The notes beneath the pieces are model-generated. The model did not search any database and was not told the origin of the DNA. It saw nothing but the letters and a program-made list of their open reading frames with translations. Source: Methanomassiliicoccaceae archaeon (GTDB lineage Archaea; Thermoplasmatota; Thermoplasmata; Methanomassiliicoccales; Methanomassiliicoccaceae). From it: a stretch of DNA of 64,000 nt. Location: NCBI GenBank assembly GCA_040776945.1, contig JAXGZN010000002.1, positions 384,001-448,000 on the forward strand. The letters run 5' to 3'. Each line of letters starts with the position of its first letter. Positions within the stretch are counted from its first letter, which is position 1. This document shows, in pieces, positions 1 through 64,000 of this stretch. Both the position numbers and the translations under genes were made by a program.

Positions 1-145
1 GCTCCCAATCGCGGATGAATATTCCGATCCCCTCGAAATCGGTGGAGAATATCACCGTCGGCTCGGCGGCCTCGGAGGGCGCCGCCGGCATAAGCACGGC
101 TGTCATCACTGCTGCAAGGACAATGGCGGCGGTCGCGTTCCTCAT
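1..145 (-). CDS. N-terminal part of a secreted/surface protein (runs off the window)
   Basis: Manual translation from ATG at 145 gives MRNATAAIVLAAVMTAVLMPAAPSEAAEPTVIFSTDFEG..., a signal peptide followed by an 'F..DFEG' domain start; an AT-rich promoter-like tract lies at ~160-200. Confidence 0.7.
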   Translation of the reverse strand, partial: MRNATAAIVLAAVMTAVLMPAAPSEAAEPTVIFSTDFEGIGIFIRDWE

Positions 146-394
146 TCGCCCCACGGAGATATTTAGTTGAGTAGGAATTATTTAAAATCAACTATTATTA
201 TTCTCACCGTACGGTCCTTGTCGCTCGATGTAAGCTCGGTGGGCGCCCATGGCCCTTCAGCCATCGCCTCCCTGCCCCTCCTGTGCAAAAAGGCGGCCAT
301 CCTCATGTGCTGGCCCGCCGGCATCGAAAAGGACACCGGGCGAACGGTCGAGAACGCCGCGCGATAGAAGACGCGAGAAGCGCGCAGGCGATGC

Positions 395-643
395 TCACGC
401 CGTCGCGCTCTGGGCGATCGACGGTCTGGAGGCTCTGCTCATAAGCTCGTGGAAATGCTCCAGCGCGTATTGGTCGTTGATGCTCACGACGAGGACGTAC
501 TTGTCGCCCTCCATCCTTGCCCCCATGACCATGCCCAATGTGCGGCCGCCAACCTCGAACGGGCAGGACTCCTCGGCCATGAACCTCTCGTACATGGCCT
601 TAGTGACCTCGTCCTTGGAAGGAGGCGTAATATGCAGGATCAC
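395..643 (-). CDS. small hypothetical protein
   Basis: 3' part of ORF 395..748 reads like a natural protein (from GTG 643: ILHITPPSKDEVTKAMYERF...); an AT-rich TATA-like tract at ~645-700 lies just upstream; start uncertain. Confidence 0.5.
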   Translation of the reverse strand: MILHITPPSKDEVTKAMYERFMAEESCPFEVGGRTLGMVMGARMEGDKYVLVVSINDQYALEHFHELMSRASRPSIAQSATA

Positions 644-816
644 AAATTGATTATCTAACGAATAGTATAAATGCGATAGTATTCTAATTGCGATTATTGA
701 TAGCGACACTTGTCCCCGCGCCGGCCGCCGGCACGATAAGGGGCACATAGGCGGTCCGCCGTCCTGCGGACATATTTTAATCCTCCAATATCATAAGAAC
801 TGCCGGCGAGCAGGGG

Positions 817-2649
817 ATGACCGAGACATCTGTTCAAACAGCGGTCCTGAAGGACGGGGCATTGGCCTGGAGCGCCGACAGCAGTGCCTGCCTGGTCTAT
901 CCGGTCGGCAGGCAGAGGGCCCGCCTGCTTCTCGCCGCCGATCTCCTGGCCGGCTTCGCCGACCGCACCCTCGGCAACGCATCGCTCAGGCTCGCGACCG
1001 CCCTGGAAGGCTGGGAGAGGAGCAGAAGGCAGGCTGCTTCCGACCCCGCACTGACCGATAGGGAGAGAAGGAGCAAAGAGGCATCCATCGGAAAGGAGAC
1101 GGACAAGCTTAGAAAGGAGCTAGGCCAATTGGAAAGCTTCGACAAGGGCCGCTACCTGTACGAGGTGGCCAAGGCCACTCTATTAGAGGACTTCGAGTTC
1201 GGCCAGCTCACCAGCTTGGTGAGGAAGCACATCTCGGAGCGGGACGAGAGGGGGCAGAGCGAGCCGGCGGGCGAGGGGGCTGGGCCGGAGGGCGCTTGGA
1301 CCGCGGTCCAGGTGTCCCCTCAGGACAGGGACCTGCTGGAGGCGGTCCATGCAATCAAGGAGAGCTCGCCCGTATCCAAGGAGCTATTCCTGGAGAAGCG
1401 CATCCTGCCGGCGGCCTGGTTCTTGGAGTGGATGGTCCGCAACGAAGGCCTGGCCTTGGAGCTGGGCCGCTCGGAGCTCAAGGCGATGAAGGCCCTGGCC
1501 CCGCTGGAGAAGGACATGGGGCCCACGCTAATGACCTCTCACCGCGAGATCGTGCGCATGGCATGCGCTCTCCGGGCATTGAGCGGCGCCATGGACCTGG
1601 TCCAAGGAGCGAGGGGCGGGCCGGCGCGGCCGAGGCTGCGAAGCGATTACATCGCCTCCTTCCTACCCGCCTTCGCCGACTACCGCTCGCTGGCCGAGAG
1701 GTTCGACCGGGCCAAGGAAAAGGACCTCGCCGGCATCGTGGTAGTGGGCATGGGCGGCTCGGGCAAGACCACATTCCTTCGGAGATGCTACTCCCTGCTC
1801 CGCAGCGATCCCGAGAACCAAGGCCTCAGCGAGGAGATAGATCCCAAGAGCACCGCCTTCGTGGTCGGCCACATGTTCCGGGACATCACCGTGCCGATGT
1901 TCGACGGCAGGAAGGAGCTGACCCTATGCTGGATGGACACCGCCGGTTCGGAGGACTACCGCCTTCTGGGCCAGCAGCTTACGGCGTCCGTGCGAGAGCT
2001 GAGGAACAGGATGTTCCTGGGGAGACCGGCGGACTACAGCCTGCTGTTCATGTGGTCATATGAGCCCAGCTACGATCCTGGACGCGATGCCCAGGGTTTC
2101 GAGGACGTGCTCACTCGGTTCATGGAGGAGGTCGAGGACCTGGCCTATTATGACCTGGAGCTTCCCGGGAGGACGTACCTGCTTCTCAACAAGGCCGACG
2201 CGGCCGAAGGAAAGGGAACGGCCGAGCGGTTCGCGATCGAGCACGAGAGGCGGTTCCGGGCAGTGATGGAGAGGAAGGGCATGCCCGGGGAATGCCTAGG
2301 CTTCATATCAGTCCTCAACGGCTCGGACAAGGACATCGCGGACCGCTTCTCGGTCACCATGTTCGGTCTATCGGACCGTGAGTGGAAGAGCGCAACGGCA
2401 TCCGTCCGAGCGGGCATAAACCAGGGGATCATGGGAAACCTGCTCGATACGGAGGCCGCCATGCTGTTCAAGCGGGAGGTTTATGATCCGTGCTCAGGCC
2501 TCGGACAGGAGGAATATCTGAGAGAGACGGTCGCATGGATCGATAGGTACCTCCGGACGCCCGGCGGCGCGAACGTTTCGACGAGGGCGCTCCTAAGGAG
2601 CCTCAGGGCGTTCCTGAGCGGGGAGATGGATGGAGATGCGGTCGCTTAG
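817..2649 (+). CDS. 610-aa protein with a helical N-terminus and a Ras-superfamily-like small GTPase domain
   Basis: G1 GMGGSGKT, candidate G2 Thr (PKSTAF), G3 WMDTAGSEDY, G4 LLNKAD and G5-like FISVLNG, in canonical order. Confidence 0.8.
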   Translation: MTETSVQTAVLKDGALAWSADSSACLVYPVGRQRARLLLAADLLAGFADRTLGNASLRLATALEGWERSRRQAASDPALTDRERRSKEASIGKETDKLRKELGQLESFDKGRYLYEVAKATLLEDFEFGQLTSLVRKHISERDERGQSEPAGEGAGPEGAWTAVQVSPQDRDLLEAVHAIKESSPVSKELFLEKRILPAAWFLEWMVRNEGLALELGRSELKAMKALAPLEKDMGPTLMTSHREIVRMACALRALSGAMDLVQGARGGPARPRLRSDYIASFLPAFADYRSLAERFDRAKEKDLAGIVVVGMGGSGKTTFLRRCYSLLRSDPENQGLSEEIDPKSTAFVVGHMFRDITVPMFDGRKELTLCWMDTAGSEDYRLLGQQLTASVRELRNRMFLGRPADYSLLFMWSYEPSYDPGRDAQGFEDVLTRFMEEVEDLAYYDLELPGRTYLLLNKADAAEGKGTAERFAIEHERRFRAVMERKGMPGECLGFISVLNGSDKDIADRFSVTMFGLSDREWKSATASVRAGINQGIMGNLLDTEAAMLFKREVYDPCSGLGQEEYLRETVAWIDRYLRTPGGANVSTRALLRSLRAFLSGEMDGDAVA

Positions 2650-4894
2650 GGACCTCGACGCTGAGCTGGGCAGGCACAATCTCCTGTTCGCCCGGACGCC
2701 GGAAAAGGCACGATTGTGCCGACAGCTGTTGACCGGCAGCGTCCTGCTCCACGGATCGGGAGGGATGGGGAAGACAACCCTCATGCTCCATGCCCTGCGG
2801 GAGCTGGGAAGCATGGGAGGCGGCCTCCAAAGCGCCTCCCCGCCCGTCCCGGACGCTGGGCACTCATTCTACTTCGAGGACCTTAGCGCCTTCATCCGTT
2901 TCCTCGGGGTAAGGAAAAGACCGCTCACGGTGAACAGGGCCTCGATCGCCTTCAGATGGGACGAGGGCGGTGAGAGGAAGGAATCGACCATCACGCTCCG
3001 CGGACGGGGAGCATCGGTCCCCGAGGGCAAGGCCACGCCGATGGCGGCATCGTCACCGATCTTCCAGACCGACCGCCTGGTCGTCCGCTCCACGCTGGAG
3101 GCGGTCATAGGGCCGAGGTTCGACATGGAAGAGGTGGCAAAAAAGGCAGAGCCTACGCTGGCCCGCTTCTCCGAGACCCTGGGGCAGGCCATAGAGCAGG
3201 CAAGGAGAGGGAAAGGCAAGGATGCCATCCAGGGCGCGGGCGGGGGCGGGACCGGAAGGACTATGCCGGCGAGGATCGCAGGCGCCCTGGCCGCGGTCGT
3301 GGACGGCTCGGTCGGGGAGGGGAGCAGGGAGCGCGGCGTCGTCCTGAACTTCCTGGAGGAGGAGCTGGCAGCCCTCGTGGAAGAGTGCAACAGGGAGGTC
3401 TACCTCTCCGCGGCGTCTTTCCTCAGAGCGGAAGACGGACCTGTCCGGCGTTCGTCCCTCCGGGAGTTCGAGGATAGCCTGCTGGAGTTCCTGGACAACA
3501 GCAACCTCGATCGCCTTGTCCCCGGAGAGATGACCTTTTGGAGATGGTACATAGGGATCGATCACTTGGAGAGAGGGGTGCCCGGGTGGACCCTGGACAT
3601 CAAGAAGGAGGCGGTCCGCATGATCTATGAGAAACTGTCGGAGAAGGACGGCTTCCACGCGGTAATGGCCGTGGAGCCCAATCCCGCCCTGATCTTCGGG
3701 CACATGGGGCCAGGAGAGGTCAGGTCCGACAGGGAAGGCGCGGCCATCTCCTCTATGGAGGTCATCATGCCTCCCAAAGACGACCTCGTGCGCGAGAGCT
3801 CCAACTTCATTGTCGAGAACGTCGATGACCTCGGCGGCCTGCGGAAGGCCGATGTGCAGAAGGTGATGGCGGACCTCTACGACCACTGCAGAGGGCGGAT
3901 CAGGCTATACTATCTGGTGCGCAGCATCAAGAACCTTCCCGCGCTGCAAGCGCAGGGGATGGAGCAGGTAGAGCCGGACGCGTCGTTCCTGGACCGGCAG
4001 CTGGGGGATGCCCTGGGCCAGCTGGGCATGCGCTATGAGTACGATATCAGCATCAAGAACCTGCCGGCGGTGCAGCCCCTGTTGGAACTGGCGAGGATGA
4101 GGGAGCGGTCGGCCGCGGAGAGCGCCCCGCAGATATCCAGGAACGTGATGTCCTGGCTCCTGGACGTCCACCAGGTAGGCCCGGCGGTGGGGGCCGGCAG
4201 ATACCTGGCCGCCATGGAGGCCTATGGCGTCCTGAAGGTCGACGGGGACCGCATCGGGTTCTTCGACCCCTATGTGGAGTGGGAGATGCGTTCTTTGGCC
4301 AGGTCTGCGGACCATGGGGACCCTCCTCTGGCGATAGCCTTCCGTTCGGTCGACCGGCTGAACCGCTTCCTTTCCGTCGTGGACGAGGCAGACGTCCTGG
4401 CCCTCTCCAGCTACATCTCGGCGTCGCTCTCGAAATGGTCGGCCACGTCCAGGACCGATCCCGGGATATATGCCTCTCTGGTCTCCGCTCTGGAGGGCGG
4501 AGGGGACTTTCCCGACCGCAGGAGAAAGCTCGCTGCCTTGGCGGCCAGCGCCGTCCTCGGCGGCGTGCCCTTCCCCTCGGTCGACCTAGAGGGCCGCCGC
4601 CGGCAGATCATCGCTGAGCTGCTGAGGGGAGCGGTCAACGGCAGCGACCCGCGGCTGGCCTCGCTGGCCTCCCGGGCCGCGAGGAAGATGACCGAGCTGG
4701 CGGGGGCCAAGGGATGCGTGCTCTGCGGTGCTCACTTAGAGGACGGCCAGGTCATTTGCGCTTCCTGCGGAGCGGACTACCGGGACATATGCCCGTCCTG
4801 CGGAGAGAGTCTGGCCCCTCACTTCGCATACTGCGCCGGCTGCGGGGCCGAGGCGCCCCGGGACCGGACGGCCCGCCAGGGGACCGAGCTCTGA
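2630..4894 (+). CDS. P-loop ATPase (archaeal/STAND-like) with winged-helix region and C-terminal double zinc ribbon
   Basis: Walker A VLLHGSGGMGKTT; Walker B-like YIGIDHLE; GxP-like YDHCRGRIRL; wHTH-like YGVLKVDGDRIGFFDPYVEW; C-terminal CVLC..CASC..CPSC..CAGC; overlaps the upstream stop. Confidence 0.75.
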   Translation: MEMRSLRDLDAELGRHNLLFARTPEKARLCRQLLTGSVLLHGSGGMGKTTLMLHALRELGSMGGGLQSASPPVPDAGHSFYFEDLSAFIRFLGVRKRPLTVNRASIAFRWDEGGERKESTITLRGRGASVPEGKATPMAASSPIFQTDRLVVRSTLEAVIGPRFDMEEVAKKAEPTLARFSETLGQAIEQARRGKGKDAIQGAGGGGTGRTMPARIAGALAAVVDGSVGEGSRERGVVLNFLEEELAALVEECNREVYLSAASFLRAEDGPVRRSSLREFEDSLLEFLDNSNLDRLVPGEMTFWRWYIGIDHLERGVPGWTLDIKKEAVRMIYEKLSEKDGFHAVMAVEPNPALIFGHMGPGEVRSDREGAAISSMEVIMPPKDDLVRESSNFIVENVDDLGGLRKADVQKVMADLYDHCRGRIRLYYLVRSIKNLPALQAQGMEQVEPDASFLDRQLGDALGQLGMRYEYDISIKNLPAVQPLLELARMRERSAAESAPQISRNVMSWLLDVHQVGPAVGAGRYLAAMEAYGVLKVDGDRIGFFDPYVEWEMRSLARSADHGDPPLAIAFRSVDRLNRFLSVVDEADVLALSSYISASLSKWSATSRTDPGIYASLVSALEGGGDFPDRRRKLAALAASAVLGGVPFPSVDLEGRRRQIIAELLRGAVNGSDPRLASLASRAARKMTELAGAKGCVLCGAHLEDGQVICASCGADYRDICPSCGESLAPHFAYCAGCGAEAPRDRTARQGTEL

Positions 4895-4971
4895 CCGACG
4901 GCGGTGCGGGAGGACGGCGGACCGCCGATGCAGTCGCCTCTAAAGGAACGAAGGTCGAGATATTAGGATTC

Positions 4972-5010
4972 GGAAGAAAAGGATAAAAGAGAAGAGGGGG
5001 CGGCGCCCCG
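4972..5010 (-). terminator. putative terminator (short GC hairpin plus pyrimidine/U-rich run)
   Basis: Minus strand reads cggggcgccgccccctcttctcttttatccttttcttcc just after the stop of the 578-aa gene. Confidence 0.45.
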
Positions 5011-5017
5011 TTGCTCC

Positions 5018-6754
5018 CTACTTCCTGCGCCTGATCAGCAGGAACGCTCCGGCCGCGGCCGCAAGCACGATCGCGGCGATCCCGATCATTACCAGCGGGT
5101 CGGTGAAGAACGAGCCTGGGCCGCTGCTTCCGACGGAGAAGGTCTTCGAGCTGACGAGGACGTTCCCGTCCGAATCGGTGGCCTTGATGGTCAGGGTATG
5201 CTCGCCCGTCTTGAGGCCGGCGAAGGCCACCGACCTGCCGGACGGGTCCATGCTCACCATCTCGCCGTCGTCGAGCGAGTATTGCAGGCCGACCAAGGTC
5301 GCGCTGTCAAGGGCAACTGTGAAGTTGACCGTCACGTCCCCGTTGGGGGTTATCGACACATCATTGAACGTGATCCCCGGGGTCCCGTGGGAAAGGGTGA
5401 TCGCCGCGCTCTTGATGCTCTCCACGTTTCCGGCCAGGTCGGTCGCGTAATACTCGATGGTGTAGCTGCCGTCCCTGGCGAAGCCAACACCTGAGGAGTA
5501 CTCGTTCCAAGCGCCGCCGTTCACCCGGTAGTAGATGGCCTTGACCCCGGAGACAGCGTCGGTCGCACTTAGGGTGAAGGAAACGGACCCCTCGTAGCTG
5601 GTGCCGTTCCCGTTGCCGGAGAAGGCGATGGTAGATGCCGGCCTGGTGAGATCGATGGTGGTCGTAGCGTCCGCCGCGTTCCGCGCCGGCTCGATAACAT
5701 CGAGGTTGTCCGTGCCTCGAGTGAAGAACTCATAGGCACCCTCGCGGGGCGCGGTGAACTGGATGGTACGGGTGGTGTTGGGGAACTTCCCATCCGGCCT
5801 CAGGGATGTCTCGTACTTGATCCAGTTCCCGGTCCCGTCGATTCGGTAGTAGAGGTCGATCCACTTCATTCCCACCTGGGGATCGTTGTTCGTCCAGTTG
5901 ACGTTAAAGGTCAGGTTGTTCTGGTAAGCATCAAGGTAGTCCACGGCCGTGACCAGGTTCTCCGAGGGGAGCAGGTCGGTCCCGACCACGGTGATATCGT
6001 CGAGGAACACGCCCTTCCTCATCCCTCCGTTCACCATGTTGACGAACGGAGCCGGGCTGCTCGCGTCGCCCCCCGCCGGAGCGACGGTCCCGGACACGAA
6101 CTCGAAACCGACCCAGGTCGAGTTGCTGGGAATTACAATGGACTTCTGGATCCACCTCATGCTCCCCGCCTCCGCCTCGGTATCGGTCCATGCCACGTGC
6201 TTCACGCGGTTGTCGCCGGTCCCGGTGAAGTAGATGAGGTTGAGGAAGTCGTACCCCACGCTCTCGCCGGTCAAGGGCTGCTTGGCGTCCGAGGCCCCGG
6301 TGTCGGACCAGAACCAGAAGTTCACGGTCACGGTCCCATAGTATCTCGCCTGGGAGTTGAGCTGCTTCCGCATCACCGCGTCCATCCCGGTGTCGTAGCG
6401 GAGCACATGGCTCTTCTGAGTGGGATCGCTCGAAGCGGTCACATTGACGTTCTCCACCTGGGTCCCGTTGGCGTAGTAATGGGAGTTGAACCCGTTCTTG
6501 GCGCAATAGATCGAGAAGGTCCCGCTGTGGACCTCATGCTTGGTCCTGCACCAAGTATCATAATCGTTGGCGGTGTTGGCGTCATAACGGTCCCATTGCG
6601 CGGCCCAGAGGTTGAAGGACCCTTCTTCCGCGCCTTCGGAGATGAACGTCTGCTCGGACGGCAAGGCCGCGCTCACCCCATGAGGGATGGCCGTGACCAG
6701 CGTCGTCGCGCACAATAGAAATGCAATGGCTATGCTGAACCAGGAGCTTTTCAC
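5018..6754 (-). CDS. secreted, C-terminally membrane-anchored surface protein with Ig-like/OmpL47-type beta domains
   Basis: Signal peptide; FTLSATDAVSGVKAIYYRVNGGAW...YYATDLAGNVE motif; C-terminal TM helix followed by RRRK. Confidence 0.85.
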   Translation of the reverse strand: MKSSWFSIAIAFLLCATTLVTAIPHGVSAALPSEQTFISEGAEEGSFNLWAAQWDRYDANTANDYDTWCRTKHEVHSGTFSIYCAKNGFNSHYYANGTQVENVNVTASSDPTQKSHVLRYDTGMDAVMRKQLNSQARYYGTVTVNFWFWSDTGASDAKQPLTGESVGYDFLNLIYFTGTGDNRVKHVAWTDTEAEAGSMRWIQKSIVIPSNSTWVGFEFVSGTVAPAGGDASSPAPFVNMVNGGMRKGVFLDDITVVGTDLLPSENLVTAVDYLDAYQNNLTFNVNWTNNDPQVGMKWIDLYYRIDGTGNWIKYETSLRPDGKFPNTTRTIQFTAPREGAYEFFTRGTDNLDVIEPARNAADATTTIDLTRPASTIAFSGNGNGTSYEGSVSFTLSATDAVSGVKAIYYRVNGGAWNEYSSGVGFARDGSYTIEYYATDLAGNVESIKSAAITLSHGTPGITFNDVSITPNGDVTVNFTVALDSATLVGLQYSLDDGEMVSMDPSGRSVAFAGLKTGEHTLTIKATDSDGNVLVSSKTFSVGSSGPGSFFTDPLVMIGIAAIVLAAAAGAFLLIRRRK

Positions 6755-6977
6755 GCCGGGCGATTGAAAATATCTCCGTATAAATCTTGCTCCTTGATTG
6801 GTACGTTGGTGTGCTTAACGACCAATAGGGGGCACCTGCTCGACCGGTCCGCGGCAGCGTGCTGATGGACGGCGAGGGGCGGTCCGCAGCGTCCATTTCC
6901 CAGCGTCTTCTTGGTGTTAAGGAATTGATATGCAAGGGGAACCATTCATAATGGGGCACGTGATGAGGTAGAGACCG

Positions 6978-9446
6978 ATGGTCGAGGCCAATGACCGACC
7001 GAGCTGCGGTCCAGCGGTCGACAATTCGCTGCATGAGGACATCAAGGCGCAGATAGAGGAGGGGCTTGACCGCTCAGGCTTTTTAATATTCGTTCTGAGC
7101 AGTGAGATGAGGATAGAGTTCATCAGCAGATCGGCGGCGGCCTTCATGGGAAGGCGGCCTGAGGACGTGATCGGCCGCACGCCCGGGGACCTCGGTCTTC
7201 CGGTGCAATTGCATGAGTCCATCAAGCGGCTGGTCAACGAGGCGCTGACCTCCAAAAAGGTCCTGAGAGGAACATACGTGGCGAGCTTGAGGGAGATCAA
7301 GCAGTTCGAGTATGAGATCTCGCCAATCTTCGCCGGGGGCCCCAGGCCGAAGGCCGTCCTCGCCTTTGTCTATGACCGCACCGCCCAGGCATTGGAGAGG
7401 AAGGTGCTGGAAGCCATCGTCAAGGTGAACGACATAGTGAGGCCGTCCCTTGGTTCGGATGACCTTGTGAAAAGGACCGTACGCGCTTTGTCAGGCTCGC
7501 TTAACGACGACGCCTTCGCCCTGGTGATAGATGACAACGGAACTTGGAGGGTCGACCACTCGTTCGACCTACCTCCGGAGGAGATGAGCTCCTTGGAGAA
7601 CAGCATGGTCTGCTTGATCTCCGGCCTGATCGGCGGGAACGCGCCCGTGTCGATAGGCGACATTTCGCGCGATCCCCGGGTTCCGAGCGAAATCGCCCAC
7701 AGGACCGGGGCCGGCCCCCTTCTTGTGATCCCGGTGGAACTGGCCCACGGCGTGAAGATCGCCCTGCTGTTCTTCCGCTTCGATGATCGGCCGTTCGGCA
7801 GCATCGAGATGGACCTGGGGGAGAAGATGGCGTCCTCGGTCGCCGTGGCCATCACCGACATGCTGATGGTCCGGGACCTCAGGGCCGCCGATCTGGAAAA
7901 GGAGAGCATGCTGGTCCGCCTGTCCAAGGAAAGGGAGAACCTGGCAGCCATCTTCGAGGCCAACCCGTTGGCCCTGGCCCTGTTCCAACGGGACGGGGAG
8001 AACCTTCGGCTGGCGCTATGCAGCAAGATATTCCGGGACGATACGTACGGGGCCGTGCCCCACCCCCTCGAGGGAAAGCGGATGGAGGAGCTTGGCATCC
8101 CCGAGGAGACCGCCTATCTGCGGAAGATGGCGGAAGCGGCCCTGAGGACCGGCCAGACCCAGGTGTCCGAGGAACATGTCCACCATACTGGACGGGAACA
8201 GTTCCCAACGAAGATAATGATGGCCCCGATCTCCCGGCAGCCCGACACGGTCCTCATGGCCGGCGTGAGCATATCGGACCTGGTCAACGCCAAAAAGCAG
8301 CTGGAGGAGTACGCCACCCGGATAGAGGCGGAGCGTGTGCGGCTCCGCACGATAATCGACACCTTGCCGGTCGGGGTCGTGCTGGTCGATGCCTCCGGCA
8401 AGGTCATCGAGACGAACAGCACCAGAAGGGCCGAGATCTGGGGCACCTCGCCCAAGGACCGGGCCTTGGCCAACATCTATCCGTCAAGGGCGAGATGGTC
8501 CAACACCGGCATGTCCGTGGCCAAGGACGAGTGGCCTATCGCACGGGCCTTGAGGAAGGGGGAATGCGTCAAAGGCGAAATGATCGATATAACCAGGTTC
8601 GACGGCAAGCGGGGCACGGAGCTGATATCGGCCGCCCCCATCCACGATGCCTCGGGCAAGCGCATCGGGGCCGTAGGAATCATGCAGGACATAACCGAGC
8701 AGAGGCAATTGGAACAGGACGCCGTGGAAGCGAAGGAACGTGCGGAAACGTTCCTCGACCTGCTCACCCATGATGTCCAAGGGCACAACGCGGCCATATC
8801 CGGGTACATCCAGATGGCCCTGTCCAAGGACAAGCAGGGTAAGCGGAAGGACGACCTACAAAAGGCCTTGGAGGCCATCAAGGCGTCCACCGAACTGATC
8901 GATACCGTGCGGAAGATACAGATGGTGGAGACGCACGATACCGCACACGGCCACATAGAGCTGTCCTCGACATTGGAAGATGTGGCCTCCGAGATAACGG
9001 CGGTCGGAGGGAAGAGGGTCCACATCGAGATGAGCACCAAGCCGGACAGCTTCATACTGGCATCGCCCATGATCCGGGAGGTCTTCATGAACCTGCTCAT
9101 CAACTCGGTCAGGCACTCCGAGGAGGAGGTCCATATAACGGTGAGGCAGAACCGCATCTATGACGGCGGGCGGGAATATCACAAGTTCATCATCGAGGAC
9201 GACGGGCCGGGCATACCGGACGATGTCAAGCCGAGCATCTTCCTGCGCAAGTATCGCGGCCGGACCAAGGCCAAGGGCAGCGGCCTCGGACTGTACCTCA
9301 CAAAAAGGCTGGTGGAGGAGCATGGAGGGAAGATATGGATGGAGGACCGCGTGCCCGGAAACCATGCCAAGGGAGTAAGGTTCATCGTCCACCTCCCGAC
9401 CGTGTCCATGCCCTCCGTCCACGCGACAGGCACCGAGCACGCATGA
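6978..9446 (+). CDS. cytoplasmic PAS/GAF/PAS sensor histidine kinase
   Basis: H-box LLTHDVQG, N-box NLLINSVRH, G1 EDDGPGI, G2 GSGLGLY; PAS/PAC motifs (AVGIMQDITEQRQLE); no TM segment. Confidence 0.93.
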   Translation: MVEANDRPSCGPAVDNSLHEDIKAQIEEGLDRSGFLIFVLSSEMRIEFISRSAAAFMGRRPEDVIGRTPGDLGLPVQLHESIKRLVNEALTSKKVLRGTYVASLREIKQFEYEISPIFAGGPRPKAVLAFVYDRTAQALERKVLEAIVKVNDIVRPSLGSDDLVKRTVRALSGSLNDDAFALVIDDNGTWRVDHSFDLPPEEMSSLENSMVCLISGLIGGNAPVSIGDISRDPRVPSEIAHRTGAGPLLVIPVELAHGVKIALLFFRFDDRPFGSIEMDLGEKMASSVAVAITDMLMVRDLRAADLEKESMLVRLSKERENLAAIFEANPLALALFQRDGENLRLALCSKIFRDDTYGAVPHPLEGKRMEELGIPEETAYLRKMAEAALRTGQTQVSEEHVHHTGREQFPTKIMMAPISRQPDTVLMAGVSISDLVNAKKQLEEYATRIEAERVRLRTIIDTLPVGVVLVDASGKVIETNSTRRAEIWGTSPKDRALANIYPSRARWSNTGMSVAKDEWPIARALRKGECVKGEMIDITRFDGKRGTELISAAPIHDASGKRIGAVGIMQDITEQRQLEQDAVEAKERAETFLDLLTHDVQGHNAAISGYIQMALSKDKQGKRKDDLQKALEAIKASTELIDTVRKIQMVETHDTAHGHIELSSTLEDVASEITAVGGKRVHIEMSTKPDSFILASPMIREVFMNLLINSVRHSEEEVHITVRQNRIYDGGREYHKFIIEDDGPGIPDDVKPSIFLRKYRGRTKAKGSGLGLYLTKRLVEEHGGKIWMEDRVPGNHAKGVRFIVHLPTVSMPSVHATGTEHA

Positions 9447-9525
9447 GCGGCGGACCTCGCGCCCCACCGTGCCGAAGGTTATCATGTTTATATCCTGAAT
9501 ACGCCTTCGCATGGACGGTGCAAGG

Positions 9526-9780
9526 ATGCTGAGGGAGTCGCGTTTTTTTAGGGCCTTCGTCCTTACCGCGTGGTTCTATACCTTCCTGCTATGGTCGTAC
9601 ATCGCGGTCAGGATCATAACGTACGATTACATCGTATTTGACCCGTTCATATGGTCGATACCTTGGCTGTCCTTCGGGCAGCTGGGCGCGATGGCGTTCA
9701 TCGCCAGCTCGGTGCTCATGTTCACGTACCTCTATCTCTGGGGGTTTGGAAGGACTTGGCGGCCCGGCACCGGCCATTGA
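9526..9780 (+). CDS. small two-helix membrane protein
   Basis: Two hydrophobic, aromatic-rich segments; TATA-like tttata at ~9487. Confidence 0.7.
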   Translation: MLRESRFFRAFVLTAWFYTFLLWSYIAVRIITYDYIVFDPFIWSIPWLSFGQLGAMAFIASSVLMFTYLYLWGFGRTWRPGTGH

Positions 9781-10142
9781 CCCGCCGGGAGCTGAGAGGT
9801 CGAAAAAGATGACCCATCTACCGCGGTAACGTCCCCTTCCCTCTCCGTCCAGCCAACCATAGGATCAAGGCAGGCAGGACCTATAGTTGCGCATATACGG
9901 CAGCATCGGAAGGGGCATCTGAAGCTCCGGATCCCTGCCGCCGCCCATAAGAACTGGGTTGAAGGGCCCCGACCTCCCCTGCAGGGTCCCTCCAACGTTG
10001 AGATCGAAGGTCCAACGGCCCCCACCGCCGGGATGGGCATAGGCGCCACCAGGCCATCTCTTCTTCTGCGCTTCCGCAGCACCTATCGCGCCAGATGACC
10101 TAATGGTTCTAGAAGCATGCCTCGGCTTCTGCGTCAAGGCGG

Positions 10143-10799
10143 TCAACCGATCATGAGGGACGAGAGCACAGTATTGCCCTCTCGTGCCCTGGCGGGAAGC
10201 CTCTTTCCGCAGGTTGGACAGGAGCGGAAGCTGAGGAGGACGATGCCGCCGCATTCGGGGCACTCCGCCGTCGGCGCCCTAGGGTCAAATCCGCAGTAGG
10301 GGCAGAGGTCAGGGTCTCCCCTCATCGTGCGGCCGCAGAGCGCACAAGCGTACCCGCCACCCGGTGGCGACCTCCCGGCGAGGCCAGCGGGGGGACCGGC
10401 GGCCACGGAACAGAGGGAGTCCATAGCGCTCTCCGCCCCACGCACGTCATGGGCCAATATCCTCTCTTCGACGGCATCCAACTCCTTGGAGGTCATGCCC
10501 AGGGCCCTGGACCCCCTCTTCATCCCTGCCAGGCGGTGGAGCGACGGGAGCATCAGGCCGACGCGGCCCTCGTAAAGGGATATCGCCGACCAAGCTTCGT
10601 TGACCATGCCCTTGGCCAGCAGGTCCTCGATGGAGCGGAGGTCCGCCTCCAACGCCTGCTTGGCGCAGCCCAGCTCCGCGAACGGTCCCTTGGAAAGCTC
10701 GCCCCTTAGCTCGATCACCCGCTGATGCGGCCGCACCATCGAATCAAGGCACGCGCTGATGTTCCTCGTTCTCGTAAGCAGTTCCCGGGCAATGTCCAA
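10143..10799 (-). CDS. helical protein with C-terminal double zinc ribbon
   Basis: CALC..CPYC..CPEC..CPTC; probable TTG start at 10799 preceded by a GGGGGTGA SD-like sequence. Confidence 0.7.
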   Translation of the reverse strand: MDIARELLTRTRNISACLDSMVRPHQRVIELRGELSKGPFAELGCAKQALEADLRSIEDLLAKGMVNEAWSAISLYEGRVGLMLPSLHRLAGMKRGSRALGMTSKELDAVEERILAHDVRGAESAMDSLCSVAAGPPAGLAGRSPPGGGYACALCGRTMRGDPDLCPYCGFDPRAPTAECPECGGIVLLSFRSCPTCGKRLPARAREGNTVLSSLMIG

Positions 10800-10807
10800 G
10801 GCCGGGC

Positions 10808-11224
10808 CTATTCGCTCACCCCCCAGAACCCGCTCACGCCGTCCAGCCCTATGGCCGCCCGGTCCACGGTCAGACCCCTGTCCCTCGCCTCCATGACCTT
10901 GGACTCGATGGAGATCAGCTCCGACCTGCCCTGCCTGACGACCTCCATGACCTGATCCAGCTCCTGTCGCGCCAGGTCGGTCCGCCTTATGCATTCGCGG
11001 TACCGCTTCTGCCGCAAGAGCGTTCGGGACGAGTCCAGCTCAGCAGAGAACTCGGCAACGGCGAAAGGAGGAAGGGACCTAATCCCGATCGACAGCTCCT
11101 CGATCCCCCTCTCGGCCACAGGCCGGTTCTTGCGGCCGTCCCAGAGAGCGAACGACACGGTGAGAACGATTATCAGCAGAGCTGACACGATCAGCAACGA
11201 TGGGACGATGAGCCCGCCCTGCAA
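10808..11224 (-). CDS. N-terminally membrane-anchored coiled-coil protein
   Basis: N-terminal TM helix then charged helical sequence; GAGGTG SD upstream; 8 bp from the next gene. Confidence 0.7.
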   Translation of the reverse strand: MQGGLIVPSLLIVSALLIIVLTVSFALWDGRKNRPVAERGIEELSIGIRSLPPFAVAEFSAELDSSRTLLRQKRYRECIRRTDLARQELDQVMEVVRQGRSELISIESKVMEARDRGLTVDRAAIGLDGVSGFWGVSE

Positions 11225-11339
11225 GATGGTTCCACCTCGTTCTTGGATGGGTCTCGGAATGCCTTATATTTTCCCCGGCCTAGCCGACCCCCACTCCTGC
11301 AAAGGGGACAGATGAACAAGATGGAAAGGAGCCCCCGCC

Positions 11340-11580
11340 GTTCGAAGTAAGGTAAGCCGTCATTATAATATTAATATTCATAATATATTAAGCGAGCAAC
11401 GTGTCCGGACAACGTCCCGCATCATACTAAAAATGATTCCTTGTATTATCCATTTTCATAACTGGCTTTGATATTGGCGTACCGTCCTTTTATAGACACC
11501 CCGAACGTCTCATGCCTTTACTGCTAAGGTATTGCCGTTTCGTTCGTTTATAAATATAATATTATAAACATAAACTGAAG
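11340..11580. promoter_or_regulatory. AT-rich divergent promoter region with TATA-like boxes
   Basis: cattataatattaatattcataatatatta (~11361-11390) and tttatataaatataatattataaa (~11547-11570) in otherwise GC-rich DNA between divergent genes. Confidence 0.55.
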
Positions 11581-11623
11581 GGCATGGCAGGACCGGTCAG
11601 CCGCCGGACATAGGGGCGATCCC

Positions 11624-13909
11624 ATGAACAGGATCACAAGATTTGTGAAGAAAAGGCCGAGGAGCGCGTTGATCGCGATAGCGCTCGTAGGAACGCTGAT
11701 GCTCATGGCAACCCTGGCACCCCTTGCCACGGAAACTTCCAATGCAGGTTACGTGCTGAGCAGGAAGAACGCTTCCCTCAGCCTGAGCGTTGGATCGACC
11801 GAGGTCAAGGTCGGGGAAAAGGTCCACCTTTCCGGCATGCTTTCCGGAGTTGCCAACAAGGCCTATGCCAAGATCTCGTTGTCGGTCGTCATGCCCGACG
11901 GTTCGTTGACCTATCCCGCCCAGGGGACGACCACCTACACGTCCAGGACCGGCGGTTTCTCCATCGATCTCGTACCCAAGGTGCCCGGCAGGTACACGGT
12001 CACCGCCTCCTATCAAGGCGGCCGAGTTGATGTTTCCGCCAGCAAGGCGATCACCGCACTGGCCGCCAGAAGCACGGCGGCCCCGGTCAAGGCTGCGACC
12101 TCCATCGGCCTGGCATTGGGCTCTTCGAGCGTCACTGTCGGCGAGGCCGTGATCGCCAACGGGACGCTGACCTCAGGCGCAGGCGTGGTCGGGGCCCCGA
12201 TCGGCGTGTCCATAACCCTTCCGGACGGGTCCTCGGTGAACATGGGCCGCTCGCAGATAACCACAGGTGCCATGGGCGCATTCTCCTTCGAGTATGTTCC
12301 GACCATGGTCGGCAACCACAATCTGACGGCGACCTACGCCGGCAACGACACTCTCAAGGGATCTACGACCAGCGTGTCGTTCGCGGCCATATCGGAGGTC
12401 GCGCCAGAGCCGCCGATCGCCACATCCCTCACCCTGACCCCGTCCGCGGCGACAATCGAGGTCGGGAAGAACATACGCGCTTCGGGCCTGCTGACCGGCC
12501 TTACGCCAGTGTCCGGCGAGACGGTCGATGTTCGCGTGACCCTCCCCGACGGGTCCGCCGTCAATCCGGCCCAGGGACCAACGGTGACAACAGGCCAGGA
12601 CGGAACGTTCTTGATCGACTACACGCCAAGGGCCATCGGGAACCACAGGTTCACCGCGACCTTCTCTGGCAGCTCTCAGCTGAGGGGCTCTTCGGTCTCC
12701 GCCGCCTTCACCGTAACCGAGCCGGCGGCACCTCCCGTCCCGGACCCGGGCACCGGGGGCGACCCTCCGGTGGCGCCGCTATCGTACGCCTTCACCGTCA
12801 CCTCCTCAGGTCCCAACTACGTAACGAAGAGCGCCTCCGGGGCCACGGTCTACTCCGGGACCAACGCCGCGACGGCCATCCAGACCGCGCTCAACTCCCT
12901 GACCTCCGGTCGGACGTCCAAGCAGGCGGTCCTGCTCCAGGGAGACTTCAGCGTGACAAAGGCCATAAGCATGCCCAGCTACACCATCTTGGTACTGGAG
13001 GGCAAGGTCACGTGGGGCTCTAGCGCCGTAGGGTACATCCTTACCGCCGTCAACAAGAACAACTTCGAGGTCCGTGGAGGGGAATGGGACGGCAACAAGG
13101 CGTCCCGGACCATGACGTCGAGCAGCAATCCTTTCGCCTTCGAGCGCTGCAGCGACGTGATCATCTCGAACCTCAAGGTACACGACGGCCCGTACGACAA
13201 CATCGAGTTCGAGTACAGCGAGAGGATCACCATCTCCAACGTGGAGAGCTACAACACCCGGTGGACGTCCATCGTCATGGCGTACTCCAACAACTGCATC
13301 ATAGAGAACTGCCACATCCACGACTCCGACCAGGGCGGGTGCTACTTCTACTGCGAGGACGACGGCGTGGCCCAGACCATCAACAACAACATCATCCGCA
13401 ACAACCTGGTGGAGCGCACCTGGACCTCTGGACTGAGCTTCAGCATCAGGGGTGTGGAGGACCGCACCGACGGCGGCCTCATCGAAGGCAACACGGTCAT
13501 CGACGGCGGCCGGGACACCGATCATCCGGGCATCAACATCGGCTGGGGCGCCGGCCGCCTTGCCACCAACACCATCGTGCGGAACAACCTGATCTATTCG
13601 ACCTCCCGCGCCGGGGAGGGCGGGATCGAGTTCGCCGGGAGCGGCTGCGTGTGCGAGGGCAACACCATCCGCGACACCCCGGGATACGCGATACACCTGG
13701 TGGGCAACAATAACCGCGTGACAGGCAATTCGATCACCAACGCCGGCTGGGACGACGGCGGGGCCGGGGTGCACATCGAGGGCAGCAACAATATGGTAAC
13801 GGACAACACCATCATGAACTGCCGCACCTACGGCATCGCGGTGTACAGCGGCACTGGGAACACGATATCGCCGAACACCTTCTCTGGGAACAATAGGAAC
13901 GTCCGTTGA
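11624..13909 (+). CDS. secreted protein with three Ig-like repeats, a Pro-rich linker and a right-handed parallel beta-helix (pectin lyase-like) domain
   Basis: Signal/TM peptide; three repeats of 'V.lPDGS...TT...G.F...y.P...G....TAty.G'; Asn-rich PbH1 repeats (NNIIRNNLV, NNRVTGNSI, NNMVTDNTI). Confidence 0.88.
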   Translation: MNRITRFVKKRPRSALIAIALVGTLMLMATLAPLATETSNAGYVLSRKNASLSLSVGSTEVKVGEKVHLSGMLSGVANKAYAKISLSVVMPDGSLTYPAQGTTTYTSRTGGFSIDLVPKVPGRYTVTASYQGGRVDVSASKAITALAARSTAAPVKAATSIGLALGSSSVTVGEAVIANGTLTSGAGVVGAPIGVSITLPDGSSVNMGRSQITTGAMGAFSFEYVPTMVGNHNLTATYAGNDTLKGSTTSVSFAAISEVAPEPPIATSLTLTPSAATIEVGKNIRASGLLTGLTPVSGETVDVRVTLPDGSAVNPAQGPTVTTGQDGTFLIDYTPRAIGNHRFTATFSGSSQLRGSSVSAAFTVTEPAAPPVPDPGTGGDPPVAPLSYAFTVTSSGPNYVTKSASGATVYSGTNAATAIQTALNSLTSGRTSKQAVLLQGDFSVTKAISMPSYTILVLEGKVTWGSSAVGYILTAVNKNNFEVRGGEWDGNKASRTMTSSSNPFAFERCSDVIISNLKVHDGPYDNIEFEYSERITISNVESYNTRWTSIVMAYSNNCIIENCHIHDSDQGGCYFYCEDDGVAQTINNNIIRNNLVERTWTSGLSFSIRGVEDRTDGGLIEGNTVIDGGRDTDHPGINIGWGAGRLATNTIVRNNLIYSTSRAGEGGIEFAGSGCVCEGNTIRDTPGYAIHLVGNNNRVTGNSITNAGWDDGGAGVHIEGSNNMVTDNTIMNCRTYGIAVYSGTGNTISPNTFSGNNRNVR

Positions 13910-13926
13910 GCGGTCTCGCGGCCTCC

Positions 13927-13958
13927 CCGCCTCCAGAGCGGAGGCGGCGTTCTTTTTT
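13927..13958 (+). terminator. intrinsic terminator-like hairpin plus U-run
   Basis: ccgcctcc-agagc-ggaggcgg followed by cgttctttttt, 18 bp after the stop. Confidence 0.7.
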
Positions 13959-14086
13959 CCCTGGGCCGGGACAGAGGCCTCGTTCGACGCACGGCCGCCG
14001 GTCGGCCGATGCCCCCGGCCCATTTGATTAACGATAGAGAAATATAAGCGCGAAGGCCATTCGGAGCCCGCGAGGGACTGACTAGC

Positions 14087-15355
14087 TTGAAAGCCAGGTC
14101 CACAGGCCGCAAGGCAATAATGCTGGGCATGCATCTGAAGATCCTGCAGGAGATGGGCTCGCACGGCGTGAGCTGCATATCCATGCTCCCTCGGCGACAA
14201 CTGACGGCCTATTCGCGTTATGGCACCCAACAAGCTTGCCCTGGTCCGGAGGTCGATGAGGCAGGGGCCCTCGACACCCTCTATGACAGATGCGTGAAGG
14301 AGGGCGACAGCCCGGTGCTCATCCCGTACAGCGACACATGGGTAAATGCCGTCACCAAGCAAATGAGCAGGTTCAAGGAGGTCTCCACCCCTTGCATGCC
14401 CGACAGAGAGGCTGCGGAGCTGGTGCTGGACAAGGAAAGGTTCTGCCGACTGGGTCAGCAACGGGGATACATGACCCCCATGTCCTGGACCTTGGAGGAG
14501 GCTCGCGAACTGAGCGATGGCCAGTTCCCCATAGTGGCCAAGCCGAAGGTCCACCGGATGACCGGAAACAGGGGGATGGTCCAGATCAACCGGCAAATGG
14601 ACCGCCTGAGGTTCGTGGTGATCAAGGACCGCCAGGAACTGGAGCGTTTCGTTCTAAGGGAGAGGGACCTGCTGCCCTATCTCACCTTTCAGGAGTACGT
14701 CCGGGGAATGACCGACGCGATCTACAACATCGGGCTGTACGCGGACCGCAGATCGACGGTCCTGGGCTCGGTCAGCGGACACAAGATGCGCGGTTATCCG
14801 GCGAGCCACGGGGACTGCGTGCTGGGAGAGAACTGCGAGCTCCCTGAAGAGCTGATGGAAAATGCCCTGAAGATAGTTAGGGACCTCAGGCTCACCGGCC
14901 TGGCCGAGTTCGAGTACAAGAAGGACTCGGAGACGGGCGACTTCAGGCTCATCGAGGTGAATCCTCGAGCCTGGTCGTGGATCGGCATAACCCCGGCCTG
15001 CGGGGTCAGCCTGCCTATGATGGCCTATAAGGACCTTACCGACGCCTATGATCCATCGGACTTCGAGCCCTTCAGCGGCAAGGTGAAGTACGTCCGGCTG
15101 CTGGAGGACCTTGCGAACTGCATGTATCTCTACGGCAAGGACCACCCCCCGTTCAAGCGCTCTCCCTCGGAATGGCTCAGGGACATCAAGGCCGATCGCC
15201 TGGTGGTCTACGACTTCGACCGGCGGGACCCTCTGCCGAGCGCCATTATAATGGTCAACATGCTCCAGAACATGACCCGCCACGCCCTGGGCCGGAGGGG
15301 CGCCCAAGCCGAAAGGGGGCGGGGAACGGACCGGGACCCGCCGCCCGCGATGTAG
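14087..15355 (+). CDS. ATP-grasp carboxylate-amine ligase (D-aspartate ligase-like, polysaccharide-locus type)
   Basis: VLIPYSD, LDKERF, FPIVAKP, FQEYVRG, AEFEYKKD...LIEVNPR ATP-grasp motifs. Confidence 0.88.
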   Translation: MKARSTGRKAIMLGMHLKILQEMGSHGVSCISMLPRRQLTAYSRYGTQQACPGPEVDEAGALDTLYDRCVKEGDSPVLIPYSDTWVNAVTKQMSRFKEVSTPCMPDREAAELVLDKERFCRLGQQRGYMTPMSWTLEEARELSDGQFPIVAKPKVHRMTGNRGMVQINRQMDRLRFVVIKDRQELERFVLRERDLLPYLTFQEYVRGMTDAIYNIGLYADRRSTVLGSVSGHKMRGYPASHGDCVLGENCELPEELMENALKIVRDLRLTGLAEFEYKKDSETGDFRLIEVNPRAWSWIGITPACGVSLPMMAYKDLTDAYDPSDFEPFSGKVKYVRLLEDLANCMYLYGKDHPPFKRSPSEWLRDIKADRLVVYDFDRRDPLPSAIIMVNMLQNMTRHALGRRGAQAERGRGTDRDPPPAM

Positions 15356-15403
15356 GCCGAACGTACAGAACGGCTGCCTTATCATACCAGGCAGGTCGCC
15401 CCA

Positions 15404-17383
15404 TTATTGCCGCGGACGGGCGGAAGGCACGTCCCAGACCGCCAGGCAGAACGTGTTCTGTCCATGGTCCCCGGCATTGGCGAGGTCCAGTGCGGCTGAG
15501 GTCACCGGACCGGCGTCCATGACCTTCTCAAAGACGATCGACCCCCCCGCCGCAAGCTTGGGAACGATGAACTGCCATGCCTTGGCCCCCTCTATCGCCT
15601 TGATGATCTGACCGCCGGCCTTGAGATAGTAGTCGGGGCGCTCCTTCGTGAACAGCGTCAGTCCGATGACGTCCTGTGCGGCGGAGCTCTTGAGGCTCAC
15701 CGCGGTCTCGCTCTCTGAGAGATCGACCCGGTCGATGAGGATCGAGCGATCGTATATCTCTCTAGGGGTTGCGTACCAAACGTTGTAGTTCTCGGACATG
15801 GCAGCGAAGTAGTCGTCGACCAGCGGCATAAGGTGCCAGGTGCCGTCTGGATGGACCTTGGCGCCCAAGGACACCATCTCCGCCCCGGTGATCCTTTCAT
15901 AGGGATGCCCCAGGGCGGGGTGGGACTCGACCGCGTAGTCCTTCCCCCCGTCGCTCACGTACGCGTATCGCCAGGTGTAATCATGCCATATCATCACCGC
16001 GCTGTTGCTGGCATAGATCTCCTGCCGTGCTGCCAGATCGTCCCTGGTGGCCGGAGCGAACGCGGGCTGCCAGTCATTGGTCTCCTCCAGGAAAGCGTAG
16101 GGGGAGGACCGCTGCAGCACCAGTCCCGGGTAGTCAGGATGGCGGTACATCACGCCGCCGAGGTTAAGGTCCTGGGCCTGCGAATGGCTATGGGTCTCAT
16201 CGTTGACCCAGATCATAACGTTCTTCTCGACCAAGCGGTCACTGATGAAATAGGGGGAGGTCGTGACGCGGCCCTGCTGCCAGATGTCCTGCTGCACATC
16301 GCCGTGGTCCACCCATGACCTCAGCGGTCCGTACATGGACTCGAACTGTTCGATCATCGGAATAAGGGCCGCCCGGTCGGATGAATGGCTGGTCACCGCG
16401 TGCAGCCCTATCTCCCACCCCGAGCTTTGAAGGGCGTAGAGGGCCTGCGCGTATTCCGGGTCGGTGTTCACGCTGTACTCCGAGTCACGGCTGGCGGTGT
16501 TCATCCACGCCAGGAACTCTCCGCGGACCCCGTACCTCTCCTTCAATTGCTTCATTATGGCCAGCTGCGCGGGGTTGGCCTGGTCGGCATGTATCTGCAG
16601 AGCCAAGGAGAAATCGTGGCCCCATGGAGTGATGGTCTTGTGGAGCCGGTCTCGATAGGTCACGCTGCCGCCGTTCCCGATGTCCATCCTTTTAATGACC
16701 ACAGCGGCCGGCGAGGACCACCTCTCCCTGTTGGCCTCCAAGGTCGCTCCGGCGAAGACGAGGCGGTCCTCCGCCCTCCCTGTCCGGAAGGAATGTTGGA
16801 AACCGTCAACCCCTACGTTCAAGTTTCCTCCGCTCACCTCCACGGCGATGTCCACCGTGCCCCTGGCGCGTACGTCGTACATGAACGAGAAGCTCTCGTA
16901 CTCGATCGTCCCCTCTCCAAGCCAGATATGTGGGGCGACGGTGATCTTGTTCGGAGTGAGCATGATGGCCGCGGAGTAGTACCACGACGAGGTCTTGGCG
17001 GATGAGAACTTGATGCTCAGACCTAGGAAGTGGGAGGCGTCAAGCGAGCTGAGGTCCAGCTTCATTCTCGTCGAGTTCGCCGTCATCGAGCTCTTCATCA
17101 GATATAGGCTGGAGGCATTGTTGTCAAGGGTCACCTTCAGCCCATCCTCTCCGATGCTGTAGCTCGTCCTCCCCCCGGTCGCCCTGATGCCAACCCCAAG
17201 CGGGAGGCCTCTGAACTCCTCCGAGATCACAGGGTCGCCGATGACATAGCCAGGTTCAGGGAAACGGTCCACGGTCCTCTTCGTCTCGTTTCCCTGCACG
17301 AGGATGCCTGCAGCTAGGACTGTCACGGCGCAGATGCACGCGGCCGCTACGAAGAAGTACCTCTGGGTGACCTTGTTGGCCAT
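15404..17383 (-). CDS. membrane-anchored extracellular protein with a polysaccharide deacetylase-like (NodB/CE4-like) domain
   Basis: N-terminal TM helix from ATG 17383; QIHADQ, GWEIGLHAVT, SWVDHG and VWYATPREIYD motifs. Confidence 0.65.
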   Translation of the reverse strand: MANKVTQRYFFVAAACICAVTVLAAGILVQGNETKRTVDRFPEPGYVIGDPVISEEFRGLPLGVGIRATGGRTSYSIGEDGLKVTLDNNASSLYLMKSSMTANSTRMKLDLSSLDASHFLGLSIKFSSAKTSSWYYSAAIMLTPNKITVAPHIWLGEGTIEYESFSFMYDVRARGTVDIAVEVSGGNLNVGVDGFQHSFRTGRAEDRLVFAGATLEANRERWSSPAAVVIKRMDIGNGGSVTYRDRLHKTITPWGHDFSLALQIHADQANPAQLAIMKQLKERYGVRGEFLAWMNTASRDSEYSVNTDPEYAQALYALQSSGWEIGLHAVTSHSSDRAALIPMIEQFESMYGPLRSWVDHGDVQQDIWQQGRVTTSPYFISDRLVEKNVMIWVNDETHSHSQAQDLNLGGVMYRHPDYPGLVLQRSSPYAFLEETNDWQPAFAPATRDDLAARQEIYASNSAVMIWHDYTWRYAYVSDGGKDYAVESHPALGHPYERITGAEMVSLGAKVHPDGTWHLMPLVDDYFAAMSENYNVWYATPREIYDRSILIDRVDLSESETAVSLKSSAAQDVIGLTLFTKERPDYYLKAGGQIIKAIEGAKAWQFIVPKLAAGGSIVFEKVMDAGPVTSAALDLANAGDHGQNTFCLAVWDVPSARPRQ

Positions 17384-17747
17384 ATTATCGGGTCCAGCCA
17401 AGTATCTAGCATGCTCGATAATTAACTTTCTTTGACAGAGTTCACGTTGGACACGACCGCTCGCGGCCACGAGCGCCGACCGGACCGAGCGTCCCGCCCC
17501 CCTTCGCAGCTCCTTGGCGCCGCATGCGCGAGGACAACCCGACATGAGGCCGGTGTCCCTCTTGTGGCCGGGGAACAAAGCGCTTCGAGATCGCATGGCG
17601 CTCCTCAGGAGGCAGCTGACGGCATCGCCGTGGTGGACCACGAGATCGTCAACGGACCAATGAGCTGGTCAATATCATTTTTTTACATGGAACGCTTAAG
17701 GCCCTACTTACGAGGGAACGGACAGGGCAAGGCCGTTCAGGGCCATC

Positions 17748-18332
17748 ATGCGTTGGAGGACGATGCCGATGAGCACGAGCGCTGGCCTGCGCGGGACCCT
17801 CTCCGCGGTCTTCGACCGTGCCGCCACTCTTGCCTATCAGGGCCTGGCCAAGATAGGCCTCCGGCTCACCTTCTATTACCTCTACTCCCTGGGACCAGAG
17901 CATCCCTCCGTTCAGAACAGGTCTCGAAGGCGGGAAGTCATCTGCCTTCCCGACCCCTCGCCGACATCCGACGAGGCCGCCATCACAGCCTATGTCGGAG
18001 GAGAGAGGGCGGGAAGGGTCGCCCTTACCGCCATGCCCTCCTACATACCCCGGATCAAGGCCACCTGGGACGCGGAGGGGGCGCTGATATACGACCTGAT
18101 GGTCTTGAAGGAAGGAAGGCGCCAGGGCATAGGCAGGTCCCTATTAACGGCCGCGATCGAGGCCAACGCAGGCACCAAGCTCTACGCCATGGTCTTCGTG
18201 ACCAACATGCCGTCCAGAAGGCTGTTCGAGAGCTGCGGCTTTCGGATCGAGGGGCGTTTGTTCTATGTCGAGGTGTTCGGTAAGGCCATCAGGAACGCGG
18301 GCTCATTGAGATATCTCAAGGTCGGGCAGTAG
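17748..18332 (+). CDS. GNAT-family N-acetyltransferase
   Basis: LIYDLMVLKEGRRQGIGRSLL (motif A) and NMPSRRLFESCGF; true start may be a downstream ATG. Confidence 0.85.
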   Translation: MRWRTMPMSTSAGLRGTLSAVFDRAATLAYQGLAKIGLRLTFYYLYSLGPEHPSVQNRSRRREVICLPDPSPTSDEAAITAYVGGERAGRVALTAMPSYIPRIKATWDAEGALIYDLMVLKEGRRQGIGRSLLTAAIEANAGTKLYAMVFVTNMPSRRLFESCGFRIEGRLFYVEVFGKAIRNAGSLRYLKVGQ

Positions 18333-18412
18333 GGCGACCATATGATGGGGCGCTCCGGCTCTCCGCGAACGGACCGCCGCGCCCCCCCCCCTCGGGCCTT
18401 TGGCCCCGGGGG

Positions 18413-18444
18413 GATCGGACGATCACCGAGCCCCTCGTCCGATC
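18413..18444. terminator. perfect 10-bp inverted repeat between convergent genes
   Basis: gatcggacga-N12-tcgtccgatc, preceded by a C10 tract (18382-18391) that can pair with a G-run. Confidence 0.45.
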
Positions 18445-18595
18445 AGCGCCGCTGCCCGCCCGATCCGAGAGGAGATAAATCATGATGGCGTTCAGGGACG
18501 AACGCGGACATGGCATCCCAACCTCACCGCCGCCCTATCCCCGCCCGGGAGTGAAGGCCCGACCGAACCTTATCTACGACGGAGTAGCGACCTAC

Positions 18596-19843
18596 TCATC
18601 CCTTGCGGACATCCCACCGGCGGTCCAGTAGGATCTGGGCCCTAAGCGGATCGGACATTCCCCCGGAGTTGAAGTCCGACGGCATGGAAACGTTGATGGC
18701 CCTCTCCACCCGGTGCCCGGCAAGCATGTCGAACCCGCCCTGCTTGTGGGCCCCGATGGTTATGGTGTAGTTGCCGGCCACGAGCAGCCTACGCGGAAAG
18801 GTCAGCCTGGCCTCGAAGGTGCCAGGTCCCAGACTGTCGTTGCTGGCATCCCAGTCGGTGAAATATGAGCGGATGAGCTCGTCGCCAAGGGAGTTGTTGA
18901 TGAAGACCCCCATGCGCAACTTCTCCGCCCTCTCCGGCAGGGAGAACCGCACCACGATGTCGAACTCCTCGGAACCGTCAATGAGGATGGCGTCCCTGCC
19001 GGACTGAAGTATGTCCATCGACAGGACCTCGATGCCCATGGCCTGGATGGGGAACACCCCGTCCTGGACCTCAAGGGAGCGGGAGTACTCGGCTATGACC
19101 TCGTCCACCGGGCCCTTGCCGGCCATCTTGCCCGCTCTCAAAAGCAAAGCGTTCTGGCACAGGTTCTTCACCGCGTGCATGTTGTGCGACACGAAGATGA
19201 CGGTGCGGCCTTCCTCCGAGACCTCCTTCATCTTTCCGAGGCATTTTGTCTGGAACTGCTGGTCTCCGACGGCCAGCACCTCGTCCGCGATCAGCACGTC
19301 TGGCTCCAGGTGCGCGGCCACGGCAAAGGCCAGGCGAAGGTACATCCCCGACGAGAACCTTTTGATCGGAGTGTCCAGGAACTTCTCCACCTCGGCGAAC
19401 CTGACGATGTTGTCGAACCTGGCCTCGATCTGCTTCTTGGTCATCCCCAGGATGGCGCCGTTGAGGAATATGTTCTCTCTGCCGGTGAGGTCGGGGTGAA
19501 ATCCGGTCCCGACCTCCAACAGGCTGCCGACCGAGCCCCGCAGCACGACCTCGCCCTCTGTGGGGTACGTGATCTGGGAGAGTATCTTCAGCAGCGTGCT
19601 CTTCCCCGCGCCGTTCCGTCCTATGATGCCGACGCTCTCTCCCTTCTGGACATCGCAGCTGATGTCCTTCAGGGCCCAGAAGCATTCCTTAGGCTGCCGG
19701 ACGCTCCTGAGGCTCCGGAGGGGATGGCGCACTGCCGTGGCGATGCTGTCGCCGAGCCTTCCCCCTCCCGAGTGGTAGTAGCCCCTGCTGGAGCTGATGA
19801 TGTATTGCTTGGAAACGTTGCGGATCTCGATCATCGGGTCCAT
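18596..19843 (-). CDS. wzt: polysaccharide ABC exporter ATP-binding subunit with C-terminal Wzt_C domain
   Basis: GRNGAGKST, FSSGMYLRLAFAVAAHLEPDVLIADEVLAVGD, VSHNM; C-terminal beta domain. Confidence 0.92.
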   Translation of the reverse strand: MDPMIEIRNVSKQYIISSSRGYYHSGGGRLGDSIATAVRHPLRSLRSVRQPKECFWALKDISCDVQKGESVGIIGRNGAGKSTLLKILSQITYPTEGEVVLRGSVGSLLEVGTGFHPDLTGRENIFLNGAILGMTKKQIEARFDNIVRFAEVEKFLDTPIKRFSSGMYLRLAFAVAAHLEPDVLIADEVLAVGDQQFQTKCLGKMKEVSEEGRTVIFVSHNMHAVKNLCQNALLLRAGKMAGKGPVDEVIAEYSRSLEVQDGVFPIQAMGIEVLSMDILQSGRDAILIDGSEEFDIVVRFSLPERAEKLRMGVFINNSLGDELIRSYFTDWDASNDSLGPGTFEARLTFPRRLLVAGNYTITIGAHKQGGFDMLAGHRVERAINVSMPSDFNSGGMSDPLRAQILLDRRWDVRKG

Positions 19844-20000
19844 AGGAGCACCTCTCCGGTCGCCTTGTTACCCCAGGCCATTCGCCCACTGATTGACCTT
19901 CTACTATTAAGTGGATGTGCCAGCGAGGCCGCCGCCCCGGAACCCGCATGACGCCATGCGCGATGCCCCGCTCGGTCGGAGGATTGGATTCATTGCGGTC

Positions 20001-20012
20001 GATATAAATATC
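20001..20012. promoter_or_regulatory. TATA box of a probably leaderless transcript
   Basis: GATATAAATATC about 25 bp upstream of ATG 20035, with no SD sequence. Confidence 0.55.
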
Positions 20013-20034
20013 CGCGCCGTGCTAGATCGCTCAC

Positions 20035-21093
20035 ATGCGGACGGTGCTCTTGACCACCACCAGCGAGATGAGCGATCATCGCCACGAATGGGAGGAGCTC
20101 AGGCGGGAGTGCCGCGGGACGGTGTACTCGTCGTTCGATATGGTCCGGGCCTGGTTCGAATGCTACCGAGAGGACGCCTCGCCAAGGGTCATCATGGCCG
20201 AGGACCGCGGAGAACTCGTGGGGCTGGCCCCCCTGTCCTATCACCATTACGTGTCGATGGGGCTGCCGATCAGGGTCCTGGCCCTGCCCGGAGAGGTCCG
20301 CCATAAGCTGTGGATGGCGACCGTATCGTTCATGTTCAGGCCCGGGAGGGACGATGCTCTCGAAACCATGGTGGCGAGGGCCAGGAAGGTGGGGTGGAAC
20401 ACCTTCACCGCCTGCCACATGATCGACAACGCTGAGACCAGGCGTTTCATTGGCGCGATGCGCTCGCGGTGGAAGGTTGTCGATCACCGGATGGACAAGA
20501 GCGTCACGCTCACCTTCCCGGAGAAGGGGGACATAGCCACAATGTTCGAGCGGAAGGCCAGGGAGAACCTCAGGAACCGCGCCAAGAAGCTGGAGCGGGA
20601 GAAGGGCGACGTGTCGTTCAGGACACTGCCTCCGGGCGAGGTCGAGGCGGCTGTCGAGGAGTACGCACGGCAGCACGAGGAGCGGTACTCGAAGAAAGGC
20701 GGGAGCATCTTCAGGTCACCCGATAACATCCAGTTCCTGAAAGCCGTGATGAGGGCGGCAATGGACCAGGGCTATGGCTTTGCCCATGAGCTGAGGATCG
20801 ATGGGCAGGTGGCGGCCCAGAGCTTCGGGTTCATCGACGGCGACGTCGTCCGCCCGTACCGCTTCGGGATGAACGACGCCTTCACCGCCTACTCTCCGGG
20901 ATGGCAGCTGCATCATCGCTCATTCTCTTATTTTCGGGACCGCGGCATGAGACAATGCTCCCTGGGGGCCGGCGACGAGGCCTACAAGTACCGGATGGGG
21001 GGCGTGGAATCTCAGCTGCTGGGGATCATGGTAAGGAGGGGAGCGATCGGCCTCGTGGACAGGATGGCCCGCCGGTTGGAGGCCGGAAGGTGA
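20035..21093 (+). CDS. GNAT Acetyltransf_6 (CelD/BcsL-like) protein, paralog 1
   Basis: 'WEELRRECRGTVYSS..W...ELVGLAPL' N-terminus; 'LRIDGQVAAQ.FGF...YSPGW...LGAGDEAYKY' C-terminus. Confidence 0.85.
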   Translation: MRTVLLTTTSEMSDHRHEWEELRRECRGTVYSSFDMVRAWFECYREDASPRVIMAEDRGELVGLAPLSYHHYVSMGLPIRVLALPGEVRHKLWMATVSFMFRPGRDDALETMVARARKVGWNTFTACHMIDNAETRRFIGAMRSRWKVVDHRMDKSVTLTFPEKGDIATMFERKARENLRNRAKKLEREKGDVSFRTLPPGEVEAAVEEYARQHEERYSKKGGSIFRSPDNIQFLKAVMRAAMDQGYGFAHELRIDGQVAAQSFGFIDGDVVRPYRFGMNDAFTAYSPGWQLHHRSFSYFRDRGMRQCSLGAGDEAYKYRMGGVESQLLGIMVRRGAIGLVDRMARRLEAGR

Positions 21094-21272
21094 GAGGACG
21101 CGGAAAGACCCCGGAAGATGTTGACAGCTCGCTCAAGCATATCGGGGCACATCGTGAGCGATTGCCGGGGAGGGTCGGAGAGAGGGAACTCGTCACCGGA
21201 TGTCCTTTATGAACAAAATCCCTAATGGCAAATAAATTATATTCGTCCCTGACATATCTTGGTGGTCTTTGG

Positions 21273-22415
21273 TTGAGGTCGACTTTATTAACTTCGGTCG
21301 AGGAGGTCTCCGAGCAAGAAGAGCGTTGGGAGGCCCTCAGGATGGAGTGCGGCGGGACGATCTACTCCTCGAACTTCATGAACCGGGTGTGGTACGAGAC
21401 GTTCTCCGCATCCTCAACGCCCTGCGCGATAATGGTGGAGGAGAAGGGCGACCTGCTGGGCATCGCACCATTGACCAGATATAAGTACAGGGTCGCGAAG
21501 CTACCCATCAAGGTCCTGTCCCTGGCCGGGGACATGCGCAACCGTTTGCGGCTGACGACCAACTCCATCCTCTATCGTCCGGACCGGCCCGATGCCCTCG
21601 AGGCCATCATCGACCAGATGAAGAGACTGAACTGGAGCGTCCTTTGGACCATCAATATGGAGTCCTCGACGGAGGCCGCCCGCTATATGGATCTGGTGCG
21701 CACCACCTGGCGCGAGGTCGAGTACGGCGCGAAGAAGAACCTTGAGGTCCCCCTGCCTCCCTCGGGCCCTCTGGCCGACAGTTACACCAAGGACGGGAGG
21801 CGCAATTTCAGGAAGCTCATGAACAGGCTCGAACGGGAAAGCATGAACGTGTCTCTGGTAAAGCTCGGCATGGACGATCTGGACCGGGCCGTGGACACCT
21901 ACGCGAGGCAGCACATCGAGCGATGGGAAAATAAAGGGGGCAGCTATTTCCGGAACCCCGAGAACGTCGAGTTCCTGAGATCGGCGTCCAAGGAGGCGCA
22001 TGCCCGGGGCAAGGGGTTCGCCTACGAGATCACCCTGAACGGCGAGGTGGCCGCCCAGATCTTCGGTCTCATCGAAGGGACCACCGCATACGGGGAGCGC
22101 ATCGGGATGGACAACAGGTTCATGAGATACTCCCCTGGCTGGCTTATAAGCAATAGTGCCCATACCGATCTGAGGGACAGGGGGGCCGAGGTCTGCGTCA
22201 TGGGCCTGGGCGGAGAGCGTTACAAATATGAGATGGGGGCGAAGGAGAGGGACCTGGTGGGCATCGGGGCCACCCGCGGCATCATGTCCCTCATGTCCCG
22301 GGTGGCGCTGAGCCCTAGGATGAAAGGCATCGAGTCCCGGCTGGGCATAATGTCCGGGACGGCGTACACGGGGACCAACCGGTCCGCGGAGGCGGCGTCC
22401 GATCAGAGCGATTGA
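21273..22415 (+). CDS. GNAT Acetyltransf_6 (CelD/BcsL-like) protein, paralog 2
   Basis: Same motifs; TTG 21273 (MRSTLLT) aligns with the paralog starts and has GGTGG upstream. Confidence 0.85.
   Translation: MRSTLLTSVEEVSEQEERWEALRMECGGTIYSSNFMNRVWYETFSASSTPCAIMVEEKGDLLGIAPLTRYKYRVAKLPIKVLSLAGDMRNRLRLTTNSILYRPDRPDALEAIIDQMKRLNWSVLWTINMESSTEAARYMDLVRTTWREVEYGAKKNLEVPLPPSGPLADSYTKDGRRNFRKLMNRLERESMNVSLVKLGMDDLDRAVDTYARQHIERWENKGGSYFRNPENVEFLRSASKEAHARGKGFAYEITLNGEVAAQIFGLIEGTTAYGERIGMDNRFMRYSPGWLISNSAHTDLRDRGAEVCVMGLGGERYKYEMGAKERDLVGIGATRGIMSLMSRVALSPRMKGIESRLGIMSGTAYTGTNRSAEAASDQSD
21879..21968 (+). repeat. 90-bp near-identical repeat, copy 1 (second copy at 23055..23144)
   Basis: Direct comparison by eye: 88 of 90 nt identical. 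Confidence 0.9.
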
Positions 22416-22427
22416 TCGTGTTCAAAG

Positions 22428-23552
22428 ATGCCCGGAGCCTGTTCCATGTCCATGACCGCCTCTGTAATAGATACGCATGATGGCCTTGATGGACTGGAAG
22501 ATCGGTGGGAGCGATTGAGGAAGGAGTGCGGGGCCGGGATATACTCGTCCTATTTCCTAACCCGCTCCTGGCTGGAGAACTACCGCGCCGTGTCCAGTCC
22601 CCGCATCGTGCTGGTCGAGGAACACGGGGAGCTCGTCGGCCTGGCCCCTCTGGCCGTCCATACGCACAGGTCGGGCCGGCTATCGGTCAACGTACTGGCC
22701 CTCGCGGGCAGGGTGGCCGGACGTCTGTTCATATCCCCAAGCACCATCCTGCTCCGGCCGGGCCGGGACGATGCCCTCGAACCCATGCTGAAGGCGATGA
22801 GGGGGATGGATTGGAGCTTCCTTTCGGCCATATACATGGAGGACATCCACCCCGCCTCAAGGTTCATAGAGGTCGCGGGCCGGACCTGGCGGCCCGAGCC
22901 GCATCCCGAGAACAGCCTGGTCATCCTCTCCCTTCCGGAAGGGGACATATCCGCCATGTACGAGGCTGGAGCAAGGAGGAGCTTTGAGAAGCGGTCAAGG
23001 GCGCTGGAACGCGGCGGCCATAAGGTCTCGCTGAGGAAGGTGGCCTCAGAGGACCTGGACCGGGCCGTGGAAACCTACGCGAGGCAGCACATCGAGCGAT
23101 GGGAAAATAAAGGGGGCAGCTATTTCCGGAACCCTGAGAACGTCTTGTTCCTTAGATCGGCCCTCAAGGAAGCGGCCCTTCGGAACAAAAGCTTCGCCCA
23201 CGAGATCCTGATCGACGGGGAGGTGGCGGCCCAGAACTTCGGCTTTGTAGAGGGAGATCGCGCCTACTCGTACCGTCTGGGCATGAACGACGCCTTCGCC
23301 CGGTACTCGCCGGGGTGGATGGTAAAGCATTTCGGAATGACCGATCTTCGCGACAACGGAGTGATCAAGTGCGATTTCGGCGTCGGGGAAGAGAAGTTCA
23401 AGACGATGATGGGCGGGACAACCATCCCGCTCATAGGATTTAGGGCAAGCCGGGGGCTCATGTCCCTGCTGTCGCGAGCGCAGAGCATAAAGGAACGCTT
23501 TGAAAGGCGGGAGCATTCAAGCTCACGAGCGGATGTTGGACCTAACGCATAA
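22428..23552 (+). CDS. GNAT Acetyltransf_6 (CelD/BcsL-like) protein, paralog 3
   Basis: Same motifs (IDGEVAAQNFGF, YSPGW, GEEKFK); start may be 22446 or 22452. Confidence 0.85.
   Translation: MPGACSMSMTASVIDTHDGLDGLEDRWERLRKECGAGIYSSYFLTRSWLENYRAVSSPRIVLVEEHGELVGLAPLAVHTHRSGRLSVNVLALAGRVAGRLFISPSTILLRPGRDDALEPMLKAMRGMDWSFLSAIYMEDIHPASRFIEVAGRTWRPEPHPENSLVILSLPEGDISAMYEAGARRSFEKRSRALERGGHKVSLRKVASEDLDRAVETYARQHIERWENKGGSYFRNPENVLFLRSALKEAALRNKSFAHEILIDGEVAAQNFGFVEGDRAYSYRLGMNDAFARYSPGWMVKHFGMTDLRDNGVIKCDFGVGEEKFKTMMGGTTIPLIGFRASRGLMSLLSRAQSIKERFERREHSSSRADVGPNA
23055..23144 (+). repeat. 90-bp near-identical repeat, copy 2
   Basis: Matches 21879..21968 with two mismatches. Confidence 0.9.
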
Positions 23553-23613
23553 CTATGAAAAATTTAATATATTTCGAGATGAAAATAAGAACTAGATGGA
23601 ATAGGTGTGAGAA

Positions 23614-24738
23614 ATGATCGCGTCCCTGTTGACCACCACCGACGAGCTTGCCGAGCTGGAGGTCTGCTGGGAGGGCCTAAGGCAGGATTGCGGAGGAACG
23701 ATCTATGCCTCTAACGGGCTGATAAGGACATGGTTCGAGGCATACTCTCATTTTGCGTCCCCCAGGGTGATCATCATCGAGGAAGGGGGTGAACTGCTCG
23801 CGGCGGTCCCCCTGGCATCCTATACATATCGGGTTGCGAAGCTTCCCATGAAGGTGCTCGCCCTGGCCGGAGAGGTCAAGGACCGGTTGAGGCTGTCCAC
23901 GATATCGCCCCTTTTCCGGGACCATAGAGGAAATGACCTGATGCATAGGACGATGAAGGAACTAGGCAGGATGAAGTGGAACCTGCTGACCGCGGTTAAT
24001 CTGGAGGACAACGGGGCCAACCGCATGTTCATAGACGCGGTAAGGGCGAACTGGCAGACCGAGGAGTTCCCGCCCGCCAGGAAGATGACCCTGGACCTTC
24101 CTGCCGAGGGCAGCCTGATGAGCTCTCTGGACAAGAAGACCCGGAAGAACCTCGAGTACCGGCGCCGGTTGTTGGAGCGGGAGGGCCACACGATGGAGTT
24201 CCGCAAGGTCTGCGCAGAGGACATCGATCCCGCCGTCGACATCTATGCGAAGCACCACATCGAACGGTGGGAAAAGAAAGGGGGCAGCTATTTCCGGAAC
24301 CCCGAGAACGTAGAGTTCTTGAAGCGCTACGCGGGGCTGACCTGCCGCTCGGGCCAGGGGCACTTCTATGAGCTGCGGATCGACGGACAGGTCGCGGCCC
24401 AGGACCTCTATCTCCTAGACGGCAATGTTGTCTACGGGGACAAGACGGGAATGAACAACGATTTCCTGCGCTATTCTCCAGGGTGGTTCATTCAGATCCA
24501 TGCTCTTGACGAGCTGAGGGACATGGGCGCAGAGAGATATGTGATGGGCATCGGCGGAGAGAGGTACAAATCGGAGATGGGAGCGGTGGAATCCCCCCTG
24601 TTGGGCATCCGGGCGACGCGGGGACGGGCCTCCATGCTCGGCCGGCTATCGCGCACATCCGCGTTCAAGTACTTGGACGAGCGGCTGGACCTGACCAAGA
24701 GAACGATCGACGTCCAGGGAGAGAGCCCGGAGGCCTGA
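23614..24738 (+). CDS. GNAT Acetyltransf_6 (CelD/BcsL-like) protein, paralog 4
   Basis: Same motifs; AT-rich promoter-like tract and AGGTG SD upstream. Confidence 0.85.
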   Translation: MIASLLTTTDELAELEVCWEGLRQDCGGTIYASNGLIRTWFEAYSHFASPRVIIIEEGGELLAAVPLASYTYRVAKLPMKVLALAGEVKDRLRLSTISPLFRDHRGNDLMHRTMKELGRMKWNLLTAVNLEDNGANRMFIDAVRANWQTEEFPPARKMTLDLPAEGSLMSSLDKKTRKNLEYRRRLLEREGHTMEFRKVCAEDIDPAVDIYAKHHIERWEKKGGSYFRNPENVEFLKRYAGLTCRSGQGHFYELRIDGQVAAQDLYLLDGNVVYGDKTGMNNDFLRYSPGWFIQIHALDELRDMGAERYVMGIGGERYKSEMGAVESPLLGIRATRGRASMLGRLSRTSAFKYLDERLDLTKRTIDVQGESPEA

Positions 24739-24838
24739 GCGCTTTTGCCAGCGCGTTAACGGGCCTCAGATAATTTTATATCCGATAACTCATATTTTCT
24801 AATCCCCATAGTCAGTTTCAGCATGAAGGTGCAAACAG

Positions 24839-25918
24839 TTGAGAACTTCGCTGGTTGAAGATCCGAAGGAGCTTGCCGACCACGAGGAGCGTTGGGAGGC
24901 CCTGAGGCATGAGGCCGGGGGGACCATCTTCTCCTCCAACCTGATGGTCCGGACCTGGCTGAGCTCCTACCGCGGTTCGGTCGGCTCCCGCGTCATCCTC
25001 ATCGAGGACAAGGGGGAACTGGTGGCCGCGGCCCCTTTGGCCATCCATGTCCACAGGATCGGCATGGTCCCCATAAAAGTGCTCTCGCTCGCAGGCGGGG
25101 TCACCGGCAAGCTGTACCTGGGGACGAACTCGGTACTATGCCGCCCCGGAAGGGATGACGCCCTCGACCTCATGATGAGCGAGATAAAAAGGATGGACTG
25201 GTCCCTGCTGAGCTCGTTGAACATGCTCGATTCATGGTCATCCCGCGCCTACAGGCAGATGGTTGCCGACAGATGGCATGAGGTGAGCGCTCCCCCCATG
25301 AAGATGTACACGGTCACCATACCTGACAAGGGCGAGATCGTGGACCTGTTCAGCAAGAACTCCAGGAGGAACATCAAGAAGGACCTTAAGCACCTTAAGG
25401 ACCGTGGGAGCAAGGTCACCTTCAACAACATACCGCTGGAGGACATCCCCCGGGCCGTGGACATCTATGCCATGGAGCACATCGAGCGTTGGGGGCCGAA
25501 AGGGGGCAGCTACTTCCGCGACCCTGAGAACGTGAAGTTCCTCTCGACCATCGTCCAGGAGGCATTGTCCCGCGGCTGCGGCTTCGCCCGGGAGATACTT
25601 ATCGACGGAGAGGTGGCGGCCCAGAACTTTGGCTTCATGGAGGGGGGCACCGAGTACTCGTACCGCGTGGGCATGAACAACGCCTTCACCGAACACTCTC
25701 CCGGCTGGCTCATCAAGCTCTACGGCCTGGAGGCCGCCAGGTCATCGGGGATCAGGCAGCATGTGCTCGGAGTGGGGAACGAGGAGCACAAGTCGCATAT
25801 GGGAGGGGAGGAGACAACGCTGTTGGGGATAAGGGCCAGCCGCGGTCTCCTCTCGCCGATGATGGTACTGTCCTCGGCGGCGGGGGCGATCAGGAAACGG
25901 TTCGGCCCCGCGAAATGA
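24839..25918 (+). CDS. GNAT Acetyltransf_6 (CelD/BcsL-like) protein, paralog 5
   Basis: Same motifs; TTG start with AAGGTG SD; taattttata upstream. Confidence 0.85.
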   Translation: MRTSLVEDPKELADHEERWEALRHEAGGTIFSSNLMVRTWLSSYRGSVGSRVILIEDKGELVAAAPLAIHVHRIGMVPIKVLSLAGGVTGKLYLGTNSVLCRPGRDDALDLMMSEIKRMDWSLLSSLNMLDSWSSRAYRQMVADRWHEVSAPPMKMYTVTIPDKGEIVDLFSKNSRRNIKKDLKHLKDRGSKVTFNNIPLEDIPRAVDIYAMEHIERWGPKGGSYFRDPENVKFLSTIVQEALSRGCGFAREILIDGEVAAQNFGFMEGGTEYSYRVGMNNAFTEHSPGWLIKLYGLEAARSSGIRQHVLGVGNEEHKSHMGGEETTLLGIRASRGLLSPMMVLSSAAGAIRKRFGPAK

Positions 25919-25928
25919 ACCCCTCATG

Positions 25929-27113
25929 CTAACTTCTGAGGTGGAAGATCAGATTGGAGAGCGTATCTTTCGCCAACAGCTTGCTCACCGCCGGCATTAC
26001 ATCATCGGGTGCGAAGTAGGAGAAGCTCTCTGCTTCGAAGTACTGGGATATCGCCTCCCTCAGGCCGCCGCTCCTGCCCTGCCCGATCACGGACATGACA
26101 TCGGAAAGGGCGTTCACCCAAAGGACATCGTCCCGGTAGTCCGCAGCGTCAGGGACCTCCTGGCCGGTCAGGTCAAGGTACTGGATGAGCGGAAAGTTAA
26201 TGCCCGCGCAGGTGGCCTGGACGGTCTGGAACCAGAACCTGAAGTTGATGTCCAGCATCTTGTAGCGGCCGTCGCGGTCATCGAGCTTGAACTCAACATC
26301 GGCTATGCCCCGATGGCCCATCCCGGTAAGGAGCCGGTGCCCCAGTTCCGCGACCTCCTGATTGTGAACGCTCTTCAGCATGGTGCCCATTCCGAAGTCG
26401 ACCGGGAACTGCCTGATCTTCTGAGCGGTGAAGGTGCCCCTCGCCCTCCCGCTCCGGTCGATGTAGATGCTTACCTCGAAGTGGTTGGTATTTGGCCCGA
26501 TGACGATCTCCTGCACCATGGCCTCCAGGCCGGTGGGGAGGATCCTATCGAACAGCGAGACCAGTTCTCCCGGGCCGTCGGCGCTGAACCCTTTGTTCGG
26601 GAAATGCATCCGCCACAGGTGCCCGGAGTACGGCTTTATGAAGACGGGGTATTGCAGATCGCCCTTCAATGCCTCGATGTCCTGCATATCGCGGGGATAG
26701 AACGTCTTGGCGATCGGCACGTCGAGGCGCTCGGCCTGGTCCTGCTGGAACCTCTTGTTGGTCAGCCCCTTGGACACCTCTTCGTCGGGGAGGATGAGCT
26801 CGAACCTCTTCTCCAATCGATAACGGTATCGGGAAGCGAACTGCACCCAGTGATCGGAGGCCGGGAACAGGACGCCCTTGGGGCCGCCGTCGGCCGCCTC
26901 CAGCAAGGCCTCCAGCGCCCTCTCCGGCTCCTTGGTAGGCGCGGCTATCCGCATCCCCCGGCCGTAACGCGAGGACAGCCCGGGGGAGGAGGCGTGGTCG
27001 AAGATCCTCATCGGCACCCCTTCACGACCCAAGCTCCTGATGACCCCTAGGCCGCTGACGTCCCCGTCCAGCACATAGGCCTTGGCCTCCTTGTTGAACG
27101 ATCCGGCGGTCAT
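25929..27113 (-). CDS. second ATP-grasp carboxylate-amine ligase (D-aspartate ligase-like)
   Basis: GLGVIRSLGREGV, VLFPASD, YPVFIKP, VQEIVIG, ADVEFKLDDRDGRYKMLDINFR. Confidence 0.88.
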   Translation of the reverse strand: MTAGSFNKEAKAYVLDGDVSGLGVIRSLGREGVPMRIFDHASSPGLSSRYGRGMRIAAPTKEPERALEALLEAADGGPKGVLFPASDHWVQFASRYRYRLEKRFELILPDEEVSKGLTNKRFQQDQAERLDVPIAKTFYPRDMQDIEALKGDLQYPVFIKPYSGHLWRMHFPNKGFSADGPGELVSLFDRILPTGLEAMVQEIVIGPNTNHFEVSIYIDRSGRARGTFTAQKIRQFPVDFGMGTMLKSVHNQEVAELGHRLLTGMGHRGIADVEFKLDDRDGRYKMLDINFRFWFQTVQATCAGINFPLIQYLDLTGQEVPDAADYRDDVLWVNALSDVMSVIGQGRSGGLREAISQYFEAESFSYFAPDDVMPAVSKLLAKDTLSNLIFHLRS

Positions 27114-27177
27114 CGGGACCTCCCCATGGAGCGATTCATGCGACGCTCGATTGTATGAGACCGTACAAATATATATC

Positions 27178-28620
27178 TCAGCTGTTATGCTCTTGGATAA
27201 GACGGGCGATGGCCTCGGCCGATAGCCTTGACTCCACGTTCTTCCACTTCTTCCGATCGGGCATGCTCTCCAGCAACTTGATCGTTATGTCCGAGCCCTC
27301 GCCGAGAAGCTCGGCGAAGGAGCGCCGGATGCGGTCCGCCTCGGCGTCCTCCAACCCCGCGGAGCTGTAGACCTCTATGGTGAACTTGAGTGCGTCCTCC
27401 TGCACCAGCATAAGGAACTCTGGGGGGACGGCGAGGAAGGGGATGACCTCCTTCTCGTAGAAGTTGTCCACCCCCACGCCGGATACGGCCCGGCCACCGG
27501 CAGTGATGATCATGTCGTTCACACGCCCCTCTATCGCCCTGAAGGTCACATGCTCCCTTCCGCACGGGCATTCCCCGCCCAGCGTCACATGGTCCCCGAT
27601 ATCGTAGTTGATGAACGGCATGGAGCGGTTGCAAAGACTGGTGCCGATCAGGCGTTCCATCCCCCAGTCGTCCTCCAGCAGGCCGATCGCCCCCGTCTCC
27701 ATGTTCTGATGGTATCGGCCTTCGGAGCACTCCCCAGCGGAAATAACGTACTCCGACTGGCTGTACCAGTCCCGCACCGGGCAGCCCATGGCGCTCTCGA
27801 TGGCCTCCCGCATGGACCCAGGGAGCTGCTCGGAACTGGTATGGACGAAACGCGGGGACGCCTCCATCCTCGCTCCGGCCGCTTCCATCCCCCGGCTGAG
27901 GACGTACAGGGAGTGAGGATACCCTCTGACGATCTCGGGACGAAAGCGGTTCAGCCTGCCAATGATCTTCCTTATGTTGTCCCGGCCCAAGGCGTAGGTG
28001 TTGAAGGTCAGCTCCCCGACCCGGCCGTCCCATCTCCACAGCGCGCCCCTTTCCCTCTCGGAAACGAAATCTCCGCGGAACGAGGCTATACGCGCATCCA
28101 GGCCGGAGGCGCCGCAGCCCAAATAGTGCCTCCAGACCGCCGCCAGCTCCACCTCCCTGGTCTGCTGGTCAAGGAGAAAGCTCAGCGGCCGCCCCGTGGA
28201 GCCTGTGGTGCTGGCCTTCCCCGGACGGTAGGAGGCCTGATCGGATGCGATCATCCTTTCCCCCTCCTTCCTTATGATGTCCTTGGTAAGGACCGGCAGC
28301 CGCCGCAGCGCGCCAAGGTCCTTGACCTCTTGGGAGCGGAGCCCGACCGCCTTGAACACATCATGATAGTACGGCACGTTGCGCTCGGCATGTTCGAGGA
28401 CGAGGCGGAGCTGTCTCAGCTGGATGCGCTCCAGCTCCTCACGCGACCGCCTCTCGCTCTCCATAAGGCCTTCGAGACGCCGCCGGAATCCTCCGCCCAG
28501 GAGAAGGCTGCGCGGGACCGGGCTCATCACCGCGCCCATCGCGCTCTTCAGCGATGGGGGCAAGCGCTCGTAGAGCCTGAGGCCGGCGCTGTACGGCACC
28601 AAGCTCATGCCGATTGCCAC
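27178..28620 (-). CDS. CapK-like / phenylacetate-CoA ligase family adenylate-forming enzyme
   Basis: VPYYHDVF...LPVLTKD, STTGSTGRP, RGYPHSL, YSQSE, MPFINYDIGD, CPCGR...IEGRVND. Confidence 0.88.
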   Translation of the reverse strand: MAIGMSLVPYSAGLRLYERLPPSLKSAMGAVMSPVPRSLLLGGGFRRRLEGLMESERRSREELERIQLRQLRLVLEHAERNVPYYHDVFKAVGLRSQEVKDLGALRRLPVLTKDIIRKEGERMIASDQASYRPGKASTTGSTGRPLSFLLDQQTREVELAAVWRHYLGCGASGLDARIASFRGDFVSERERGALWRWDGRVGELTFNTYALGRDNIRKIIGRLNRFRPEIVRGYPHSLYVLSRGMEAAGARMEASPRFVHTSSEQLPGSMREAIESAMGCPVRDWYSQSEYVISAGECSEGRYHQNMETGAIGLLEDDWGMERLIGTSLCNRSMPFINYDIGDHVTLGGECPCGREHVTFRAIEGRVNDMIITAGGRAVSGVGVDNFYEKEVIPFLAVPPEFLMLVQEDALKFTIEVYSSAGLEDAEADRIRRSFAELLGEGSDITIKLLESMPDRKKWKNVESRLSAEAIARLIQEHNS

Positions 28621-28651
28621 CCCCCAGCCCTGCCGGTCGAAAGGAAGGGCA

Positions 28652-30145
28652 TCAGTCCCCCCTCCTTCCGGCGGTCCTCCCGCTCCTCATGGCTGTGAAG
28701 CGGCGGGCGTAGTTGAGCGCGATGTCGATCTCGTCCCTGGTGAAGCCCTTAAGGGCCAGTAGGACCACGAAATAGATGACGGCCCCGGCCGCAATGACCA
28801 GGAATATGCCCAGCATGCTGCCGGTGGTCCCGATCAAGAGGATGCTCGCGGCCATGGCCAAGGAGGCCGCCACGCTCTTGGCGATCGCGGCCCAGTCCAC
28901 GCTGAAGGTGAGGAACCGCCTGGATATGGACAGGCCGATGAGCAGCATGACCACGTGGGACGCGGTCGCGGCGATACCGGCGCCGACTATGCCGAACAGC
29001 GGGGTGAGCACGAACACCAGGGCGACGTTCAGGACCGCCGGGATGCTGAACGTTATGAAGTTCAGATGGGTCTTCTTCACCAGGTGAGGCACATTGTCCA
29101 CGAACCGGGACATGCCTGACAGCAGGCCTGCCAGCGCGATGAAGGGGATCACCGCCGCCCCGGGCGCGAACGCCGGGGTCGTCAGCGCCATGATGATCGG
29201 TCCGGCCAGGACCGATATGCCGACCACTGCGGGCAGGACAAGTATCATGTAATAGCGGAAGGACCTCCTCAGGTACTCCTTGACCTGGTCGATCCTGCCA
29301 TCATCATATAGTCTCGCCAGGGTCGGATAGAGGACCAGCTGTATGGGGGCGACCAATAGGTAGATCACCGCGCCGATGTTGAACGCCGCGGAATATATGC
29401 CCGCCAGGCTCAGACCGACCAGGATGGCCAGCAAATACCTGTCGCTTGAGGACAGGACCCAGTGGATAAGGGTATTGGGGGTCAGGGGCAGCCCGAACTT
29501 GAAGTTCCGCTTGAATATCTCCCGGTCCGGCCGGGAATATCCGACCTGACGAAGCACCAGGGACAGACCCATTATGAACGCCACCACCGCGATGATGAAG
29601 GAGCCGAGCACCGCTCCCAGGACGCCCATGCCTCCGACCACGAACAGCAGGATGAGCCCGACCTCGCCGAAGGCGTTGAAGATGTTCACCAAGGCATAGG
29701 TCCTGATCTGCCCCATCGCCCTGAAGTAGGAGCTGTTGATCCCCGTGAAGGCCGCGAAGGGCACGGTAAGCGCTCCCAACACTAGCACGGCGGCCAAGGT
29801 CCCGTCCTGGAAGATGAACTCGGCGAGAGGGACGCAAAGGGCGATCATGGCCGCGGTCAGAACGGCGCCGAAGGCCGCCACGATGGCGAAGGCCCCGAAG
29901 TACTCCCGGCTGATCCTTTTTCGGTCCTCCCCGGACCTCAGGAACCTGAGGAGGGTCACGCTCTGTCCCAGGATGGCCACCGACGACAACAGGGAGATGG
30001 TGACCAGCACCTGCACCCAGAGCCCGTAGTCATTGGTCCCCAGGGTCTTGGTGATGACCGGCAGGAGAAGGAAGTTGCCGACGTTCACCAGCACCTGAGT
30101 GAGACCAATGATAACCGCATCCTTTGCCAGGTCCTTGAACGCCAT
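28652..30145 (-). CDS. wzx: Wzx-type (MOP superfamily) oligosaccharide flippase
   Basis: About 14 TM segments; LLPVITKTLGTNDYG and FGLPLTPN...SSDRYLL...GIYSAA motifs. Confidence 0.88.
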   Translation of the reverse strand: MAFKDLAKDAVIIGLTQVLVNVGNFLLLPVITKTLGTNDYGLWVQVLVTISLLSSVAILGQSVTLLRFLRSGEDRKRISREYFGAFAIVAAFGAVLTAAMIALCVPLAEFIFQDGTLAAVLVLGALTVPFAAFTGINSSYFRAMGQIRTYALVNIFNAFGEVGLILLFVVGGMGVLGAVLGSFIIAVVAFIMGLSLVLRQVGYSRPDREIFKRNFKFGLPLTPNTLIHWVLSSSDRYLLAILVGLSLAGIYSAAFNIGAVIYLLVAPIQLVLYPTLARLYDDGRIDQVKEYLRRSFRYYMILVLPAVVGISVLAGPIIMALTTPAFAPGAAVIPFIALAGLLSGMSRFVDNVPHLVKKTHLNFITFSIPAVLNVALVFVLTPLFGIVGAGIAATASHVVMLLIGLSISRRFLTFSVDWAAIAKSVAASLAMAASILLIGTTGSMLGIFLVIAAGAVIYFVVLLALKGFTRDEIDIALNYARRFTAMRSGRTAGRRGD

Positions 30146-30386
30146 TCCGTTCCTCCGTTCGAGCCCGGACAAATATGGTGAACATGTAGATAGAACATCC
30201 TACCTGAATCTGGAGGCGGGACGTACTCCGCGGGATAGGCCCGATCGGCGCCGAGGGAAGGGGACCGAATATTCATTCCGCGAACCTAGGATGCATCACA
30301 TTGCATTATATTGAGAGGGCACGATACATGATGGGTTCGGAGGTAATATTTATCAAGATAGATACCGCTTGGACCCGGTGGGTGGG

Positions 30387-32036
30387 ATGAGGTCCAAGCT
30401 TAGGGTCGGACTGTTGCTGGACGGGGCCGTCGTGCCGTACTGGGCCGCCCGAACGATCGAAAGGATCGTCCGCTCCGGCTCGGCCGACATAGTCCTGGCG
30501 GTGGTGGACGGAGGCACTGAGAAGGACATCGACCCCATCAGGGCCACAGAGTCCTTCCTTTATGATACCTACATCTGGTTCGACCGCCGGAAGAACGGCA
30601 GGCGCTTGGACCCACTCGCCGCCGAGGACATCCCTCCGGACCTGGACAAGGCCTCCAGAGTATATCTGAGACGAACCACCGAGGCCCGCCGATTTCTTTC
30701 CGAGGAGGTTGTCCGCAAGATCCACGAGCGCGATCTGGACGTGATGATCGACATAGGCAACGTGACCCCCTTGGGAGAACTTTCGCGCTGCGCCCGCCAC
30801 GGCGTGTGGTCGTTCTCCCCAGGCGACGGCGTGAGATATGACTCCAGCTCCCCTGGCTTTTGGGAGATATTCCATCGGGAACCGGTCACCTGCGCTCATG
30901 TGCGGCGCATCGTGCGCGGTTCGACCTCCATCATCTACCTTTCAAGGTCGCATACGATCACCACGTCGGAGAAGAGGAACCGTGACCAGCTGTACCTCAA
31001 GGGGATCTCGTTCCTGCCTAGGCTCCTGGACATGCAATACGCTCTTGGGAAGGAACCCCTGCCCTCGCTGGATGTGGGAACGGTAACCGCTCAACCCTCG
31101 CTTCGCCGCAACGGGCCGGGCAACCTCGACATGATGTCCTATTATATCCGCAGGCTGCCTCGGGACGCCCGACTGCTGTCCGGAAGAGCGCTCTTTGAGG
31201 AGCGATGGGCGGTCCAGTACAGCCTGGACAGCAAGATCCCATCCAGTTATGACGGCTTTCATCAGCTGATGCCTCCGAAGCACACCTGGTGGGGGGACCC
31301 CCAGGCGGCGCAGCAGGACGATGATTATTACATCTTCATCGAGGAGCTCGCTCTGCCCCGCAGCCGCAACCACGCCCGCATCTCGGTCATCAAGCTCAAT
31401 GCCGACGGCGGCCACGAGGGGCCGGTCCCGGTCCTGGAACGTCCGTACCACTTGTCCTATCCCTTCGTCTTCGAGTGGAAGGGCTCGCACTACATGGTCC
31501 CGGAGTCCTCCAACAATCGGACCATCGAGCTGTACGAGGCCGAGGAGTTCCCGTACCGCTGGAGGTTCGTCAAGGACATCATGACCAACGTTGAGGCGGT
31601 GGACACCACCATCGTCCGCCGCCACGGACTGTGGTGGCTCTTCACCAACATGCGGGAGAACGAGGGCGGCCCGATCAACGACGAGCTGTTCCTCTTCCGC
31701 TCGGACGATCTGCTGGGGGACGACTGGGTCCCGCATCCTCTAAACCCCATCGTCACCGATGTCCGCTCCGCCCGTCCGGCCGGGCGGATATTCGAGATGG
31801 ACGGGGTGCTGTACCGTCCGTCCCAAGATTGCTCGAAATGCTATGGGTACGCGGTCAACATCAACCGCATCCAGGAGATGACCGAGGCGACATATAGAGA
31901 GTCCAGGACCGCATACCTGGAGCCTAAGGAGTTCCCCGGCGCCTCCCGGGTGCATACCTTCAGTCACATCCACGGCCTCACCGCAGTGGACACCTATATC
32001 GCAAGGCCGCGGTTCCTTCCTGAGCGTCCGAACTAG
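30387..32036 (+). CDS. fusion of a formyltransferase-like N-domain and a five-bladed beta-propeller (GH43/32-like, GINT1 N-terminal-like) domain
   Basis: GVWSFSPGD...PGFWEI...PVT; WWGDP...IFIEE; LERPYHLSYPFVF...YMVPES; W.PHPLNPI...ARPAG...RPSQDC..CYG. Confidence 0.75.
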   Translation: MRSKLRVGLLLDGAVVPYWAARTIERIVRSGSADIVLAVVDGGTEKDIDPIRATESFLYDTYIWFDRRKNGRRLDPLAAEDIPPDLDKASRVYLRRTTEARRFLSEEVVRKIHERDLDVMIDIGNVTPLGELSRCARHGVWSFSPGDGVRYDSSSPGFWEIFHREPVTCAHVRRIVRGSTSIIYLSRSHTITTSEKRNRDQLYLKGISFLPRLLDMQYALGKEPLPSLDVGTVTAQPSLRRNGPGNLDMMSYYIRRLPRDARLLSGRALFEERWAVQYSLDSKIPSSYDGFHQLMPPKHTWWGDPQAAQQDDDYYIFIEELALPRSRNHARISVIKLNADGGHEGPVPVLERPYHLSYPFVFEWKGSHYMVPESSNNRTIELYEAEEFPYRWRFVKDIMTNVEAVDTTIVRRHGLWWLFTNMRENEGGPINDELFLFRSDDLLGDDWVPHPLNPIVTDVRSARPAGRIFEMDGVLYRPSQDCSKCYGYAVNINRIQEMTEATYRESRTAYLEPKEFPGASRVHTFSHIHGLTAVDTYIARPRFLPERPN

Positions 32037-33190
32037 GCGCGCTCGATCATCCGATCGTAGGCCGAAGCGAGATCGGAGGCAAGCCGGTCCCACGAGTACC
32101 GCAGAGCGTGGGCGGCGATCTCGGCAGCATCCCACTCACGCTCCAGCGCCTCATCGATCGCCGCGGCGAGCGCCTCGGCGTCGCCCGGAGGGCAGAGCAG
32201 GCCCAAGCGGTCAGAGCAAATAACGTCCGGCACCCCGCCGACCTCCGTTCCGACGAACGGGCGGCCGCATCCCAGGCACTCGAACATCACCGTTGGGTTG
32301 CCCTCTCCAAGGCTTGGAAGGACGAACACGTCGGCGGCGCTCATCCACCGCGCGATGCCGGAGGAAGGGAACGGCTCGGTGACCAGCCTAACCACCTTCT
32401 CCAGCCCCAGCTGTCCTATCCGGTCCTGAAGCTGGCGCCGCAGCGAGCCGTCCCCCAGTATATAGAGCAAAATATCCTCGTGATGGCTGGCCACCTTGAC
32501 CATGGCCTCCATGAGATGTGCGTGGCCTTTTACCGGCTCGAGGTACCCTACGGTTACCAGGACCTTACTTCCCCTGGGCATGCCAAGCTCTTCCCTGGCA
32601 TCTCCCTTGTCCATGGGACGGAAGACCTTCGAGTCGAACCCGTTGGGGAGAGAGATGACCTCTGGACCCTCCCCCGCGATGCGGGTTATGGGGCCGATCC
32701 ATGAGGGCGAGGTGACGATGACCGTCCCCGACCGTCCTAGGGCCATACGGACCATGGACCGTACAAGGGGTGACGCTCTGTCGTAGAACTCAACGAACAT
32801 GCCGCCGTGGATGTGGAGCGCGACCTTGGAGCCGAGCCCATGCCGGGCCCACAGAACGTAAGGGATGTTCCGCAGGAAGCTGTAATAGGAAGAGGTATGG
32901 ACGTGCGTGATGTCCGCTCGGTCCCCCCTCGACCGAAGAACGAACCTGAGCGCCGCCGTTAGGTCCCTGATCGGCTGAACCACCGCGTTGGATGCGCCGA
33001 ACCCTCCGGTGCGGTGGACGGTCACCTCGAAGCCCTCGCTTGGGAGCCGCTCCATCATGTTGCGCACGAAGTTGGCGACCCCTCCGTTGGGTGGGGGAAG
33101 AGGCCCTATCATCACAACCCTGCCGCCCCTGTGCCGCTCAACATCGGCGGCCATTACCAAATCCCTCCCGTCCGCATAATCGACGCTCAC
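32033..33190 (-). CDS. GT4-family glycosyltransferase
   Basis: PPPNGGV, PNGFD, VGYLEPVKG, DVFVLPSLGEGNPTVMFECLGCG. Confidence 0.92.
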   Translation of the reverse strand: MSVDYADGRDLVMAADVERHRGGRVVMIGPLPPPNGGVANFVRNMMERLPSEGFEVTVHRTGGFGASNAVVQPIRDLTAALRFVLRSRGDRADITHVHTSSYYSFLRNIPYVLWARHGLGSKVALHIHGGMFVEFYDRASPLVRSMVRMALGRSGTVIVTSPSWIGPITRIAGEGPEVISLPNGFDSKVFRPMDKGDAREELGMPRGSKVLVTVGYLEPVKGHAHLMEAMVKVASHHEDILLYILGDGSLRRQLQDRIGQLGLEKVVRLVTEPFPSSGIARWMSAADVFVLPSLGEGNPTVMFECLGCGRPFVGTEVGGVPDVICSDRLGLLCPPGDAEALAAAIDEALEREWDAAEIAAHALRYSWDRLASDLASAYDRMIERA

Positions 33191-33229
33191 CGCTCGGAGG
33201 GCGTGTCCCTTCGGACCTTCCTCCGACGG

Positions 33230-34993
33230 TCATCCAGGCGACCTCGCGTAGACCTTGAAGTCGCCACCGATGTACACGTGATCGACCGTGGTCCCGTAGT
33301 TCAACAGGACGAAGTCCTGTGGACCGAACTTCCCGGTCTGCGCCCAGGTCCGGGAGTACGCCTGCTCCTCGTATTCCGTGATCACCAAATAGACGCTGCT
33401 CAGCCCGCTGGTGTTGGACCTCAGGAAGGAACCGAAGTGGGCGGAGGTCTCCCGGTCGTTGGTGTAGATGTCGTAGTCCGTCCGCTTGTACGCCGAACCG
33501 TATATCAGATCGGCGTACCTCCACGGGTTCGTCCGGACCGTGTAGAGAGTATAGTCAATTGCGTCCTTGTCGGTGACCAACCAGTTCGATCCGGTCACTT
33601 CCGAACGGCTGATCGAGCCGTTGGGGAAAACAGTGTTGGGATCCTGATATGCCGTGAACACGGTGGACACCAGGGCAAAGACGATCACCACGGACACCAC
33701 GCGGGCGAGGGCCGTCCTCCCGGTGGTCCTGAGGACGTACAGCGCGTAACCCACCAGGGGTACGGTGAATATGACTATGAAGTTCAGATTGATCAGGCGG
33801 AACGGGTTGTGGGCATAGGTCATGAAGACGATGGCCATGAGGTACGCTCCGCCCACCAGGAACAGCCCCACCACCAGGGTCATGGGGTGCGTCCTCCAAC
33901 CCCGCCTGAATATCATGACGGCCGCCACCATCCCCATCAGGACGAACGCCAGGTCATCGGCCACGCACATGAGGACCGATCGTATGGTGGACAGGATGCC
34001 CATCCTGGACGCTTGGGACGACGCGCTGCCGAAGGTGGTGAAACCATCAGCAAAGCCGAGGAGCTGCTCCACGATGTTGCGCAGGTCCTTGACGAGCAGC
34101 GCGTGGAAGACTATCCAGCCGAAAAGGAGCACGAAGCCGTAGGCGATCATGTATGGGGAGATCGACCTGATCCTCCTCTTGGTGACGAGATCGTTGATCA
34201 GGACGACCCCCAGGAACAGCAGGACGGTCATCGCCACCAGGGGGTGGCCGATCACGAAGAATACGATGAACAGGGCCACCAGGCCCTTGTACCTGGCATC
34301 GCCGTCCATGCTCTTCCAGAGGATGAAGAAGAAGAGGGGAAGCATGAGGACGCACAGAGTCTCGTTGAACAGAGTGGGGATGAACCAAGCGAAGAAGATG
34401 GGCATGGAGGCCAGCATCGTGGAGGTTACGAACATCGGCCGCGATATGATCGTCCGGGCCCAGCACAGGATGCCGACGGTGTAGGCGGAGAAGAAAAGGG
34501 CCGGAAGGAACTGTGACATGGCGATCATGCCCTGCCCTGCCGCCTCGCCGGCCATGGACATGATGATGGAGGCGAACGGGTAGAAATTGAAGGACGGGAA
34601 ATGGCCCAAGTTGACGATGTCCTTGGCGTATCCCACGTAGGACAGGGAGTCCGTCCTCTCCAGATAGATGAAGCCCTTGTACACGTACAGGGTCATGAGC
34701 ACGAAGTTGGAGAGTATTATCTGGAACAGGCCTACGGACCAGAGGCGGGACCTCGTACCATAATAGGTGTAGAAGAGCAGGATGCCAGTGAGTTGGCAGA
34801 AGACGATGGAGAGCCAGAAGATCAAGGGCGTGCTGTTGTAGATCGAATACTCGTATCCCTTCATGGGATCAGAGTAGACGGCCAGTACAGCGATGGTCAG
34901 GGCCAGGAACCCCAGCGAGGAGATGAGGACGACGTACCGTTGCAGCCTGCGGTTCTCTGATATCTCCCTCATGGTCTCGAAGGTACCGGCCAT
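33230..34993 (-). CDS. polytopic membrane protein, putative GT-C-fold glycosyltransferase or polymerase
   Basis: About 12-13 TM segments; loop RTDSLSYVGYAKDIVNLGHFPSFNFYP; C-terminal soluble domain; polysaccharide-locus context. Confidence 0.55.
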   Translation of the reverse strand: MAGTFETMREISENRRLQRYVVLISSLGFLALTIAVLAVYSDPMKGYEYSIYNSTPLIFWLSIVFCQLTGILLFYTYYGTRSRLWSVGLFQIILSNFVLMTLYVYKGFIYLERTDSLSYVGYAKDIVNLGHFPSFNFYPFASIIMSMAGEAAGQGMIAMSQFLPALFFSAYTVGILCWARTIISRPMFVTSTMLASMPIFFAWFIPTLFNETLCVLMLPLFFFILWKSMDGDARYKGLVALFIVFFVIGHPLVAMTVLLFLGVVLINDLVTKRRIRSISPYMIAYGFVLLFGWIVFHALLVKDLRNIVEQLLGFADGFTTFGSASSQASRMGILSTIRSVLMCVADDLAFVLMGMVAAVMIFRRGWRTHPMTLVVGLFLVGGAYLMAIVFMTYAHNPFRLINLNFIVIFTVPLVGYALYVLRTTGRTALARVVSVVIVFALVSTVFTAYQDPNTVFPNGSISRSEVTGSNWLVTDKDAIDYTLYTVRTNPWRYADLIYGSAYKRTDYDIYTNDRETSAHFGSFLRSNTSGLSSVYLVITEYEEQAYSRTWAQTGKFGPQDFVLLNYGTTVDHVYIGGDFKVYARSPG

Positions 34994-35097
34994 CGCTCTC
35001 CGGCCCCAAGATAGGATAGGACCTATTTATGTCAGTCATGATAATATTATCAGGCCGGTAATGAACCGTAAGAACTTAGCGGCGCGGTCCTCCGACA

Positions 35098-35925
35098 TCA
35101 TATCACATCGGCGAGCCGGCGCTCGTATGCCTTGAAGTAGAGCAGGCCTAGGAAGAACACGACCATCGTCAGGGGTATGGACACCAGGAACATCCCGATG
35201 TCCAGGACGGAGTCGAATATGAACGCGCGCTGGGCCGACATTATCCCCGCCAGAGGGTTCAGCGGCAGGATCCATCGAAGGCTCTCGTTCTGCACCCAGG
35301 ACGAAGGATAGAGGACCGGGGTTGCGTAGAGCAGTATGGTGATGAAGAACGGGACGATGTACTGGACATCGCGGTACTTGGCAGCCATGGCCGACATGAG
35401 GAACGACAGGCCGCACGATAACAGGAACGTAAGCACCAGGGGTATGATCGTCAGGGGCAGGAGGACGGACAGTGACTCACCGGTTAACAGCACGATGCCG
35501 AAGAACAGGCCCCATGCTATGGCATAGTCCAGGAGGGCGGCGATGACCAAGCTCAGAGGCAGCAGAATGCGGGGAAAGTACACCTTGGTCACCATGGCGA
35601 CGTTGGTGATCAGGCTCATCGACGCTCCGTTAAGGCCTGTGGAAAAGAAGGTCCACAGCATGAGACCAGCGTAGAGGAACGGGATCGGCTTCACGCCGCC
35701 GGTGCTCAGTCCGGCGACCTCGTAGAAGATGACCGCGAAGATGATGGTGGTCAGCATCGGCTGCAGGACGGCCCACCCGACCCCGATAGCGGTCTGCTTG
35801 TACTTGGTCTGGATCTGCTTCAAGGTCAGGAAGTACAGCAGCTCGCGGTAGTCCCAGACCTCCTTTAGGCCAAGCTCCCACCGGGAGGCCTTGGGGCGGA
35901 TGATCTTTTCCTTGACGGCAGCCAT
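35098..35925 (-). CDS. wzm: polysaccharide ABC exporter permease
   Basis: YRELLYFL...KYKQTAIGVGWAVLQP, KVYFPR, KYRDVQYI...ATPVLYP, LNPLAG. Confidence 0.92.
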   Translation of the reverse strand: MAAVKEKIIRPKASRWELGLKEVWDYRELLYFLTLKQIQTKYKQTAIGVGWAVLQPMLTTIIFAVIFYEVAGLSTGGVKPIPFLYAGLMLWTFFSTGLNGASMSLITNVAMVTKVYFPRILLPLSLVIAALLDYAIAWGLFFGIVLLTGESLSVLLPLTIIPLVLTFLLSCGLSFLMSAMAAKYRDVQYIVPFFITILLYATPVLYPSSWVQNESLRWILPLNPLAGIMSAQRAFIFDSVLDIGMFLVSIPLTMVVFFLGLLYFKAYERRLADVI

Positions 35926-36032
35926 CGATGTCCCTGTTCGAGAACCCACAAATGCGAGGCATCTATATATCGTTGGGTTCCCCGGAAGGCTTAGAGCAAT
36001 CATAATTAGCTCGCTGCGCCTCTTTCACTGAC

Positions 36033-36449
36033 ATGCCCCTAGGAGACCCCATGGGCGGGGAGACCCCGGAGACCGATAGAGGTAAGCTGCTGAGTATCGC
36101 GCAGGTGTGGGTGCCGGTCAGCGACCTGCCCCGGGCCGTGGAGGTGTACATCAAGGTGTTCGGCCTGGTCCTGGTCGCCACGGACGTGGAGAACGGGTTC
36201 GTGAGGCTGGGGACGAAGGACGCAGGCCCGGAGTTGGTCCTGCATATGCCGAGAGCGGGGGGCGAGGAGCCGGGCATACGCACCGGAATAACATTCATGA
36301 CCGACTCCATCTACGACTTCCACAAGGTCATGGTCGATGAGGCGGTCGACTTCACGCTGAAGCCGATGCGGGACCCCTCCGGCCGCCTGGTGGCCAGGTT
36401 CACTGACGAGGACGGGAACGAGTTCGAGGTCATGGAGGCCGCCAAGTAG
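36033..36449 (+). CDS. VOC (glyoxalase/bleomycin resistance) family protein
   Basis: VPVSDLPRAVEVYIKVFGL...FTDEDGNEFEV. Confidence 0.85.
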   Translation: MPLGDPMGGETPETDRGKLLSIAQVWVPVSDLPRAVEVYIKVFGLVLVATDVENGFVRLGTKDAGPELVLHMPRAGGEEPGIRTGITFMTDSIYDFHKVMVDEAVDFTLKPMRDPSGRLVARFTDEDGNEFEVMEAAK

Positions 36450-36456
36450 AGCGGGG

Positions 36457-39168
36457 CTAGGGCCTTGAGCGGTACCGTTGGGCGACAAGGAACACGATGG
36501 CCGCGGCCGCCCCAGTGATCCCCAGAACGGCGATCATAAGGACGGTGGTGGGATCGGAGAGCAATCCCCCTCCCGCCGCCGTCGTGCTTGACTTGCCCAA
36601 AGGCGTGAAGCTCTGGGCCACCTTGTCGAAGATCTGCGCGTAGGCCGGATACGCCTCCTCCGGCGACTCGCAGGTGAAGAGCCAGTACTGGTGTTTCCCT
36701 TCGTCCACTATGTAGAATATCTCCTGCACCAGAGACATGTCGCTGAGCAGGTCGGTCCATTTGATGGAGAACACCAGAGCAGTGTGGTTGGAGATGCTCA
36801 GTATCCTCGGCTCCTCATAAAGTGAGGCCTCGATGCCCTTGGCCTCCAGCTCAGGGAGGAACTTGCTCTGGACCAGGCCAATCAGCCAGGCGCGGTCATC
36901 CCGCACGGCAGGATCGGTGCCGTTCTGCAGCAGGATGGTCACATGGTACTCGCCGACCTTGGGCCCGGTGAGCTTCAAGGAGATCCTCACATCGCCGCTG
37001 GGGAAATCCCTCTTGATCGTCCAGTTGTCTGGTATGATGAGCTGGTAATCGTTCAGCATGCGGTAGTAGGCGTAACCCTGGGTGGGCGGGGGTGTGTCCA
37101 CGGGGATAGTTCCCTGAGCGATGATGGCCACACCGGTGATCATATGCTCGAAGATGGGCCACACATCGATGAAGCTGACATCGGACGCGGAGCACTTGAT
37201 GAGCCAGCGATATCCGTTGGTCTCGTCAACGATAAGCGCGTAGGCCTCCTGGACCCCTGTGTCCGGCAGCCTGATCTTCCATACGCCGGCGGTGAGGTTG
37301 GAGATCGCAGTATAGTTGATGTCCCCGACCATCTCCGCCCTGTTGCCGGCCTCTATCGCGCTGGTCAGGACGGTCTGGGCATAGGTGTTGATGTAGGCCT
37401 GGTTCGCCCTCACCGAGGCATCGTGAGAGATGTCCACGAACACATTGGTGCTGATCCCGTTATGCGATGGCCCAGTAATGACCAGCTCCCATGTGGCGAG
37501 GTCCCGTTGTTCCACCCAGGCGGCCGGGGAAGGGATGCTGAAGTTCTCCCCGTAGGCGATGGTCCGGTAGGATACCGGAGGAGGGGCGTCCTCTACGACC
37601 TCGAAGGTCCACGACCCGGTGACGGAGAACCCGTCCACGGAGGCGTTGGCAGAGATGGTGTTAGAGCCGATGAGGTCGAGACCTGAGGGCAGGGTGGCCA
37701 CATATCTGGAGGAGTTGGCCGTGTCCGCGACGGCGATAACAGTGAGGTTGTTGACCTTTACCGTGATGGAGGTCTGGAAGGGCGGAGGCGCCGGCATGCC
37801 GACCCCAAGGACGACGCGGCTCGGGCTGACATTGGTGCTGCTGTCGGCCAGCGGTTCGATGAGGCTAAGCGCGGGCCGCAGGGCGGATGGGGCGGAGGAG
37901 CCACTGGTGTACGACCAGGTCCTTTTCACCGGGACCCCGCCCCAGTCGACCGAAACGGACACCTCGTGCGACCCCGCCGCAAGCGCGGATGTGAGGTTGA
38001 CCTGATACTCTCCGGGACCGATCTCAGCGACCGGATATGAAACGCCGTCTACCGACGCAGCCACGGGCGCTAGCGCCGAGGCCGGTTCATGGGCGATGCT
38101 GAAACGAACGTATCCCGGGGAATAGACGTAGGCCGATCCTTCCGCAGGGGAGATGGCCTCGATGCTCGGACCGACGTCGACGATCTGGAGGGGCGGCGCG
38201 ATCGCCACCTTGCGATCGTCCAAGGTCGGAGCTATAGGTCCTTCCCCGGCTGCCACGTACACCGTGGATATGAGGTCGGATAGATCGAACGCGCATATGG
38301 CCCCCGACCGGCCCTGGGGATATGTGCCTCCGGAGCTCATCGCGTAGACGATTCCGCCGCTTCTGGAGACCGTCACTCCGGAGACCGTTCCGACCGGCAG
38401 GTGCAGAACGCCCTCGAGCCCCATCGATGCCAGGGAGATGATCTGGACGTCAGCGCTGCCGGTAAGCGCGGCATAGATGCGGTCGGACCTTGGCTCGAAC
38501 TGCACGAGCTTGCCCGCCGGGAATGTGTAGCGCCCTATCTCCTCCAGGGCGGCCGAAGGTTCCGTGAGCAGGTGATATTTGACTATGGAGGGACCGCCGG
38601 GTCCCTCGATGCTGCCCGCCAGGAGGAAGTTCCTGGCGTCGTCGGCCCTCAGGATGGAGGGCGGGACGTCATCGGCGACCGTTGCGGTCCTGCCGCTCGA
38701 ACCGTACGCGTCGATCACGCTGCCGCTCTCGTAGGTGACGTAGATATGCTCCCCTGGGCCGAAGCAAAGGCTAAGGATGTTCCCGCCTTCGGAGGGGATG
38801 ATGGAGGCGATCGCAGGCGCGCCGTCCAATTGGTCAATGAGGAACAGCGAAGCGCCGCAGGCCACCGCCAGGAGGTCCCCGTCCGCGCTGATGTCCATGG
38901 ATGACACCAGCGAACCGTTCGCCCCGGTCAAGGCCACGCTCGACCTCGCTCCGCTCGTTTGATCGTGGACGGTCACCTCTGCATTTCCGCCGAAGTAGAC
39001 ATAGGGCAGGGATGGATGGGAGATCAGCTCTTGGTTGCCGTTCACCGGCTCGTCGTTGTCAAGCCTCGCTTCCGCCGGCGCGGTGGCCATGATGATCGGG
39101 GACAGTGAACATACCAGCAGGATAATGGCGATCGCGACACCTAACGGCCTATGACCATCAAGCGACAT
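36457..39168 (-). CDS. 903-aa surface protein: beta-propeller, two Ig-like domains, two PsbP-like domains and a C-terminal TM anchor
   Basis: Signal peptide; propeller-like repeats (MDISADGDLLAVA); repeated 'FSIPSPAAW' and 'YQLIIPDNW' ... 'FEHMITGV/FDKVAQSF' units; TM helix plus basic tail. Confidence 0.7.
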   Translation of the reverse strand: MSLDGHRPLGVAIAIILLVCSLSPIIMATAPAEARLDNDEPVNGNQELISHPSLPYVYFGGNAEVTVHDQTSGARSSVALTGANGSLVSSMDISADGDLLAVACGASLFLIDQLDGAPAIASIIPSEGGNILSLCFGPGEHIYVTYESGSVIDAYGSSGRTATVADDVPPSILRADDARNFLLAGSIEGPGGPSIVKYHLLTEPSAALEEIGRYTFPAGKLVQFEPRSDRIYAALTGSADVQIISLASMGLEGVLHLPVGTVSGVTVSRSGGIVYAMSSGGTYPQGRSGAICAFDLSDLISTVYVAAGEGPIAPTLDDRKVAIAPPLQIVDVGPSIEAISPAEGSAYVYSPGYVRFSIAHEPASALAPVAASVDGVSYPVAEIGPGEYQVNLTSALAAGSHEVSVSVDWGGVPVKRTWSYTSGSSAPSALRPALSLIEPLADSSTNVSPSRVVLGVGMPAPPPFQTSITVKVNNLTVIAVADTANSSRYVATLPSGLDLIGSNTISANASVDGFSVTGSWTFEVVEDAPPPVSYRTIAYGENFSIPSPAAWVEQRDLATWELVITGPSHNGISTNVFVDISHDASVRANQAYINTYAQTVLTSAIEAGNRAEMVGDINYTAISNLTAGVWKIRLPDTGVQEAYALIVDETNGYRWLIKCSASDVSFIDVWPIFEHMITGVAIIAQGTIPVDTPPPTQGYAYYRMLNDYQLIIPDNWTIKRDFPSGDVRISLKLTGPKVGEYHVTILLQNGTDPAVRDDRAWLIGLVQSKFLPELEAKGIEASLYEEPRILSISNHTALVFSIKWTDLLSDMSLVQEIFYIVDEGKHQYWLFTCESPEEAYPAYAQIFDKVAQSFTPLGKSSTTAAGGGLLSDPTTVLMIAVLGITGAAAAIVFLVAQRYRSRP

Positions 39169-39370
39169 GGGAACTCCTCATCGACGGAGCCCCTTGAGGA
39201 TATATGTTATTTGCTAACGGGGGAACAAGGTGATTGATCATGAACAGACGCCGCTGGACCGATGGAATGGATGAAGTCGGGGTCGCCAGAACCGCCTAGC
39301 GATAGCGCGCTGATCGGCGGTCTCGGGCCCTGGAGCGGCCAAAAAATGCGCGAGCGATGCGGCTTTACAA

Positions 39371-39817
39371 TCACTTGGACGTCATGCTCTCGATCTCACC
39401 GCTGGCGACGATGTCGCCCGCCGCGATGCTGAAGCATACTTCCCTGGTCAGGTTCATGGTCTGACCGTTCTTCCAGACTATGCTTATCTCGATGATCCCG
39501 TTGGAGACGTCGACGGCGAACGTCCGCATCGAAGAACTGTACATCGAGGCCTTCCCCCTGGTCGATGTCCTTATCTTCCCGGTCTCGGCGAGGAGCCCGA
39601 TCCCGGCCATCTTCTCGACCAACTTGTAGCAGGTGGCAAGAGGGATGGTGGTTATGGTCGAGATCTCTCTCACGGTGAGGTCCCTCCTGGCGGTCGCGGC
39701 CATGATGATGAGCACCGAGTTGTCCACCAAGGACTCGGCCAGCTCATCCCGATGAGCGTTTGCTGTCCTTATCGCCTCAAGGATGCAAAGTTCTTCCTGG
39801 TCTGCAGAAATTCTCAT
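39371..39817 (-). CDS. winged-helix (ArsR-like) transcriptional regulator
   Basis: LTVREISTITTIPLATCYKLVEKMAGIGLL helix-turn-helix. Confidence 0.8.
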   Translation of the reverse strand: MRISADQEELCILEAIRTANAHRDELAESLVDNSVLIIMAATARRDLTVREISTITTIPLATCYKLVEKMAGIGLLAETGKIRTSTRGKASMYSSSMRTFAVDVSNGIIEISIVWKNGQTMNLTREVCFSIAAGDIVASGEIESMTSK

Positions 39818-40003
39818 TAAAGAGTGCCTCCATTCTGATAATTCCGGAAGTATAGAGACTTTATTAATCTTTTTACGGTCATAACCTATTTCTCCAAGAT
39901 ATTGGAATGAGGCCAGTCGGTTAAAATATATCGGCAGGAGAGCGAATGCCGCATGAAAATCGATGTTTTTACAAAAAATAAGGGGTTTGGAGGCCAGGAG
40001 CCC

Positions 40004-41230
40004 CTATCCCTTCGACAGCTCGCTTTGGGCTATCGTGCGGTCGATCTCCGCCTTGAGTTCATCGGGGATATTGCGGATCCCGACCTCGAGGAAGCCTCGG
40101 ACGATCATGCCGATCGCCTCGTCCTCGTTTAGGCCGCGGGACATGATGTACTCGACCTGGTCCCTAGCTATCTTTCCAAGCGATGCCTCGTGTGTCATCT
40201 CCACATCCGGCACCCTTGCCTCCAGCTCGGGGATGGCGACGTTCACCCCGTTGTGCCCTAGGATCAGCCCGCGGCATTCCAGATGGGCCTTGATGTCCGG
40301 CGCCTCTCCGACCAGCCGGCCGCGGTTGATGACCGTGCCTCCAGTGGTTATGGACCGGGAGATGATCTCCGCCTTGGTCTCCGGGGCGCTCAGGACCGCC
40401 CGGGACCCCAGGTCAAGCTCCGCGCCCGGCTGCGCCACGGCAACGGTGTTGAAATGTGCGATCGCCCCTCTGCCTACCAGTCTTGCGGTGGGATACGTCT
40501 GCACGCTGCGCACCTTTTTCAGAATGACGTAGTTGTTGACGTACGATCCCCCCTCCTCGATGACCACGCCGGTGCGCGGACGAACGCCGACCTGCTCAGC
40601 CCAGTTATGGATCATCGTGAAGGTGAGCTTTCCCCCCTTCTTGATGTAGAACTCCGAGATCCCCATATGGATCGCCTTCTCCACATGTGGGCTTGTGGTG
40701 CATCCCGTCACCACCTCGAGGGATGCGTTCTCCTCCACGATGATTATATTATGGATGGTCTGGGCCGTGTTCTCACTGCCTACCATCAGGCATGTCTGCA
40801 CCGGCAGCTTCACCTTTTGCCCCGGCAGGGCCCGGATATAATATCCCGTCGCGTTGGCCAAGTAAGTGTTGGCAGTGTACTTGTCCGCGTCAGGCTGCAC
40901 CGCCTGCCACGCGTACTCTTTCAGCCAATCATGTTTTCTCAGCGCGTCCTGGGTGCCCATAAGCTCGAAGCCCTTCCCCACTTGAGAGGCCGATATCACC
41001 GAGTTATCGAGCACGACGAGGCTGCCCTCCCTCCCCTCTTCCGTGGGAACGACGCCCGAGCGCAGCAGGGCGCTCTGCAGCTCATCCGGGAGCTTCGACA
41101 GGTCGGGCTCTCTAGGAATGTCCCCGGCGCCTTCCTTGAAGGAGGACAGGTCGATGTCCTCGCCGAAAGCCGCCTTCTTGCCAAGGGCGGTCTCCGCGCG
41201 CCTCTTCAGGTCATCCTTACTAGCCGACAT
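40004..41230 (-). CDS. sufB: Fe-S cluster assembly SufB/SufD-family protein (SmsB-type)
   Basis: HNIIIVEE..GCT...HMGISEFY, HNW, AHLECRGL, THEA..GKI...YIMSRGL. Confidence 0.9.
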   Translation of the reverse strand: MSASKDDLKRRAETALGKKAAFGEDIDLSSFKEGAGDIPREPDLSKLPDELQSALLRSGVVPTEEGREGSLVVLDNSVISASQVGKGFELMGTQDALRKHDWLKEYAWQAVQPDADKYTANTYLANATGYYIRALPGQKVKLPVQTCLMVGSENTAQTIHNIIIVEENASLEVVTGCTTSPHVEKAIHMGISEFYIKKGGKLTFTMIHNWAEQVGVRPRTGVVIEEGGSYVNNYVILKKVRSVQTYPTARLVGRGAIAHFNTVAVAQPGAELDLGSRAVLSAPETKAEIISRSITTGGTVINRGRLVGEAPDIKAHLECRGLILGHNGVNVAIPELEARVPDVEMTHEASLGKIARDQVEYIMSRGLNEDEAIGMIVRGFLEVGIRNIPDELKAEIDRTIAQSELSKG

Positions 41231-41955
41231 TTGACACACTCCTCGTATCCCTTCGCGCGGATCTCTCTAAGCAGCTCCCTCGGGTTCCCGGCGCATGAGA
41301 TGGTGCCGTTGCACAGAACATACCCGCGGTCCGCTTCGATGTAATCTAATATCTGGCCAGTGTGAGTGATGACAAGGGCGCTCTTGCCCTCCCTCTCCCT
41401 CCTCCCGGCGCAGGTTATGCCTCCGGAGATGAGTTCGCGGATCATCTTGCCGACCCTCTCTATGCTCTCCAGGTCGACCCCTGATTCAGGTTCGTCGAGC
41501 AGGTACATGCAGGGGTTCTGGGCCGCCAGCTGCAGCAGCTCCGATCTTTTTATCTCCCCTCCAGAGAACCCCACGTTCACGTCCCGATCCAGGAACCTTT
41601 CCATTCCCAGTGTGCCGGCCAGGTTGGCGGGGTCCACCCTGCCGTGCCCGGTGACCTGCAGCATGGTCCTCAGCTGCACGCCCACAAGATTGGGCGGCCT
41701 CTGGGACATCATGCCTATGCCCAGCTTGGCCCGCTCATGGATAGGCATGTAGGTTATGTCCTGGCCGTCCATGATGATCTGGCCGCTCACGACCCTAAAG
41801 TTGCCCAATCCCATGATGGTGGAGAGAAGGGTCGATTTCCCTGAGCCGTTGGGTCCGAACAGAACGCTGGTGGAACCCGACATGACCGAAAGGCTGATGT
41901 CCTTCAGCACTCTGCGGTTGCCTACTTCCACAGTGAGGTTCTTAATTTCTAACAT
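41206..41955 (-). CDS. sufC: Fe-S cluster assembly ABC ATPase SufC (SmsC-type)
   Basis: GPNGSGKST, RDVNVGFSGGEIKRSE, LLDEPESGVD, ITHTG; C-terminal CVKC. Confidence 0.9.
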   Translation of the reverse strand: MLEIKNLTVEVGNRRVLKDISLSVMSGSTSVLFGPNGSGKSTLLSTIMGLGNFRVVSGQIIMDGQDITYMPIHERAKLGIGMMSQRPPNLVGVQLRTMLQVTGHGRVDPANLAGTLGMERFLDRDVNVGFSGGEIKRSELLQLAAQNPCMYLLDEPESGVDLESIERVGKMIRELISGGITCAGRREREGKSALVITHTGQILDYIEADRGYVLCNGTISCAGNPRELLREIRAKGYEECVKCRLVRMT

Positions 41956-42049
41956 GGTCCTCCCGTTACTTAGAACTGAATCGCTGATAATAATCCTTTC
42001 ATAGACCAAGGGCGACGGGACGAAGTTCCGGGGCCATTCGTCGTCCCTC

Positions 42050-43180
42050 TCAGCCCTGGGCCTCCGTTCTCTGGGCAAGCAGGCCCCGGCGTTTACCGTC
42101 CCTCCCCCTCACTCCGGAGAACATCGGGCCATATGGCAGCAGGTTCAGAACGAAGAGCGAGAGGACGCTGACCACTATCGCGATGATGTACAGCAGCACA
42201 TAGAACACCGCGTCCTCGGCGTCAAGTCCGATCGCCCAGAGACGGTTCGATGCGAACGCAAGGGCCAGGATGTGCACCATGTATATGCCGAAGGAGTACC
42301 GCCCCAGCAGGTCCATCACGGAAAACGCCCGGCCGGGCCTGGATACCAGGCGCGCGGACGCGCGGTACACCAGTGATGAGGCCAGGACCGAGTATGGGAC
42401 CACGGCCATTGCCCACCAGAACTCCGATTCGATCATCTGCAGGCCGATGGGGACCACCAGCACCAGGGCCGTCACAGGGACCGGCCCAGTCTCAGCAAGC
42501 CCGCGCAAGAAGGTTGAGGGCGTTCGTGAGATATGCATCCCCAACGCAAAGAAGATCAGGTAGCCTGGGAACAGGAAACCGGAAAGGCGCTCACCCATAT
42601 CGACGACCGGCAACCCCAGGGAATCGATGCCGCCGGCAACCGCGCCCTCGAGGAAAGCGTACCAAGCGATGTACAGGGCGGCGGCAGCGGCCAGGAACAT
42701 CCAGGACCGGCCCTTGGCGGCAAGGCGGTCCAGCCAAGCAGAGAGGAACGGGAAGAGAAGGTACATCTGGACCATCGCACCGAGGAACCAGAACACCCCC
42801 ACGGAATCGAACAGGAGGTAGGACCATGCCGCCTGGACGAGATCGGTCCTTCCCAGCACCCAATAGTTATATCCGGCGTAGATGGTGGAAAAGAACAGGT
42901 ATGGGGGCACCACGGTCATCAGGCGGCGGCGGTAGAAACCCCACGTTCCCCCCGGACTTATCGGCCGGGCGGCCAGGAGGAAACCGGAGATCATGAAGAA
43001 CAGGGGAACGCCGAAATCAGCGAGATGAGCGATGTAATCCGTGACCCCCGGTATCCAACTTGGCCCTGAGATCGCTTCGGAGAAGCTCCCGGCATGGATG
43101 GCCACTATGCCGAGGATGGCGAACCCACGCATCAGGTCCAGTTCCTTGATCCTCCCCCGGGGGGGCAGTTCAGCGCTCAC
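42050..43180 (-). CDS. acyltransferase-3 (OafA-like) membrane O-acyltransferase
   Basis: ELDLMRGFAILGIVAIH, GVPLFFMISGFL, FWFL...QMYLLFP, LGRYSFGIYMVH. Confidence 0.9.
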   Translation of the reverse strand: MSAELPPRGRIKELDLMRGFAILGIVAIHAGSFSEAISGPSWIPGVTDYIAHLADFGVPLFFMISGFLLAARPISPGGTWGFYRRRLMTVVPPYLFFSTIYAGYNYWVLGRTDLVQAAWSYLLFDSVGVFWFLGAMVQMYLLFPFLSAWLDRLAAKGRSWMFLAAAAALYIAWYAFLEGAVAGGIDSLGLPVVDMGERLSGFLFPGYLIFFALGMHISRTPSTFLRGLAETGPVPVTALVLVVPIGLQMIESEFWWAMAVVPYSVLASSLVYRASARLVSRPGRAFSVMDLLGRYSFGIYMVHILALAFASNRLWAIGLDAEDAVFYVLLYIIAIVVSVLSLFVLNLLPYGPMFSGVRGRDGKRRGLLAQRTEAQG

Positions 43181-43258
43181 AGTGTTTAATCTATTCTAGA
43201 TGAATATAATTGTTAGCTCGAACGCACATTTTTAATTTGGTCATCGGCATCCCCGCCC

Positions 43259-43939
43259 GTGCTCGTCTTCTGCCACATGGTGATCGGGGCCATCCTCGGG
43301 CTCATGCTGTACCGCAGGCTGGACATAAGGTCAGCGGTGCCAGTGGGGGCACTAGGGGCGATCCTCCCCGACATCATCGACAAGCCGCTGGGACACCTGC
43401 TGCTCCAGAGCACTCTCGACTCCGGGAGGATATATGCGCACACCCTGCTGTTCCTGGCAATGGTGACAGCGGTAGGCGCGGCCGCCTGGAGATACAAGCT
43501 GACCCCTCTCGTCCTTGTCCTTGCCCTGGGCATCGCCAGTCACCTGTTCCTGGATGCCATGTGGGACAATCCAGTGACCCTGTTCTGGCCGGCCCTGGGC
43601 CCCTTCATCCCGTTCCATTACCCGGATTACTTCGAGGCCTCGTTCATAGTCGAGATCACCTCCCCCCTCGAATGGCTGTTCGGAGCGTCCCTGCTCATCA
43701 TCCTGGGGACCATATACAAGGAGGAGATGGGAGCATGGGGGCATCTCGCCGTTAGGTCCAGGTCGTTCCGCCTGCCGCTGTTCGGCCTGTTGGCCTTGGC
43801 CGGTGTACTGACCGTGGCCGCCCTGGCCCTCAGCTCAGTCGATGCGATGGAGGCCCCGGTCAAGGTCATGACCGGGGGATGCGCCTTCGCCGCCGGCAGC
43901 TTCCTGTTCGTCCGAGAGAGGCGAGGAGCGCTCCTTTAG
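43259..43939 (+). CDS. YdjM-like membrane-bound metal-dependent hydrolase
   Basis: H...GAILPDIIDKP...GRIYAHTL...SHLFLD...LFWP. Confidence 0.85.
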   Translation: MLVFCHMVIGAILGLMLYRRLDIRSAVPVGALGAILPDIIDKPLGHLLLQSTLDSGRIYAHTLLFLAMVTAVGAAAWRYKLTPLVLVLALGIASHLFLDAMWDNPVTLFWPALGPFIPFHYPDYFEASFIVEITSPLEWLFGASLLIILGTIYKEEMGAWGHLAVRSRSFRLPLFGLLALAGVLTVAALALSSVDAMEAPVKVMTGGCAFAAGSFLFVRERRGALL

Positions 43940-44108
43940 TTTCTGGAGAAAGCTTGGATATTGAAGTATGAAGGACAATATCGGTCAAAGGAGGCTCCTT
44001 CTTCAAGGAGACATCAATGGCGTCGATGGGAACGAGATGGTCGTGCCGCCGGCCGTCGACCCGGTGGCCTCATCTCGCGGCTCGAGGCGATGGTTTGGGA
44101 AGGTGCGC

Positions 44109-44270
44109 TCAATCCGCCGGAGGGATGAGCAGGTAATCCGTGAACTTTTTTGGCTCGGGGTCGTTGCTGAGCCTGCTGATGACCAGGCCTATCACGAACA
44201 GCGGTATGGCCAGGACCACGGCGGCGACGCCCAGCAGGGAAAGGCTCTGTAAGGGAGTGGGCAACTTCAT
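44109..44270 (-). CDS. 53-aa single-TM small protein
   Basis: ATG overlaps the MFS stop (TGATG) with GGAGG upstream; MKLPTPLQSLSLLGVAAVVLAIPLFVIGLVISRLSNDPEPKKF... Confidence 0.5.
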   Translation of the reverse strand: MKLPTPLQSLSLLGVAAVVLAIPLFVIGLVISRLSNDPEPKKFTDYLLIPPAD

Positions 44271-45712
44271 CAGGACCTCCGGAAGAACAGCGCAGTACCA
44301 GAGGCCCGACGGTCGGCGAACCGGCCCCTGTGGCGGCCTGCGGTGGCCTGGGCCAGCCCTGCGGTGGCGCGATGGATCCCCTTCCGGATATGGGAGGCCG
44401 AACAACCCCTCCTCATCTCCAAGAGCATCTCTTTCACCACCACGCTCTCTTGCACTTCGCCATCCTCCTTTACAAGGGTAAGCCTGTGCAAGGAGAAAAA
44501 GCCTAGCATGGACGCGACGAGGAAGAAGTACTCCCAATTCGGAAGGAACATAGCGATGGCGCCTCCCAGCAGCGGGGCCGTCCCGGTTGCCAGCGCGGCG
44601 AACAGCGAGGTCGAGGCCAGATAGGAGGTTGCCTCTCCGCTCGGCGCGAGCTTCAGGCTTATGTTCCCCGAGACCAGGCCTACTCCGGAGGTGGCCATCC
44701 CCATAAGCACCTCGGCCATCACCACCAGCAGGACCAATACAGGCGTGGTGTGGAACAGCACCGTGGAGGCCCACAACAGGAAGCAGCCGATGAGCATCGG
44801 TCCAGAGACTCGGAGCACCGATTTGTTGGAGAACTGGTCCGAAAGCCTTCCCCACATCTTGAAGAAGGCGAGGCTGGAGGCCTGTCCGACGACCGTGAAC
44901 ACCATGACCGTGGAGGTGTCCATGCCCAGGCTGGTGAGCATGTACACGCTCAGGAACGGCAGCGCGAGATTGATCGCGAAGCTCCAGGATGTTAGGAACA
45001 CTATGAGGTTCTTGAAGTTGCGGTCCTCGAACGGCTTCTTCAGCAGTGCTCCGAACCGCGGCACGCTTTGACCGCCGCCCATCCTGGGCTCCGGAATGGC
45101 CGATATGCAAAGCACGCCTATCATCCCCACGATGAAGCCGGCGATGAAAAGAATGGAGTAACCCTCGATGACCATGCCGGGGAACGCCGATCCCCACCAG
45201 GTGATGAAGAACCCCGCCCCCAGTCCCATTGGTATGCTGGACGCCGTGCTTAGCAGCATCCTTTTCGAGAAGAACCTTCCCAGCTCATTTGTGGGCAGGA
45301 GGTCGTGCATCCATGAGTTCCAGCTGCATCCTCCGATGGAGCCAAGGATCGAGTTCGGCACCATGGCCAGCAGGACCAACGGCAGTGCCATCTCGAAAGG
45401 CACAGCCAGTGGGACCATCGCTATGACCAGCCAGAACGACCGGCTCAACGCTGCGGCGGGCACGGTTATCGACCTCCGCACACGCACCTTCTCGATAAGG
45501 TATGTGGTGGGCAGCTGGATGATATTGGCCAAGGCCGGTATCATGGCCATGAGCCCTATGACAAGTTCAGAGGCGCCCAAGGCTAGGGCGAAGGCGATGA
45601 GGAACGTGCTCCCCGTCAACGTGGACATGACCGAGGTGGCCACCCCATCATTGATAACGCCCCGGAAGCCTCTCGAGACCTCCGTCTCAGTAAGTTCGCT
45701 CCTGCATCCCAT
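44270..45712 (-). CDS. MFS transporter
   Basis: About 12 TM segments; WGRLSDQFSNKSVL motif A-like; ELGRFFSKR. Confidence 0.88.
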   Translation of the reverse strand: MGCRSELTETEVSRGFRGVINDGVATSVMSTLTGSTFLIAFALALGASELVIGLMAMIPALANIIQLPTTYLIEKVRVRRSITVPAAALSRSFWLVIAMVPLAVPFEMALPLVLLAMVPNSILGSIGGCSWNSWMHDLLPTNELGRFFSKRMLLSTASSIPMGLGAGFFITWWGSAFPGMVIEGYSILFIAGFIVGMIGVLCISAIPEPRMGGGQSVPRFGALLKKPFEDRNFKNLIVFLTSWSFAINLALPFLSVYMLTSLGMDTSTVMVFTVVGQASSLAFFKMWGRLSDQFSNKSVLRVSGPMLIGCFLLWASTVLFHTTPVLVLLVVMAEVLMGMATSGVGLVSGNISLKLAPSGEATSYLASTSLFAALATGTAPLLGGAIAMFLPNWEYFFLVASMLGFFSLHRLTLVKEDGEVQESVVVKEMLLEMRRGCSASHIRKGIHRATAGLAQATAGRHRGRFADRRASGTALFFRRS

Positions 45713-45932
45713 CTAACATCACTTGGACCGAGGTCCTGTTCTATGCCACTAGAAAGAGGTTATAAACGAATTATCACGTGGTTATCATCAACGATACCAC
45801 TAACGGAAGGAACAGGGCCGACCCACAGCGATAAGATGACTGGCTAGGCCGCCGTAAGCTCTACATGATGAAGCACCCGCTCCTCCGTCCCCTCGGGAAT
45901 GCGGCATCGGGGACAGGAGAAGATGCGATAGT

Positions 45933-47006
45933 TTGATGAAACCCGCTGACGATAAGGACAATGTGAGCGGAATGGGATGTGGAGAAGGAGGGCGGAACGA
46001 TATCGTCGTGATCGGCGGAGGCATCGCCGGAATGACGGCGTCCCTGGCATTGGCGTCACTGGGCCATAAGGTCGCCCTCATAGAGAAGAGCGACAAGCTG
46101 GGGGGCAGAGCAGGGCGCTTGGGGACAATGCTCCCGCAGATGCTCCGCTGCTCCGAGATCATCGGACCAATGGTGTTCCGCGTCCTAGGGGATCGGAACA
46201 TTAAGGTCCTTCTGTCCAGCGAGATATCGTCCATAGGAAGGGACGACAGCGGCCATTTCGTGGAGATGGACAACGGCCGCCGCGAGACCGGTTCCGCGAT
46301 CATCATCGCCACCGGACTGGACACGGTCCCTGCCGGCGCGGTGCCGGAGTATGGGCACGGGCTGCGCAAGGGAGTGATGACGCTCGAGGAACTGGAGGAG
46401 CGCATCGCGTCGGGCGGCCCTCTGAGCGATGAGGTGCCTAGGGCCATCGTGTTCGTTCAGTGCGTCGGCTCCAGGACCGAGAGGCGCGGGGTCCCGTACT
46501 GCAGCGCCCTATGCTGCGCCAACGCCATAAAGAACGCCCTGCTTTTAAAGCGAGAGGACCCTGGCAGGGACGTCACGGTGCTGTACATCGACATCAGGAC
46601 CACAGGAAAGGGGCAGGAGGAGCTGTACCGCGAGGCCAGAAGGAGCGGGGTGCGGTTCATCCGGGGGCAGCCGTCCCTCGTGACGGAAAGGGAAGGCCGC
46701 CTGCTCGTGTGCGGTGAGAACACCCTGCTTCGGGAACTGTACGAGCTCCCCGCTGACCTCGTGGTGTTGGCCACCGGACTGAGGCAGCCGCCTTCCAACC
46801 TTCTTCTGATGGACGAGCTGGAGATCGCGGAAGGAACGACAGGTTTCCCCCTGGCCTTCGGCTCCCACACGACCGCCGAGGGCGTGTTCCTAGCCGGTTC
46901 GGTCAAGGGCCCCATGGACATGCCCACGGCGGAGCGTGACGCCAGGGCCTGCGCCCTGGATGTCCATGAGCATCTCGTCAAAGGACCGAGGACCGCTTCG
47001 CCCTGA
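45933..47006 (+). CDS. short HdrA-like FAD/[4Fe-4S] oxidoreductase
   Basis: VIGGGIAGM, IIIATG, FVQCVGSR...YCSALCCANAIK, YIDIRT.GK..EE.Y, DLVVLATG, GVFLAG...GPMD. Confidence 0.85.
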   Translation: MMKPADDKDNVSGMGCGEGGRNDIVVIGGGIAGMTASLALASLGHKVALIEKSDKLGGRAGRLGTMLPQMLRCSEIIGPMVFRVLGDRNIKVLLSSEISSIGRDDSGHFVEMDNGRRETGSAIIIATGLDTVPAGAVPEYGHGLRKGVMTLEELEERIASGGPLSDEVPRAIVFVQCVGSRTERRGVPYCSALCCANAIKNALLLKREDPGRDVTVLYIDIRTTGKGQEELYREARRSGVRFIRGQPSLVTEREGRLLVCGENTLLRELYELPADLVVLATGLRQPPSNLLLMDELEIAEGTTGFPLAFGSHTTAEGVFLAGSVKGPMDMPTAERDARACALDVHEHLVKGPRTASP

Positions 47007-47021
47007 TCGGGCCGGCCGAGG

Positions 47022-48374
47022 TCATTCGGCGGCAGCGTGGACCACGGACGTGCCCCATGCCGGGTTGGCGATGGCATGCTGGTGCATATAGGTCCCCATC
47101 GATCGGCGCACCATGATGCCATCAAGGGCCTCTCCTATGCCCGTACCTCGCAGGATGGAGAACCCGTAGGGGCCGGAGGGAAGCGGCTCCAGGCGGGAAT
47201 AATGGAACTCGTGGGCCCTGATCTCGGCCCCGGGGAACAGGAAGTTGTCCGGGGTCCCCACGGCCTTCACGTAAGCGAGGCCTTGTCGGTCACGTGTCAG
47301 CGTGGCCTGGGTGTCAAATATCCCGGCCATGTCATGCACCTTTCCGAAGGCATTTATGGATCGGCACATCGCCATGAGGCCTCCGCATTCGCCGTATACC
47401 AGCCGGCCTTCCTGGGAGAGCTGCCTGATGCCCTCGCGGAAATCACCATTGGCCTCCAAGGCCTCGGCATGGACCTCTGGATAACCGCCCCCTAGATAGG
47501 CCGCATCGCAGTCTGGGAGAGGCTCCCCCTCCGCAGGGCGGAAGGTCACCACCTTGGCGCCGGCGGCCTCCAGCGCCTCAAGGTTCTCTCTGTAATAGAA
47601 GCAGAAGGCGCGGTCACGAGGCACGGCGATGGTCACGCCCTTGCTCTCCTCCTCAACGTAGGGCACGCTCGTCTCGAACTCGGCCTGAGGTGCGGACCTG
47701 GCAACGTCCATCAGTCGCCCGAGGTCGATATCGGCAATAAGCTCCTCGATCTGGGCCATTAGGCCGGCGGGGTTGCTGGCATCATCTATCGTAAGGAGGC
47801 CGAGATGCCTCTCTGGAAGGCGCTCCCTCTGTCTCTCGATGGTGCCCAGGACCTCCGTGCCGGTGAGGGATTCGACCGCCTGCACGGCCTTCCGTCGGTG
47901 CCGGTCCCCGCTAACGTTGTTCAGTATGACCCCTGCGATGTCGACCTCTCGGTCCAGCATCTTGAAGCCCAGAACATGGGCCGCCGCGCTCTTGGCCAGA
48001 CTGCGGGCGTTCACTACCAGTACGACCGGGGCCCGGATGAACTTGGCTATCTCCGCGGTGGACCCGGTGTCCCCGGTGGCGGTCAGGCCGTCATATAGTC
48101 CTCTGACGCCCTCCACGATGGCGACGTTCGCTCCCTGGGACGACCATCCGAAGAGGTGTGTCAGCTTCTCCCGCTCCATGAAGAAGGAGTCCAGGTTCCT
48201 CGACGGCCGTCCAGTGGCAGCGGTGTGGTACATCGGATCGATGAAATCAGGCCCCACCTTATACCCCTGGACCTTCATGGAGCGGGCCAGTCTGGACATC
48301 AGGCCGGTGGCGATGACGGTCTTTCCCACCCCGCTGCCCGAGCCCGCTATCACCAGGCGAGGCGGGGCGATCAT
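47022..48374 (-). CDS. cfbB: Ni-sirohydrochlorin a,c-diamide synthase
   Basis: CbiA-like motifs (GSGVGKT, KVGPDFIDP, GGGYPE, GECGG, HEFHYS) inside the cfb operon. Confidence 0.9.
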   Translation of the reverse strand: MIAPPRLVIAGSGSGVGKTVIATGLMSRLARSMKVQGYKVGPDFIDPMYHTAATGRPSRNLDSFFMEREKLTHLFGWSSQGANVAIVEGVRGLYDGLTATGDTGSTAEIAKFIRAPVVLVVNARSLAKSAAAHVLGFKMLDREVDIAGVILNNVSGDRHRRKAVQAVESLTGTEVLGTIERQRERLPERHLGLLTIDDASNPAGLMAQIEELIADIDLGRLMDVARSAPQAEFETSVPYVEEESKGVTIAVPRDRAFCFYYRENLEALEAAGAKVVTFRPAEGEPLPDCDAAYLGGGYPEVHAEALEANGDFREGIRQLSQEGRLVYGECGGLMAMCRSINAFGKVHDMAGIFDTQATLTRDRQGLAYVKAVGTPDNFLFPGAEIRAHEFHYSRLEPLPSGPYGFSILRGTGIGEALDGIMVRRSMGTYMHQHAIANPAWGTSVVHAAAE

Positions 48375-49150
48375 CCGAACTCCCGAAGCAGCGCCCGGAT
48401 ATCGTCAGGCTCCATCGGGACCGGGACCGACATCTGGTCATTGGCCAGTATCGCTCGGCCAAGCTGGCGGTAGGCATCGGCCTGGGGATCGTTGGGAGCA
48501 CACTCTATCACGGTCATCCCTTGGTTCTCGCACTCGCGGACAACTGCGCTGCGGGGCACGAAGCCGATCAGGCGGGATCCGATGCGCCGGGCGTACTCTT
48601 CCACCGCTTCCTCCTCGTTGTTGACCTCGCGCGAGTTGCAGATGAGGCCTCCCAAAGGAACACCGAGGTTGGCGAGCCCCCGGGCGATGTTGTTCGCCGC
48701 GTACAGAGCGAGATACTCCCCGCTGGTGACGATGTACACCTCATTTGCGAACTTCTCCCGGATGGGGGCGGCGAACCCTCCGCACACCACGTCCCCCGGC
48801 ACGTCATAGATCAGGACATCGTCCTCTTGGCGGAAATGGTCTCGGGCCAATCTCTGGACGGCGACGATTATGCCCCTTCCGGCGCATCCTACTCCGGCCA
48901 GCGGACCCCCGGTCTCCACGCAGTTGACCCCTTTGAACCCTGAGAACACGACCTCTCCCTCCTCGTCCTTCATCTGCTCAAGGAAGGTCGGTATCTTTCT
49001 CCCGTGGAGAAGGGTCATGCTGCCATCGGACTTGGGGTCGCATCCGATGTACCAGGTCCGGAGGCCCGATTCGGCGAAGAAGGCCGCCAGGTTCGCGGAC
49101 ACTGTGGACTTTCCTATGCCTCCCTTGCCATAGATCGCCATCTGTCTCAT
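48371..49150 (-). CDS. cfbC: Ni-sirohydrochlorin a,c-diamide reductive cyclase, NifH-like ATPase component
   Basis: YGKGGIGKST, GCDPK, GVGCAGRG, GDVVCGGFA; operon context. Confidence 0.93.
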   Translation of the reverse strand: MRQMAIYGKGGIGKSTVSANLAAFFAESGLRTWYIGCDPKSDGSMTLLHGRKIPTFLEQMKDEEGEVVFSGFKGVNCVETGGPLAGVGCAGRGIIVAVQRLARDHFRQEDDVLIYDVPGDVVCGGFAAPIREKFANEVYIVTSGEYLALYAANNIARGLANLGVPLGGLICNSREVNNEEEAVEEYARRIGSRLIGFVPRSAVVRECENQGMTVIECAPNDPQADAYRQLGRAILANDQMSVPVPMEPDDIRALLREFG

Positions 49151-50232
49151 GCCAGTCCCCCGTCGACGATCTCGCGGATGGTGTTCCCCAGCTCGCTGAA
49201 CAGCACATGTTCGGTGCTCATGACCTCCGCGTGGGTATTGATCTCGCCGACAGAGAGGCGGAAGCCCCTGTCAATATAGTTACGGAGCTCCCTTGGCTGG
49301 TCGGTGACCAGGATGTCCTGCGGCCTCAGGCCGGGCACGGCATGCGGCAGGCCTGCCACGATGCGCAGGTCGGCCCCCGATTCCTCGAGCGCCCTGGAGG
49401 CGATCTCCCCGGCCACTGGATACTCGTCCAGTCCACCGGTCAGTATGGAGGGGACGGCGCCCGCCTCTTTCAGGTCACGGAGTATGTTCGATGCATACCT
49501 CCTGATCCTGGGGAGCCCGACCTGAGGGTCGAGATTCCCGATATGGACGACATCTCCCCCGATCCGGTCGCGCGCATACTGGACCGCCCGCATTATGTCC
49601 GCGAATCCGTAGGCGGTCTCCTTCTTGGCGTTGAGCGCCACCGACACCTTTCCTCCTTGGCGGAGCACCTTGATAATCTCCAGGCCCACGGAGAGCTTCG
49701 TGACCCCGGAATGAGGCTCCAGATATTCCTGGCTGGTAAGGCCTCGTTCCCGCTCGATGGCTGTGGCCCTTTTCAACATGAACTTCTGGCGGTCCCGCTC
49801 CTCCTCGGAGATCACTCCCATCTCGGCCGCCACCTCAAGGGTCCTGATCGCTCCGGTGGTGTTCGGTCCTGAGCATCCGTGAACGTCCACCGGCAGAACG
49901 GTCGCCTTTACCCCAGCCTTCTTGACCGCTCCGTCCAGGTTCTCCCCGATGATCATAGATGCGCAGGTGCCGACCACGCCTATGAGGCGGGGGCGGAACC
50001 GGTCATCGATGTTCTTCAGGATGCGGACCAGCTTCTCCTCCGCTCCGAAGATGAGGTCGTTCTCCTGCATCCCGGTGGTCATGACCCGAACGCCCGCCTC
50101 TTCCAGCCTGCGGGCGGCCATGAACCCGCATCCCGCAGGGCCGTGCATGAGGATAACATCGGCGTCAAGGTCTCTCAGGGTGTACATCGCGGCGATGATG
50201 GGGTTGGGCCGCGGGTGGAGGATGTCCTTCAC
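49147..50232 (-). CDS. cfbD: Ni-sirohydrochlorin a,c-diamide reductive cyclase catalytic component (NifD-like)
   Basis: HPRPNPIIAAMYTLRD...HGPAGC, GTCASMIIGE, NAKKET, GLPRIR, GGLDEYP. Confidence 0.95.
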   Translation of the reverse strand: MKDILHPRPNPIIAAMYTLRDLDADVILMHGPAGCGFMAARRLEEAGVRVMTTGMQENDLIFGAEEKLVRILKNIDDRFRPRLIGVVGTCASMIIGENLDGAVKKAGVKATVLPVDVHGCSGPNTTGAIRTLEVAAEMGVISEEERDRQKFMLKRATAIERERGLTSQEYLEPHSGVTKLSVGLEIIKVLRQGGKVSVALNAKKETAYGFADIMRAVQYARDRIGGDVVHIGNLDPQVGLPRIRRYASNILRDLKEAGAVPSILTGGLDEYPVAGEIASRALEESGADLRIVAGLPHAVPGLRPQDILVTDQPRELRNYIDRGFRLSVGEINTHAEVMSTEHVLFSELGNTIREIVDGGLA

Positions 50233-51521
50233 AGGTACCCCTCCTTGATGCAGTGGACGAGCACTTTGTGCTTCTTCCTGACGTCCATCGGCCCTTCTAT
50301 CCTCAGGAACCCGGCGGCCTGGCGGTCAAGACCGGGCATGTTGATGATATACTGCCCCTTGATCGACGGGTGCTTGGAGAGCACCTTGTGAACGTCCTCA
50401 ATGACCAGTTTCTCGCAGACCTTCAGGTTTACAGGGTCCAGGGCCACTCCGATGTCCTCTTGCCCGTAGTTCCGCTCAAGGACGGTGATGTTCCAATCAA
50501 TGGACCCTGCGCTGACACCGGGGTTGCGCTCGCGGATGAGGAACGCGCCACCTTCGCGTGCGACGTCCCCTCGGCCGGGGACGCCCTTGAACGTTGAAAG
50601 GGAGCTCACCGCCTGCTCCATATCAAGACCCATCGCCCCCGCGGCGGCCAGGCCGGCCAATAGGGCGGTGGCGTAGCTCGGAGCCAGGAAGGTCCCCGGA
50701 AGCTGGACCGACGATACTCTCCCCTTCCACATCACCGTTAACAAGGCGCCCTTTCCCAGGACCAGCTTATCTGGGAGAGAGACGTCAAGGTCTCCTCCAG
50801 GGCCGAAGGTTATGGTCCTCGCTCCCTCCGGGACATGCGGCCCCCATAGGTCCCTTTCCTTCTCTGGACAGACCAGCACCTTGGCGGTCTGCGCCATCTG
50901 CAGCTTTCCGTGGAATGCCCGGCGGGTCCCGGCCGCTATGGGATAGTCGTCATCGAGGCCCGTGATCACCGAGACATCGGCAAGGCCGGTCCCTCCCAAG
51001 CTGACCTCGAACACTCCAACGTCGCAAGGCGGATGGTCGCGGGAGATCGAGAGGACCGATGGCGGGGCAATGCTCACCTTGTCAGCAAGGGCCCTCCACT
51101 CCCCATCAAAGTAGTGCCTCCCACGGCTGGTGTGCATCAGTGTTCGCTTTCCGGAAGAGGCCAGCATATGTCCCAGGACATGGCAGGCGGAGGTCTTCCC
51201 CCGAACCCCGGTGAGCTCGATCACCGGAAAGTCGAAGGAGGCGAGCTCTCCCACCGCCTGATGCGCGGTGATCCTGCGCCCCAGGTCCGCCGGTCCGATG
51301 AACCTGTCGGGACAGTGGACCGGGACAACGCCAAGATCGAAATGTTCTCCAGGCGAGTCATCGAGCACCCGTACTCCTTTGGCAGCGAGGCTCGCTTTCT
51401 TCTCGGCAGGGGCAGTGTGATATATGTCGACGGCGGTCACACTCGCTCCCCTCGAGGCGTACTCTAGCGCCAGAACCTCACCGCCGTGAGTGAGGTCCAG
51501 CACCAGGACCTTTTCATTCAT
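50229..51521 (-). CDS. cfbE: coenzyme F430 synthase (Mur ligase-like)
   Basis: VLDLTHGG, PVHCP, ITAHQAVG, TGVRGKTS, FEVSLGGTG, DYPIA. Confidence 0.93.
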   Translation of the reverse strand: MNEKVLVLDLTHGGEVLALEYASRGASVTAVDIYHTAPAEKKASLAAKGVRVLDDSPGEHFDLGVVPVHCPDRFIGPADLGRRITAHQAVGELASFDFPVIELTGVRGKTSACHVLGHMLASSGKRTLMHTSRGRHYFDGEWRALADKVSIAPPSVLSISRDHPPCDVGVFEVSLGGTGLADVSVITGLDDDYPIAAGTRRAFHGKLQMAQTAKVLVCPEKERDLWGPHVPEGARTITFGPGGDLDVSLPDKLVLGKGALLTVMWKGRVSSVQLPGTFLAPSYATALLAGLAAAGAMGLDMEQAVSSLSTFKGVPGRGDVAREGGAFLIRERNPGVSAGSIDWNITVLERNYGQEDIGVALDPVNLKVCEKLVIEDVHKVLSKHPSIKGQYIINMPGLDRQAAGFLRIEGPMDVRKKHKVLVHCIKEGYL

Positions 51522-51523
51522 GC

Positions 51524-51943
51524 CTATGCCTGCTTCATCCGGGACCTGACCCTGTCGGCCAGGATCTGGGCGATGCGGTCATCGTCGCCTATGGGGTCGC
51601 AGTAGCGGAGAGTGACGGTCTTGCCATCTACGACCATCTTGGTCTCCCTCTCCCCCTTCTTCAGCCCGATCTCCCCGGGTATGTCCTCGGTGAGGTGGAT
51701 GCCCGATGCGAGGAAGCATGGCTGCACGTAGATCATGTCCACGCCCTGGTCGACCAAGGTCTTGATCCCGGTCTTGATGTCCGGCTCGTTCAGCTGCATG
51801 AACGCGGCCTCTACCGGTCCGAACTCATGGGACTTTGCCAACCGCGCGGCGGCCTTGGTCACGATCTCTTTGTTGAACTGCAGCTTGCTTCCATGCCCTA
51901 CTACAAGTACTCCGTTCTTCATGTTCGAAATCCCCTTTGTCAC
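51524..51943 (-). CDS. cfbA: sirohydrochlorin nickel chelatase (CbiXS-type)
   Basis: VVGHGSK, AFMQLNEP, FLASGIHLTEDIP; first gene of the cfb operon; start may be ATG 51922. Confidence 0.92.
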   Translation of the reverse strand: MTKGISNMKNGVLVVGHGSKLQFNKEIVTKAAARLAKSHEFGPVEAAFMQLNEPDIKTGIKTLVDQGVDMIYVQPCFLASGIHLTEDIPGEIGLKKGERETKMVVDGKTVTLRYCDPIGDDDRIAQILADRVRSRMKQA

Positions 51944-52226
51944 TGACCGCCGAAGCGGCCAGGTCAGGATGACAATCTCTGATTATATAGCTTTCCTGAA
52001 ATCCTTGCCGATATCGGCGATGAGGTACTGACGAAAGGCCGGTCAGGCCCGCCCTTGTTCAATCGCCAGGTCAGTTTGATATCGGACCGGATCTACGCTT
52101 CGGTCCCATCCCCTCCTGTAAGGTCAGGATGCGCACGGCTGGTATCAGAGAGCATAACTATGGTCCGTGCCCCGGCGAAAGATCGAGAACATGTTCTAAA
52201 TAAATGATATGCTAAAAGCAACATGC

Positions 52227-52418
52227 ATGAACGACCATCATGCTCATACGCACAAGCATGAGCGGACCAAGCATACTCATGAGCACCATGAGGACGAGCA
52301 CCACACCCATGCACACTCCGGCGAGGAGGGCAGTGAGCCGCACACACACGAGCACGAGCATGCCGAGATCACCCACTCTCACCCTCATAAAGAGGGTAAA
52401 CATCACGGTAAAGAGTGA
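52227..52418 (+). CDS. 63-aa histidine-rich putative metal-binding peptide
   Basis: 22 His in 63 aa in HxHxH repeats; TATA-like tctaaataaat ~25-30 bp upstream; divergent from cfbA. Confidence 0.7.
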   Translation: MNDHHAHTHKHERTKHTHEHHEDEHHTHAHSGEEGSEPHTHEHEHAEITHSHPHKEGKHHGKE

Positions 52419-53196
52419 TATACGAACCCTTCATCTGCGCTCAATCCCTTCCTTAGCGACAATAATGGTCTGAGGCACGGTACGGTCCAACACATATGCC
52501 GTTGCAGCTATCGATATGGCCTGAAGGCCTAGAACGATAAAAAAAGATGGAGAGGAAACGGGCGGAGGAAACAATATGGCGATAGTTGACAGGTCTCCCG
52601 TTTCCCGTCATAGGTATTTCTTGCTACGATTTATAAATTCGTAATACTAATTCATCGAAACAATGGCCTTCGCTTATAAGCACGACATCGTCCCCGATCA
52701 TCGCCCGGCGATCTACTTTCCGCTGCACCGGTCGCGTCGTCGGTTTCGTCCCCACACCGCTCCTCACGGCCCGTCGGCGAGATGTTGGACGAATATTGGA
52801 AAACCTCCTGCCGCGTTATAAAGGCGGCCTTTGTGAAGGCGGGGAAAGGATCGCGCCAAGTTCTCAGCGGATGCAGCCGCCCAGCAACATCATCATCCAT
52901 TCCGCATTATTCGACATCAGCATAATTGGCCTAGGAGCATGATAATTGAGAGGTACGCAGGCCCCATGTCACTCATAGGCAGGCATCGGGGCAGTCCGTG
53001 GAGAGGGCGGTTGCCGGCCTGGGTAGCGGAAGGCCGCTCCGGACAACGTTCTGGGTCCACGGTCCATCTTCGGATGCCGCGGAGAGATCGCCATCAGGCG
53101 GCCGAGGTCATACGCCATCCGACCCCGGCCCCATCAGTTCTCGCGGCCTTTTTAAATTCAAAGAAAGCTTCCGAACGGATCTCTTCCCCTCATAAG

Positions 53197-53213
53197 TTGG
53201 ATGTTGCATCCAA
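53197..53213. promoter_or_regulatory. inverted repeat (candidate operator) at the hem operon promoter
   Basis: TTGGATG-ttg-CATCCAA running into aataaata, about 60 bp upstream of the sirC start. Confidence 0.4.
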
Positions 53214-53271
53214 ATAAATAAGGGCATTATCTTATTACCGAGCTGAAATACGGTCGTGACAAGGGGATCAA

Positions 53272-53880
53272 ATGCTGCCGATATGGTTAGATCTGCATGC
53301 TCGGAAGGCGGCTGTCTTCGGAGGGGGCGCAGTGGGCAGGAGGAAGGCGAACTACCTGGCGGGAGAGGCCGAGGTCAAGGTGATCTCCAAAAAGTTCGTG
53401 GACGGTTTCCTCCCCCAGGTTCAGCTAGTAGAGGGAGAGATAAATGAACATCTTGTTCACACCATCGGTTGGGCAGACCTTGTTATCGCTGCGACCAACG
53501 ATCGGGACCTGAACGATGCCATCGCCGCGGAGGCGGCCGTCCAAGGCAAGTACTGCAACCGCGCTGACGGCGTGTCTACGTTCCTAATCCCATCATTGGT
53601 GGAGCGTGATAATTATAAGGTGGCGATCTCCACAGAGGGGCGAAGCCCAGGCATGTCCAAATACCTCCGCCTGGAGCTGGACAGGTTCCTTGGACGGAAA
53701 TACGACCTCATGGTGTCCTTGCAGGAGGAGCTGCGGGAGGCCGCCAAACGCAGCATACCTTCTCAGATGGAGAGGGAGAAGAAGCTCTGGCAGGTGCTCG
53801 AGGACCGTGATGTGTGGAGCGCCTTGGAGAACGATCTCCCGCGGGCCCGCGAACTGGCCATGCAGAAGTTGGTGGGATGA
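53272..53880 (+). CDS. sirC: precorrin-2 dehydrogenase (SirC/CysG N-terminal type)
   Basis: VFGGGAVGRRK, VIAATND, CNRAD, VAISTEGRSP. Confidence 0.9.
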   Translation: MLPIWLDLHARKAAVFGGGAVGRRKANYLAGEAEVKVISKKFVDGFLPQVQLVEGEINEHLVHTIGWADLVIAATNDRDLNDAIAAEAAVQGKYCNRADGVSTFLIPSLVERDNYKVAISTEGRSPGMSKYLRLELDRFLGRKYDLMVSLQEELREAAKRSIPSQMEREKKLWQVLEDRDVWSALENDLPRARELAMQKLVG

Positions 53881-55157
53881 TGGACTCTATCCTGAGCGCT
53901 CACATCACCCACAAACAGGCGCTGATGTCGGACATCGAAAAACTGGCCGAACTGGACCCATCAAGGCTCCTGAGGTCGGCGATCGGCCTGCCCGGGGCCA
54001 CCGAATGCGTCGCCCTTCGGACCTGCAACCGGGTGGAGATCTACTTGGCGACCAGCGAGCCGGTGAGGACCAGGAAGGCTCTTGAGGATCTCATCAACGG
54101 GTTGGTCCCCTTCGACGCGGACCAGAGCCTGGTGCAGTACCTGGCTAACAGGGACTCGGTGAAACACATCCTCAGGGTGGCAAGTGGCCTGGAGTCCATG
54201 ATCATCGGGGAGGACCAGATACAGTCTCAAGTGAAGGAGGCGTTCGAACATGCCGAGAAGGAGGGCACGGTGGGGCCGATGCTCTCGATAGTGTTCCGGA
54301 AGGCGATCTCCACCGGCAAGAAGGTACGCAGCGAGACCAGGGTCAACAAGGGCTGCGTTTCCGTTGGCTCCGCAGCGGTCGAGCTGGCCGAGGAGAAATT
54401 GGGGACGCTTGCGGGAAAGAACATCCTGGTCGTCGGGGCCGGGGAGATGGCCACCCTCATAGCTAAGCACCTGGTAGGGAAGGAGCCAAAGGCGATCTTC
54501 GTCTCAAACCGCACCTATGCAAGGGCGGTGGAGCTGGCATGGGTCCTTCACGGGAAAGCTGTAAGGTTCGACAACTTCATCGAGTTCATATCCCAGGCCG
54601 ACGTGGTTCTGGTGGCGACCTCGGCCACTCACATGATCCTCACCAAGGACCATATGGAGAAGGCGATGAAAGGGCGAAAGGGGAACTCCAAGATTATGGT
54701 CATCGACGTCAGCTTCCCGCGTAATGTCGAGCCCCAGGTCTCTGGCGTTCCCGGAGTGGAACTGTTCGATATAGACGGCCTGCGCGGGAAGGCGGAGGAG
54801 AACCTCCTGAGGCGCCGGGCGGAGATCCGCAACGCCGAGGCCATAATCGCCTCGGAGCTGAGCTCACTGGGCAAGCGCATCAAGGAGATGAAAGCGGACG
54901 AGATCTTGGCGCGCCTATACGGAAAATACTCGGAGATCAGGGAACGGGAGGTACAGAAGGCCTTGAACCGCCTCGCTTCCGGCAGCGAGCCGGCCGAGGA
55001 GGTCCTCAGGGACCTCGCGCAGGCAATGATGAAACGCTTCCTGGCCGATCCTACCAAGGTGCTGAAGGACGCGTGCCGGGAGGGTGAGATCGACATCATC
55101 GAGATCATGCAGGAGATATTCAGACTGGAGGGTGCGCTCGATGTATCCAGCAAATAG
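53877..55157 (+). CDS. hemA: glutamyl-tRNA reductase
   Basis: [31 protein letters not shown]; ATGA overlap with sirC. Confidence 0.95.
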
Positions 55158-56115
55158 GGGGAGAAGACTGAGGGCAACAGCTGCCCTGAGGGATATGGTG
55201 AGAGAGAACGACCTGTCGTGCGGGGACCTTATCTATCCGCTTTTCGTGAACGAGGGCCTGGGCACTCCCAAGGGGATTGGGTCCATGCCGGGTGTAAGCG
55301 CTCATCCCCTGAGCGGCATTGCCAGGGAAGCGGAGGAGGTCGAGGGCCTGGGGGTCCCCGCGGTGCTGGTGTTCGGCGTGCCCAAGGCAAAGGATGCGAA
55401 GGGGAGCGGAGCGTGGGCCAGGGACGGGATCGCCCAGAGAGCGATGCGCGAGATAGCATCAGCGACCGACCTTACGATAATCGCCGATCTATGCCTGTGC
55501 GAGTACACCGACCACGGGCACTGCGGGGTCCTTCAAGGCGATATCGTGGACAACGATCCCACATTGGAACTGTACGGGCTCACCGCCGTCAGCCAGGCCG
55601 AGGCCGGCGCGGACATCATAGCGCCGTCGGGCATGATGGACGGACAGGTGCGGGCGATAAGGGAGGCCTTGGACAAGGCCGGCTTCCAGAACGTGGCCAT
55701 AATGTCCTATGCCGCCAAGTACGCCTCGGCGTTCTACGGTCCGTTCCGCGATGCCGCCGAGAGCGCGCCCAAGACCGGGGACAGGAGAACGCACCAGATG
55801 GACCCTGGCAACTCCAGGGAAGCCATCAGGGAGATGCGCCAGGACGTGGAGGAGGGCGCCGACATGCTGATGGTCAAGCCCGCCATGACCTATCTTGACA
55901 TCGTCCGGGAGGCCCGGAGGACGTTCGACGTGCCCCTCGCCGCATACAATGTCAGCGGGGAATACTCGATGATCAAGGCCGCCGCGGCCAATGGATGGCT
56001 GGACCATGACCGGGCTATGATGGAAACGCTGCTATCTATAAAGAGGGCCGGCGCGGACATGATCGTGACCTACTTCGCTAAGGAGGCCGCCTCCCTGCTG
56101 GAGGGTGGGAGATGA
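55141..56115 (+). CDS. hemB: porphobilinogen synthase
   Basis: [45 protein letters not shown]. Confidence 0.97.
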
Positions 56116-57389
56116 GCGCTGATCGGTCCTCGAGGCTTTATAAGCGGGCCAAGGAGCTGATGCCTGGAGGCGTGTCCTCTCCGGTCCGCGCCTTCCGACC
56201 ATATCCCAGATATATATCGTCGGGAAAGGGCTCGCACATCACCGATGTTGACGGACGAGAGTACATCGATCTCTGCATGGCCTTCGGCCCCCTGGTGCTC
56301 GGTCATGCCCATCCCGCAGTGGTCCGGGCGCTCCAGCGGCAGGCGGAGAGGGGAACGCTCTACGGCGCCCCGGTGGAGGCCGAGATAGAGTATGCCGAGA
56401 TGATACGGAGGAGCTTCCCCTCGATGGAGATGATGCGCATGGTGAGCACCGGCACCGAGGCCACCATGCACGCCCTGCGGCTGGCCCGCGGATATACTGG
56501 ACGCAAGAAGATAATCAAGTTCGAAGGATGCTTCCACGGGGCCCACGACGCCGTCCTGGTTAAGGCCGGCTCGGGAGCGACGACGCACAGCGCCCCCAAT
56601 TCCCTAGGGGTGCTCGAGGAAGTGGCCGGCAACACTCTGCTGGCAAGGTACAACGACCTGTCATCGGTGCGGGCGGCGCTGGAGGCCAACAAGGGAGAGG
56701 TGGCGGCATTGATCGTAGAACCGGTAATGGGGAACGTCGGCCCCATCCTCCCCCGCCCGGGGTTCCTGCAGGGCCTTAGGGACATGGCCGACGAGCACGG
56801 CTCCCTGCTGGTCTTCGACGAGGTGATCACCGGCTTCAGGCTGAGCATGGGAGGCGCGCAGGGCCTCTATGGCATCATGCCAGACATCACCACGTTGGGC
56901 AAGATCGCCGGCGGAGGCATGCCCATCGGGGTTTTCGGCGCAAGGGAGGAGATAATGCGGTTGGTGTCTCCGCTCGGCAAGGTCTATCAGGCCGGTACCT
57001 TCTCGGGTAACCCTATGTCACTGGCCGCGGGAATGGCGACCGTCAAGGAGCTGGAGCGACAGGGACATGGCGAGCTTGACCGAAAGGGGGCCGCACTGCG
57101 GGATGGCCTAAAGGAAGCACTGCAAGAATGCAAGGTCCCCCACCAGGTGGCCGGAGTCGGCTCAATGTTCCAGCTGTTCCTAGGTCCGGCCGAGGTGGTT
57201 AACTACCAGGACGCCCTGAGGGCCGACACCGCGCTCTTCGACAGGATGTTCCTGCGCCTTCTGGATGCCGGTATCTACCTGGCGCCGTCTCAGTTCGAGA
57301 CGAACTTCCTGTCAACGGCGCACAGCGACGAGGACGTAAGGCGGACCGTCGACGCGATCTCCGAGGCCTTGACGGAGGCGTCAGCATGA
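56112..57389 (+). CDS. hemL: glutamate-1-semialdehyde 2,1-aminomutase
   Basis: [46 protein letters not shown]. Confidence 0.97.
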
Positions 57390-58276
57390 TCATCGGCACA
57401 AGAGGGAGCGCCCTGGCCCTGGCCCAGACCGCCCTGGTGGTGAAGGAGCTGGAGAGGCGGTGCCCGGGTGTGGAGCTGGAGGTGCGTGAGATCAGAACGG
57501 TAGGGGACAGGGTCACCGACCGTCCCCTGTCCTCGCTGGGAGGCTATGGCGCGTTCACCAAGGAACTGGACCAGCGCATCGTTTCCGGGGAGGTGGACAT
57601 CGCAGTCAATAGTCTCAAGGACATGCCGGTGGACCTGACACCGGGGACCGAGCTTGCGGCGGTCCTGCCCCGCGCCCCGGTGGAGGACGTGCTGCTGTCA
57701 AAGGTCCCCCTCGACGAGCTTCCGAAGGGAGCGGTGGTCGGATCGTCCAGTGTCCGTCGCCGCTCGCTGCTCCTATGGAAGCGGCCGGACCTGGAGGTAA
57801 GGGACCTAAGGGGCAACGTGCCGACCAGGATCAGGAAATGGAAGGAGGGGGAGTACGACGCGATCGTACTGGCCCGGGCCGGCATCCTCCGTCTGGGCAT
57901 AACGGAGCGGTTCCACGTGCTCGATCCAGAGATTTTCACTCCCGCGCCCGGACAGGGGGCCATCGCAGTGGTGTGCGCCTCTGGGAGCGAGCACCTTCCG
58001 CGCCTCCGCCGGCTTGATGACCACGGCACCAGGGTAGCGGTGGAGGCCGAGAGGAACGTTCTCCGGGCCTTGGGGGGCGGCTGCTCTGTCCCCATAGGCG
58101 TATGGGCCGTCCCGCAAGGCGATGGGCTCAGGGTCCGCGGCTCGGTCATATCCGGGCGTCCGGAGGACAGCGTGTTCGTGGACCGCACGGTGCCGCTTGA
58201 GAGCATGACGGAAGGATTGGCGGCTATCGCTGAAGAGATGCGCCCGGCGGTCAGGGGGTGCGGGCTTGCCCGGTGA
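57386..58276 (+). CDS. hemC: hydroxymethylbilane synthase
   Basis: IGTRGSALALAQ, FTKELD, SLKDMP, RGNVPTR, PAPGQG, GGCSVPIG. Confidence 0.97.
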   Translation: MIIGTRGSALALAQTALVVKELERRCPGVELEVREIRTVGDRVTDRPLSSLGGYGAFTKELDQRIVSGEVDIAVNSLKDMPVDLTPGTELAAVLPRAPVEDVLLSKVPLDELPKGAVVGSSSVRRRSLLLWKRPDLEVRDLRGNVPTRIRKWKEGEYDAIVLARAGILRLGITERFHVLDPEIFTPAPGQGAIAVVCASGSEHLPRLRRLDDHGTRVAVEAERNVLRALGGGCSVPIGVWAVPQGDGLRVRGSVISGRPEDSVFVDRTVPLESMTEGLAAIAEEMRPAVRGCGLAR

Positions 58277-59009
58277 CGTCTACCTCGTGGGGGCGGGGCC
58301 GGGGGACATCGGCCTGATAACCGTTCGCGGCCTGGAGCTAATAGCCGCCGCGGACGTCATCATCTACGACCAACTGGCGAACCCGGACCTTCTGGGCCAT
58401 GCCAGGAAGGACGCGAAGCTCATCGATGTCGGCAAGCAGGGCGGACTTCACAAGGTTAAGCAGGAAGGCATCAACGAGATGATCATCGAGGAATCGATGA
58501 GGAACCAATTGGTGGTCCGATTGAAGGGGGGCGACCCCTTCTTGTTCGGCCGCGGAGGGGAGGAGGCCGAGGAGCTGCGAAAGGCCGGGGTCAGCGTTCA
58601 TGTAGTTCCCGGGGTCACGTCGGCGATCGCCGCCCCGGCCATGGCCGGGATACCGGTCACGCACAGGGACCACGCGCCAATGGTCACCTTCGTGACCGGG
58701 CACGAGCGGGACGACCGGCCAGACGAGAGGATCGACTGGAACGTTCTGGCCAATACCGGCGGGACCATAGTGATCCTCATGGGGATGGCCCGGCTGGGGC
58801 ACAACATGGCCCGTTTGATCGACGGGGGAATGGACCCCTCGACGCCGGTGGCGGTGGTGCACCGGGGCTCCACGCCATTTCAGAAGGTCGTGCTGTCCAC
58901 CGTCAAGGATGTGGAGGAGGAGTGCCGCCAGAAAGGCGTCGGCTCACCGGCGGTGGTCGTGGTCGGGGGCGTGGCTACGCTGCGCGGGATACTGGGTGAT
59001 CTCCAATGA
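58266..59009 (+). CDS. cobA: uroporphyrinogen-III C-methyltransferase
   Basis: VYLVGAGPGD, VRLKGGDPFLFGRGGEE, VPGVTS, GIPVTHR. Confidence 0.95.
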   Translation: MPGDVYLVGAGPGDIGLITVRGLELIAAADVIIYDQLANPDLLGHARKDAKLIDVGKQGGLHKVKQEGINEMIIEESMRNQLVVRLKGGDPFLFGRGGEEAEELRKAGVSVHVVPGVTSAIAAPAMAGIPVTHRDHAPMVTFVTGHERDDRPDERIDWNVLANTGGTIVILMGMARLGHNMARLIDGGMDPSTPVAVVHRGSTPFQKVVLSTVKDVEEECRQKGVGSPAVVVVGGVATLRGILGDLQ

Positions 59010-59782
59010 GGCTTGCGGTGATGCGCCCGGCGGACAAGCTGGAAGCCTCCGCTCAGTTGGCCAGGGAGATGGGGTTCGATGTTGTGGCCGCCTCTCCCCT
59101 CAGGATCGAGGCCAACGACGGGCCGGAGATCGATTCGTTCGTAAGATCCGCCAAGAAGGGCGAGGTTGACGTGGTCGTACTGGCGAGCTCCACCGGCGTT
59201 GAGGCCCTGACCAAGATGCTTTCGAGGCGGGGGGAGGACGCCGGGGACCTGCTTTCCCGGACCTGGCGCATAGCCATCGGTCCTCTCACGGCAAAGGCGA
59301 TGAGGGCCCACGGTATCGGCGTCGATGCCATCCCCGAAGAGTACTCCTCCGAGGGCCTGGTGCGGCAGATGGCGTGCGAGCTGTCGGGAAAGCGAGTGTA
59401 CCTGCTACGCTCCTCGCATGGGGAGCGTATCCTTTTCGATGGGCTGGCCGAGGCCGGGGCGGACGTGACCGAGATAGTGCTCTATAACCTGGTGCCCGAC
59501 CCCCTCGCCTCGGAAGTCCGGCATCTGGTGGAGGAGAGCTTGGCCGGGAGGATCGATGCCTTCGCGTTCTCCTCCTCGCTCTCGGCAGCGTCGTTCATCG
59601 AGGCCGCGGAGATGGTGGCCCCCAGAGAGAGGATCATCGGCATGCTGAACTCTCGGGTGGTGGGGGCGATGGGCGGACCGACCAGGAGGAACCTGGAGCG
59701 GATGGGCGTACATGTCCATGCCGTTCCTGCCAGCGCGACCTTCCATGCTCTGCTCGAGGCCATGGTCCCTTTGTGCCGTTAG
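59006..59782 (+). CDS. hemD: uroporphyrinogen-III synthase
   Basis: AIGPLTA, PEEYSSEGL, FSSSLSA motifs; operon position. Confidence 0.9.
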   Translation: MRLAVMRPADKLEASAQLAREMGFDVVAASPLRIEANDGPEIDSFVRSAKKGEVDVVVLASSTGVEALTKMLSRRGEDAGDLLSRTWRIAIGPLTAKAMRAHGIGVDAIPEEYSSEGLVRQMACELSGKRVYLLRSSHGERILFDGLAEAGADVTEIVLYNLVPDPLASEVRHLVEESLAGRIDAFAFSSSLSAASFIEAAEMVAPRERIIGMLNSRVVGAMGGPTRRNLERMGVHVHAVPASATFHALLEAMVPLCR

Positions 59783-59820
59783 CAGGGCTCCGTTCCGATC
59801 CCTGCCTAGCGCCCCCGACG

Positions 59821-61173
59821 TCAATAGACCTCTCCGAGGCATGTCCGGGACATGTTCCGCGCAAGGTCCAGGTCGCTTCCGAAGTGGAGGTGCATGTATG
59901 AGGCCATGGCTGCCTTCCTGATCATGCCGTCCATCGACCCATCGGCCCCCTTGGGCCTCGACAGCTCATAGCACATGTCCTGGCGGTGCGAGATTATCCT
60001 GGAATAGTGGAACACATGGCCCCTTGTCCTGCCTCCGGCAGTTGAAAGTAAGCAATCCTTGGTGAAGCGTGCCTCCACGTAGCCTAGCGCCTGCAGCTTC
60101 GAGGTCATCTCCACCTCGGCATCGAAGACACCGACCATCTTCCTGACCTCGCCGCCGAGGCCTCTCACAGACCGGCACAGGTACATCAGTCCACCGCACT
60201 CCGCGTAAACAGGCGTTCCTTCCTTTGCTCTCCTAAGCAGCGACTCGCGCATAGGGGCGTTCGATTCCAGCGCGTCCAGGTGAAGTTCGGGGTAACCCCC
60301 GCCGATATAATAGCCGTCAGCGTCCGGCAGGTCGCCCGCCAACGGGGAGAACTCCACTATATCGGCTCCCAAGGACCTCAGGATGTCTAGGTTGTCCTCA
60401 TAGTAGAAGTTGAAGGCAGCATCCCTTGCCACCCCCAGTTTGAAATCGCCTATTCTCTCAATGGGCGGCCCCTCCGTCGTCTCCCAATCTGGGGATTCGG
60501 TAGCGATGCTGACCAGGAGGTCGAGGTCCAGGTTGTCCTCCACCGTCTCCCTGATGACCTCGTACCTCTGGACGTTGTCCATCTCACCCGCCGGTACGAG
60601 GCCCAGATGCCTGCTCTCCAGACCGATCCCCTTGTTCTTGGGTATCCCCCCCAGGCTCACCAGGCCAGACCCTTCGATGGCCTCCTCGAGCATCTGCAGG
60701 TGACGCGGCCCGGCCACCCGATTGAATATGACCCCCCGGAGGTCGACCGCGGGGTCGAAGGAGCTGAAGCCTTTGGCGACCGCTGCCACGCTCCTTGCCG
60801 CGGAGGCCGCGTCCAGCACCAGTATAACCGGGCAACCGAGGGCCTTCGCCAGGTGGGCGGAGCTTCCCACCTCGTTCCTTCCGTCCAGACCGTCGTACAG
60901 GCCCATCGCCCCCTCCACGACGCTGACGTCCGCGCCCTCTGACGCTGCCTGGAACGAAACGGACACCCAATCCGGAAACATCCACGTGTCCAGGTTGCGG
61001 GACGCCCTTCCGGCGGCCTTTGTATGGTGCATGGGGTCCAGGAAGTCCGGGCCGGATTTGAACGGCTGGACCGCAAGCCCTCTTGCCTTCAGGGCCAAGA
61101 GCGTTCCGATGGTGATGGTGGACTTCCCTGTACCGCTCCTTTCCCCGGCGAGCATGAGCCTTGGCCGGAGCAC
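59821..61173 (-). CDS. cbiA: cobyrinate a,c-diamide synthase
   Basis: SGTGKST, PFKSGPDFLDP, ESRHLGL, AFNFYY, YAECGGLMYL; last gene of the cbi operon. Confidence 0.9.
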   Translation of the reverse strand: MLRPRLMLAGERSGTGKSTITIGTLLALKARGLAVQPFKSGPDFLDPMHHTKAAGRASRNLDTWMFPDWVSVSFQAASEGADVSVVEGAMGLYDGLDGRNEVGSSAHLAKALGCPVILVLDAASAARSVAAVAKGFSSFDPAVDLRGVIFNRVAGPRHLQMLEEAIEGSGLVSLGGIPKNKGIGLESRHLGLVPAGEMDNVQRYEVIRETVEDNLDLDLLVSIATESPDWETTEGPPIERIGDFKLGVARDAAFNFYYEDNLDILRSLGADIVEFSPLAGDLPDADGYYIGGGYPELHLDALESNAPMRESLLRRAKEGTPVYAECGGLMYLCRSVRGLGGEVRKMVGVFDAEVEMTSKLQALGYVEARFTKDCLLSTAGGRTRGHVFHYSRIISHRQDMCYELSRPKGADGSMDGMIRKAAMASYMHLHFGSDLDLARNMSRTCLGEVY

Positions 61174-61177
61174 GAGA

Positions 61178-61762
61178 TCACGGCTCCCTGATCAGTACGA
61201 GGGAGAACAGGCGGGATGAGACAGAAGGCGGCCTGCGGGCGGTGCCGAAGGAGATGGACTCATTAGGGTAGCCTAGGTTCTCCAGAACGATCACGGTGCA
61301 TTCATGGTCCTTGTCAGCGATGAACGAGGCCAGGGCGTCGAGGTCGAAGCCTGGCCCGGTAAGCACGTAAGGTATGCGGCCTCTGGCTAGCTCATCAGCG
61401 ATCTCATGCCTGGCCGTCTTCTCGTCCTTCCCATGGGCATCCACCACGACCGCCTTGGCCAGCGGCAGGCGGAGGCGGGAGAATGCACATTGCATCGATG
61501 ATATTCCGGGAACGACCTCCGTTCCCAGGTGGCCCAATCCGGCGAGCATGGGGTCTCCGGTGGACAATAGCACGGCATCGTCGGGCAAATCGCCAAGCGT
61601 GGAGTAGTTGGTTATCCTGTTCACCTGGCAGGACGCAGGGATGAAGGGGCGGGCGATGGCGATGGCACGTTCGGAACCGAAGACCTTGGTGGCGGCACGC
61701 AGGCGGTCTATGGCATCCACGGTCAGCATGCCAGGTCCGCAACCTACTCCCACCACGATCAT
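61178..61762 (-). CDS. cbiE: cobalt-precorrin-7 C5-methyltransferase
   Basis: VVGVGCGPGMLT, STGDPMLAGLG, PGISS, ENLGYPNE. Confidence 0.88.
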   Translation of the reverse strand: MIVVGVGCGPGMLTVDAIDRLRAATKVFGSERAIAIARPFIPASCQVNRITNYSTLGDLPDDAVLLSTGDPMLAGLGHLGTEVVPGISSMQCAFSRLRLPLAKAVVVDAHGKDEKTARHEIADELARGRIPYVLTGPGFDLDALASFIADKDHECTVIVLENLGYPNESISFGTARRPPSVSSRLFSLVLIREP

Positions 61763-62766
61763 GTCGCGGCCTCCATCACCCGTCCGGACCGGTCAATGAT
61801 GGCGATGCCGTGCCCGGGGTACATGGATTTGAACTTCCGCACCGCCGCCTGGACCACGGAAGGGCCCTCCTCCGACATGACCAGGTCCTCTATCGTCCGG
61901 AACCCTCGTCCCGTAAGGACAGAAGGCTCTATGAACTTGATGATTAGGGCGGGAAGGCCGAAGAGGATAAGGCCATCCTCCCGGGAATCCAGCGCTCTCT
62001 TGATGTTCGCGCCTACCAGGACCACCTCCCTATCAGGGTATTGGAGCCGCGCGTGCCTAAGGCCCACCCTCCCGGTGGTGATGACCGCCCTATCCGCTCG
62101 CCGCGCTCTTTCAACGGCATCCTGGCCGAGATGATCGTCCCAAGGCTCCACCATTCCAGTGGACCCCAGCACCGACACGCCGCCCATCACTCCCACCCGA
62201 GGGTTCAAGGTTCTGACGGCCACCTTCTCACCTTCCGGCGCCTCAAGGTAGACAAGCGCCCCTTCCTGCCCCCGGGCGCGGCAAGCGGCGGTGATCGAGG
62301 ACAAAATGCAATCCATGGCCGTTGTGCTTATGGCCGGCTCGCCCCTGCGATATCTCGGAGTATCATGGTCCCATCTGCCTATCCCCGGCCCGGCGTCCAC
62401 CTCGGCCGTGCTCTGGAACCTGATGAACATGGCCCTGAGCTCCAGACCCGCGGTGGCATCGCCGGGGTAATCTCCCGAGTACTTGAAACATGCCGAGCTT
62501 CCATAGCTGGCAGCGACCTCGACCTCAACGGTGATGCCGCAGGCGGTGATGACCTCCACCGCTCTCAGGTCGTGCGAGCCCAGGGACTCAACGGCCGCCT
62601 TGCAGGCCGCCGCCGCGGTAGTTCCGGTGGTATGTCCACGCCTCAGCACCCTGCCGCTGGATGTCAGGACGCCCAGCCCGCTTTGGGCCAGGGCCAGCAT
62701 CGACGGGTCCTCGCAACGGAACGCCCACTCTTCGGGATAGGCGAACCCGGACACCGGATCGATCAT
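61759..62766 (-). CDS. cbiD: cobalt-precorrin-5B C1-methyltransferase
   Basis: From ATG 62766 (MIDPVSGF): LRRGHTTGTTAAAA, D.TAG, TLNPRVGVMGGVSVLGSTG.VEPW. Confidence 0.92.
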   Translation of the reverse strand: MIDPVSGFAYPEEWAFRCEDPSMLALAQSGLGVLTSSGRVLRRGHTTGTTAAAACKAAVESLGSHDLRAVEVITACGITVEVEVAASYGSSACFKYSGDYPGDATAGLELRAMFIRFQSTAEVDAGPGIGRWDHDTPRYRRGEPAISTTAMDCILSSITAACRARGQEGALVYLEAPEGEKVAVRTLNPRVGVMGGVSVLGSTGMVEPWDDHLGQDAVERARRADRAVITTGRVGLRHARLQYPDREVVLVGANIKRALDSREDGLILFGLPALIIKFIEPSVLTGRGFRTIEDLVMSEEGPSVVQAAVRKFKSMYPGHGIAIIDRSGRVMEAAT

Positions 62767-63425
62767 GCTCCTTTCTCCGCGAACATGGTTATTATCTCGT
62801 TGATCGCCGCCACCGCCACCGGCGATCCTCCCCTGGTGCCCTCGGTCGAGACCGAGGGAACGTCGAGCTTCCTCAGGGCCTCCTTGGATTCCGCGGCGTT
62901 GACGAAACCTACCGGGCAGCCTATGACCAGGGCGGGGCGCGCTCCCTCCTCGATAAGGTGGCAAAGCGAAAGGAGGCAGGAAGGGGCGTTGCCGATGACA
63001 ACTATGGTCCCGTTAAGCTCGCTCCCCATGGCGAGCATGCCCGCGCTGGTCCTGGTGATCCCTTTGGCTGCCGCTATATCGGCGCCATGGTCCAGCAGGC
63101 AATCCACCTTGGACCGGTGCCCTTTCTTCTGGACCCCGACCTGGACCATTCGTATGTCGGCAACGATCGGCGCTCCGGCCGCCAGAGCGTCGAGGCCGGC
63201 CTTCACCGGTCGGCCCACGAACCGCATGAGGCCGGCCATGTCAAAGTCCCCGACAGCGATGGAGCAACGCTGCCGTATTCTGTCCTCCACCGTTAGGTCG
63301 CCCACAACATCCCTTGCAAGCAGCCGGCTGCGGCAGGAGATGCTGAACCCTTCGGCGGTGTCCGCTCCCAGATCAGTATACGTACTTGCGGTGGTAGCCC
63401 CTAGGCGTGATGATCCCTCTGACAT
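62763..63425 (-). CDS. cbiC: cobalt-precorrin-8 methylmutase
   Basis: DIRMV, TRTSAG, VIGNAPS, GCPVGFVNAAESKE, GGSPVAVAAIN; AGGAGG SD before ATG 63425. Confidence 0.92.
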   Translation of the reverse strand: MSEGSSRLGATTASTYTDLGADTAEGFSISCRSRLLARDVVGDLTVEDRIRQRCSIAVGDFDMAGLMRFVGRPVKAGLDALAAGAPIVADIRMVQVGVQKKGHRSKVDCLLDHGADIAAAKGITRTSAGMLAMGSELNGTIVVIGNAPSCLLSLCHLIEEGARPALVIGCPVGFVNAAESKEALRKLDVPSVSTEGTRGGSPVAVAAINEIITMFAEKGA

Positions 63426-64000
63426 TATCTCCCTCCTTGAGCAGGGCCGAGGTCTCGCCCCCGATTATGACCATCGAATGCATGTCGACCATGCTGTCGT
63501 TCTCGAACAGCGACCTCAGGTCGGTGACCTCATGGCTTTCGCCATCCCCGCGGTAAGCGTTCCTGACTATCCCCACCGGGGTCTCCGGGCGGGCATGGCG
63601 CAATCCGATCTCCAGTGCCTTCCTCAGGTTGCCGGGACGATTGTGGCTGCGGGGGTTGTACAGCGCTATAGGTATTCCCAACTGGAATCCAAGGTCAAGG
63701 CGCCGCTCGATGACCTCCCATGGAGTAAGGAGATCGCTGAGCGAGATGACCAGGAAGTCCCCGGAGAGCGGCGAGCCGAGTACCGACGCGGCGGCGGTGG
63801 CGGCCGTGACCCCCGGCACGATCTTGACGTCCAGTCCCGGAGCCTCGCGCTGAGCGACCTCGAGCACGATGCTGGCCATGCCGTAGACCCCCGCGTCTCC
63901 TCCGCTGACCATCGCCACCCGTTCATCCCTTGCCAAACTCACGGCCTCCTTGGCCCGCTCGACCTCCTTGCCCATATGGGAGAAGATGACCCTCTTCCCG
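63373..64000 (-). CDS. cbiH: cobalt-factor III/precorrin-3B C17-methyltransferase (5' end outside the window)
   Basis: MGKEVERA, VSGGDAGVYGMA, PGVTA, ISLSDLLTPW, LYNPRS, ITPRGY. Confidence 0.93.
   Translation of the reverse strand, partial: GKRVIFSHMGKEVERAKEAVSLARDERVAMVSGGDAGVYGMASIVLEVAQREAPGLDVKIVPGVTAATAAASVLGSPLSGDFLVISLSDLLTPWEVIERRLDLGFQLGIPIALYNPRSHNRPGNLRKALEIGLRHARPETPVGIVRNAYRGDGESHEVTDLRSLFENDSMVDMHSMVIIGGETSALLKEGDNVRGIITPRGYHRKYVY

Follow-up and report, generated by a model that had tools for sequence, protein, structure and literature searches.

A candidate membrane-proximal two-NTPase switch built on a linked GTPase and STAND-like ATPase in the archaeal genus Methanomassiliicoccus

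Conflict systems with paired or cascaded NTPase switches have already been described (PMC7159879, PMC8195603, bioRxiv 10.64898/2026.10.19.760177). According to the available parts of these reports, the "GTPase-centric" DO-GTPase/GAP1 systems (Kaur et al. 2020, PMC7159879) join a TRAFAC GTPase to a conserved partner gene directly downstream, carry zinc ribbons, frequently include membrane-spanning components, have variable non-enzymatic Ig/FNIII-type proteins nearby and are proposed to act through a GTP switch. The nSTAND2 two-gene systems (PMC8195603) and the ParA-STAND/HINPO systems (bioRxiv 10.64898/2026.10.19.760177) combine a P-loop NTPase of the ORC/STAND clade with a second P-loop NTPase encoded next to it or fused to it, and a two-step, threshold-setting nucleotide switch has been proposed for them. 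In bacteria, the Ras-like GTPases of the group 1 Rup systems lack the catalytic Gln and are encoded together with a coiled-coil and a membrane protein, often also with a histidine kinase (Wuichet and Sogaard-Andersen 2014, PMC4316618, in the part available). The locus described here resembles all of these systems in the respects just listed. In addition, the accessible text reports eroded motifs in one partner of the nSTAND2 pairs (PMC8195603) and proposes that the GAP residue of group 1 Rup proteins comes in trans (PMC4316618).

The window analysed is the whole 64,000-nt stretch of DNA from a Methanomassiliicoccaceae archaeon (JAXGZN010000002.1:384001-448000). As the first-pass annotation had described, ORF calling in this window yielded two overlapping genes on the + strand: G1 (817..2649, 610 aa, ATG start) and P2 (2636..4894, 752 aa), whose start overlaps the end of G1 by 14 nt (G1 TAG stop at 2647-2649). 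An alternative P2 of 754 aa begins at ATG 2630, and P2 residues are numbered here from that codon. However, ATG 2636 is most likely the true start, because 12/12 homologs begin with MRSL and one deposited version has 752 aa. With the exception of the DZR domain of P2, neither protein reached a Pfam, NCBIfam or PADLOC cut-off. The surroundings were also as first annotated: minus-strand Ig-like surface-protein genes lie on both sides of the pair, and at E<=1e-5 the Roadblock/MglB, LRR, COR and nuclease families had no match among the 12 flanking ORFs of this locus.

The motifs and a predicted structure together show G1 to be a multidomain protein centred on a Ras/Rag-like GTPase domain whose GTP-binding motifs are intact. 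The AlphaFold2 model (mean pLDDT 83.0, pTM 0.74) comprises a mostly helical N-terminal domain (residues 1-301), a small-GTPase domain (~304-520; 1726..2376, + strand) and a helical tail (520-601), and thus, together with fold searches, backs the domain reading given to the gene initially. The modelled G-domain has the six-stranded fold, with b1 (304-313), an antiparallel b2/b3 hairpin (349-374), b4 (407-414), b5 (453-458) and b6 (491-496), and a1 at 317-330. The GTPase motifs G1 (GxxxxGK[ST]), G2 (Thr), G3 (DxxG) and G4 ([NT]KxD) follow one another in order and are invariant in 13/13 sequences, as G311 and G313-G-S-G-K-T-T319 of the P-loop (311-319), T346 (in IDPKSTAF), D374-T-A-G377 and N458-K-x-D461 (NKAD in the window). 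M312 is conserved in at least 90% of the sequences, and the G5 motif is merely SAK-like, with an invariant S498. These nucleotide-binding motifs are the most conserved part of the protein (50/105 residues invariant in 296-400). At the position of Ras Q61 after DxxG, we found Ser in 12/13 sequences and Ala in the remaining one, and hence no catalytic Gln.

The G-domain was collinear in hhalign with the small Ras-like family of the same order and scored 38.4 against it, a value reached by 0/40 column shuffles; the NKxD segment by itself scored 28 (0/30 shuffles). G1 remained below the Pfam cut-offs for Ras (PF00071; 12.5-12.6 bits vs 21.6) and Roc (PF08477; 13.3-15.7 bits vs 27), whereas the genuine small GTPase of the same genome scored 99.7 and 84.3 bits, respectively. 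Unlike ROCO/AP-GTPases (Roc-COR), G1 had no LRR or kinase family match besides this sub-cut-off Roc score, and there was no COR match in Pfam at E<=1, the helical tail 520-601 being covered only within the whole-protein search. Assignment to DO-GTPase1/2 was rejected, as the Pfam cut-offs were missed: 4/13 members matched (best E 0.038 and 0.14), and in the genome analysed the score was 12.4 bits vs 27, over the P-loop only. MglA/Rup was likewise rejected: these are single-domain proteins of 150-240 aa, with an MglB partner for MglA, in the available part of their description (PMC4316618), whereas G1 has 610 aa and no Roadblock/MglB gene among its flanking ORFs.

The conserved residues and modelled fold of P2 show it to be an AAA+ NTPase of the ORC/STAND clade. 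Its nucleotide-binding fold carries an inserted domain, and after this fold come a lid and a winged helix, then a C-terminal helical region and the double zinc ribbon. Models and fold searches thereby support the original reading of the gene as a STAND-like ATPase with these additions. Its invariant residues are G44-G-M-G-K-T-T50, D311, H312, E314 and eight Cys at 696-738. The Walker A motif (2753..2779, + strand; G42-x-GGMGKTT50) is invariant and preceded by a STAND-type FGRxxE helix, so that P2 has both the Walker A and the N-terminal helix typical of the clade; 24 of its first 65 residues are invariant, which places the nucleotide-binding motifs among the most conserved parts. The inserted domain (2882..3421, + strand; ~residues 85-264) lies in the model between strand 2 and helix 277-289 and consists of four long strands plus three helices. 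Within the N-terminal half it is the least conserved portion (mean column identity 0.49-0.58 vs 0.74-0.80 in residues 233-352). A putative Walker B, I-G-I-D311-H-L-E314 (3545..3571, + strand), lies in the model on strand 306-312, between helices 277-289 and 322-338, and we infer a catalytic role for it. Judged from the sequence and the secondary structure of the model, this strand ends in D311 and is followed by the invariant His and E314, and strand 342-348 leads into E-P-N351 with no conserved Arg.

Further downstream, the model places helices at 383-493, a winged-helix-like unit (4139..4306, + strand; residues 504-559) with helices 504-513, 521-531 and 547-559 around hairpin 535-544, and a helical region at 566-688; P2 thus has a helical lid (HD1) and winged helix fused to the nucleotide-binding domain, as expected of STAND proteins. 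The double zinc ribbon (4715..4846, + strand; residues 696-739) exceeded the Pfam DZR cut-off (PF12773; 30.3 bits vs 27.3) and has four CxxC pairs with all eight Cys invariant, in a region where the model is of low confidence. The P2 model was built on 13 sequences only: the best had a pLDDT of 74.4 and a pTM of 0.57, and the remaining four of the five just 60.5-63.4. Its structure alignments to ORC2, SSO1545, PAB2304, CED-4 and plant NLRs extend to about residue 560, no more than 1-2 Z units separate ORC2 from the matches to NLRs, CED-4 and the archaeal ATPases, and the Foldseek list also includes Avs3, SAMD9, Cdc6 and Apaf-1.

In profile searches, AAA_16 matched 13/13 P2 members, always below the cut-off (best E 3.9e-6), and hhalign gave probabilities of 74-89% with two archaeal AAA_16 families. 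None of the Pfam STAND-type cut-offs (AAA_16, NB-ARC, NACHT, nSTAND1/5/6) was reached, the best scores being 25.4 bits vs 32.6 for AAA_16 and 25.1 vs 27.7 for nSTAND6. The sub-cut-off STAND, AAA_16 and NB-ARC matches were confined to the first 35-64 profile positions, and past the P-loop, profile comparison with Orc1 and with true AAA_16 STANDs from this order found no similarity (probability <1%). Identity with Orc1/Cdc6 was rejected: TIGR02928 did not match at the P2 locus, its two matches in this genome lie elsewhere (C1:751445 and C1:672161), and the hhalign probability with Orc1 was 2-6%. P2 is not GAP1 either, as no GAP1 family (GAP1-N/M/C) appeared among the Pfam matches of the 13 members and the fold is that of an AAA+ NTPase.

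G1 matches were found in 7/201 genomes of the order, all in Methanomassiliicoccus, so that the pair occurs in 7/11 representatives of this genus and in 0/190 other genomes. Full-length P2 is present in the same seven genomes, always directly downstream of G1 on the same strand, with an overlap of 14 nt in six and 4 nt in one, and the arrangement is identical on 3/3 metagenome contigs; the conserved linkage that had been proposed as a test of the pairing was therefore observed. No relatives of the pair were found beyond the genus, or in phage, plasmid and IMG/VR collections. The module is missing from three genus genomes that are 93-99% complete, and is therefore dispensable. It exists in two deep types, with identities of 42-49% for G1 and P2 and 25-34% for two further genes, c6 and c8, in genomes whose EF-2 is 92-96% and pyrophosphatase 75-82% identical. 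Its codon usage is native.

The association of c6 and c8 with the pair is a new finding of this analysis. The c6 gene (10143..10829, - strand) encodes ~225 aa that comprise a helical domain and, at the C-terminus, a double zinc ribbon resembling that of P2 (hhalign probability 96.7%). The product of c8 (10808..11224, - strand; 138 aa) is predicted to span the membrane with a single helix at its N-terminal end and to have a coiled-coil-like part in the cytoplasm; the hydrophobic segment scored 2.4-2.9 in 4/4 full-length sequences, and a Pfam family search gave no match. Matches to c8 and full-length matches to c6 occur in exactly the 7/11 genus genomes that carry G1 and P2, for full-length c6 the only ones among the 201 of the order. 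Their distance to the pair ranges from 38 bp to 9.6 kb, in at least three different arrangements. Moreover, the pairwise identities of G1, P2, c6 and c8 correlate (r 0.92-0.98; 10 pairs from 5 genomes). The pair had been regarded as a self-contained unit, and this view has to be abandoned because c6 and c8 accompany it in the same seven genomes within 10 kb. Since related genomes are not independent, this co-occurrence could perhaps reflect just two or three losses of one region.

The first-pass annotation had also held that the pair matches no recognised system. In terms of membership this stands: in the PADLOC check, no named defence system was found, and PADLOC-DB 2.0 gave nothing significant for G1, P2, c6, c8 or three window neighbours (for G1 only AriA, E 0.0022, and PtuA, E 0.039, both at the P-loop; for P2, c6 and c8 no match). 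In terms of kind it does not, because paired and cascaded NTPase switches in conflict systems are already in print. There are nevertheless differences from these systems. In DO-GTPase/GAP1 systems the zinc ribbon is at the N-terminus of the GTPase, in the part of that report available (PMC7159879), whereas here it is at the C-terminus of the partner; G1/P2 is also confined to one archaeal genus, and no effector is recognisable in it. In contrast to nSTAND2 and ParA-STAND systems, as far as their available descriptions go, the second NTPase is a TRAFAC Ras/Rag-like GTPase where those systems have ParA (SIMIBI) or another STAND, the pair is not accompanied by an effector such as HEPN or TIR, and no membership was found at the sequence level. 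Unlike STAND NTPases, SSO1545/PAB2304 and ORC/Cdc6, P2 has an insertion of ~180 aa between strand 2 and the helix preceding strand 306-312, a D-H-L-E Walker B and no N-terminal effector domain, with the double zinc ribbon in place of repeat arrays. Rup proteins are single-domain (<240 aa) with non-homologous partners, and the available part of their description has no STAND-like ATPase in these systems (PMC4316618).

We give about even chances to the interpretation that G1 and P2 form the centre of a two-NTPase switch that is lineage-specific and sits close to the membrane. The whole module would comprise four or more Methanomassiliicoccus genes and is possibly a conflict system. G1 and P2 would be made together and form a cytoplasmic complex kept near the membrane by c8 and c6. 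As in other STAND proteins, a cue sensed by the C-terminal helical/zinc-ribbon part of P2 would allow nucleotide exchange and oligomerisation. Because its Walker B is D-H-L-E and not an acidic pair, hydrolysis would be slow and the "on" state long-lived. G1 would add a second, GTP-dependent step, with the hydrolysis residue supplied in trans from P2 or by dimerisation, and the output might be its 300-aa N-terminal domain or the membrane protein c8. We lean towards a conflict (antiviral or abortive) role over cell-envelope signalling: the module is patchily present in the genus, its deep types have diverged strongly, and in one genome it abuts SoFic-, PD-Lambda-5-, Mrr- and MTase-like genes. 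On the other hand, it has no recognisable effector domain, and its restriction to one genus and absence from the mobile collections are atypical of defence systems, as these mostly spread by horizontal transfer. The native codon usage, the few defence-like neighbours (1/6 scanned loci) and the lack of integrase or transposase genes among 67 flanking ORFs also speak against this interpretation.

A role in cell-envelope or surface organisation is rather unlikely. Here the pair, together with c8 and with c6 as an adaptor, would govern how the neighbouring Ig-like surface proteins are placed, secreted or turned over, or would relay a signal with the neighbouring PAS/GAF histidine kinase, similar to the prokaryotic Ras-like polarity and signalling modules (Rup group 1, MglA). 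In 7/7 loci, one or more Ig-like or beta-helix proteins predicted to be secreted or anchored are encoded within a few kb, in 4/7 a PAS/GAF histidine kinase from a single cluster is found within ~6 kb, c8 is predicted to be membrane-anchored, the codon usage is native and mobile-element genes are absent from the flanking ORFs; the group 1 Rup GTPases, too, lack the catalytic Gln and stand beside a coiled-coil protein, a membrane protein and either a kinase or a c-di-GMP protein (PMC4316618, available part). However, surface proteins of this type are frequent (6-7 places in this genome belong to the cluster-2 family, and cluster-5 Ig repeats are in 10/11 genus genomes, including module-free ones), the adjoining families vary among loci, and the module is dispensable. 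We consider it improbable that P2 is an ORC/Cdc6-like DNA- or RNA-binding ATPase that is regulated by G1 and, through its winged helix and zinc ribbons, loads on or senses nucleic acid, such as a foreign replicon or chromosomal site. Both a winged helix and a double zinc ribbon are present in P2, and ORC/Cdc6-like ATPases are the ancestors of STAND proteins, of which some are sensors of nucleic acids, according to the accessible part of PMC8195603, yet ORC2 has no lead over the other structural matches, the two genuine Orc1/Cdc6 genes lie elsewhere, the profile similarity to Orc1 is minimal, no conserved DNA-metabolism genes were found among the flanking ORFs, and c8 indicates the membrane. 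Finally, G1 and P2 might be independent proteins, one or both with relic, inactive NTPase sites. As all carriers belong to one young genus, their linkage could be inherited and not selected, and the Walker B of P2 lacks a second acidic residue. This is very improbable, as the overlap persists in 7/7 genomes despite protein identities of 42-64% and relocation of the locus (for example, the pyrophosphatase neighbour in genome G021 sits on another contig in G000), conservation is highest in the nucleotide-binding motifs, and dN/dS is below 0.6 (0.22-0.58, G1 and P2 alike).

Upstream of the pair, a TATA/BRE-like element, GGACATATTTTAA (768..780, + strand), is located ~37-49 nt before the G1 start codon. 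A GGAC.T(A/T)TTTTAT-like element has the same spacing in 7/7 genomes and is scarce in this genome (2-6 matches, depending on the pattern). The two genes share this conserved promoter-like element, which probably acts as a promoter. A purine-rich Shine-Dalgarno-like leader, GGCGAGCAGGGG (805..816, + strand; GGTGAG.GGGG in relatives), is kept in 7/7 upstream regions, and the G1 start codon is ATG, TTG or GTG among the seven genomes. Contigs of four RNA libraries from four studies cover the pair and two of them bridge the gene junction; strand and level are not readable from these contigs, and RNA libraries can contain DNA. In 4/4 libraries the contigs start at 812-815, a weak hint of a transcript start nearby.

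The upstream gene of the pair, G1, is an ORF of 610 aa at window 817-2649 (+) that ends in a TAG stop codon (2647-2649). In the alignment of 13 G1 sequences, which reached down to 43% identity, the residues G311, G313-G-S-G-K-T-T319, T346 (in IDPKSTAF), D374-T-A-G377, N458-K-x-D461 and S498 were invariant and M312 was conserved in at least 90%, and the position of Ras Gln61 was occupied by Ser in 12 sequences and by Ala in one. No Pfam, NCBIfam or PADLOC model matched G1 at its cut-off (Ras, 12.6 bits vs 21.6; Roc, 13.3 vs 27), and a PHROGs search returned nothing for it. PDB sequence-profile searches for the pair gave no significant match. The AlphaFold2 model, graded as good (mean pLDDT 83.0, pTM 0.74), contained a canonical G domain with an antiparallel β2-β3 hairpin at residues 304-516, preceded by a mostly helical region (1-301) and followed by a helical tail (520-601). 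A Foldseek search with this model gave 18 matches at E ≤ 0.001, chiefly Rho, Rab and Rap. Moreover, the G-domain profile was collinear with the order's small Ras-like family with a score of 38.4, which none of the 40 column shuffles reached (maximum 25.6), and the NKxD segment alone scored 28 (reached by 0 of 30 shuffles). The motifs, the model, the Foldseek matches and the shuffle-tested profile alignment together argue that G1 is a real GTPase-fold protein with intact predicted GTP-binding motifs, lying outside every curated family. When the whole genome was searched with the Ras model, G1 was the second-best match at 12.5 bits. The genuine small GTPase of this genome (99.7 bits with Ras) is a single canonical single-domain Ras/Roc-like protein encoded outside the window at G000:C1:266353-266826; its family was present in 64 of the 121 genomes sampled from the order and in none of the 40 genomes of one of the order's families.

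The downstream gene, P2, occupies the ORF at 2630-4894 (+), which encodes 754 aa when residues are counted from the ATG at 2630. All 12 relatives compared have MRSL as their N-terminus, and one deposited version of the window's own P2 is 752 aa long; judging from these sequences, the true start is therefore most likely the ATG at 2636, within the final codons of G1, which would yield a 752-aa product and a 14-nt overlap with G1. Invariant in P2 were G44-G-M-G-K-T-T50 after LFGRxxE, G77-H78, W110-D111, D311-H312-x-E314 and eight Cys at 696-738. The sole domain above the Pfam cut-off was the double zinc ribbon (DZR, PF12773; 30.3 bits vs 27.3), and the PHROGs matches of P2 were at zinc-ribbon level only. 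Below the cut-off, AAA_16 and NB-ARC matched all 13 members and nSTAND6 matched 4 of 13, covering only the first 35-64 profile positions, and the hhalign comparison of residues 262-500 with the AAA_16 STANDs and Orc1 of the same order gave a probability of <1%.

The best of five models of P2 had a pLDDT of 74.4 and a pTM of 0.57 (60.5-63.4 for pLDDT in the remaining four). It begins with a strand (38-41), the P-loop, a helix (45-60) and a strand (78-84), continues with an insertion of long strands (99-160) and helices (166-259), and then resumes with a helix (277-289), a strand (306-312), a helix (322-338) and two strands (342-348 and 372-377). After these come, in order, a lid of helices (383-493), a unit resembling a winged helix (504-559), a helical region (566-688) and a zinc ribbon of low confidence. 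The best PDB matches in Foldseek were an NLR-family chain of the oocyte cytoplasmic lattice, Avs3, SAMD9, EfAvs5, Cdc6, PAB2304, Apaf-1 and NOD2 (E 3e-4 to 6e-3). This layout and these matches imply that the fold of P2, as modelled, is like that of the ORC/STAND clade and extends to the lid and the winged helix. At the same time, P2 falls below every sequence-family threshold for the clade, carries an unusual insertion and has D-H-L-E as its putative Walker B. RuvBL1/2, whose Walker A and Walker B are likewise separated by an inserted domain, were also among the Foldseek rows. The STAND criteria applied to P2 were those given in PMC7583971.

The first-pass annotation had read a degenerate Walker B at D311, and the model favours this assignment by placing D311 at the end of strand 306-312; column conservation agrees, the mean column identity being 0.74-0.80 for residues 233-352 vs 0.49-0.58 for residues 100-232. 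We also considered D111 (hhhhWD, 63 aa past K48) as the Walker B residue. In the model it sits in the inserted β-hairpin 99-124, within the poorly conserved region, and D311 was preferred. A paralogous relationship between P2 and the G1 GTPase domain, with P2 as the diverged copy, was rejected as well: the hhalign probability of 30-69% obtained with the P-loop fell to noise without it, and the P2 model has an AAA+ fold. With the P-loop removed, G1 vs P2 scored 18.6 (shuffle maximum 21.4), and P2 vs the Ras family scored 13, a value equalled or exceeded by 4 of 30 shuffles.

A collection of 5.8 billion clusters contained 14 relatives of G1 and 14 of P2, a P2 profile search found no relatives beyond those 14, and the G1 profile retrieved only 7 proteins from 1.84 billion representatives, each of them a member of the family or a fragment of one. 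No source name is attached to any of the 16 cluster members that we read. Among 201 sampled genomes of the order Methanomassiliicoccales, G1 matched seven, all within one genus (7 of 11 Methanomassiliicoccus genomes, including the window's own, and 0 of 190 outside). Full-length P2 was found in exactly the same seven genomes, always directly downstream of G1 on the same strand, and the overlap was 14 nt in six of them and 4 nt in one. Three of the pair-less genomes of the genus are 93-99% complete, and the remaining one is 67% complete. Scanning 185,579 species genomes revealed five loci, all in MAGs of Methanomassiliicoccus or Methanomassiliicoccaceae, and three short metagenome contigs had the same G1/P2 junction. 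All the carriers seen are metagenome-assembled genomes; an apparent G1 frameshift in one of them (G051) proved to be an NN gap of the assembly. Neither tblastn against phages and plasmids nor IMG/VR gave matches to G1 or P2. In the empty-site comparison with genomes without the genes, the flanking markers were not syntenic across the genus.

Clustering of the flanking ORFs of seven loci revealed two recurrent small genes. One of them, c6 (10143-10829, -), encodes a helical protein with a DZR at its C-terminus; the other, c8 (10808-11224, -), encodes one strong predicted N-terminal transmembrane helix and a charged helical remainder, and it had no match in Pfam. Each was present at full length in 7 of the 11 genomes of the genus, namely those with the pair, and among the 201 genomes of the order full-length c6 occurred only there, the other matches being to the zinc ribbon only. 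The DZR of c6 was similar to that of P2 (hhalign probability 96.7%), with the match restricted to this domain, and hhalign found no other resemblance of c6 or c8 to G1 or P2. The distance from c6 to the pair was 38 bp, 0.7-0.9 kb (three genomes), 5.3, 6.4 or 9.6 kb, and c8 was oriented either divergently from G1 or in tandem with c6. The wider context of this four-gene module is not syntenic (e.g., the pyrophosphatase gene that adjoins it in one subclade is found on a different contig of the window's own genome); the four genes therefore stay together through rearrangement. Pairwise identities of the four proteins were correlated with r of 0.92-0.98 (10 pairs from 5 genomes, the pairs not being independent). 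The module exists in two deep types, between which G1 and P2 share 42-49% identity and c6 and c8 share 25-34%; the corresponding values for EF-2 and the pyrophosphatase of these genomes are 92-96% and 75-82%.

In all seven genomes a GGAC.T(A/T)TTTTAT element is located about 35-45 nt before the G1 start, together with a GGTGA-type purine stretch 7-12 nt upstream of the start codon, which is ATG, TTG or GTG. The promoter-like element is rare in the window's own genome (2-6 matches) and was not found there upstream of c8. Metatranscriptome contigs from four libraries of four studies (activated sludge, anaerobic digester) covered the pair at 99-100% identity; all of them begin at 812-815, and two span the G1/P2 junction. 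These contigs are only a hint of transcription from the conserved element, as RNA libraries may hold DNA and the contigs carry neither strand nor level. The contig starts had raised the possibility of a leaderless mRNA, yet a short leader is the better fit to the conserved TATA-like element ~40 nt upstream and to the SD-like GGTGA; the transcript start is predicted near 803-812. The dN/dS values of both G1 and P2 were 0.22-0.58, with dS near saturation in most pairs. The GC content of the pair (64.7% vs 59.7%) is in the top 3% of 4-kb windows, and its codon usage is typical of the genome. No Rfam families were detected in window 1-12000 and no tRNA in the 19-kb locus.

We propose that G1 and P2 may be co-translated and then form a complex, in which P2 would act as a STAND-type switch with hydrolysis slowed by the altered Walker B. 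G1, having no catalytic Gln, would require a residue supplied in trans, and c8 and c6 could position the assembly at the membrane. Direct support exists for the folds, motifs, linkage, co-occurrence and purifying selection; for a two-NTPase switch complex as such we consider the chances about even. The same logic has been described for DO-GTPase/GAP1 systems (PMC7159879), nSTAND2 gene pairs (PMC8195603), ParA-STAND cascades (bioRxiv 10.64898/2026.10.19.760177) and Group 1 Rup systems (PMC4316618). The parts of the module are of known kinds and its design principle has been published. A literature search confined to article full texts found no description of the family or the module.

What the module does is a matter of weighing several readings. 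A role in conflict is tentative and less likely than not: the rapid divergence and patchy presence lean in its favour, and the absence of a recognisable effector, of mobility and of a defence-island setting counts against it. No integrase or transposase was detected among the 67 flanking ORFs scanned. In the PADLOC search of 58 neighbours from six of the seven loci, defence-like genes adjoined the module in one genome only (G054, at 12854-17743 of its module locus L026), where Fic (SoFic/PDC-S04)-like, PDC-M38A/PD-Lambda-5_A-like and Mrr-like genes and a D12 adenine methyltransferase gene lie directly downstream of c6; the ABC-transporter matches were generic. The conflict reading in its fullest form is an undescribed archaeal immune system, in which a STAND/ORC-clade sensor ATPase and a Ras/Rag-like GTPase would make up a nucleotide cascade of two steps, with c8 and c6 as its tethers at the membrane and either c8 or the 300-aa N-terminal domain of G1 as the effector. 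The system would evolve as two allelic types that have diverged deeply within a single methanogen genus; we regard this reading as unlikely. An envelope or signalling role also seems doubtful. Ig-like or β-helix surface proteins were found near the module in all seven loci and a PAS/GAF histidine kinase in four, the further neighbours being ABC transporters and housekeeping genes. The association with surface proteins is suggestive only, because paralogs of these families occur elsewhere, including in genomes without the module. One Ig-like surface protein cluster (cluster 5) was rejected as a specific fifth component, since its repeats are present in 10 of the 11 genus genomes. A nucleic-acid-directed role appears quite improbable.

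Methanomassiliicoccales are methanogens of guts and anaerobic digesters, and both their cell biology and their antiviral defences are, to our knowledge, poorly characterised. The module unites the two main classes of nucleotide switch that serve innate immunity in eukaryotes and bacteria, namely a Ras-like GTPase and a STAND ATPase of the NLR type, in one pair that is probably translationally coupled, and apart from the DZR of P2 both proteins are so diverged that family models miss them. If it is a defence or signalling device, it would extend GTPase-plus-STAND cascades by an archaeal case and offer a way into the study of conflict between methanogens and their viruses. Otherwise, it still illustrates that fold-level searches identify orphan genes missed by sequence libraries, and the four-gene set is still cleanly defined for experiments.

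Several further observations concern the surroundings of the module. The region is crowded with large predicted surface proteins (window 5018-6754, -; 11624-13909, +; and G000:C2:382307-384154, which reaches window 1-154) with Ig-like repeats, CarboxypepD_reg and right-handed β-helix/NosD domains and C-terminal anchors, and one of their families (cluster 2) occurs in 6-7 places in the genome. Within the gene at 5018-6754, RNA-library contigs of two runs skip 127 or 155 nt at 6111-6267, and loose ends of several contigs lie at 6063, 6239 and 6334, a pattern suggestive of a repeat whose length differs between strains. The histidine kinase of the window (6978-9446, +) is an 822-aa PAS/GAF/PAS protein with no adjoining response regulator, and kinases of the same cluster lie within ~6 kb of the module in four of the seven genomes. 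Upstream of G1, the ORFs at 249-650 (+) and 395-748 (-) have no conserved counterpart in the other loci and look like chance frames in GC-rich DNA. Finally, DZR-bearing frames of about 222 or 330-340 aa with a single in-frame TGA (sometimes TAG or TAA) recur across the genomes of the order (e.g., G000:C2:198463-198621), where the stops could reflect recoding, two genes or error, and giant DZR-containing frames of ~2000 aa are also recurrent in the order.

Follow-up and report, generated by a model that had tools for sequence, protein, structure and literature searches.

The source organism is a member of Methanomassiliicoccus, a genus for which, to our knowledge, no cell wall is known, and the stretch of its genome analysed here (the window, 64 000 nucleotides) raises the question of what is made by a locus in which glycosyltransferases are few and amide- or acyl-forming enzymes are many. 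A sequence-only reading had noted this imbalance and proposed a short glycan extended with amino acids or acyl groups. The imbalance is real and, apart from a deacetylase-like protein whose match is below threshold, that inventory is confirmed (five Acetyltransf_6 proteins, two ATP-grasp ligases, a PaaK/CapK-like enzyme, a small GNAT, a GT4 glycosyltransferase, a GT-C-fold protein and a formyltransferase-like/propeller fusion; Table 1), but both export routes, a Wzm/Wzt ABC exporter and a Wzx flippase, had been omitted. On a slight balance of probability, we regard this as a modular surface-glycan locus in which a cytoplasmic module decorates the product, ahead of its export, with several acyl or aminoacyl groups in amide linkage.

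Table 1 Genes of the locus and its flanks (positions in the window)
Feature	Position	Strand	Basis
Signal-anchored flanking surface protein, Ig-like repeats and right-handed β-helix	11624..13909	+	Pfam
ATP-grasp ligase 1	14087..15355	+	ATPgrasp_Ter, CPSase_L_D2 (Pfam)
745-codon ORF, probable anchored extracytoplasmic protein	15404..17641	-	One hydrophobic segment
Small single-domain GNAT acetyltransferase	17748..18332	+	Acetyltransf_1
Wzt, ATPase of O-antigen/teichoic-acid-type ABC exporter	18596..19843	-	ABC_tran, Wzt_C
Acetyltransf_6 paralogue a	20035..21093	+	PF13480, 92.1 bits
Acetyltransf_6 paralogue b	21225..22415	+	PF13480, 77.1 bits
Acetyltransf_6 paralogue c	22428..23552	+	PF13480, 75.7 bits
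Acetyltransf_6 paralogue d	23614..24738	+	PF13480, 86.1 bits
Acetyltransf_6 paralogue e	24839..25918	+	PF13480, 65.8 bits
ATP-grasp ligase 2, COG3919 type	25929..27113	-	NCBIfam PRK12767-type, PDB 2pn1
PaaK/CapK-like adenylate-forming enzyme	27178..28620	-	NCBIfam, PDB 4r1l
Wzx-type MOP flippase	28652..30172	-	Polysacc_synt
Two-domain protein, formyltransferase-like fold and GINT1_N propeller	30369..32036	+	Pfam, AlphaFold/Foldseek
GT4 glycosyltransferase, soluble	32033..33190	-	Glyco_trans_1_4, Glycos_transf_1
Polytopic membrane protein, GT-C-like fold	33230..34993	-	11 hydrophobic segments, Atlas structure
Wzm, ABC exporter permease	35098..36003	-	ABC2_membrane
Small glyoxalase/VOC-superfamily ORF	36033..36449	+	Glyoxalase, 40.8 bits
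903-residue acidic cell-surface protein	36457..39168	-	Two hydrophobic segments, pI

Locus organization and conservation

The locus is modular, rather than the single block first described. A conserved core (18596–39168) runs from Wzt to the 903-residue surface protein and contains Wzt, the GNAT array, ATP-grasp 2, the PaaK-like enzyme, Wzx, the GINT1_N-type fusion, the GT4 and GT-C-like proteins, Wzm and the 903-residue protein. The comparative-genomics check suggested with the initial reading found this ten-gene core syntenic in four of the ten congeners searched, with gene order nearly unchanged and 55–90% identity, so the grouping of these genes is not due to chance. The left part (14087–18332), with ATP-grasp 1, the 745-residue protein and the small GNAT, lies outside the core and varies between species. 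The small GNAT (Acetyltransf_1 41.6 bits) has weak homologues (28–35% identity) at the same position in genomes G001 and G007. The flanking surface protein (Pfam Beta_helix 91.9 bits, plus NosD, Filamin and Big_3_5) is a non-biosynthetic neighbour of the locus, with homologues of 48–66% identity adjoining it in G001, G007 and G010, and it is uncertain whether the glyoxalase/VOC ORF, located between Wzm and the 903-residue protein, is part of the locus.

The variable left part, the at least seven changes of transcription direction over the locus and the co-occurrence of GINT, GT4, GT-C-like and 745-residue genes (34–49% identity) on one bacterial MAG contig (L024) would suit a mosaic in which unrelated genes, gained by horizontal transfer, do not work together. 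Given the conserved core, we consider such a mosaic highly improbable. Metatranscriptome contigs of four studies, mapped on the core, also speak against the mosaic by covering nearly all of it (30/30, 29/30, 27/30 and 19/30 bins at ≥99% identity), although assembled contigs show neither strand nor level and DNA can occur in RNA libraries.

The Acetyltransf_6 array

The five tandem genes (20035–25918, + strand) score 65.8–92.1 bits against PF13480 (cut-off 22), the copies being 39–42% identical to the first. The syntenic congeners carry four, four, four and six copies, one of the six being split. Seven PF13480 matches are found in the genome, compared with at most four in every other of the 301 genomes of the phylum searched. 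In the tree, the orthogroups of paralogues a and d have support 100/100, that of b 100/98 and that of c, shared with G002 and G007, 100/99; those of b and d have members in all four congeners. Divergence of the paralogues is thus older than the species. Paralogue e is closest to one G007 copy (49% identity) and is placed in the tree without a resolved group.

Paralogue a, which like all the tailoring enzymes has no transmembrane segment in a hydrophobic-segment scan, is modelled as a cytoplasmic tandem-GNAT protein with a FemX-like fold (AlphaFold pLDDT 95.0). Its best Foldseek match is FemX (6snr, E 7e-13, TM 0.63), and 11 of the 12 best PDB fold matches are aminoacyl-tRNA-dependent transferases (FemX, FemA, Sba18/Sbb17). 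The C-terminal domains of MprF/LPG synthases, which aminoacylate lipids, are also among the matches (TM 0.5–0.55). The fold relationship to FemABX stated earlier is therefore borne out. By sequence, however, the array proteins fall outside the FemAB family: Pfam returns PF13480 only, a PF02388 match is absent from the genome and a profile searched against the PDB reaches FemX at E 0.056–1.4. The lysine of a G-x-G-x-E-x-Y-K motif is invariant in all 39 aligned sequences. Among the best 150 matches, 17 of the 22 representatives of at least 500 residues have two or three fused PF13480 modules and one PF13480–GT2 fusion occurs, which fits enzymes acting in series on glycans.

The array might instead comprise ordinary acyl-CoA-dependent N- or O-acyltransferases that place acetyl or small acyl groups at various positions of a glycan, no amino acid being attached, with the PaaK-like and ATP-grasp enzymes supplying or recycling the donor. 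PF13480 is one of the families of the GNAT acetyltransferase superfamily, and the acetyl-CoA tandem GNATs clavulanate CBG (2wpw) and glucosamine N-acetyltransferase (5kf1) are clear fold matches (E about 1e-10), ranked below those of FemX/FemA/Sba18 type. In an alignment of the C-terminal GNAT domain with RimI, which spans the CoA-pyrophosphate loop, one of the loop's two glycines is retained. Two precedents point the same way: HfsK, the one genetically studied relative, is discussed as a putative N-acyltransferase whose donor is not established (PMC5362036), and sugars acylated with glyceric acid are present in a methanogen N-glycan (PMC11407970). We nevertheless rate simple acylation as fairly unlikely, because the best fold matches are aminoacyl-tRNA-dependent enzymes, simple acetylation does not usually call for five old paralogues or for relatives in which two or three modules are fused, and a conserved amide-forming ATP-grasp enzyme lies alongside. 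Four of the five paralogues are also basic (pI 8.8–9.5, versus a median of 6.07 for the long ORFs of the genome), a weak pointer to a polyanionic partner such as tRNA. Counting against the favoured reading are the position of the array proteins outside the FemAB family, the acetyl-CoA users that share their fold and the absence of a tRNA gene from the window.

ATP-grasp ligases and the PaaK-like enzyme

ATP-grasp 1 (ATPgrasp_Ter 29.9 bits, cut-off 29.1; also CPSase_L_D2) is about 25% identical to ATP-grasp 2 and belongs to a separate subfamily; its orthologues (45–68% identity) in G001, G002, G004, G005 and G006 are locus-adjacent only in G001. ATP-grasp 2 falls under the Pfam cut-off (25.6 bits), matches NCBIfam PRK12767-type models (E 8e-12) and PDB 2pn1 (E 4e-8), and has orthologues of 64–76% identity in four congeners; its homologues carry the JGI labels 'D-aspartate ligase' or 'ATP-grasp carboligase'. 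The CapK-like protein (61–69% identity in four congeners) hits NCBIfam PaaK-type models at E 1e-23 to 5e-19, all under equivalog cut-offs, with a DVU1553-family AMP ligase best (E 1e-23) and the PaaK model giving E 2e-20, and aligns with the PaaK structure 4r1l over about 350 residues (54–403; E 3e-15).

In metagenome loci of at least 8 kb, homologues of ATP-grasp 2 have a GT4 gene nearby in 19 of 39 cases and a PF13480 gene in four of 39. A single-sequence phmmer search found no PaaK-like gene near ATP-grasp homologues in 80 metagenome loci, and around GINT homologues in bacteria PaaK-like and PF13480 genes each occur in one of 80 loci. These counts weigh against the favoured reading and indicate that the three-enzyme set is no widespread fixed unit in those samples.

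The tailoring module could also act on something other than a glycan, by acylating or aminoacylating membrane lipids or the neighbouring surface protein or by building a separate small metabolite, and would then only be a neighbour of the export and glycan genes. The MprF/LPG-synthase fold matches and the conserved acidic surface protein at the end of the locus are in keeping with this, as are other ATP-grasp paralogues, in this genome and its relatives, near which locus genes were not found. Glycan export genes, however, lie to either side of the array, and in G001 the Wzx gene sits within it; together with the GT2 fusion, the GT4 neighbours of ATP-grasp homologues and the effect of HfsK on a polysaccharide adhesin (PMC5362036), this makes a target off the glycan improbable. 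Against the favoured reading counts that no window ORF scanned makes a uronic acid or amino sugar, UDP-sugar dehydrogenases being encoded elsewhere in the genome.

Glycan assembly and export

The GT4 protein scores 103.6 bits (Glyco_trans_1_4) and 102.4 bits (Glycos_transf_1). The membrane protein previously called a possible GT-C has no Pfam or NCBIfam match, and its 11 hydrophobic segments and the GT-C-type clusters matched by its Atlas structure (DUF2206, TM 0.75; RgtA/B/C/D-like, TM 0.83; PMT_2, TM 0.60) uphold that call; it is probably an extracytoplasmic glycosyltransferase using a lipid-phosphate-sugar donor, as judged from the model. Fold likewise supports the fusion of a formyltransferase-like domain and a propeller (AlphaFold pLDDT 88): its C-terminal half (GINT1_N 128.2 bits) is a five-bladed propeller of GH43/GH117 type, and Foldseek matches include GH117 and GH43 proteins, 10-FTHFD, Fmt and the formyltransferase domain of ArnA. 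The N-terminal half has lost the His-His pair of bacterial homologues, the archaeal proteins having S-P in its place. Its more than 2400 homologues are mostly bacterial, and in bacteria such fusions accompany GT4 genes, not the GNAT/ATP-grasp/CapK set.

Wzt (ABC_tran 80.4 bits; Wzt_C 38.3 bits, cut-off 30.4) matches NCBIfam teichoic-acid and galactan exporter models (E 1e-63 and 2e-52), is 79–90% identical in four congeners and has a C-terminal domain predicted to be of the glycan-end-binding type. Wzm (ABC2_membrane 46.7 bits; galactan exporter permease Wzm/RfbD, E 1e-16) is 81–84% identical in four congeners. Wzx (Polysacc_synt 81.6 bits; 12 hydrophobic segments) has the holdfast protein HfsF as its best NCBIfam model (E 8e-44, under the cut-off). 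The occurrence of two exporters in one locus counts against our preferred interpretation.

As first reported, neither a priming transferase nor a nucleotide-sugar gene is found among the window ORFs scanned. Over the whole genome, PF00953 (MraY-type) and PF02397 have no match, and the three PF03721 and 12 GT2 matches all lie outside the window. The lack of PF00953 and a single Mur_ligase_M match in the genome are compatible with an organism that lacks pseudomurein.

Proposed pathway

Gene families, folds, synteny, paralogue age and the occurrence of the sequence in RNA libraries are observations; from here on, every substrate, the order of steps and the final carrier are what we infer. The locus would comprise export (Wzm/Wzt and Wzx), assembly (the cytoplasmic GT4, the GINT1_N-type protein and the GT-C-fold membrane enzyme, which would take sugar from a lipid-phosphate donor and attach it on the outer side of the membrane) and cytoplasmic tailoring (ATP-grasp, the PaaK-like enzyme and five old, specialized FemX-fold tandem GNAT paralogues). 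Tailoring would take place on the cytoplasmic side, with the glycan or its sugar units still lipid- or nucleotide-linked. The ATP-grasp enzyme would form, by way of an acyl-phosphate, an amide between a carboxylate, for example of a uronic acid, and an amine or amino acid. The PaaK-like enzyme would convert a carboxylic acid to an acyl-AMP, and each GNAT paralogue would, at a fixed step, attach a single acyl or aminoacyl group to an amino group, with acyl-CoA or aminoacyl-tRNA as the donor. The decorated product would then be flipped or pumped out and coat a cell of no known wall; it might be a lipoglycan or EPS, or be carried by the neighbouring 903-residue protein.

The tailoring enzymes resemble bacterial HfsK (GNAT) and Cj1438 of C. 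jejuni, an ATP-grasp enzyme established to amidate capsule glucuronate (PMC11800379). The proposed amino-acid-amidated glycan resembles Methanococcus N-glycans, in which threonine-amidated uronic acids are present (PMC11407970). We likewise infer any extension of the glycan with amino acids, its donor and acceptor not being readable from sequence. A wall polymer that genuinely carries peptide is rather unlikely, and marks the bold end of the range that the data allow.

Surface proteins

The 903-residue protein, a candidate glycoprotein or anchor partner, has hydrophobic segments at residues 5–24 (signal/TM) and 873–899 (C-terminal TM anchor), a pI of 4.57 and 12 N-X-S/T sequons. It has no Pfam, NCBIfam or PDB match and is syntenic in G001, G002 and G007 (55–60% identity). 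For the 745-residue ORF, the earlier description as deacetylase-like is weakly based: DUF2334 scores 18.9 bits (E 0.0012; cut-off 26), the Atlas gives a lead at 0.80 and the PDB gives no sequence match. Its homologues are confined to G007 and contig L024. It has a hydrophobic segment at residues 91–110 and orthologue alignments begin at residue 90, suggesting that translation probably starts at Met87 (about 17383) and that the protein is extracytoplasmic with an N-terminal anchor.

Gene content of the locus

All long ORFs between 11.6 and 39.2 kb of the window, the GC content of which is ∼0.61, were scanned against Pfam and NCBIfam (see the table). The map agrees with the inventory of tailoring enzymes drawn up in the sequence-only reading, except that the protein listed there as deacetylase-like (the 745-codon ORF) reaches only 18.9 bits with DUF2334 (cut-off 26); its Atlas value of 0.80 is in a range that chance also reaches, and the assignment as a polysaccharide deacetylase is weak. 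The same reading had left the three export genes (wzt, wzm and wzx) unmentioned. It was right that priming transferase and nucleotide-sugar genes are absent from the window: the UDP-sugar dehydrogenase and GT2 matches are all located elsewhere in the genome. Neither PF00953 nor PF02397 has a match in the whole genome (99.84% complete), and the absence of PF00953 together with a single PF08245 match, far from the window, speaks against murein- or pseudomurein-type wall synthesis. No tRNA genes were found in the window. Sequence searches of the PDB returned chance antibody matches only for the 745-amino-acid protein and no match for the 903-amino-acid protein.

Features of the glycan locus (window coordinates; bit scores with the model cut-off where given)
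Feature	Position	Strand	Family evidence
β-Helix/Ig surface protein	11624-13909	+	
ATP-grasp 1	14087-15355	+	ATPgrasp_Ter 29.9 bits (cut-off 29.1)
745-codon ORF, start probably Met87	15404-17641	-	One membrane anchor
Small GNAT	17748-18332	+	
Wzt	18596-19843	-	ABC_tran 80.4 bits; Wzt_C 38.3 bits (cut-off 30.4)
Five Acetyltransf_6 genes (a-e)	20035-25918	+	PF13480 65.8-92.1 bits (cut-off 22)
ATP-grasp 2	25929-27113	-	ATPgrasp_Ter 25.6 bits (below cut-off 29.1)
PaaK/CapK-like enzyme	27178-28620	-	
Wzx	28652-30172	-	Polysacc_synt 81.6 bits (cut-off 28.2); 12 hydrophobic segments
GINT1_N protein	30369-32036	+	PF24793 128.2 bits (cut-off 27), residues 311-514
GT4	32033-33190	-	
11-segment membrane protein	33230-34993	-	
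Wzm	35098-36003	-	ABC2_membrane 46.7 bits (cut-off 26.9)
Small VOC-family ORF	36033-36449	+	
903-amino-acid protein	36457-39168	-	

Conservation and presence in RNA libraries

Searches with the window proteins using tblastn recovered the core neighbours in near-identical order from four congeners (G001, G002, G007 and G010): Wzt, the Acetyltransf_6 row, ATP-grasp 2, the PaaK-like enzyme, Wzx, the GINT protein, GT4, the membrane protein, Wzm and the 903-amino-acid protein, with the G010 contig stopping at Wzm. Sequence identities in these genomes are 79-90% for Wzt, 81-84% for Wzm, 68-80% for the GINT protein and 55-69% for the other core genes. Of 41 related genomes, 20 contain a match to ATP-grasp 2; close orthologues (64-76% identity) occur in only four of the ten congeners searched. 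The left part of the stretch, comprising ATP-grasp 1 and the 745-amino-acid gene, is outside the core: orthologues of ATP-grasp 1 are present in five congeners, only one of them adjoining the locus, and the 745-amino-acid gene recurs among the congeners in G007 only. Two congeners, G001 and G010, have a further, distantly related PaaK-like gene (27% identity to that of the window) between wzt and the GNAT array (L013 11128-12291 and L011 14104-15237, respectively), a position at which the window has no such gene.

Part of one 10 kb stretch of the locus is present in 16 runs recorded as RNA. Contigs from four runs, belonging to four sludge or digester studies, cover 30, 29, 27 and 19 of the 30 bins spanning 19200-39199, nearly all at ≥99% identity; strand, level and DNA carry-over are not readable from such assembled contigs, and some bins have a depth of 0 in runs X4 and X6, where lack of cover proves nothing. 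Contigs stop close to 19870 in three runs and close to 30153 in three; these places are the two divergent intergenic regions, which weakly suggests real transcripts and hints at divergent units.

The Acetyltransf_6 array

Each of the five GNATs spans the PF13480 model nearly end to end. The array holds five copies in the window, four in G002, 3+1 in G010, four in G001 and six in G007, where one copy (L015 12223-13298) is split across two reading frames and is thus probably a frameshifted pseudogene. Maximum-likelihood analysis of 24 copies assigns paralogues a-d to four distinct orthogroups with support of 100/98 to 100/100, while e is unplaced. These paralogues therefore predate the species and have been kept apart, which speaks for separate functions and against a recent amplification.

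PF13480 gives seven matches in this genome, any match at all in 74 of 301 phylum genomes (a tally that takes in one unpublished genome, G316, on which no conclusion rests) and more than four in no other genome. A word-indexed search found 22 close relatives of the paralogues (at least 35% identity), all source-named ones being from Methanomassiliicoccus sp., beyond which scores fall to bacterial CelD/BcsL proteins with 22-25% identity. An exhaustive search gave 11 770 representatives at E ≤ 0.001 and only 41 at E ≤ 1e-30. Among the best 150, the 22 representatives of at least 500 residues were all scanned: 17 hold two or three PF13480 modules per chain, and other fusions comprise one GT2-PF13480 protein and one each with a methyltransferase, SCP2 and REC-GGDEF. 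The multi-module chains agree with enzymes acting in series.

A contig from one RNA library (run X1, depth 18) joins position 21896 to 23073, omitting 1176 nt (392 codons); the joint would fuse paralogues b and c in frame, and 62 nt match both sides. It could reflect either a strain in which unequal recombination has left one copy fewer or an artefact of assembly at the shared stretch. Two further PF13480 genes, accompanied by GT2 and GT4 matches, are located ∼125-140 kb upstream of the window (G000:C2:242039-260975) in what is probably a second glycan locus; the copy at 260547 is highly divergent, with a tree branch length of 5.9.

Structural similarity to FemX

The AlphaFold model of paralogue a (from a 39-sequence alignment) has a pLDDT of 95.0 and a pTM of 0.91. 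A Foldseek comparison with the PDB returned the tandem two-GNAT-domain fold of FemX: FemX/FemA/Sba18-type proteins match best (TM scores of 0.58-0.65, E values of 7e-13 to 3e-11), the leading entries being FemX (PDB entries 6snr, 7z6a, 1xf8, 1ne9 and 4ii9) and FemA (1lrz), at 7e-13 to 9e-12. The FemX proteins of S. aureus and W. viridescens have E values of 7e-13 to 5e-12. FemA, the aminoacyl-tRNA-dependent peptide synthases Sba18/Sbb17 and a Bacteroides protein without known function are among the top 12, MprF C-terminal domains rank lower and acetyl-CoA tandem GNATs appear at about 1e-10. The C-terminal motif G-x-G-x-E-x-Y-K has an invariant lysine (39 of 39 aligned sequences), which we suspect corresponds to the catalytic lysine of FemX.

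Whereas FemX and FemA are the best structural matches, significant sequence similarity to the Fem proteins is lacking. PF02388 (FemAB) has no match at E ≤ 0.01 in the five GNATs and none in the whole genome, GNAT a had no hit when PDB sequences were searched, and a profile of the 39 GNATs reaches FemX among PDB sequences at an insignificant E of 0.056-1.4. The absence of PF02388 and the insignificant profile match rule out membership of the FemAB sequence family. Four of the five paralogues are basic (pI 8.8-9.5), which is a weak hint of tRNA binding because 21% of the long ORFs of the genome also have a pI above 8.5. The hints of an aminoacyl-tRNA donor are all indirect: besides the pI, they are the tRNA dependence of the enzymes nearest in fold and the invariant lysine.

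FemX, FemA and FemB are several paralogues working in series. A corresponding proposal, which we consider rather improbable, is that the five GNATs would form an archaeal Fem-type assembly line in which each adds one residue from a specific aminoacyl-tRNA and which, together with the ATP-grasp ligase, adds a short branch of peptide to the lipid-linked surface glycan of a methanogen that has no known cell wall. A murein precursor is excluded as the acceptor, since the genome has no MraY-type genes. If this held, the envelope polymer would carry peptides, might be open to cross-linking and would need no Mur- or MraY-type enzyme for its synthesis; the array would also be the first case of peptides being formed non-ribosomally, and dependent on tRNA, on a glycoconjugate of an archaeon.

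The Caulobacter crescentus holdfast locus, compared here by description, offers a likeness in gene content, with a Fem-like tandem GNAT (HfsK), a deacetylase (HfsH) and a flippase (HfsF), which is the best NCBIfam match of the flippase in the window; PF13480 is also present in the Caulobacter control genome. HfsK is described as a soluble two-GNAT-domain protein that has FemX as its nearest solved structure and acts on an exported polysaccharide, with the donor left open in that account (PMC5362036). The holdfast genes are single and bacterial, whereas the archaeal locus has five diverged paralogues in a row beside an ATP-grasp and a PaaK-like enzyme. HfsK also has a C-terminal c-di-GMP switch. 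PF13480 tandem GNATs form a very large family for which we found little biochemistry in print, and a full-text literature search on PF13480/Acetyltransf_6 found none on a glycan enzyme. Five specialized paralogues beside an amide ligase would be a good system in which to learn whether the family uses aminoacyl-tRNA or acyl-CoA.

ATP-grasp and PaaK-like enzymes

ATP-grasp 2 matches PRK12767 NCBIfam models (E = 8e-12, far under the model cut-offs) and PDB entry 2pn1 (E = 4e-8); 'D-aspartate ligase' (COG3919 type) is no more than a source label on its homologues. The PaaK-like enzyme matches PaaK structures at E = 3e-15 over ∼350 residues, but its best NCBIfam scores (83.5, 72.9 and 68.3 bits) are far below the respective equivalog cut-offs (300, 700 and 646), indicating a relative of PaaK rather than PaaK itself. 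In 39 metagenome loci of at least 8 kb around ATP-grasp 2 homologues, GT4 is nearby in 19 and PF13480 in four, and no PaaK-like gene was found. Paralogues of ATP-grasp 2 are present in tandem (38-40% identity) at G000:C1:334301-336865 in the same genome and singly in relatives (L017-L020). No locus genes were found near the distant paralogues (in G015, G014, G001:C3, G036 and C1 of this genome); the ATP-grasp family is thus not glycan-specific and has a further role in these archaea.

A precedent for an ATP-grasp enzyme in glycan tailoring is Cj1438 from a surface-polysaccharide locus of Campylobacter jejuni, which is described as amidating glucuronate at its C6 carboxylate (PMC11800379). By description, Cj1438C is TupA-like and fused to a GT2 domain, in contrast to the stand-alone COG3919/PRK12767-like proteins found here.

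Backbone and export genes

The GINT protein was modelled by AlphaFold with a pLDDT of 88 as a formyltransferase-like N-terminal half, similar in fold to the formyltransferases 2cfi, 4iqf and 5j63, followed by a five-bladed propeller resembling GH117, GH43, GH130 and GH68. No Pfam formyltransferase match was found in it at E ≤ 0.01. At a place that would correspond to the formyltransferase motif, most bacterial homologues have H-H, whereas S-P is present in the window protein and in its relatives from archaea; formyl transfer by the archaeal clade is therefore unlikely. Homologues are numerous (>2400 matches) and mainly bacterial. HMM scans around 80 of the bacterial ones found GT4 in 44 loci, ATP-grasp in four, and PF13480 and a PaaK-like gene in one each, and tblastn found PF13480 in none of the 80. 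On these counts, the idea that GNAT, ATP-grasp and PaaK-like genes form a constant set near bacterial GINT homologues is rejected; the frequency of GT4 and the rarity of tailoring genes place GINT in a backbone module.

The 11-segment membrane protein has no Pfam or NCBIfam match. The Atlas's own model of it resembles a DUF2206 cluster (TM score of 0.75), an 'RgtA/B/C/D-like' group (0.83) and PMT_2 (0.60), suggesting a GT-C fold. The closest non-archaeal set of these genes is on a MAG contig labelled Bacteriovoracaceae (L024, 1801-16000), with a GINT protein (49%), GT4 (45%), a GT-C-like protein (34%) and a homologue of the 745-amino-acid protein (45%); either inter-domain transfer of the backbone module or a mis-binned contig would account for it.

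For export, the ABC ATPase with its Wzt_C domain and the ABC-2 permease, all above the Pfam cut-offs, constitute a Wzm/Wzt pair, and the Polysacc_synt protein with its hydrophobic segments is a Wzx/MOP flippase. The ABC components resemble TagH and galactan Wzt/Wzm of O-antigen and teichoic acid export under the NCBIfam equivalog cut-offs. In such exporters, the cap at the end of the chain is read by the Wzt_C domain. The present system differs in belonging to an archaeon, whose carriers are of the dolichol type, and in having the wzm and wzt genes at opposite ends of the locus alongside a wzx gene.

Proposed function and significance

On balance, we favour a three-module surface-glycan locus in which a cytoplasmic module would install several amide-linked substituents before export. 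Comparable chemistry is described for methanogen N-glycans: those of Methanococcus maripaludis and M. voltae carry a threonine amide, and that of Methanoculleus marisnigri a glyceric-acid-acylated sugar (PMC11407970). These, too, are surface glycans of archaea in which uronic or diamino sugars bear amide-linked amino acids or unusual acyl groups, but they are short, protein-borne and transferred by AglB, whereas the ABC exporter, Wzx and GT-C-like enzyme of the present locus point to a polymer or to second-site decoration. The only STT3/AglB match in the genome (G000:C1:630481-631749) is within a 2154-residue open frame, which is unusually long for an oligosaccharyltransferase. The capsule-glucuronate ATP-grasp of C. 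jejuni, the Fem-like HfsK and the decorated methanogen N-glycans are precedents; what is new here is that the host is an archaeon, that the array of five is old and that the genus has an unsettled envelope.

Members of the Methanomassiliicoccales live in guts and digesters and make methane by methyl reduction. Neither a wall nor an S-layer is described as seen in Methanomethylophilus alvi, and M. luminyensis is reported to have two membranes (PMC10673518). Among the papers listed by a full-text literature search, none tied Methanomassiliicoccus to FemAB, ATP-grasp, exopolysaccharide, glycan or GNAT. A conserved locus that is found in RNA libraries and is predicted to export a heavily tailored glycan provides a concrete handle on the cell coat, which matters for aggregation, for contact with the host and for the adsorption of viruses.

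Flanking genes

Upstream of the locus (817-4894 and 10143-10994) are two large proteins with weak AAA_16 matches, one of them with a double zinc ribbon, and a third, zinc-ribbon protein. Downstream, at 47022-51521 and 53272-63975, NifH-like and nitrogenase-component-1-like (nifH/nifD-like) genes stand beside a CobB/CobQ-type amidase, which is followed by hemA, hemB, hemL, hemC, a uroporphyrinogen methylase gene, hemD and cbi genes; we take this block to serve the synthesis of coenzyme F430 and corrinoids, as is typical of a methanogen. Nearer to the locus, ∼3 kb past the surface-protein gene and separated from it by SufBD and ABC genes, an Acyl_transf_3 membrane acyltransferase (42050-43180, 147 bits) could O-acylate an exported glycan.
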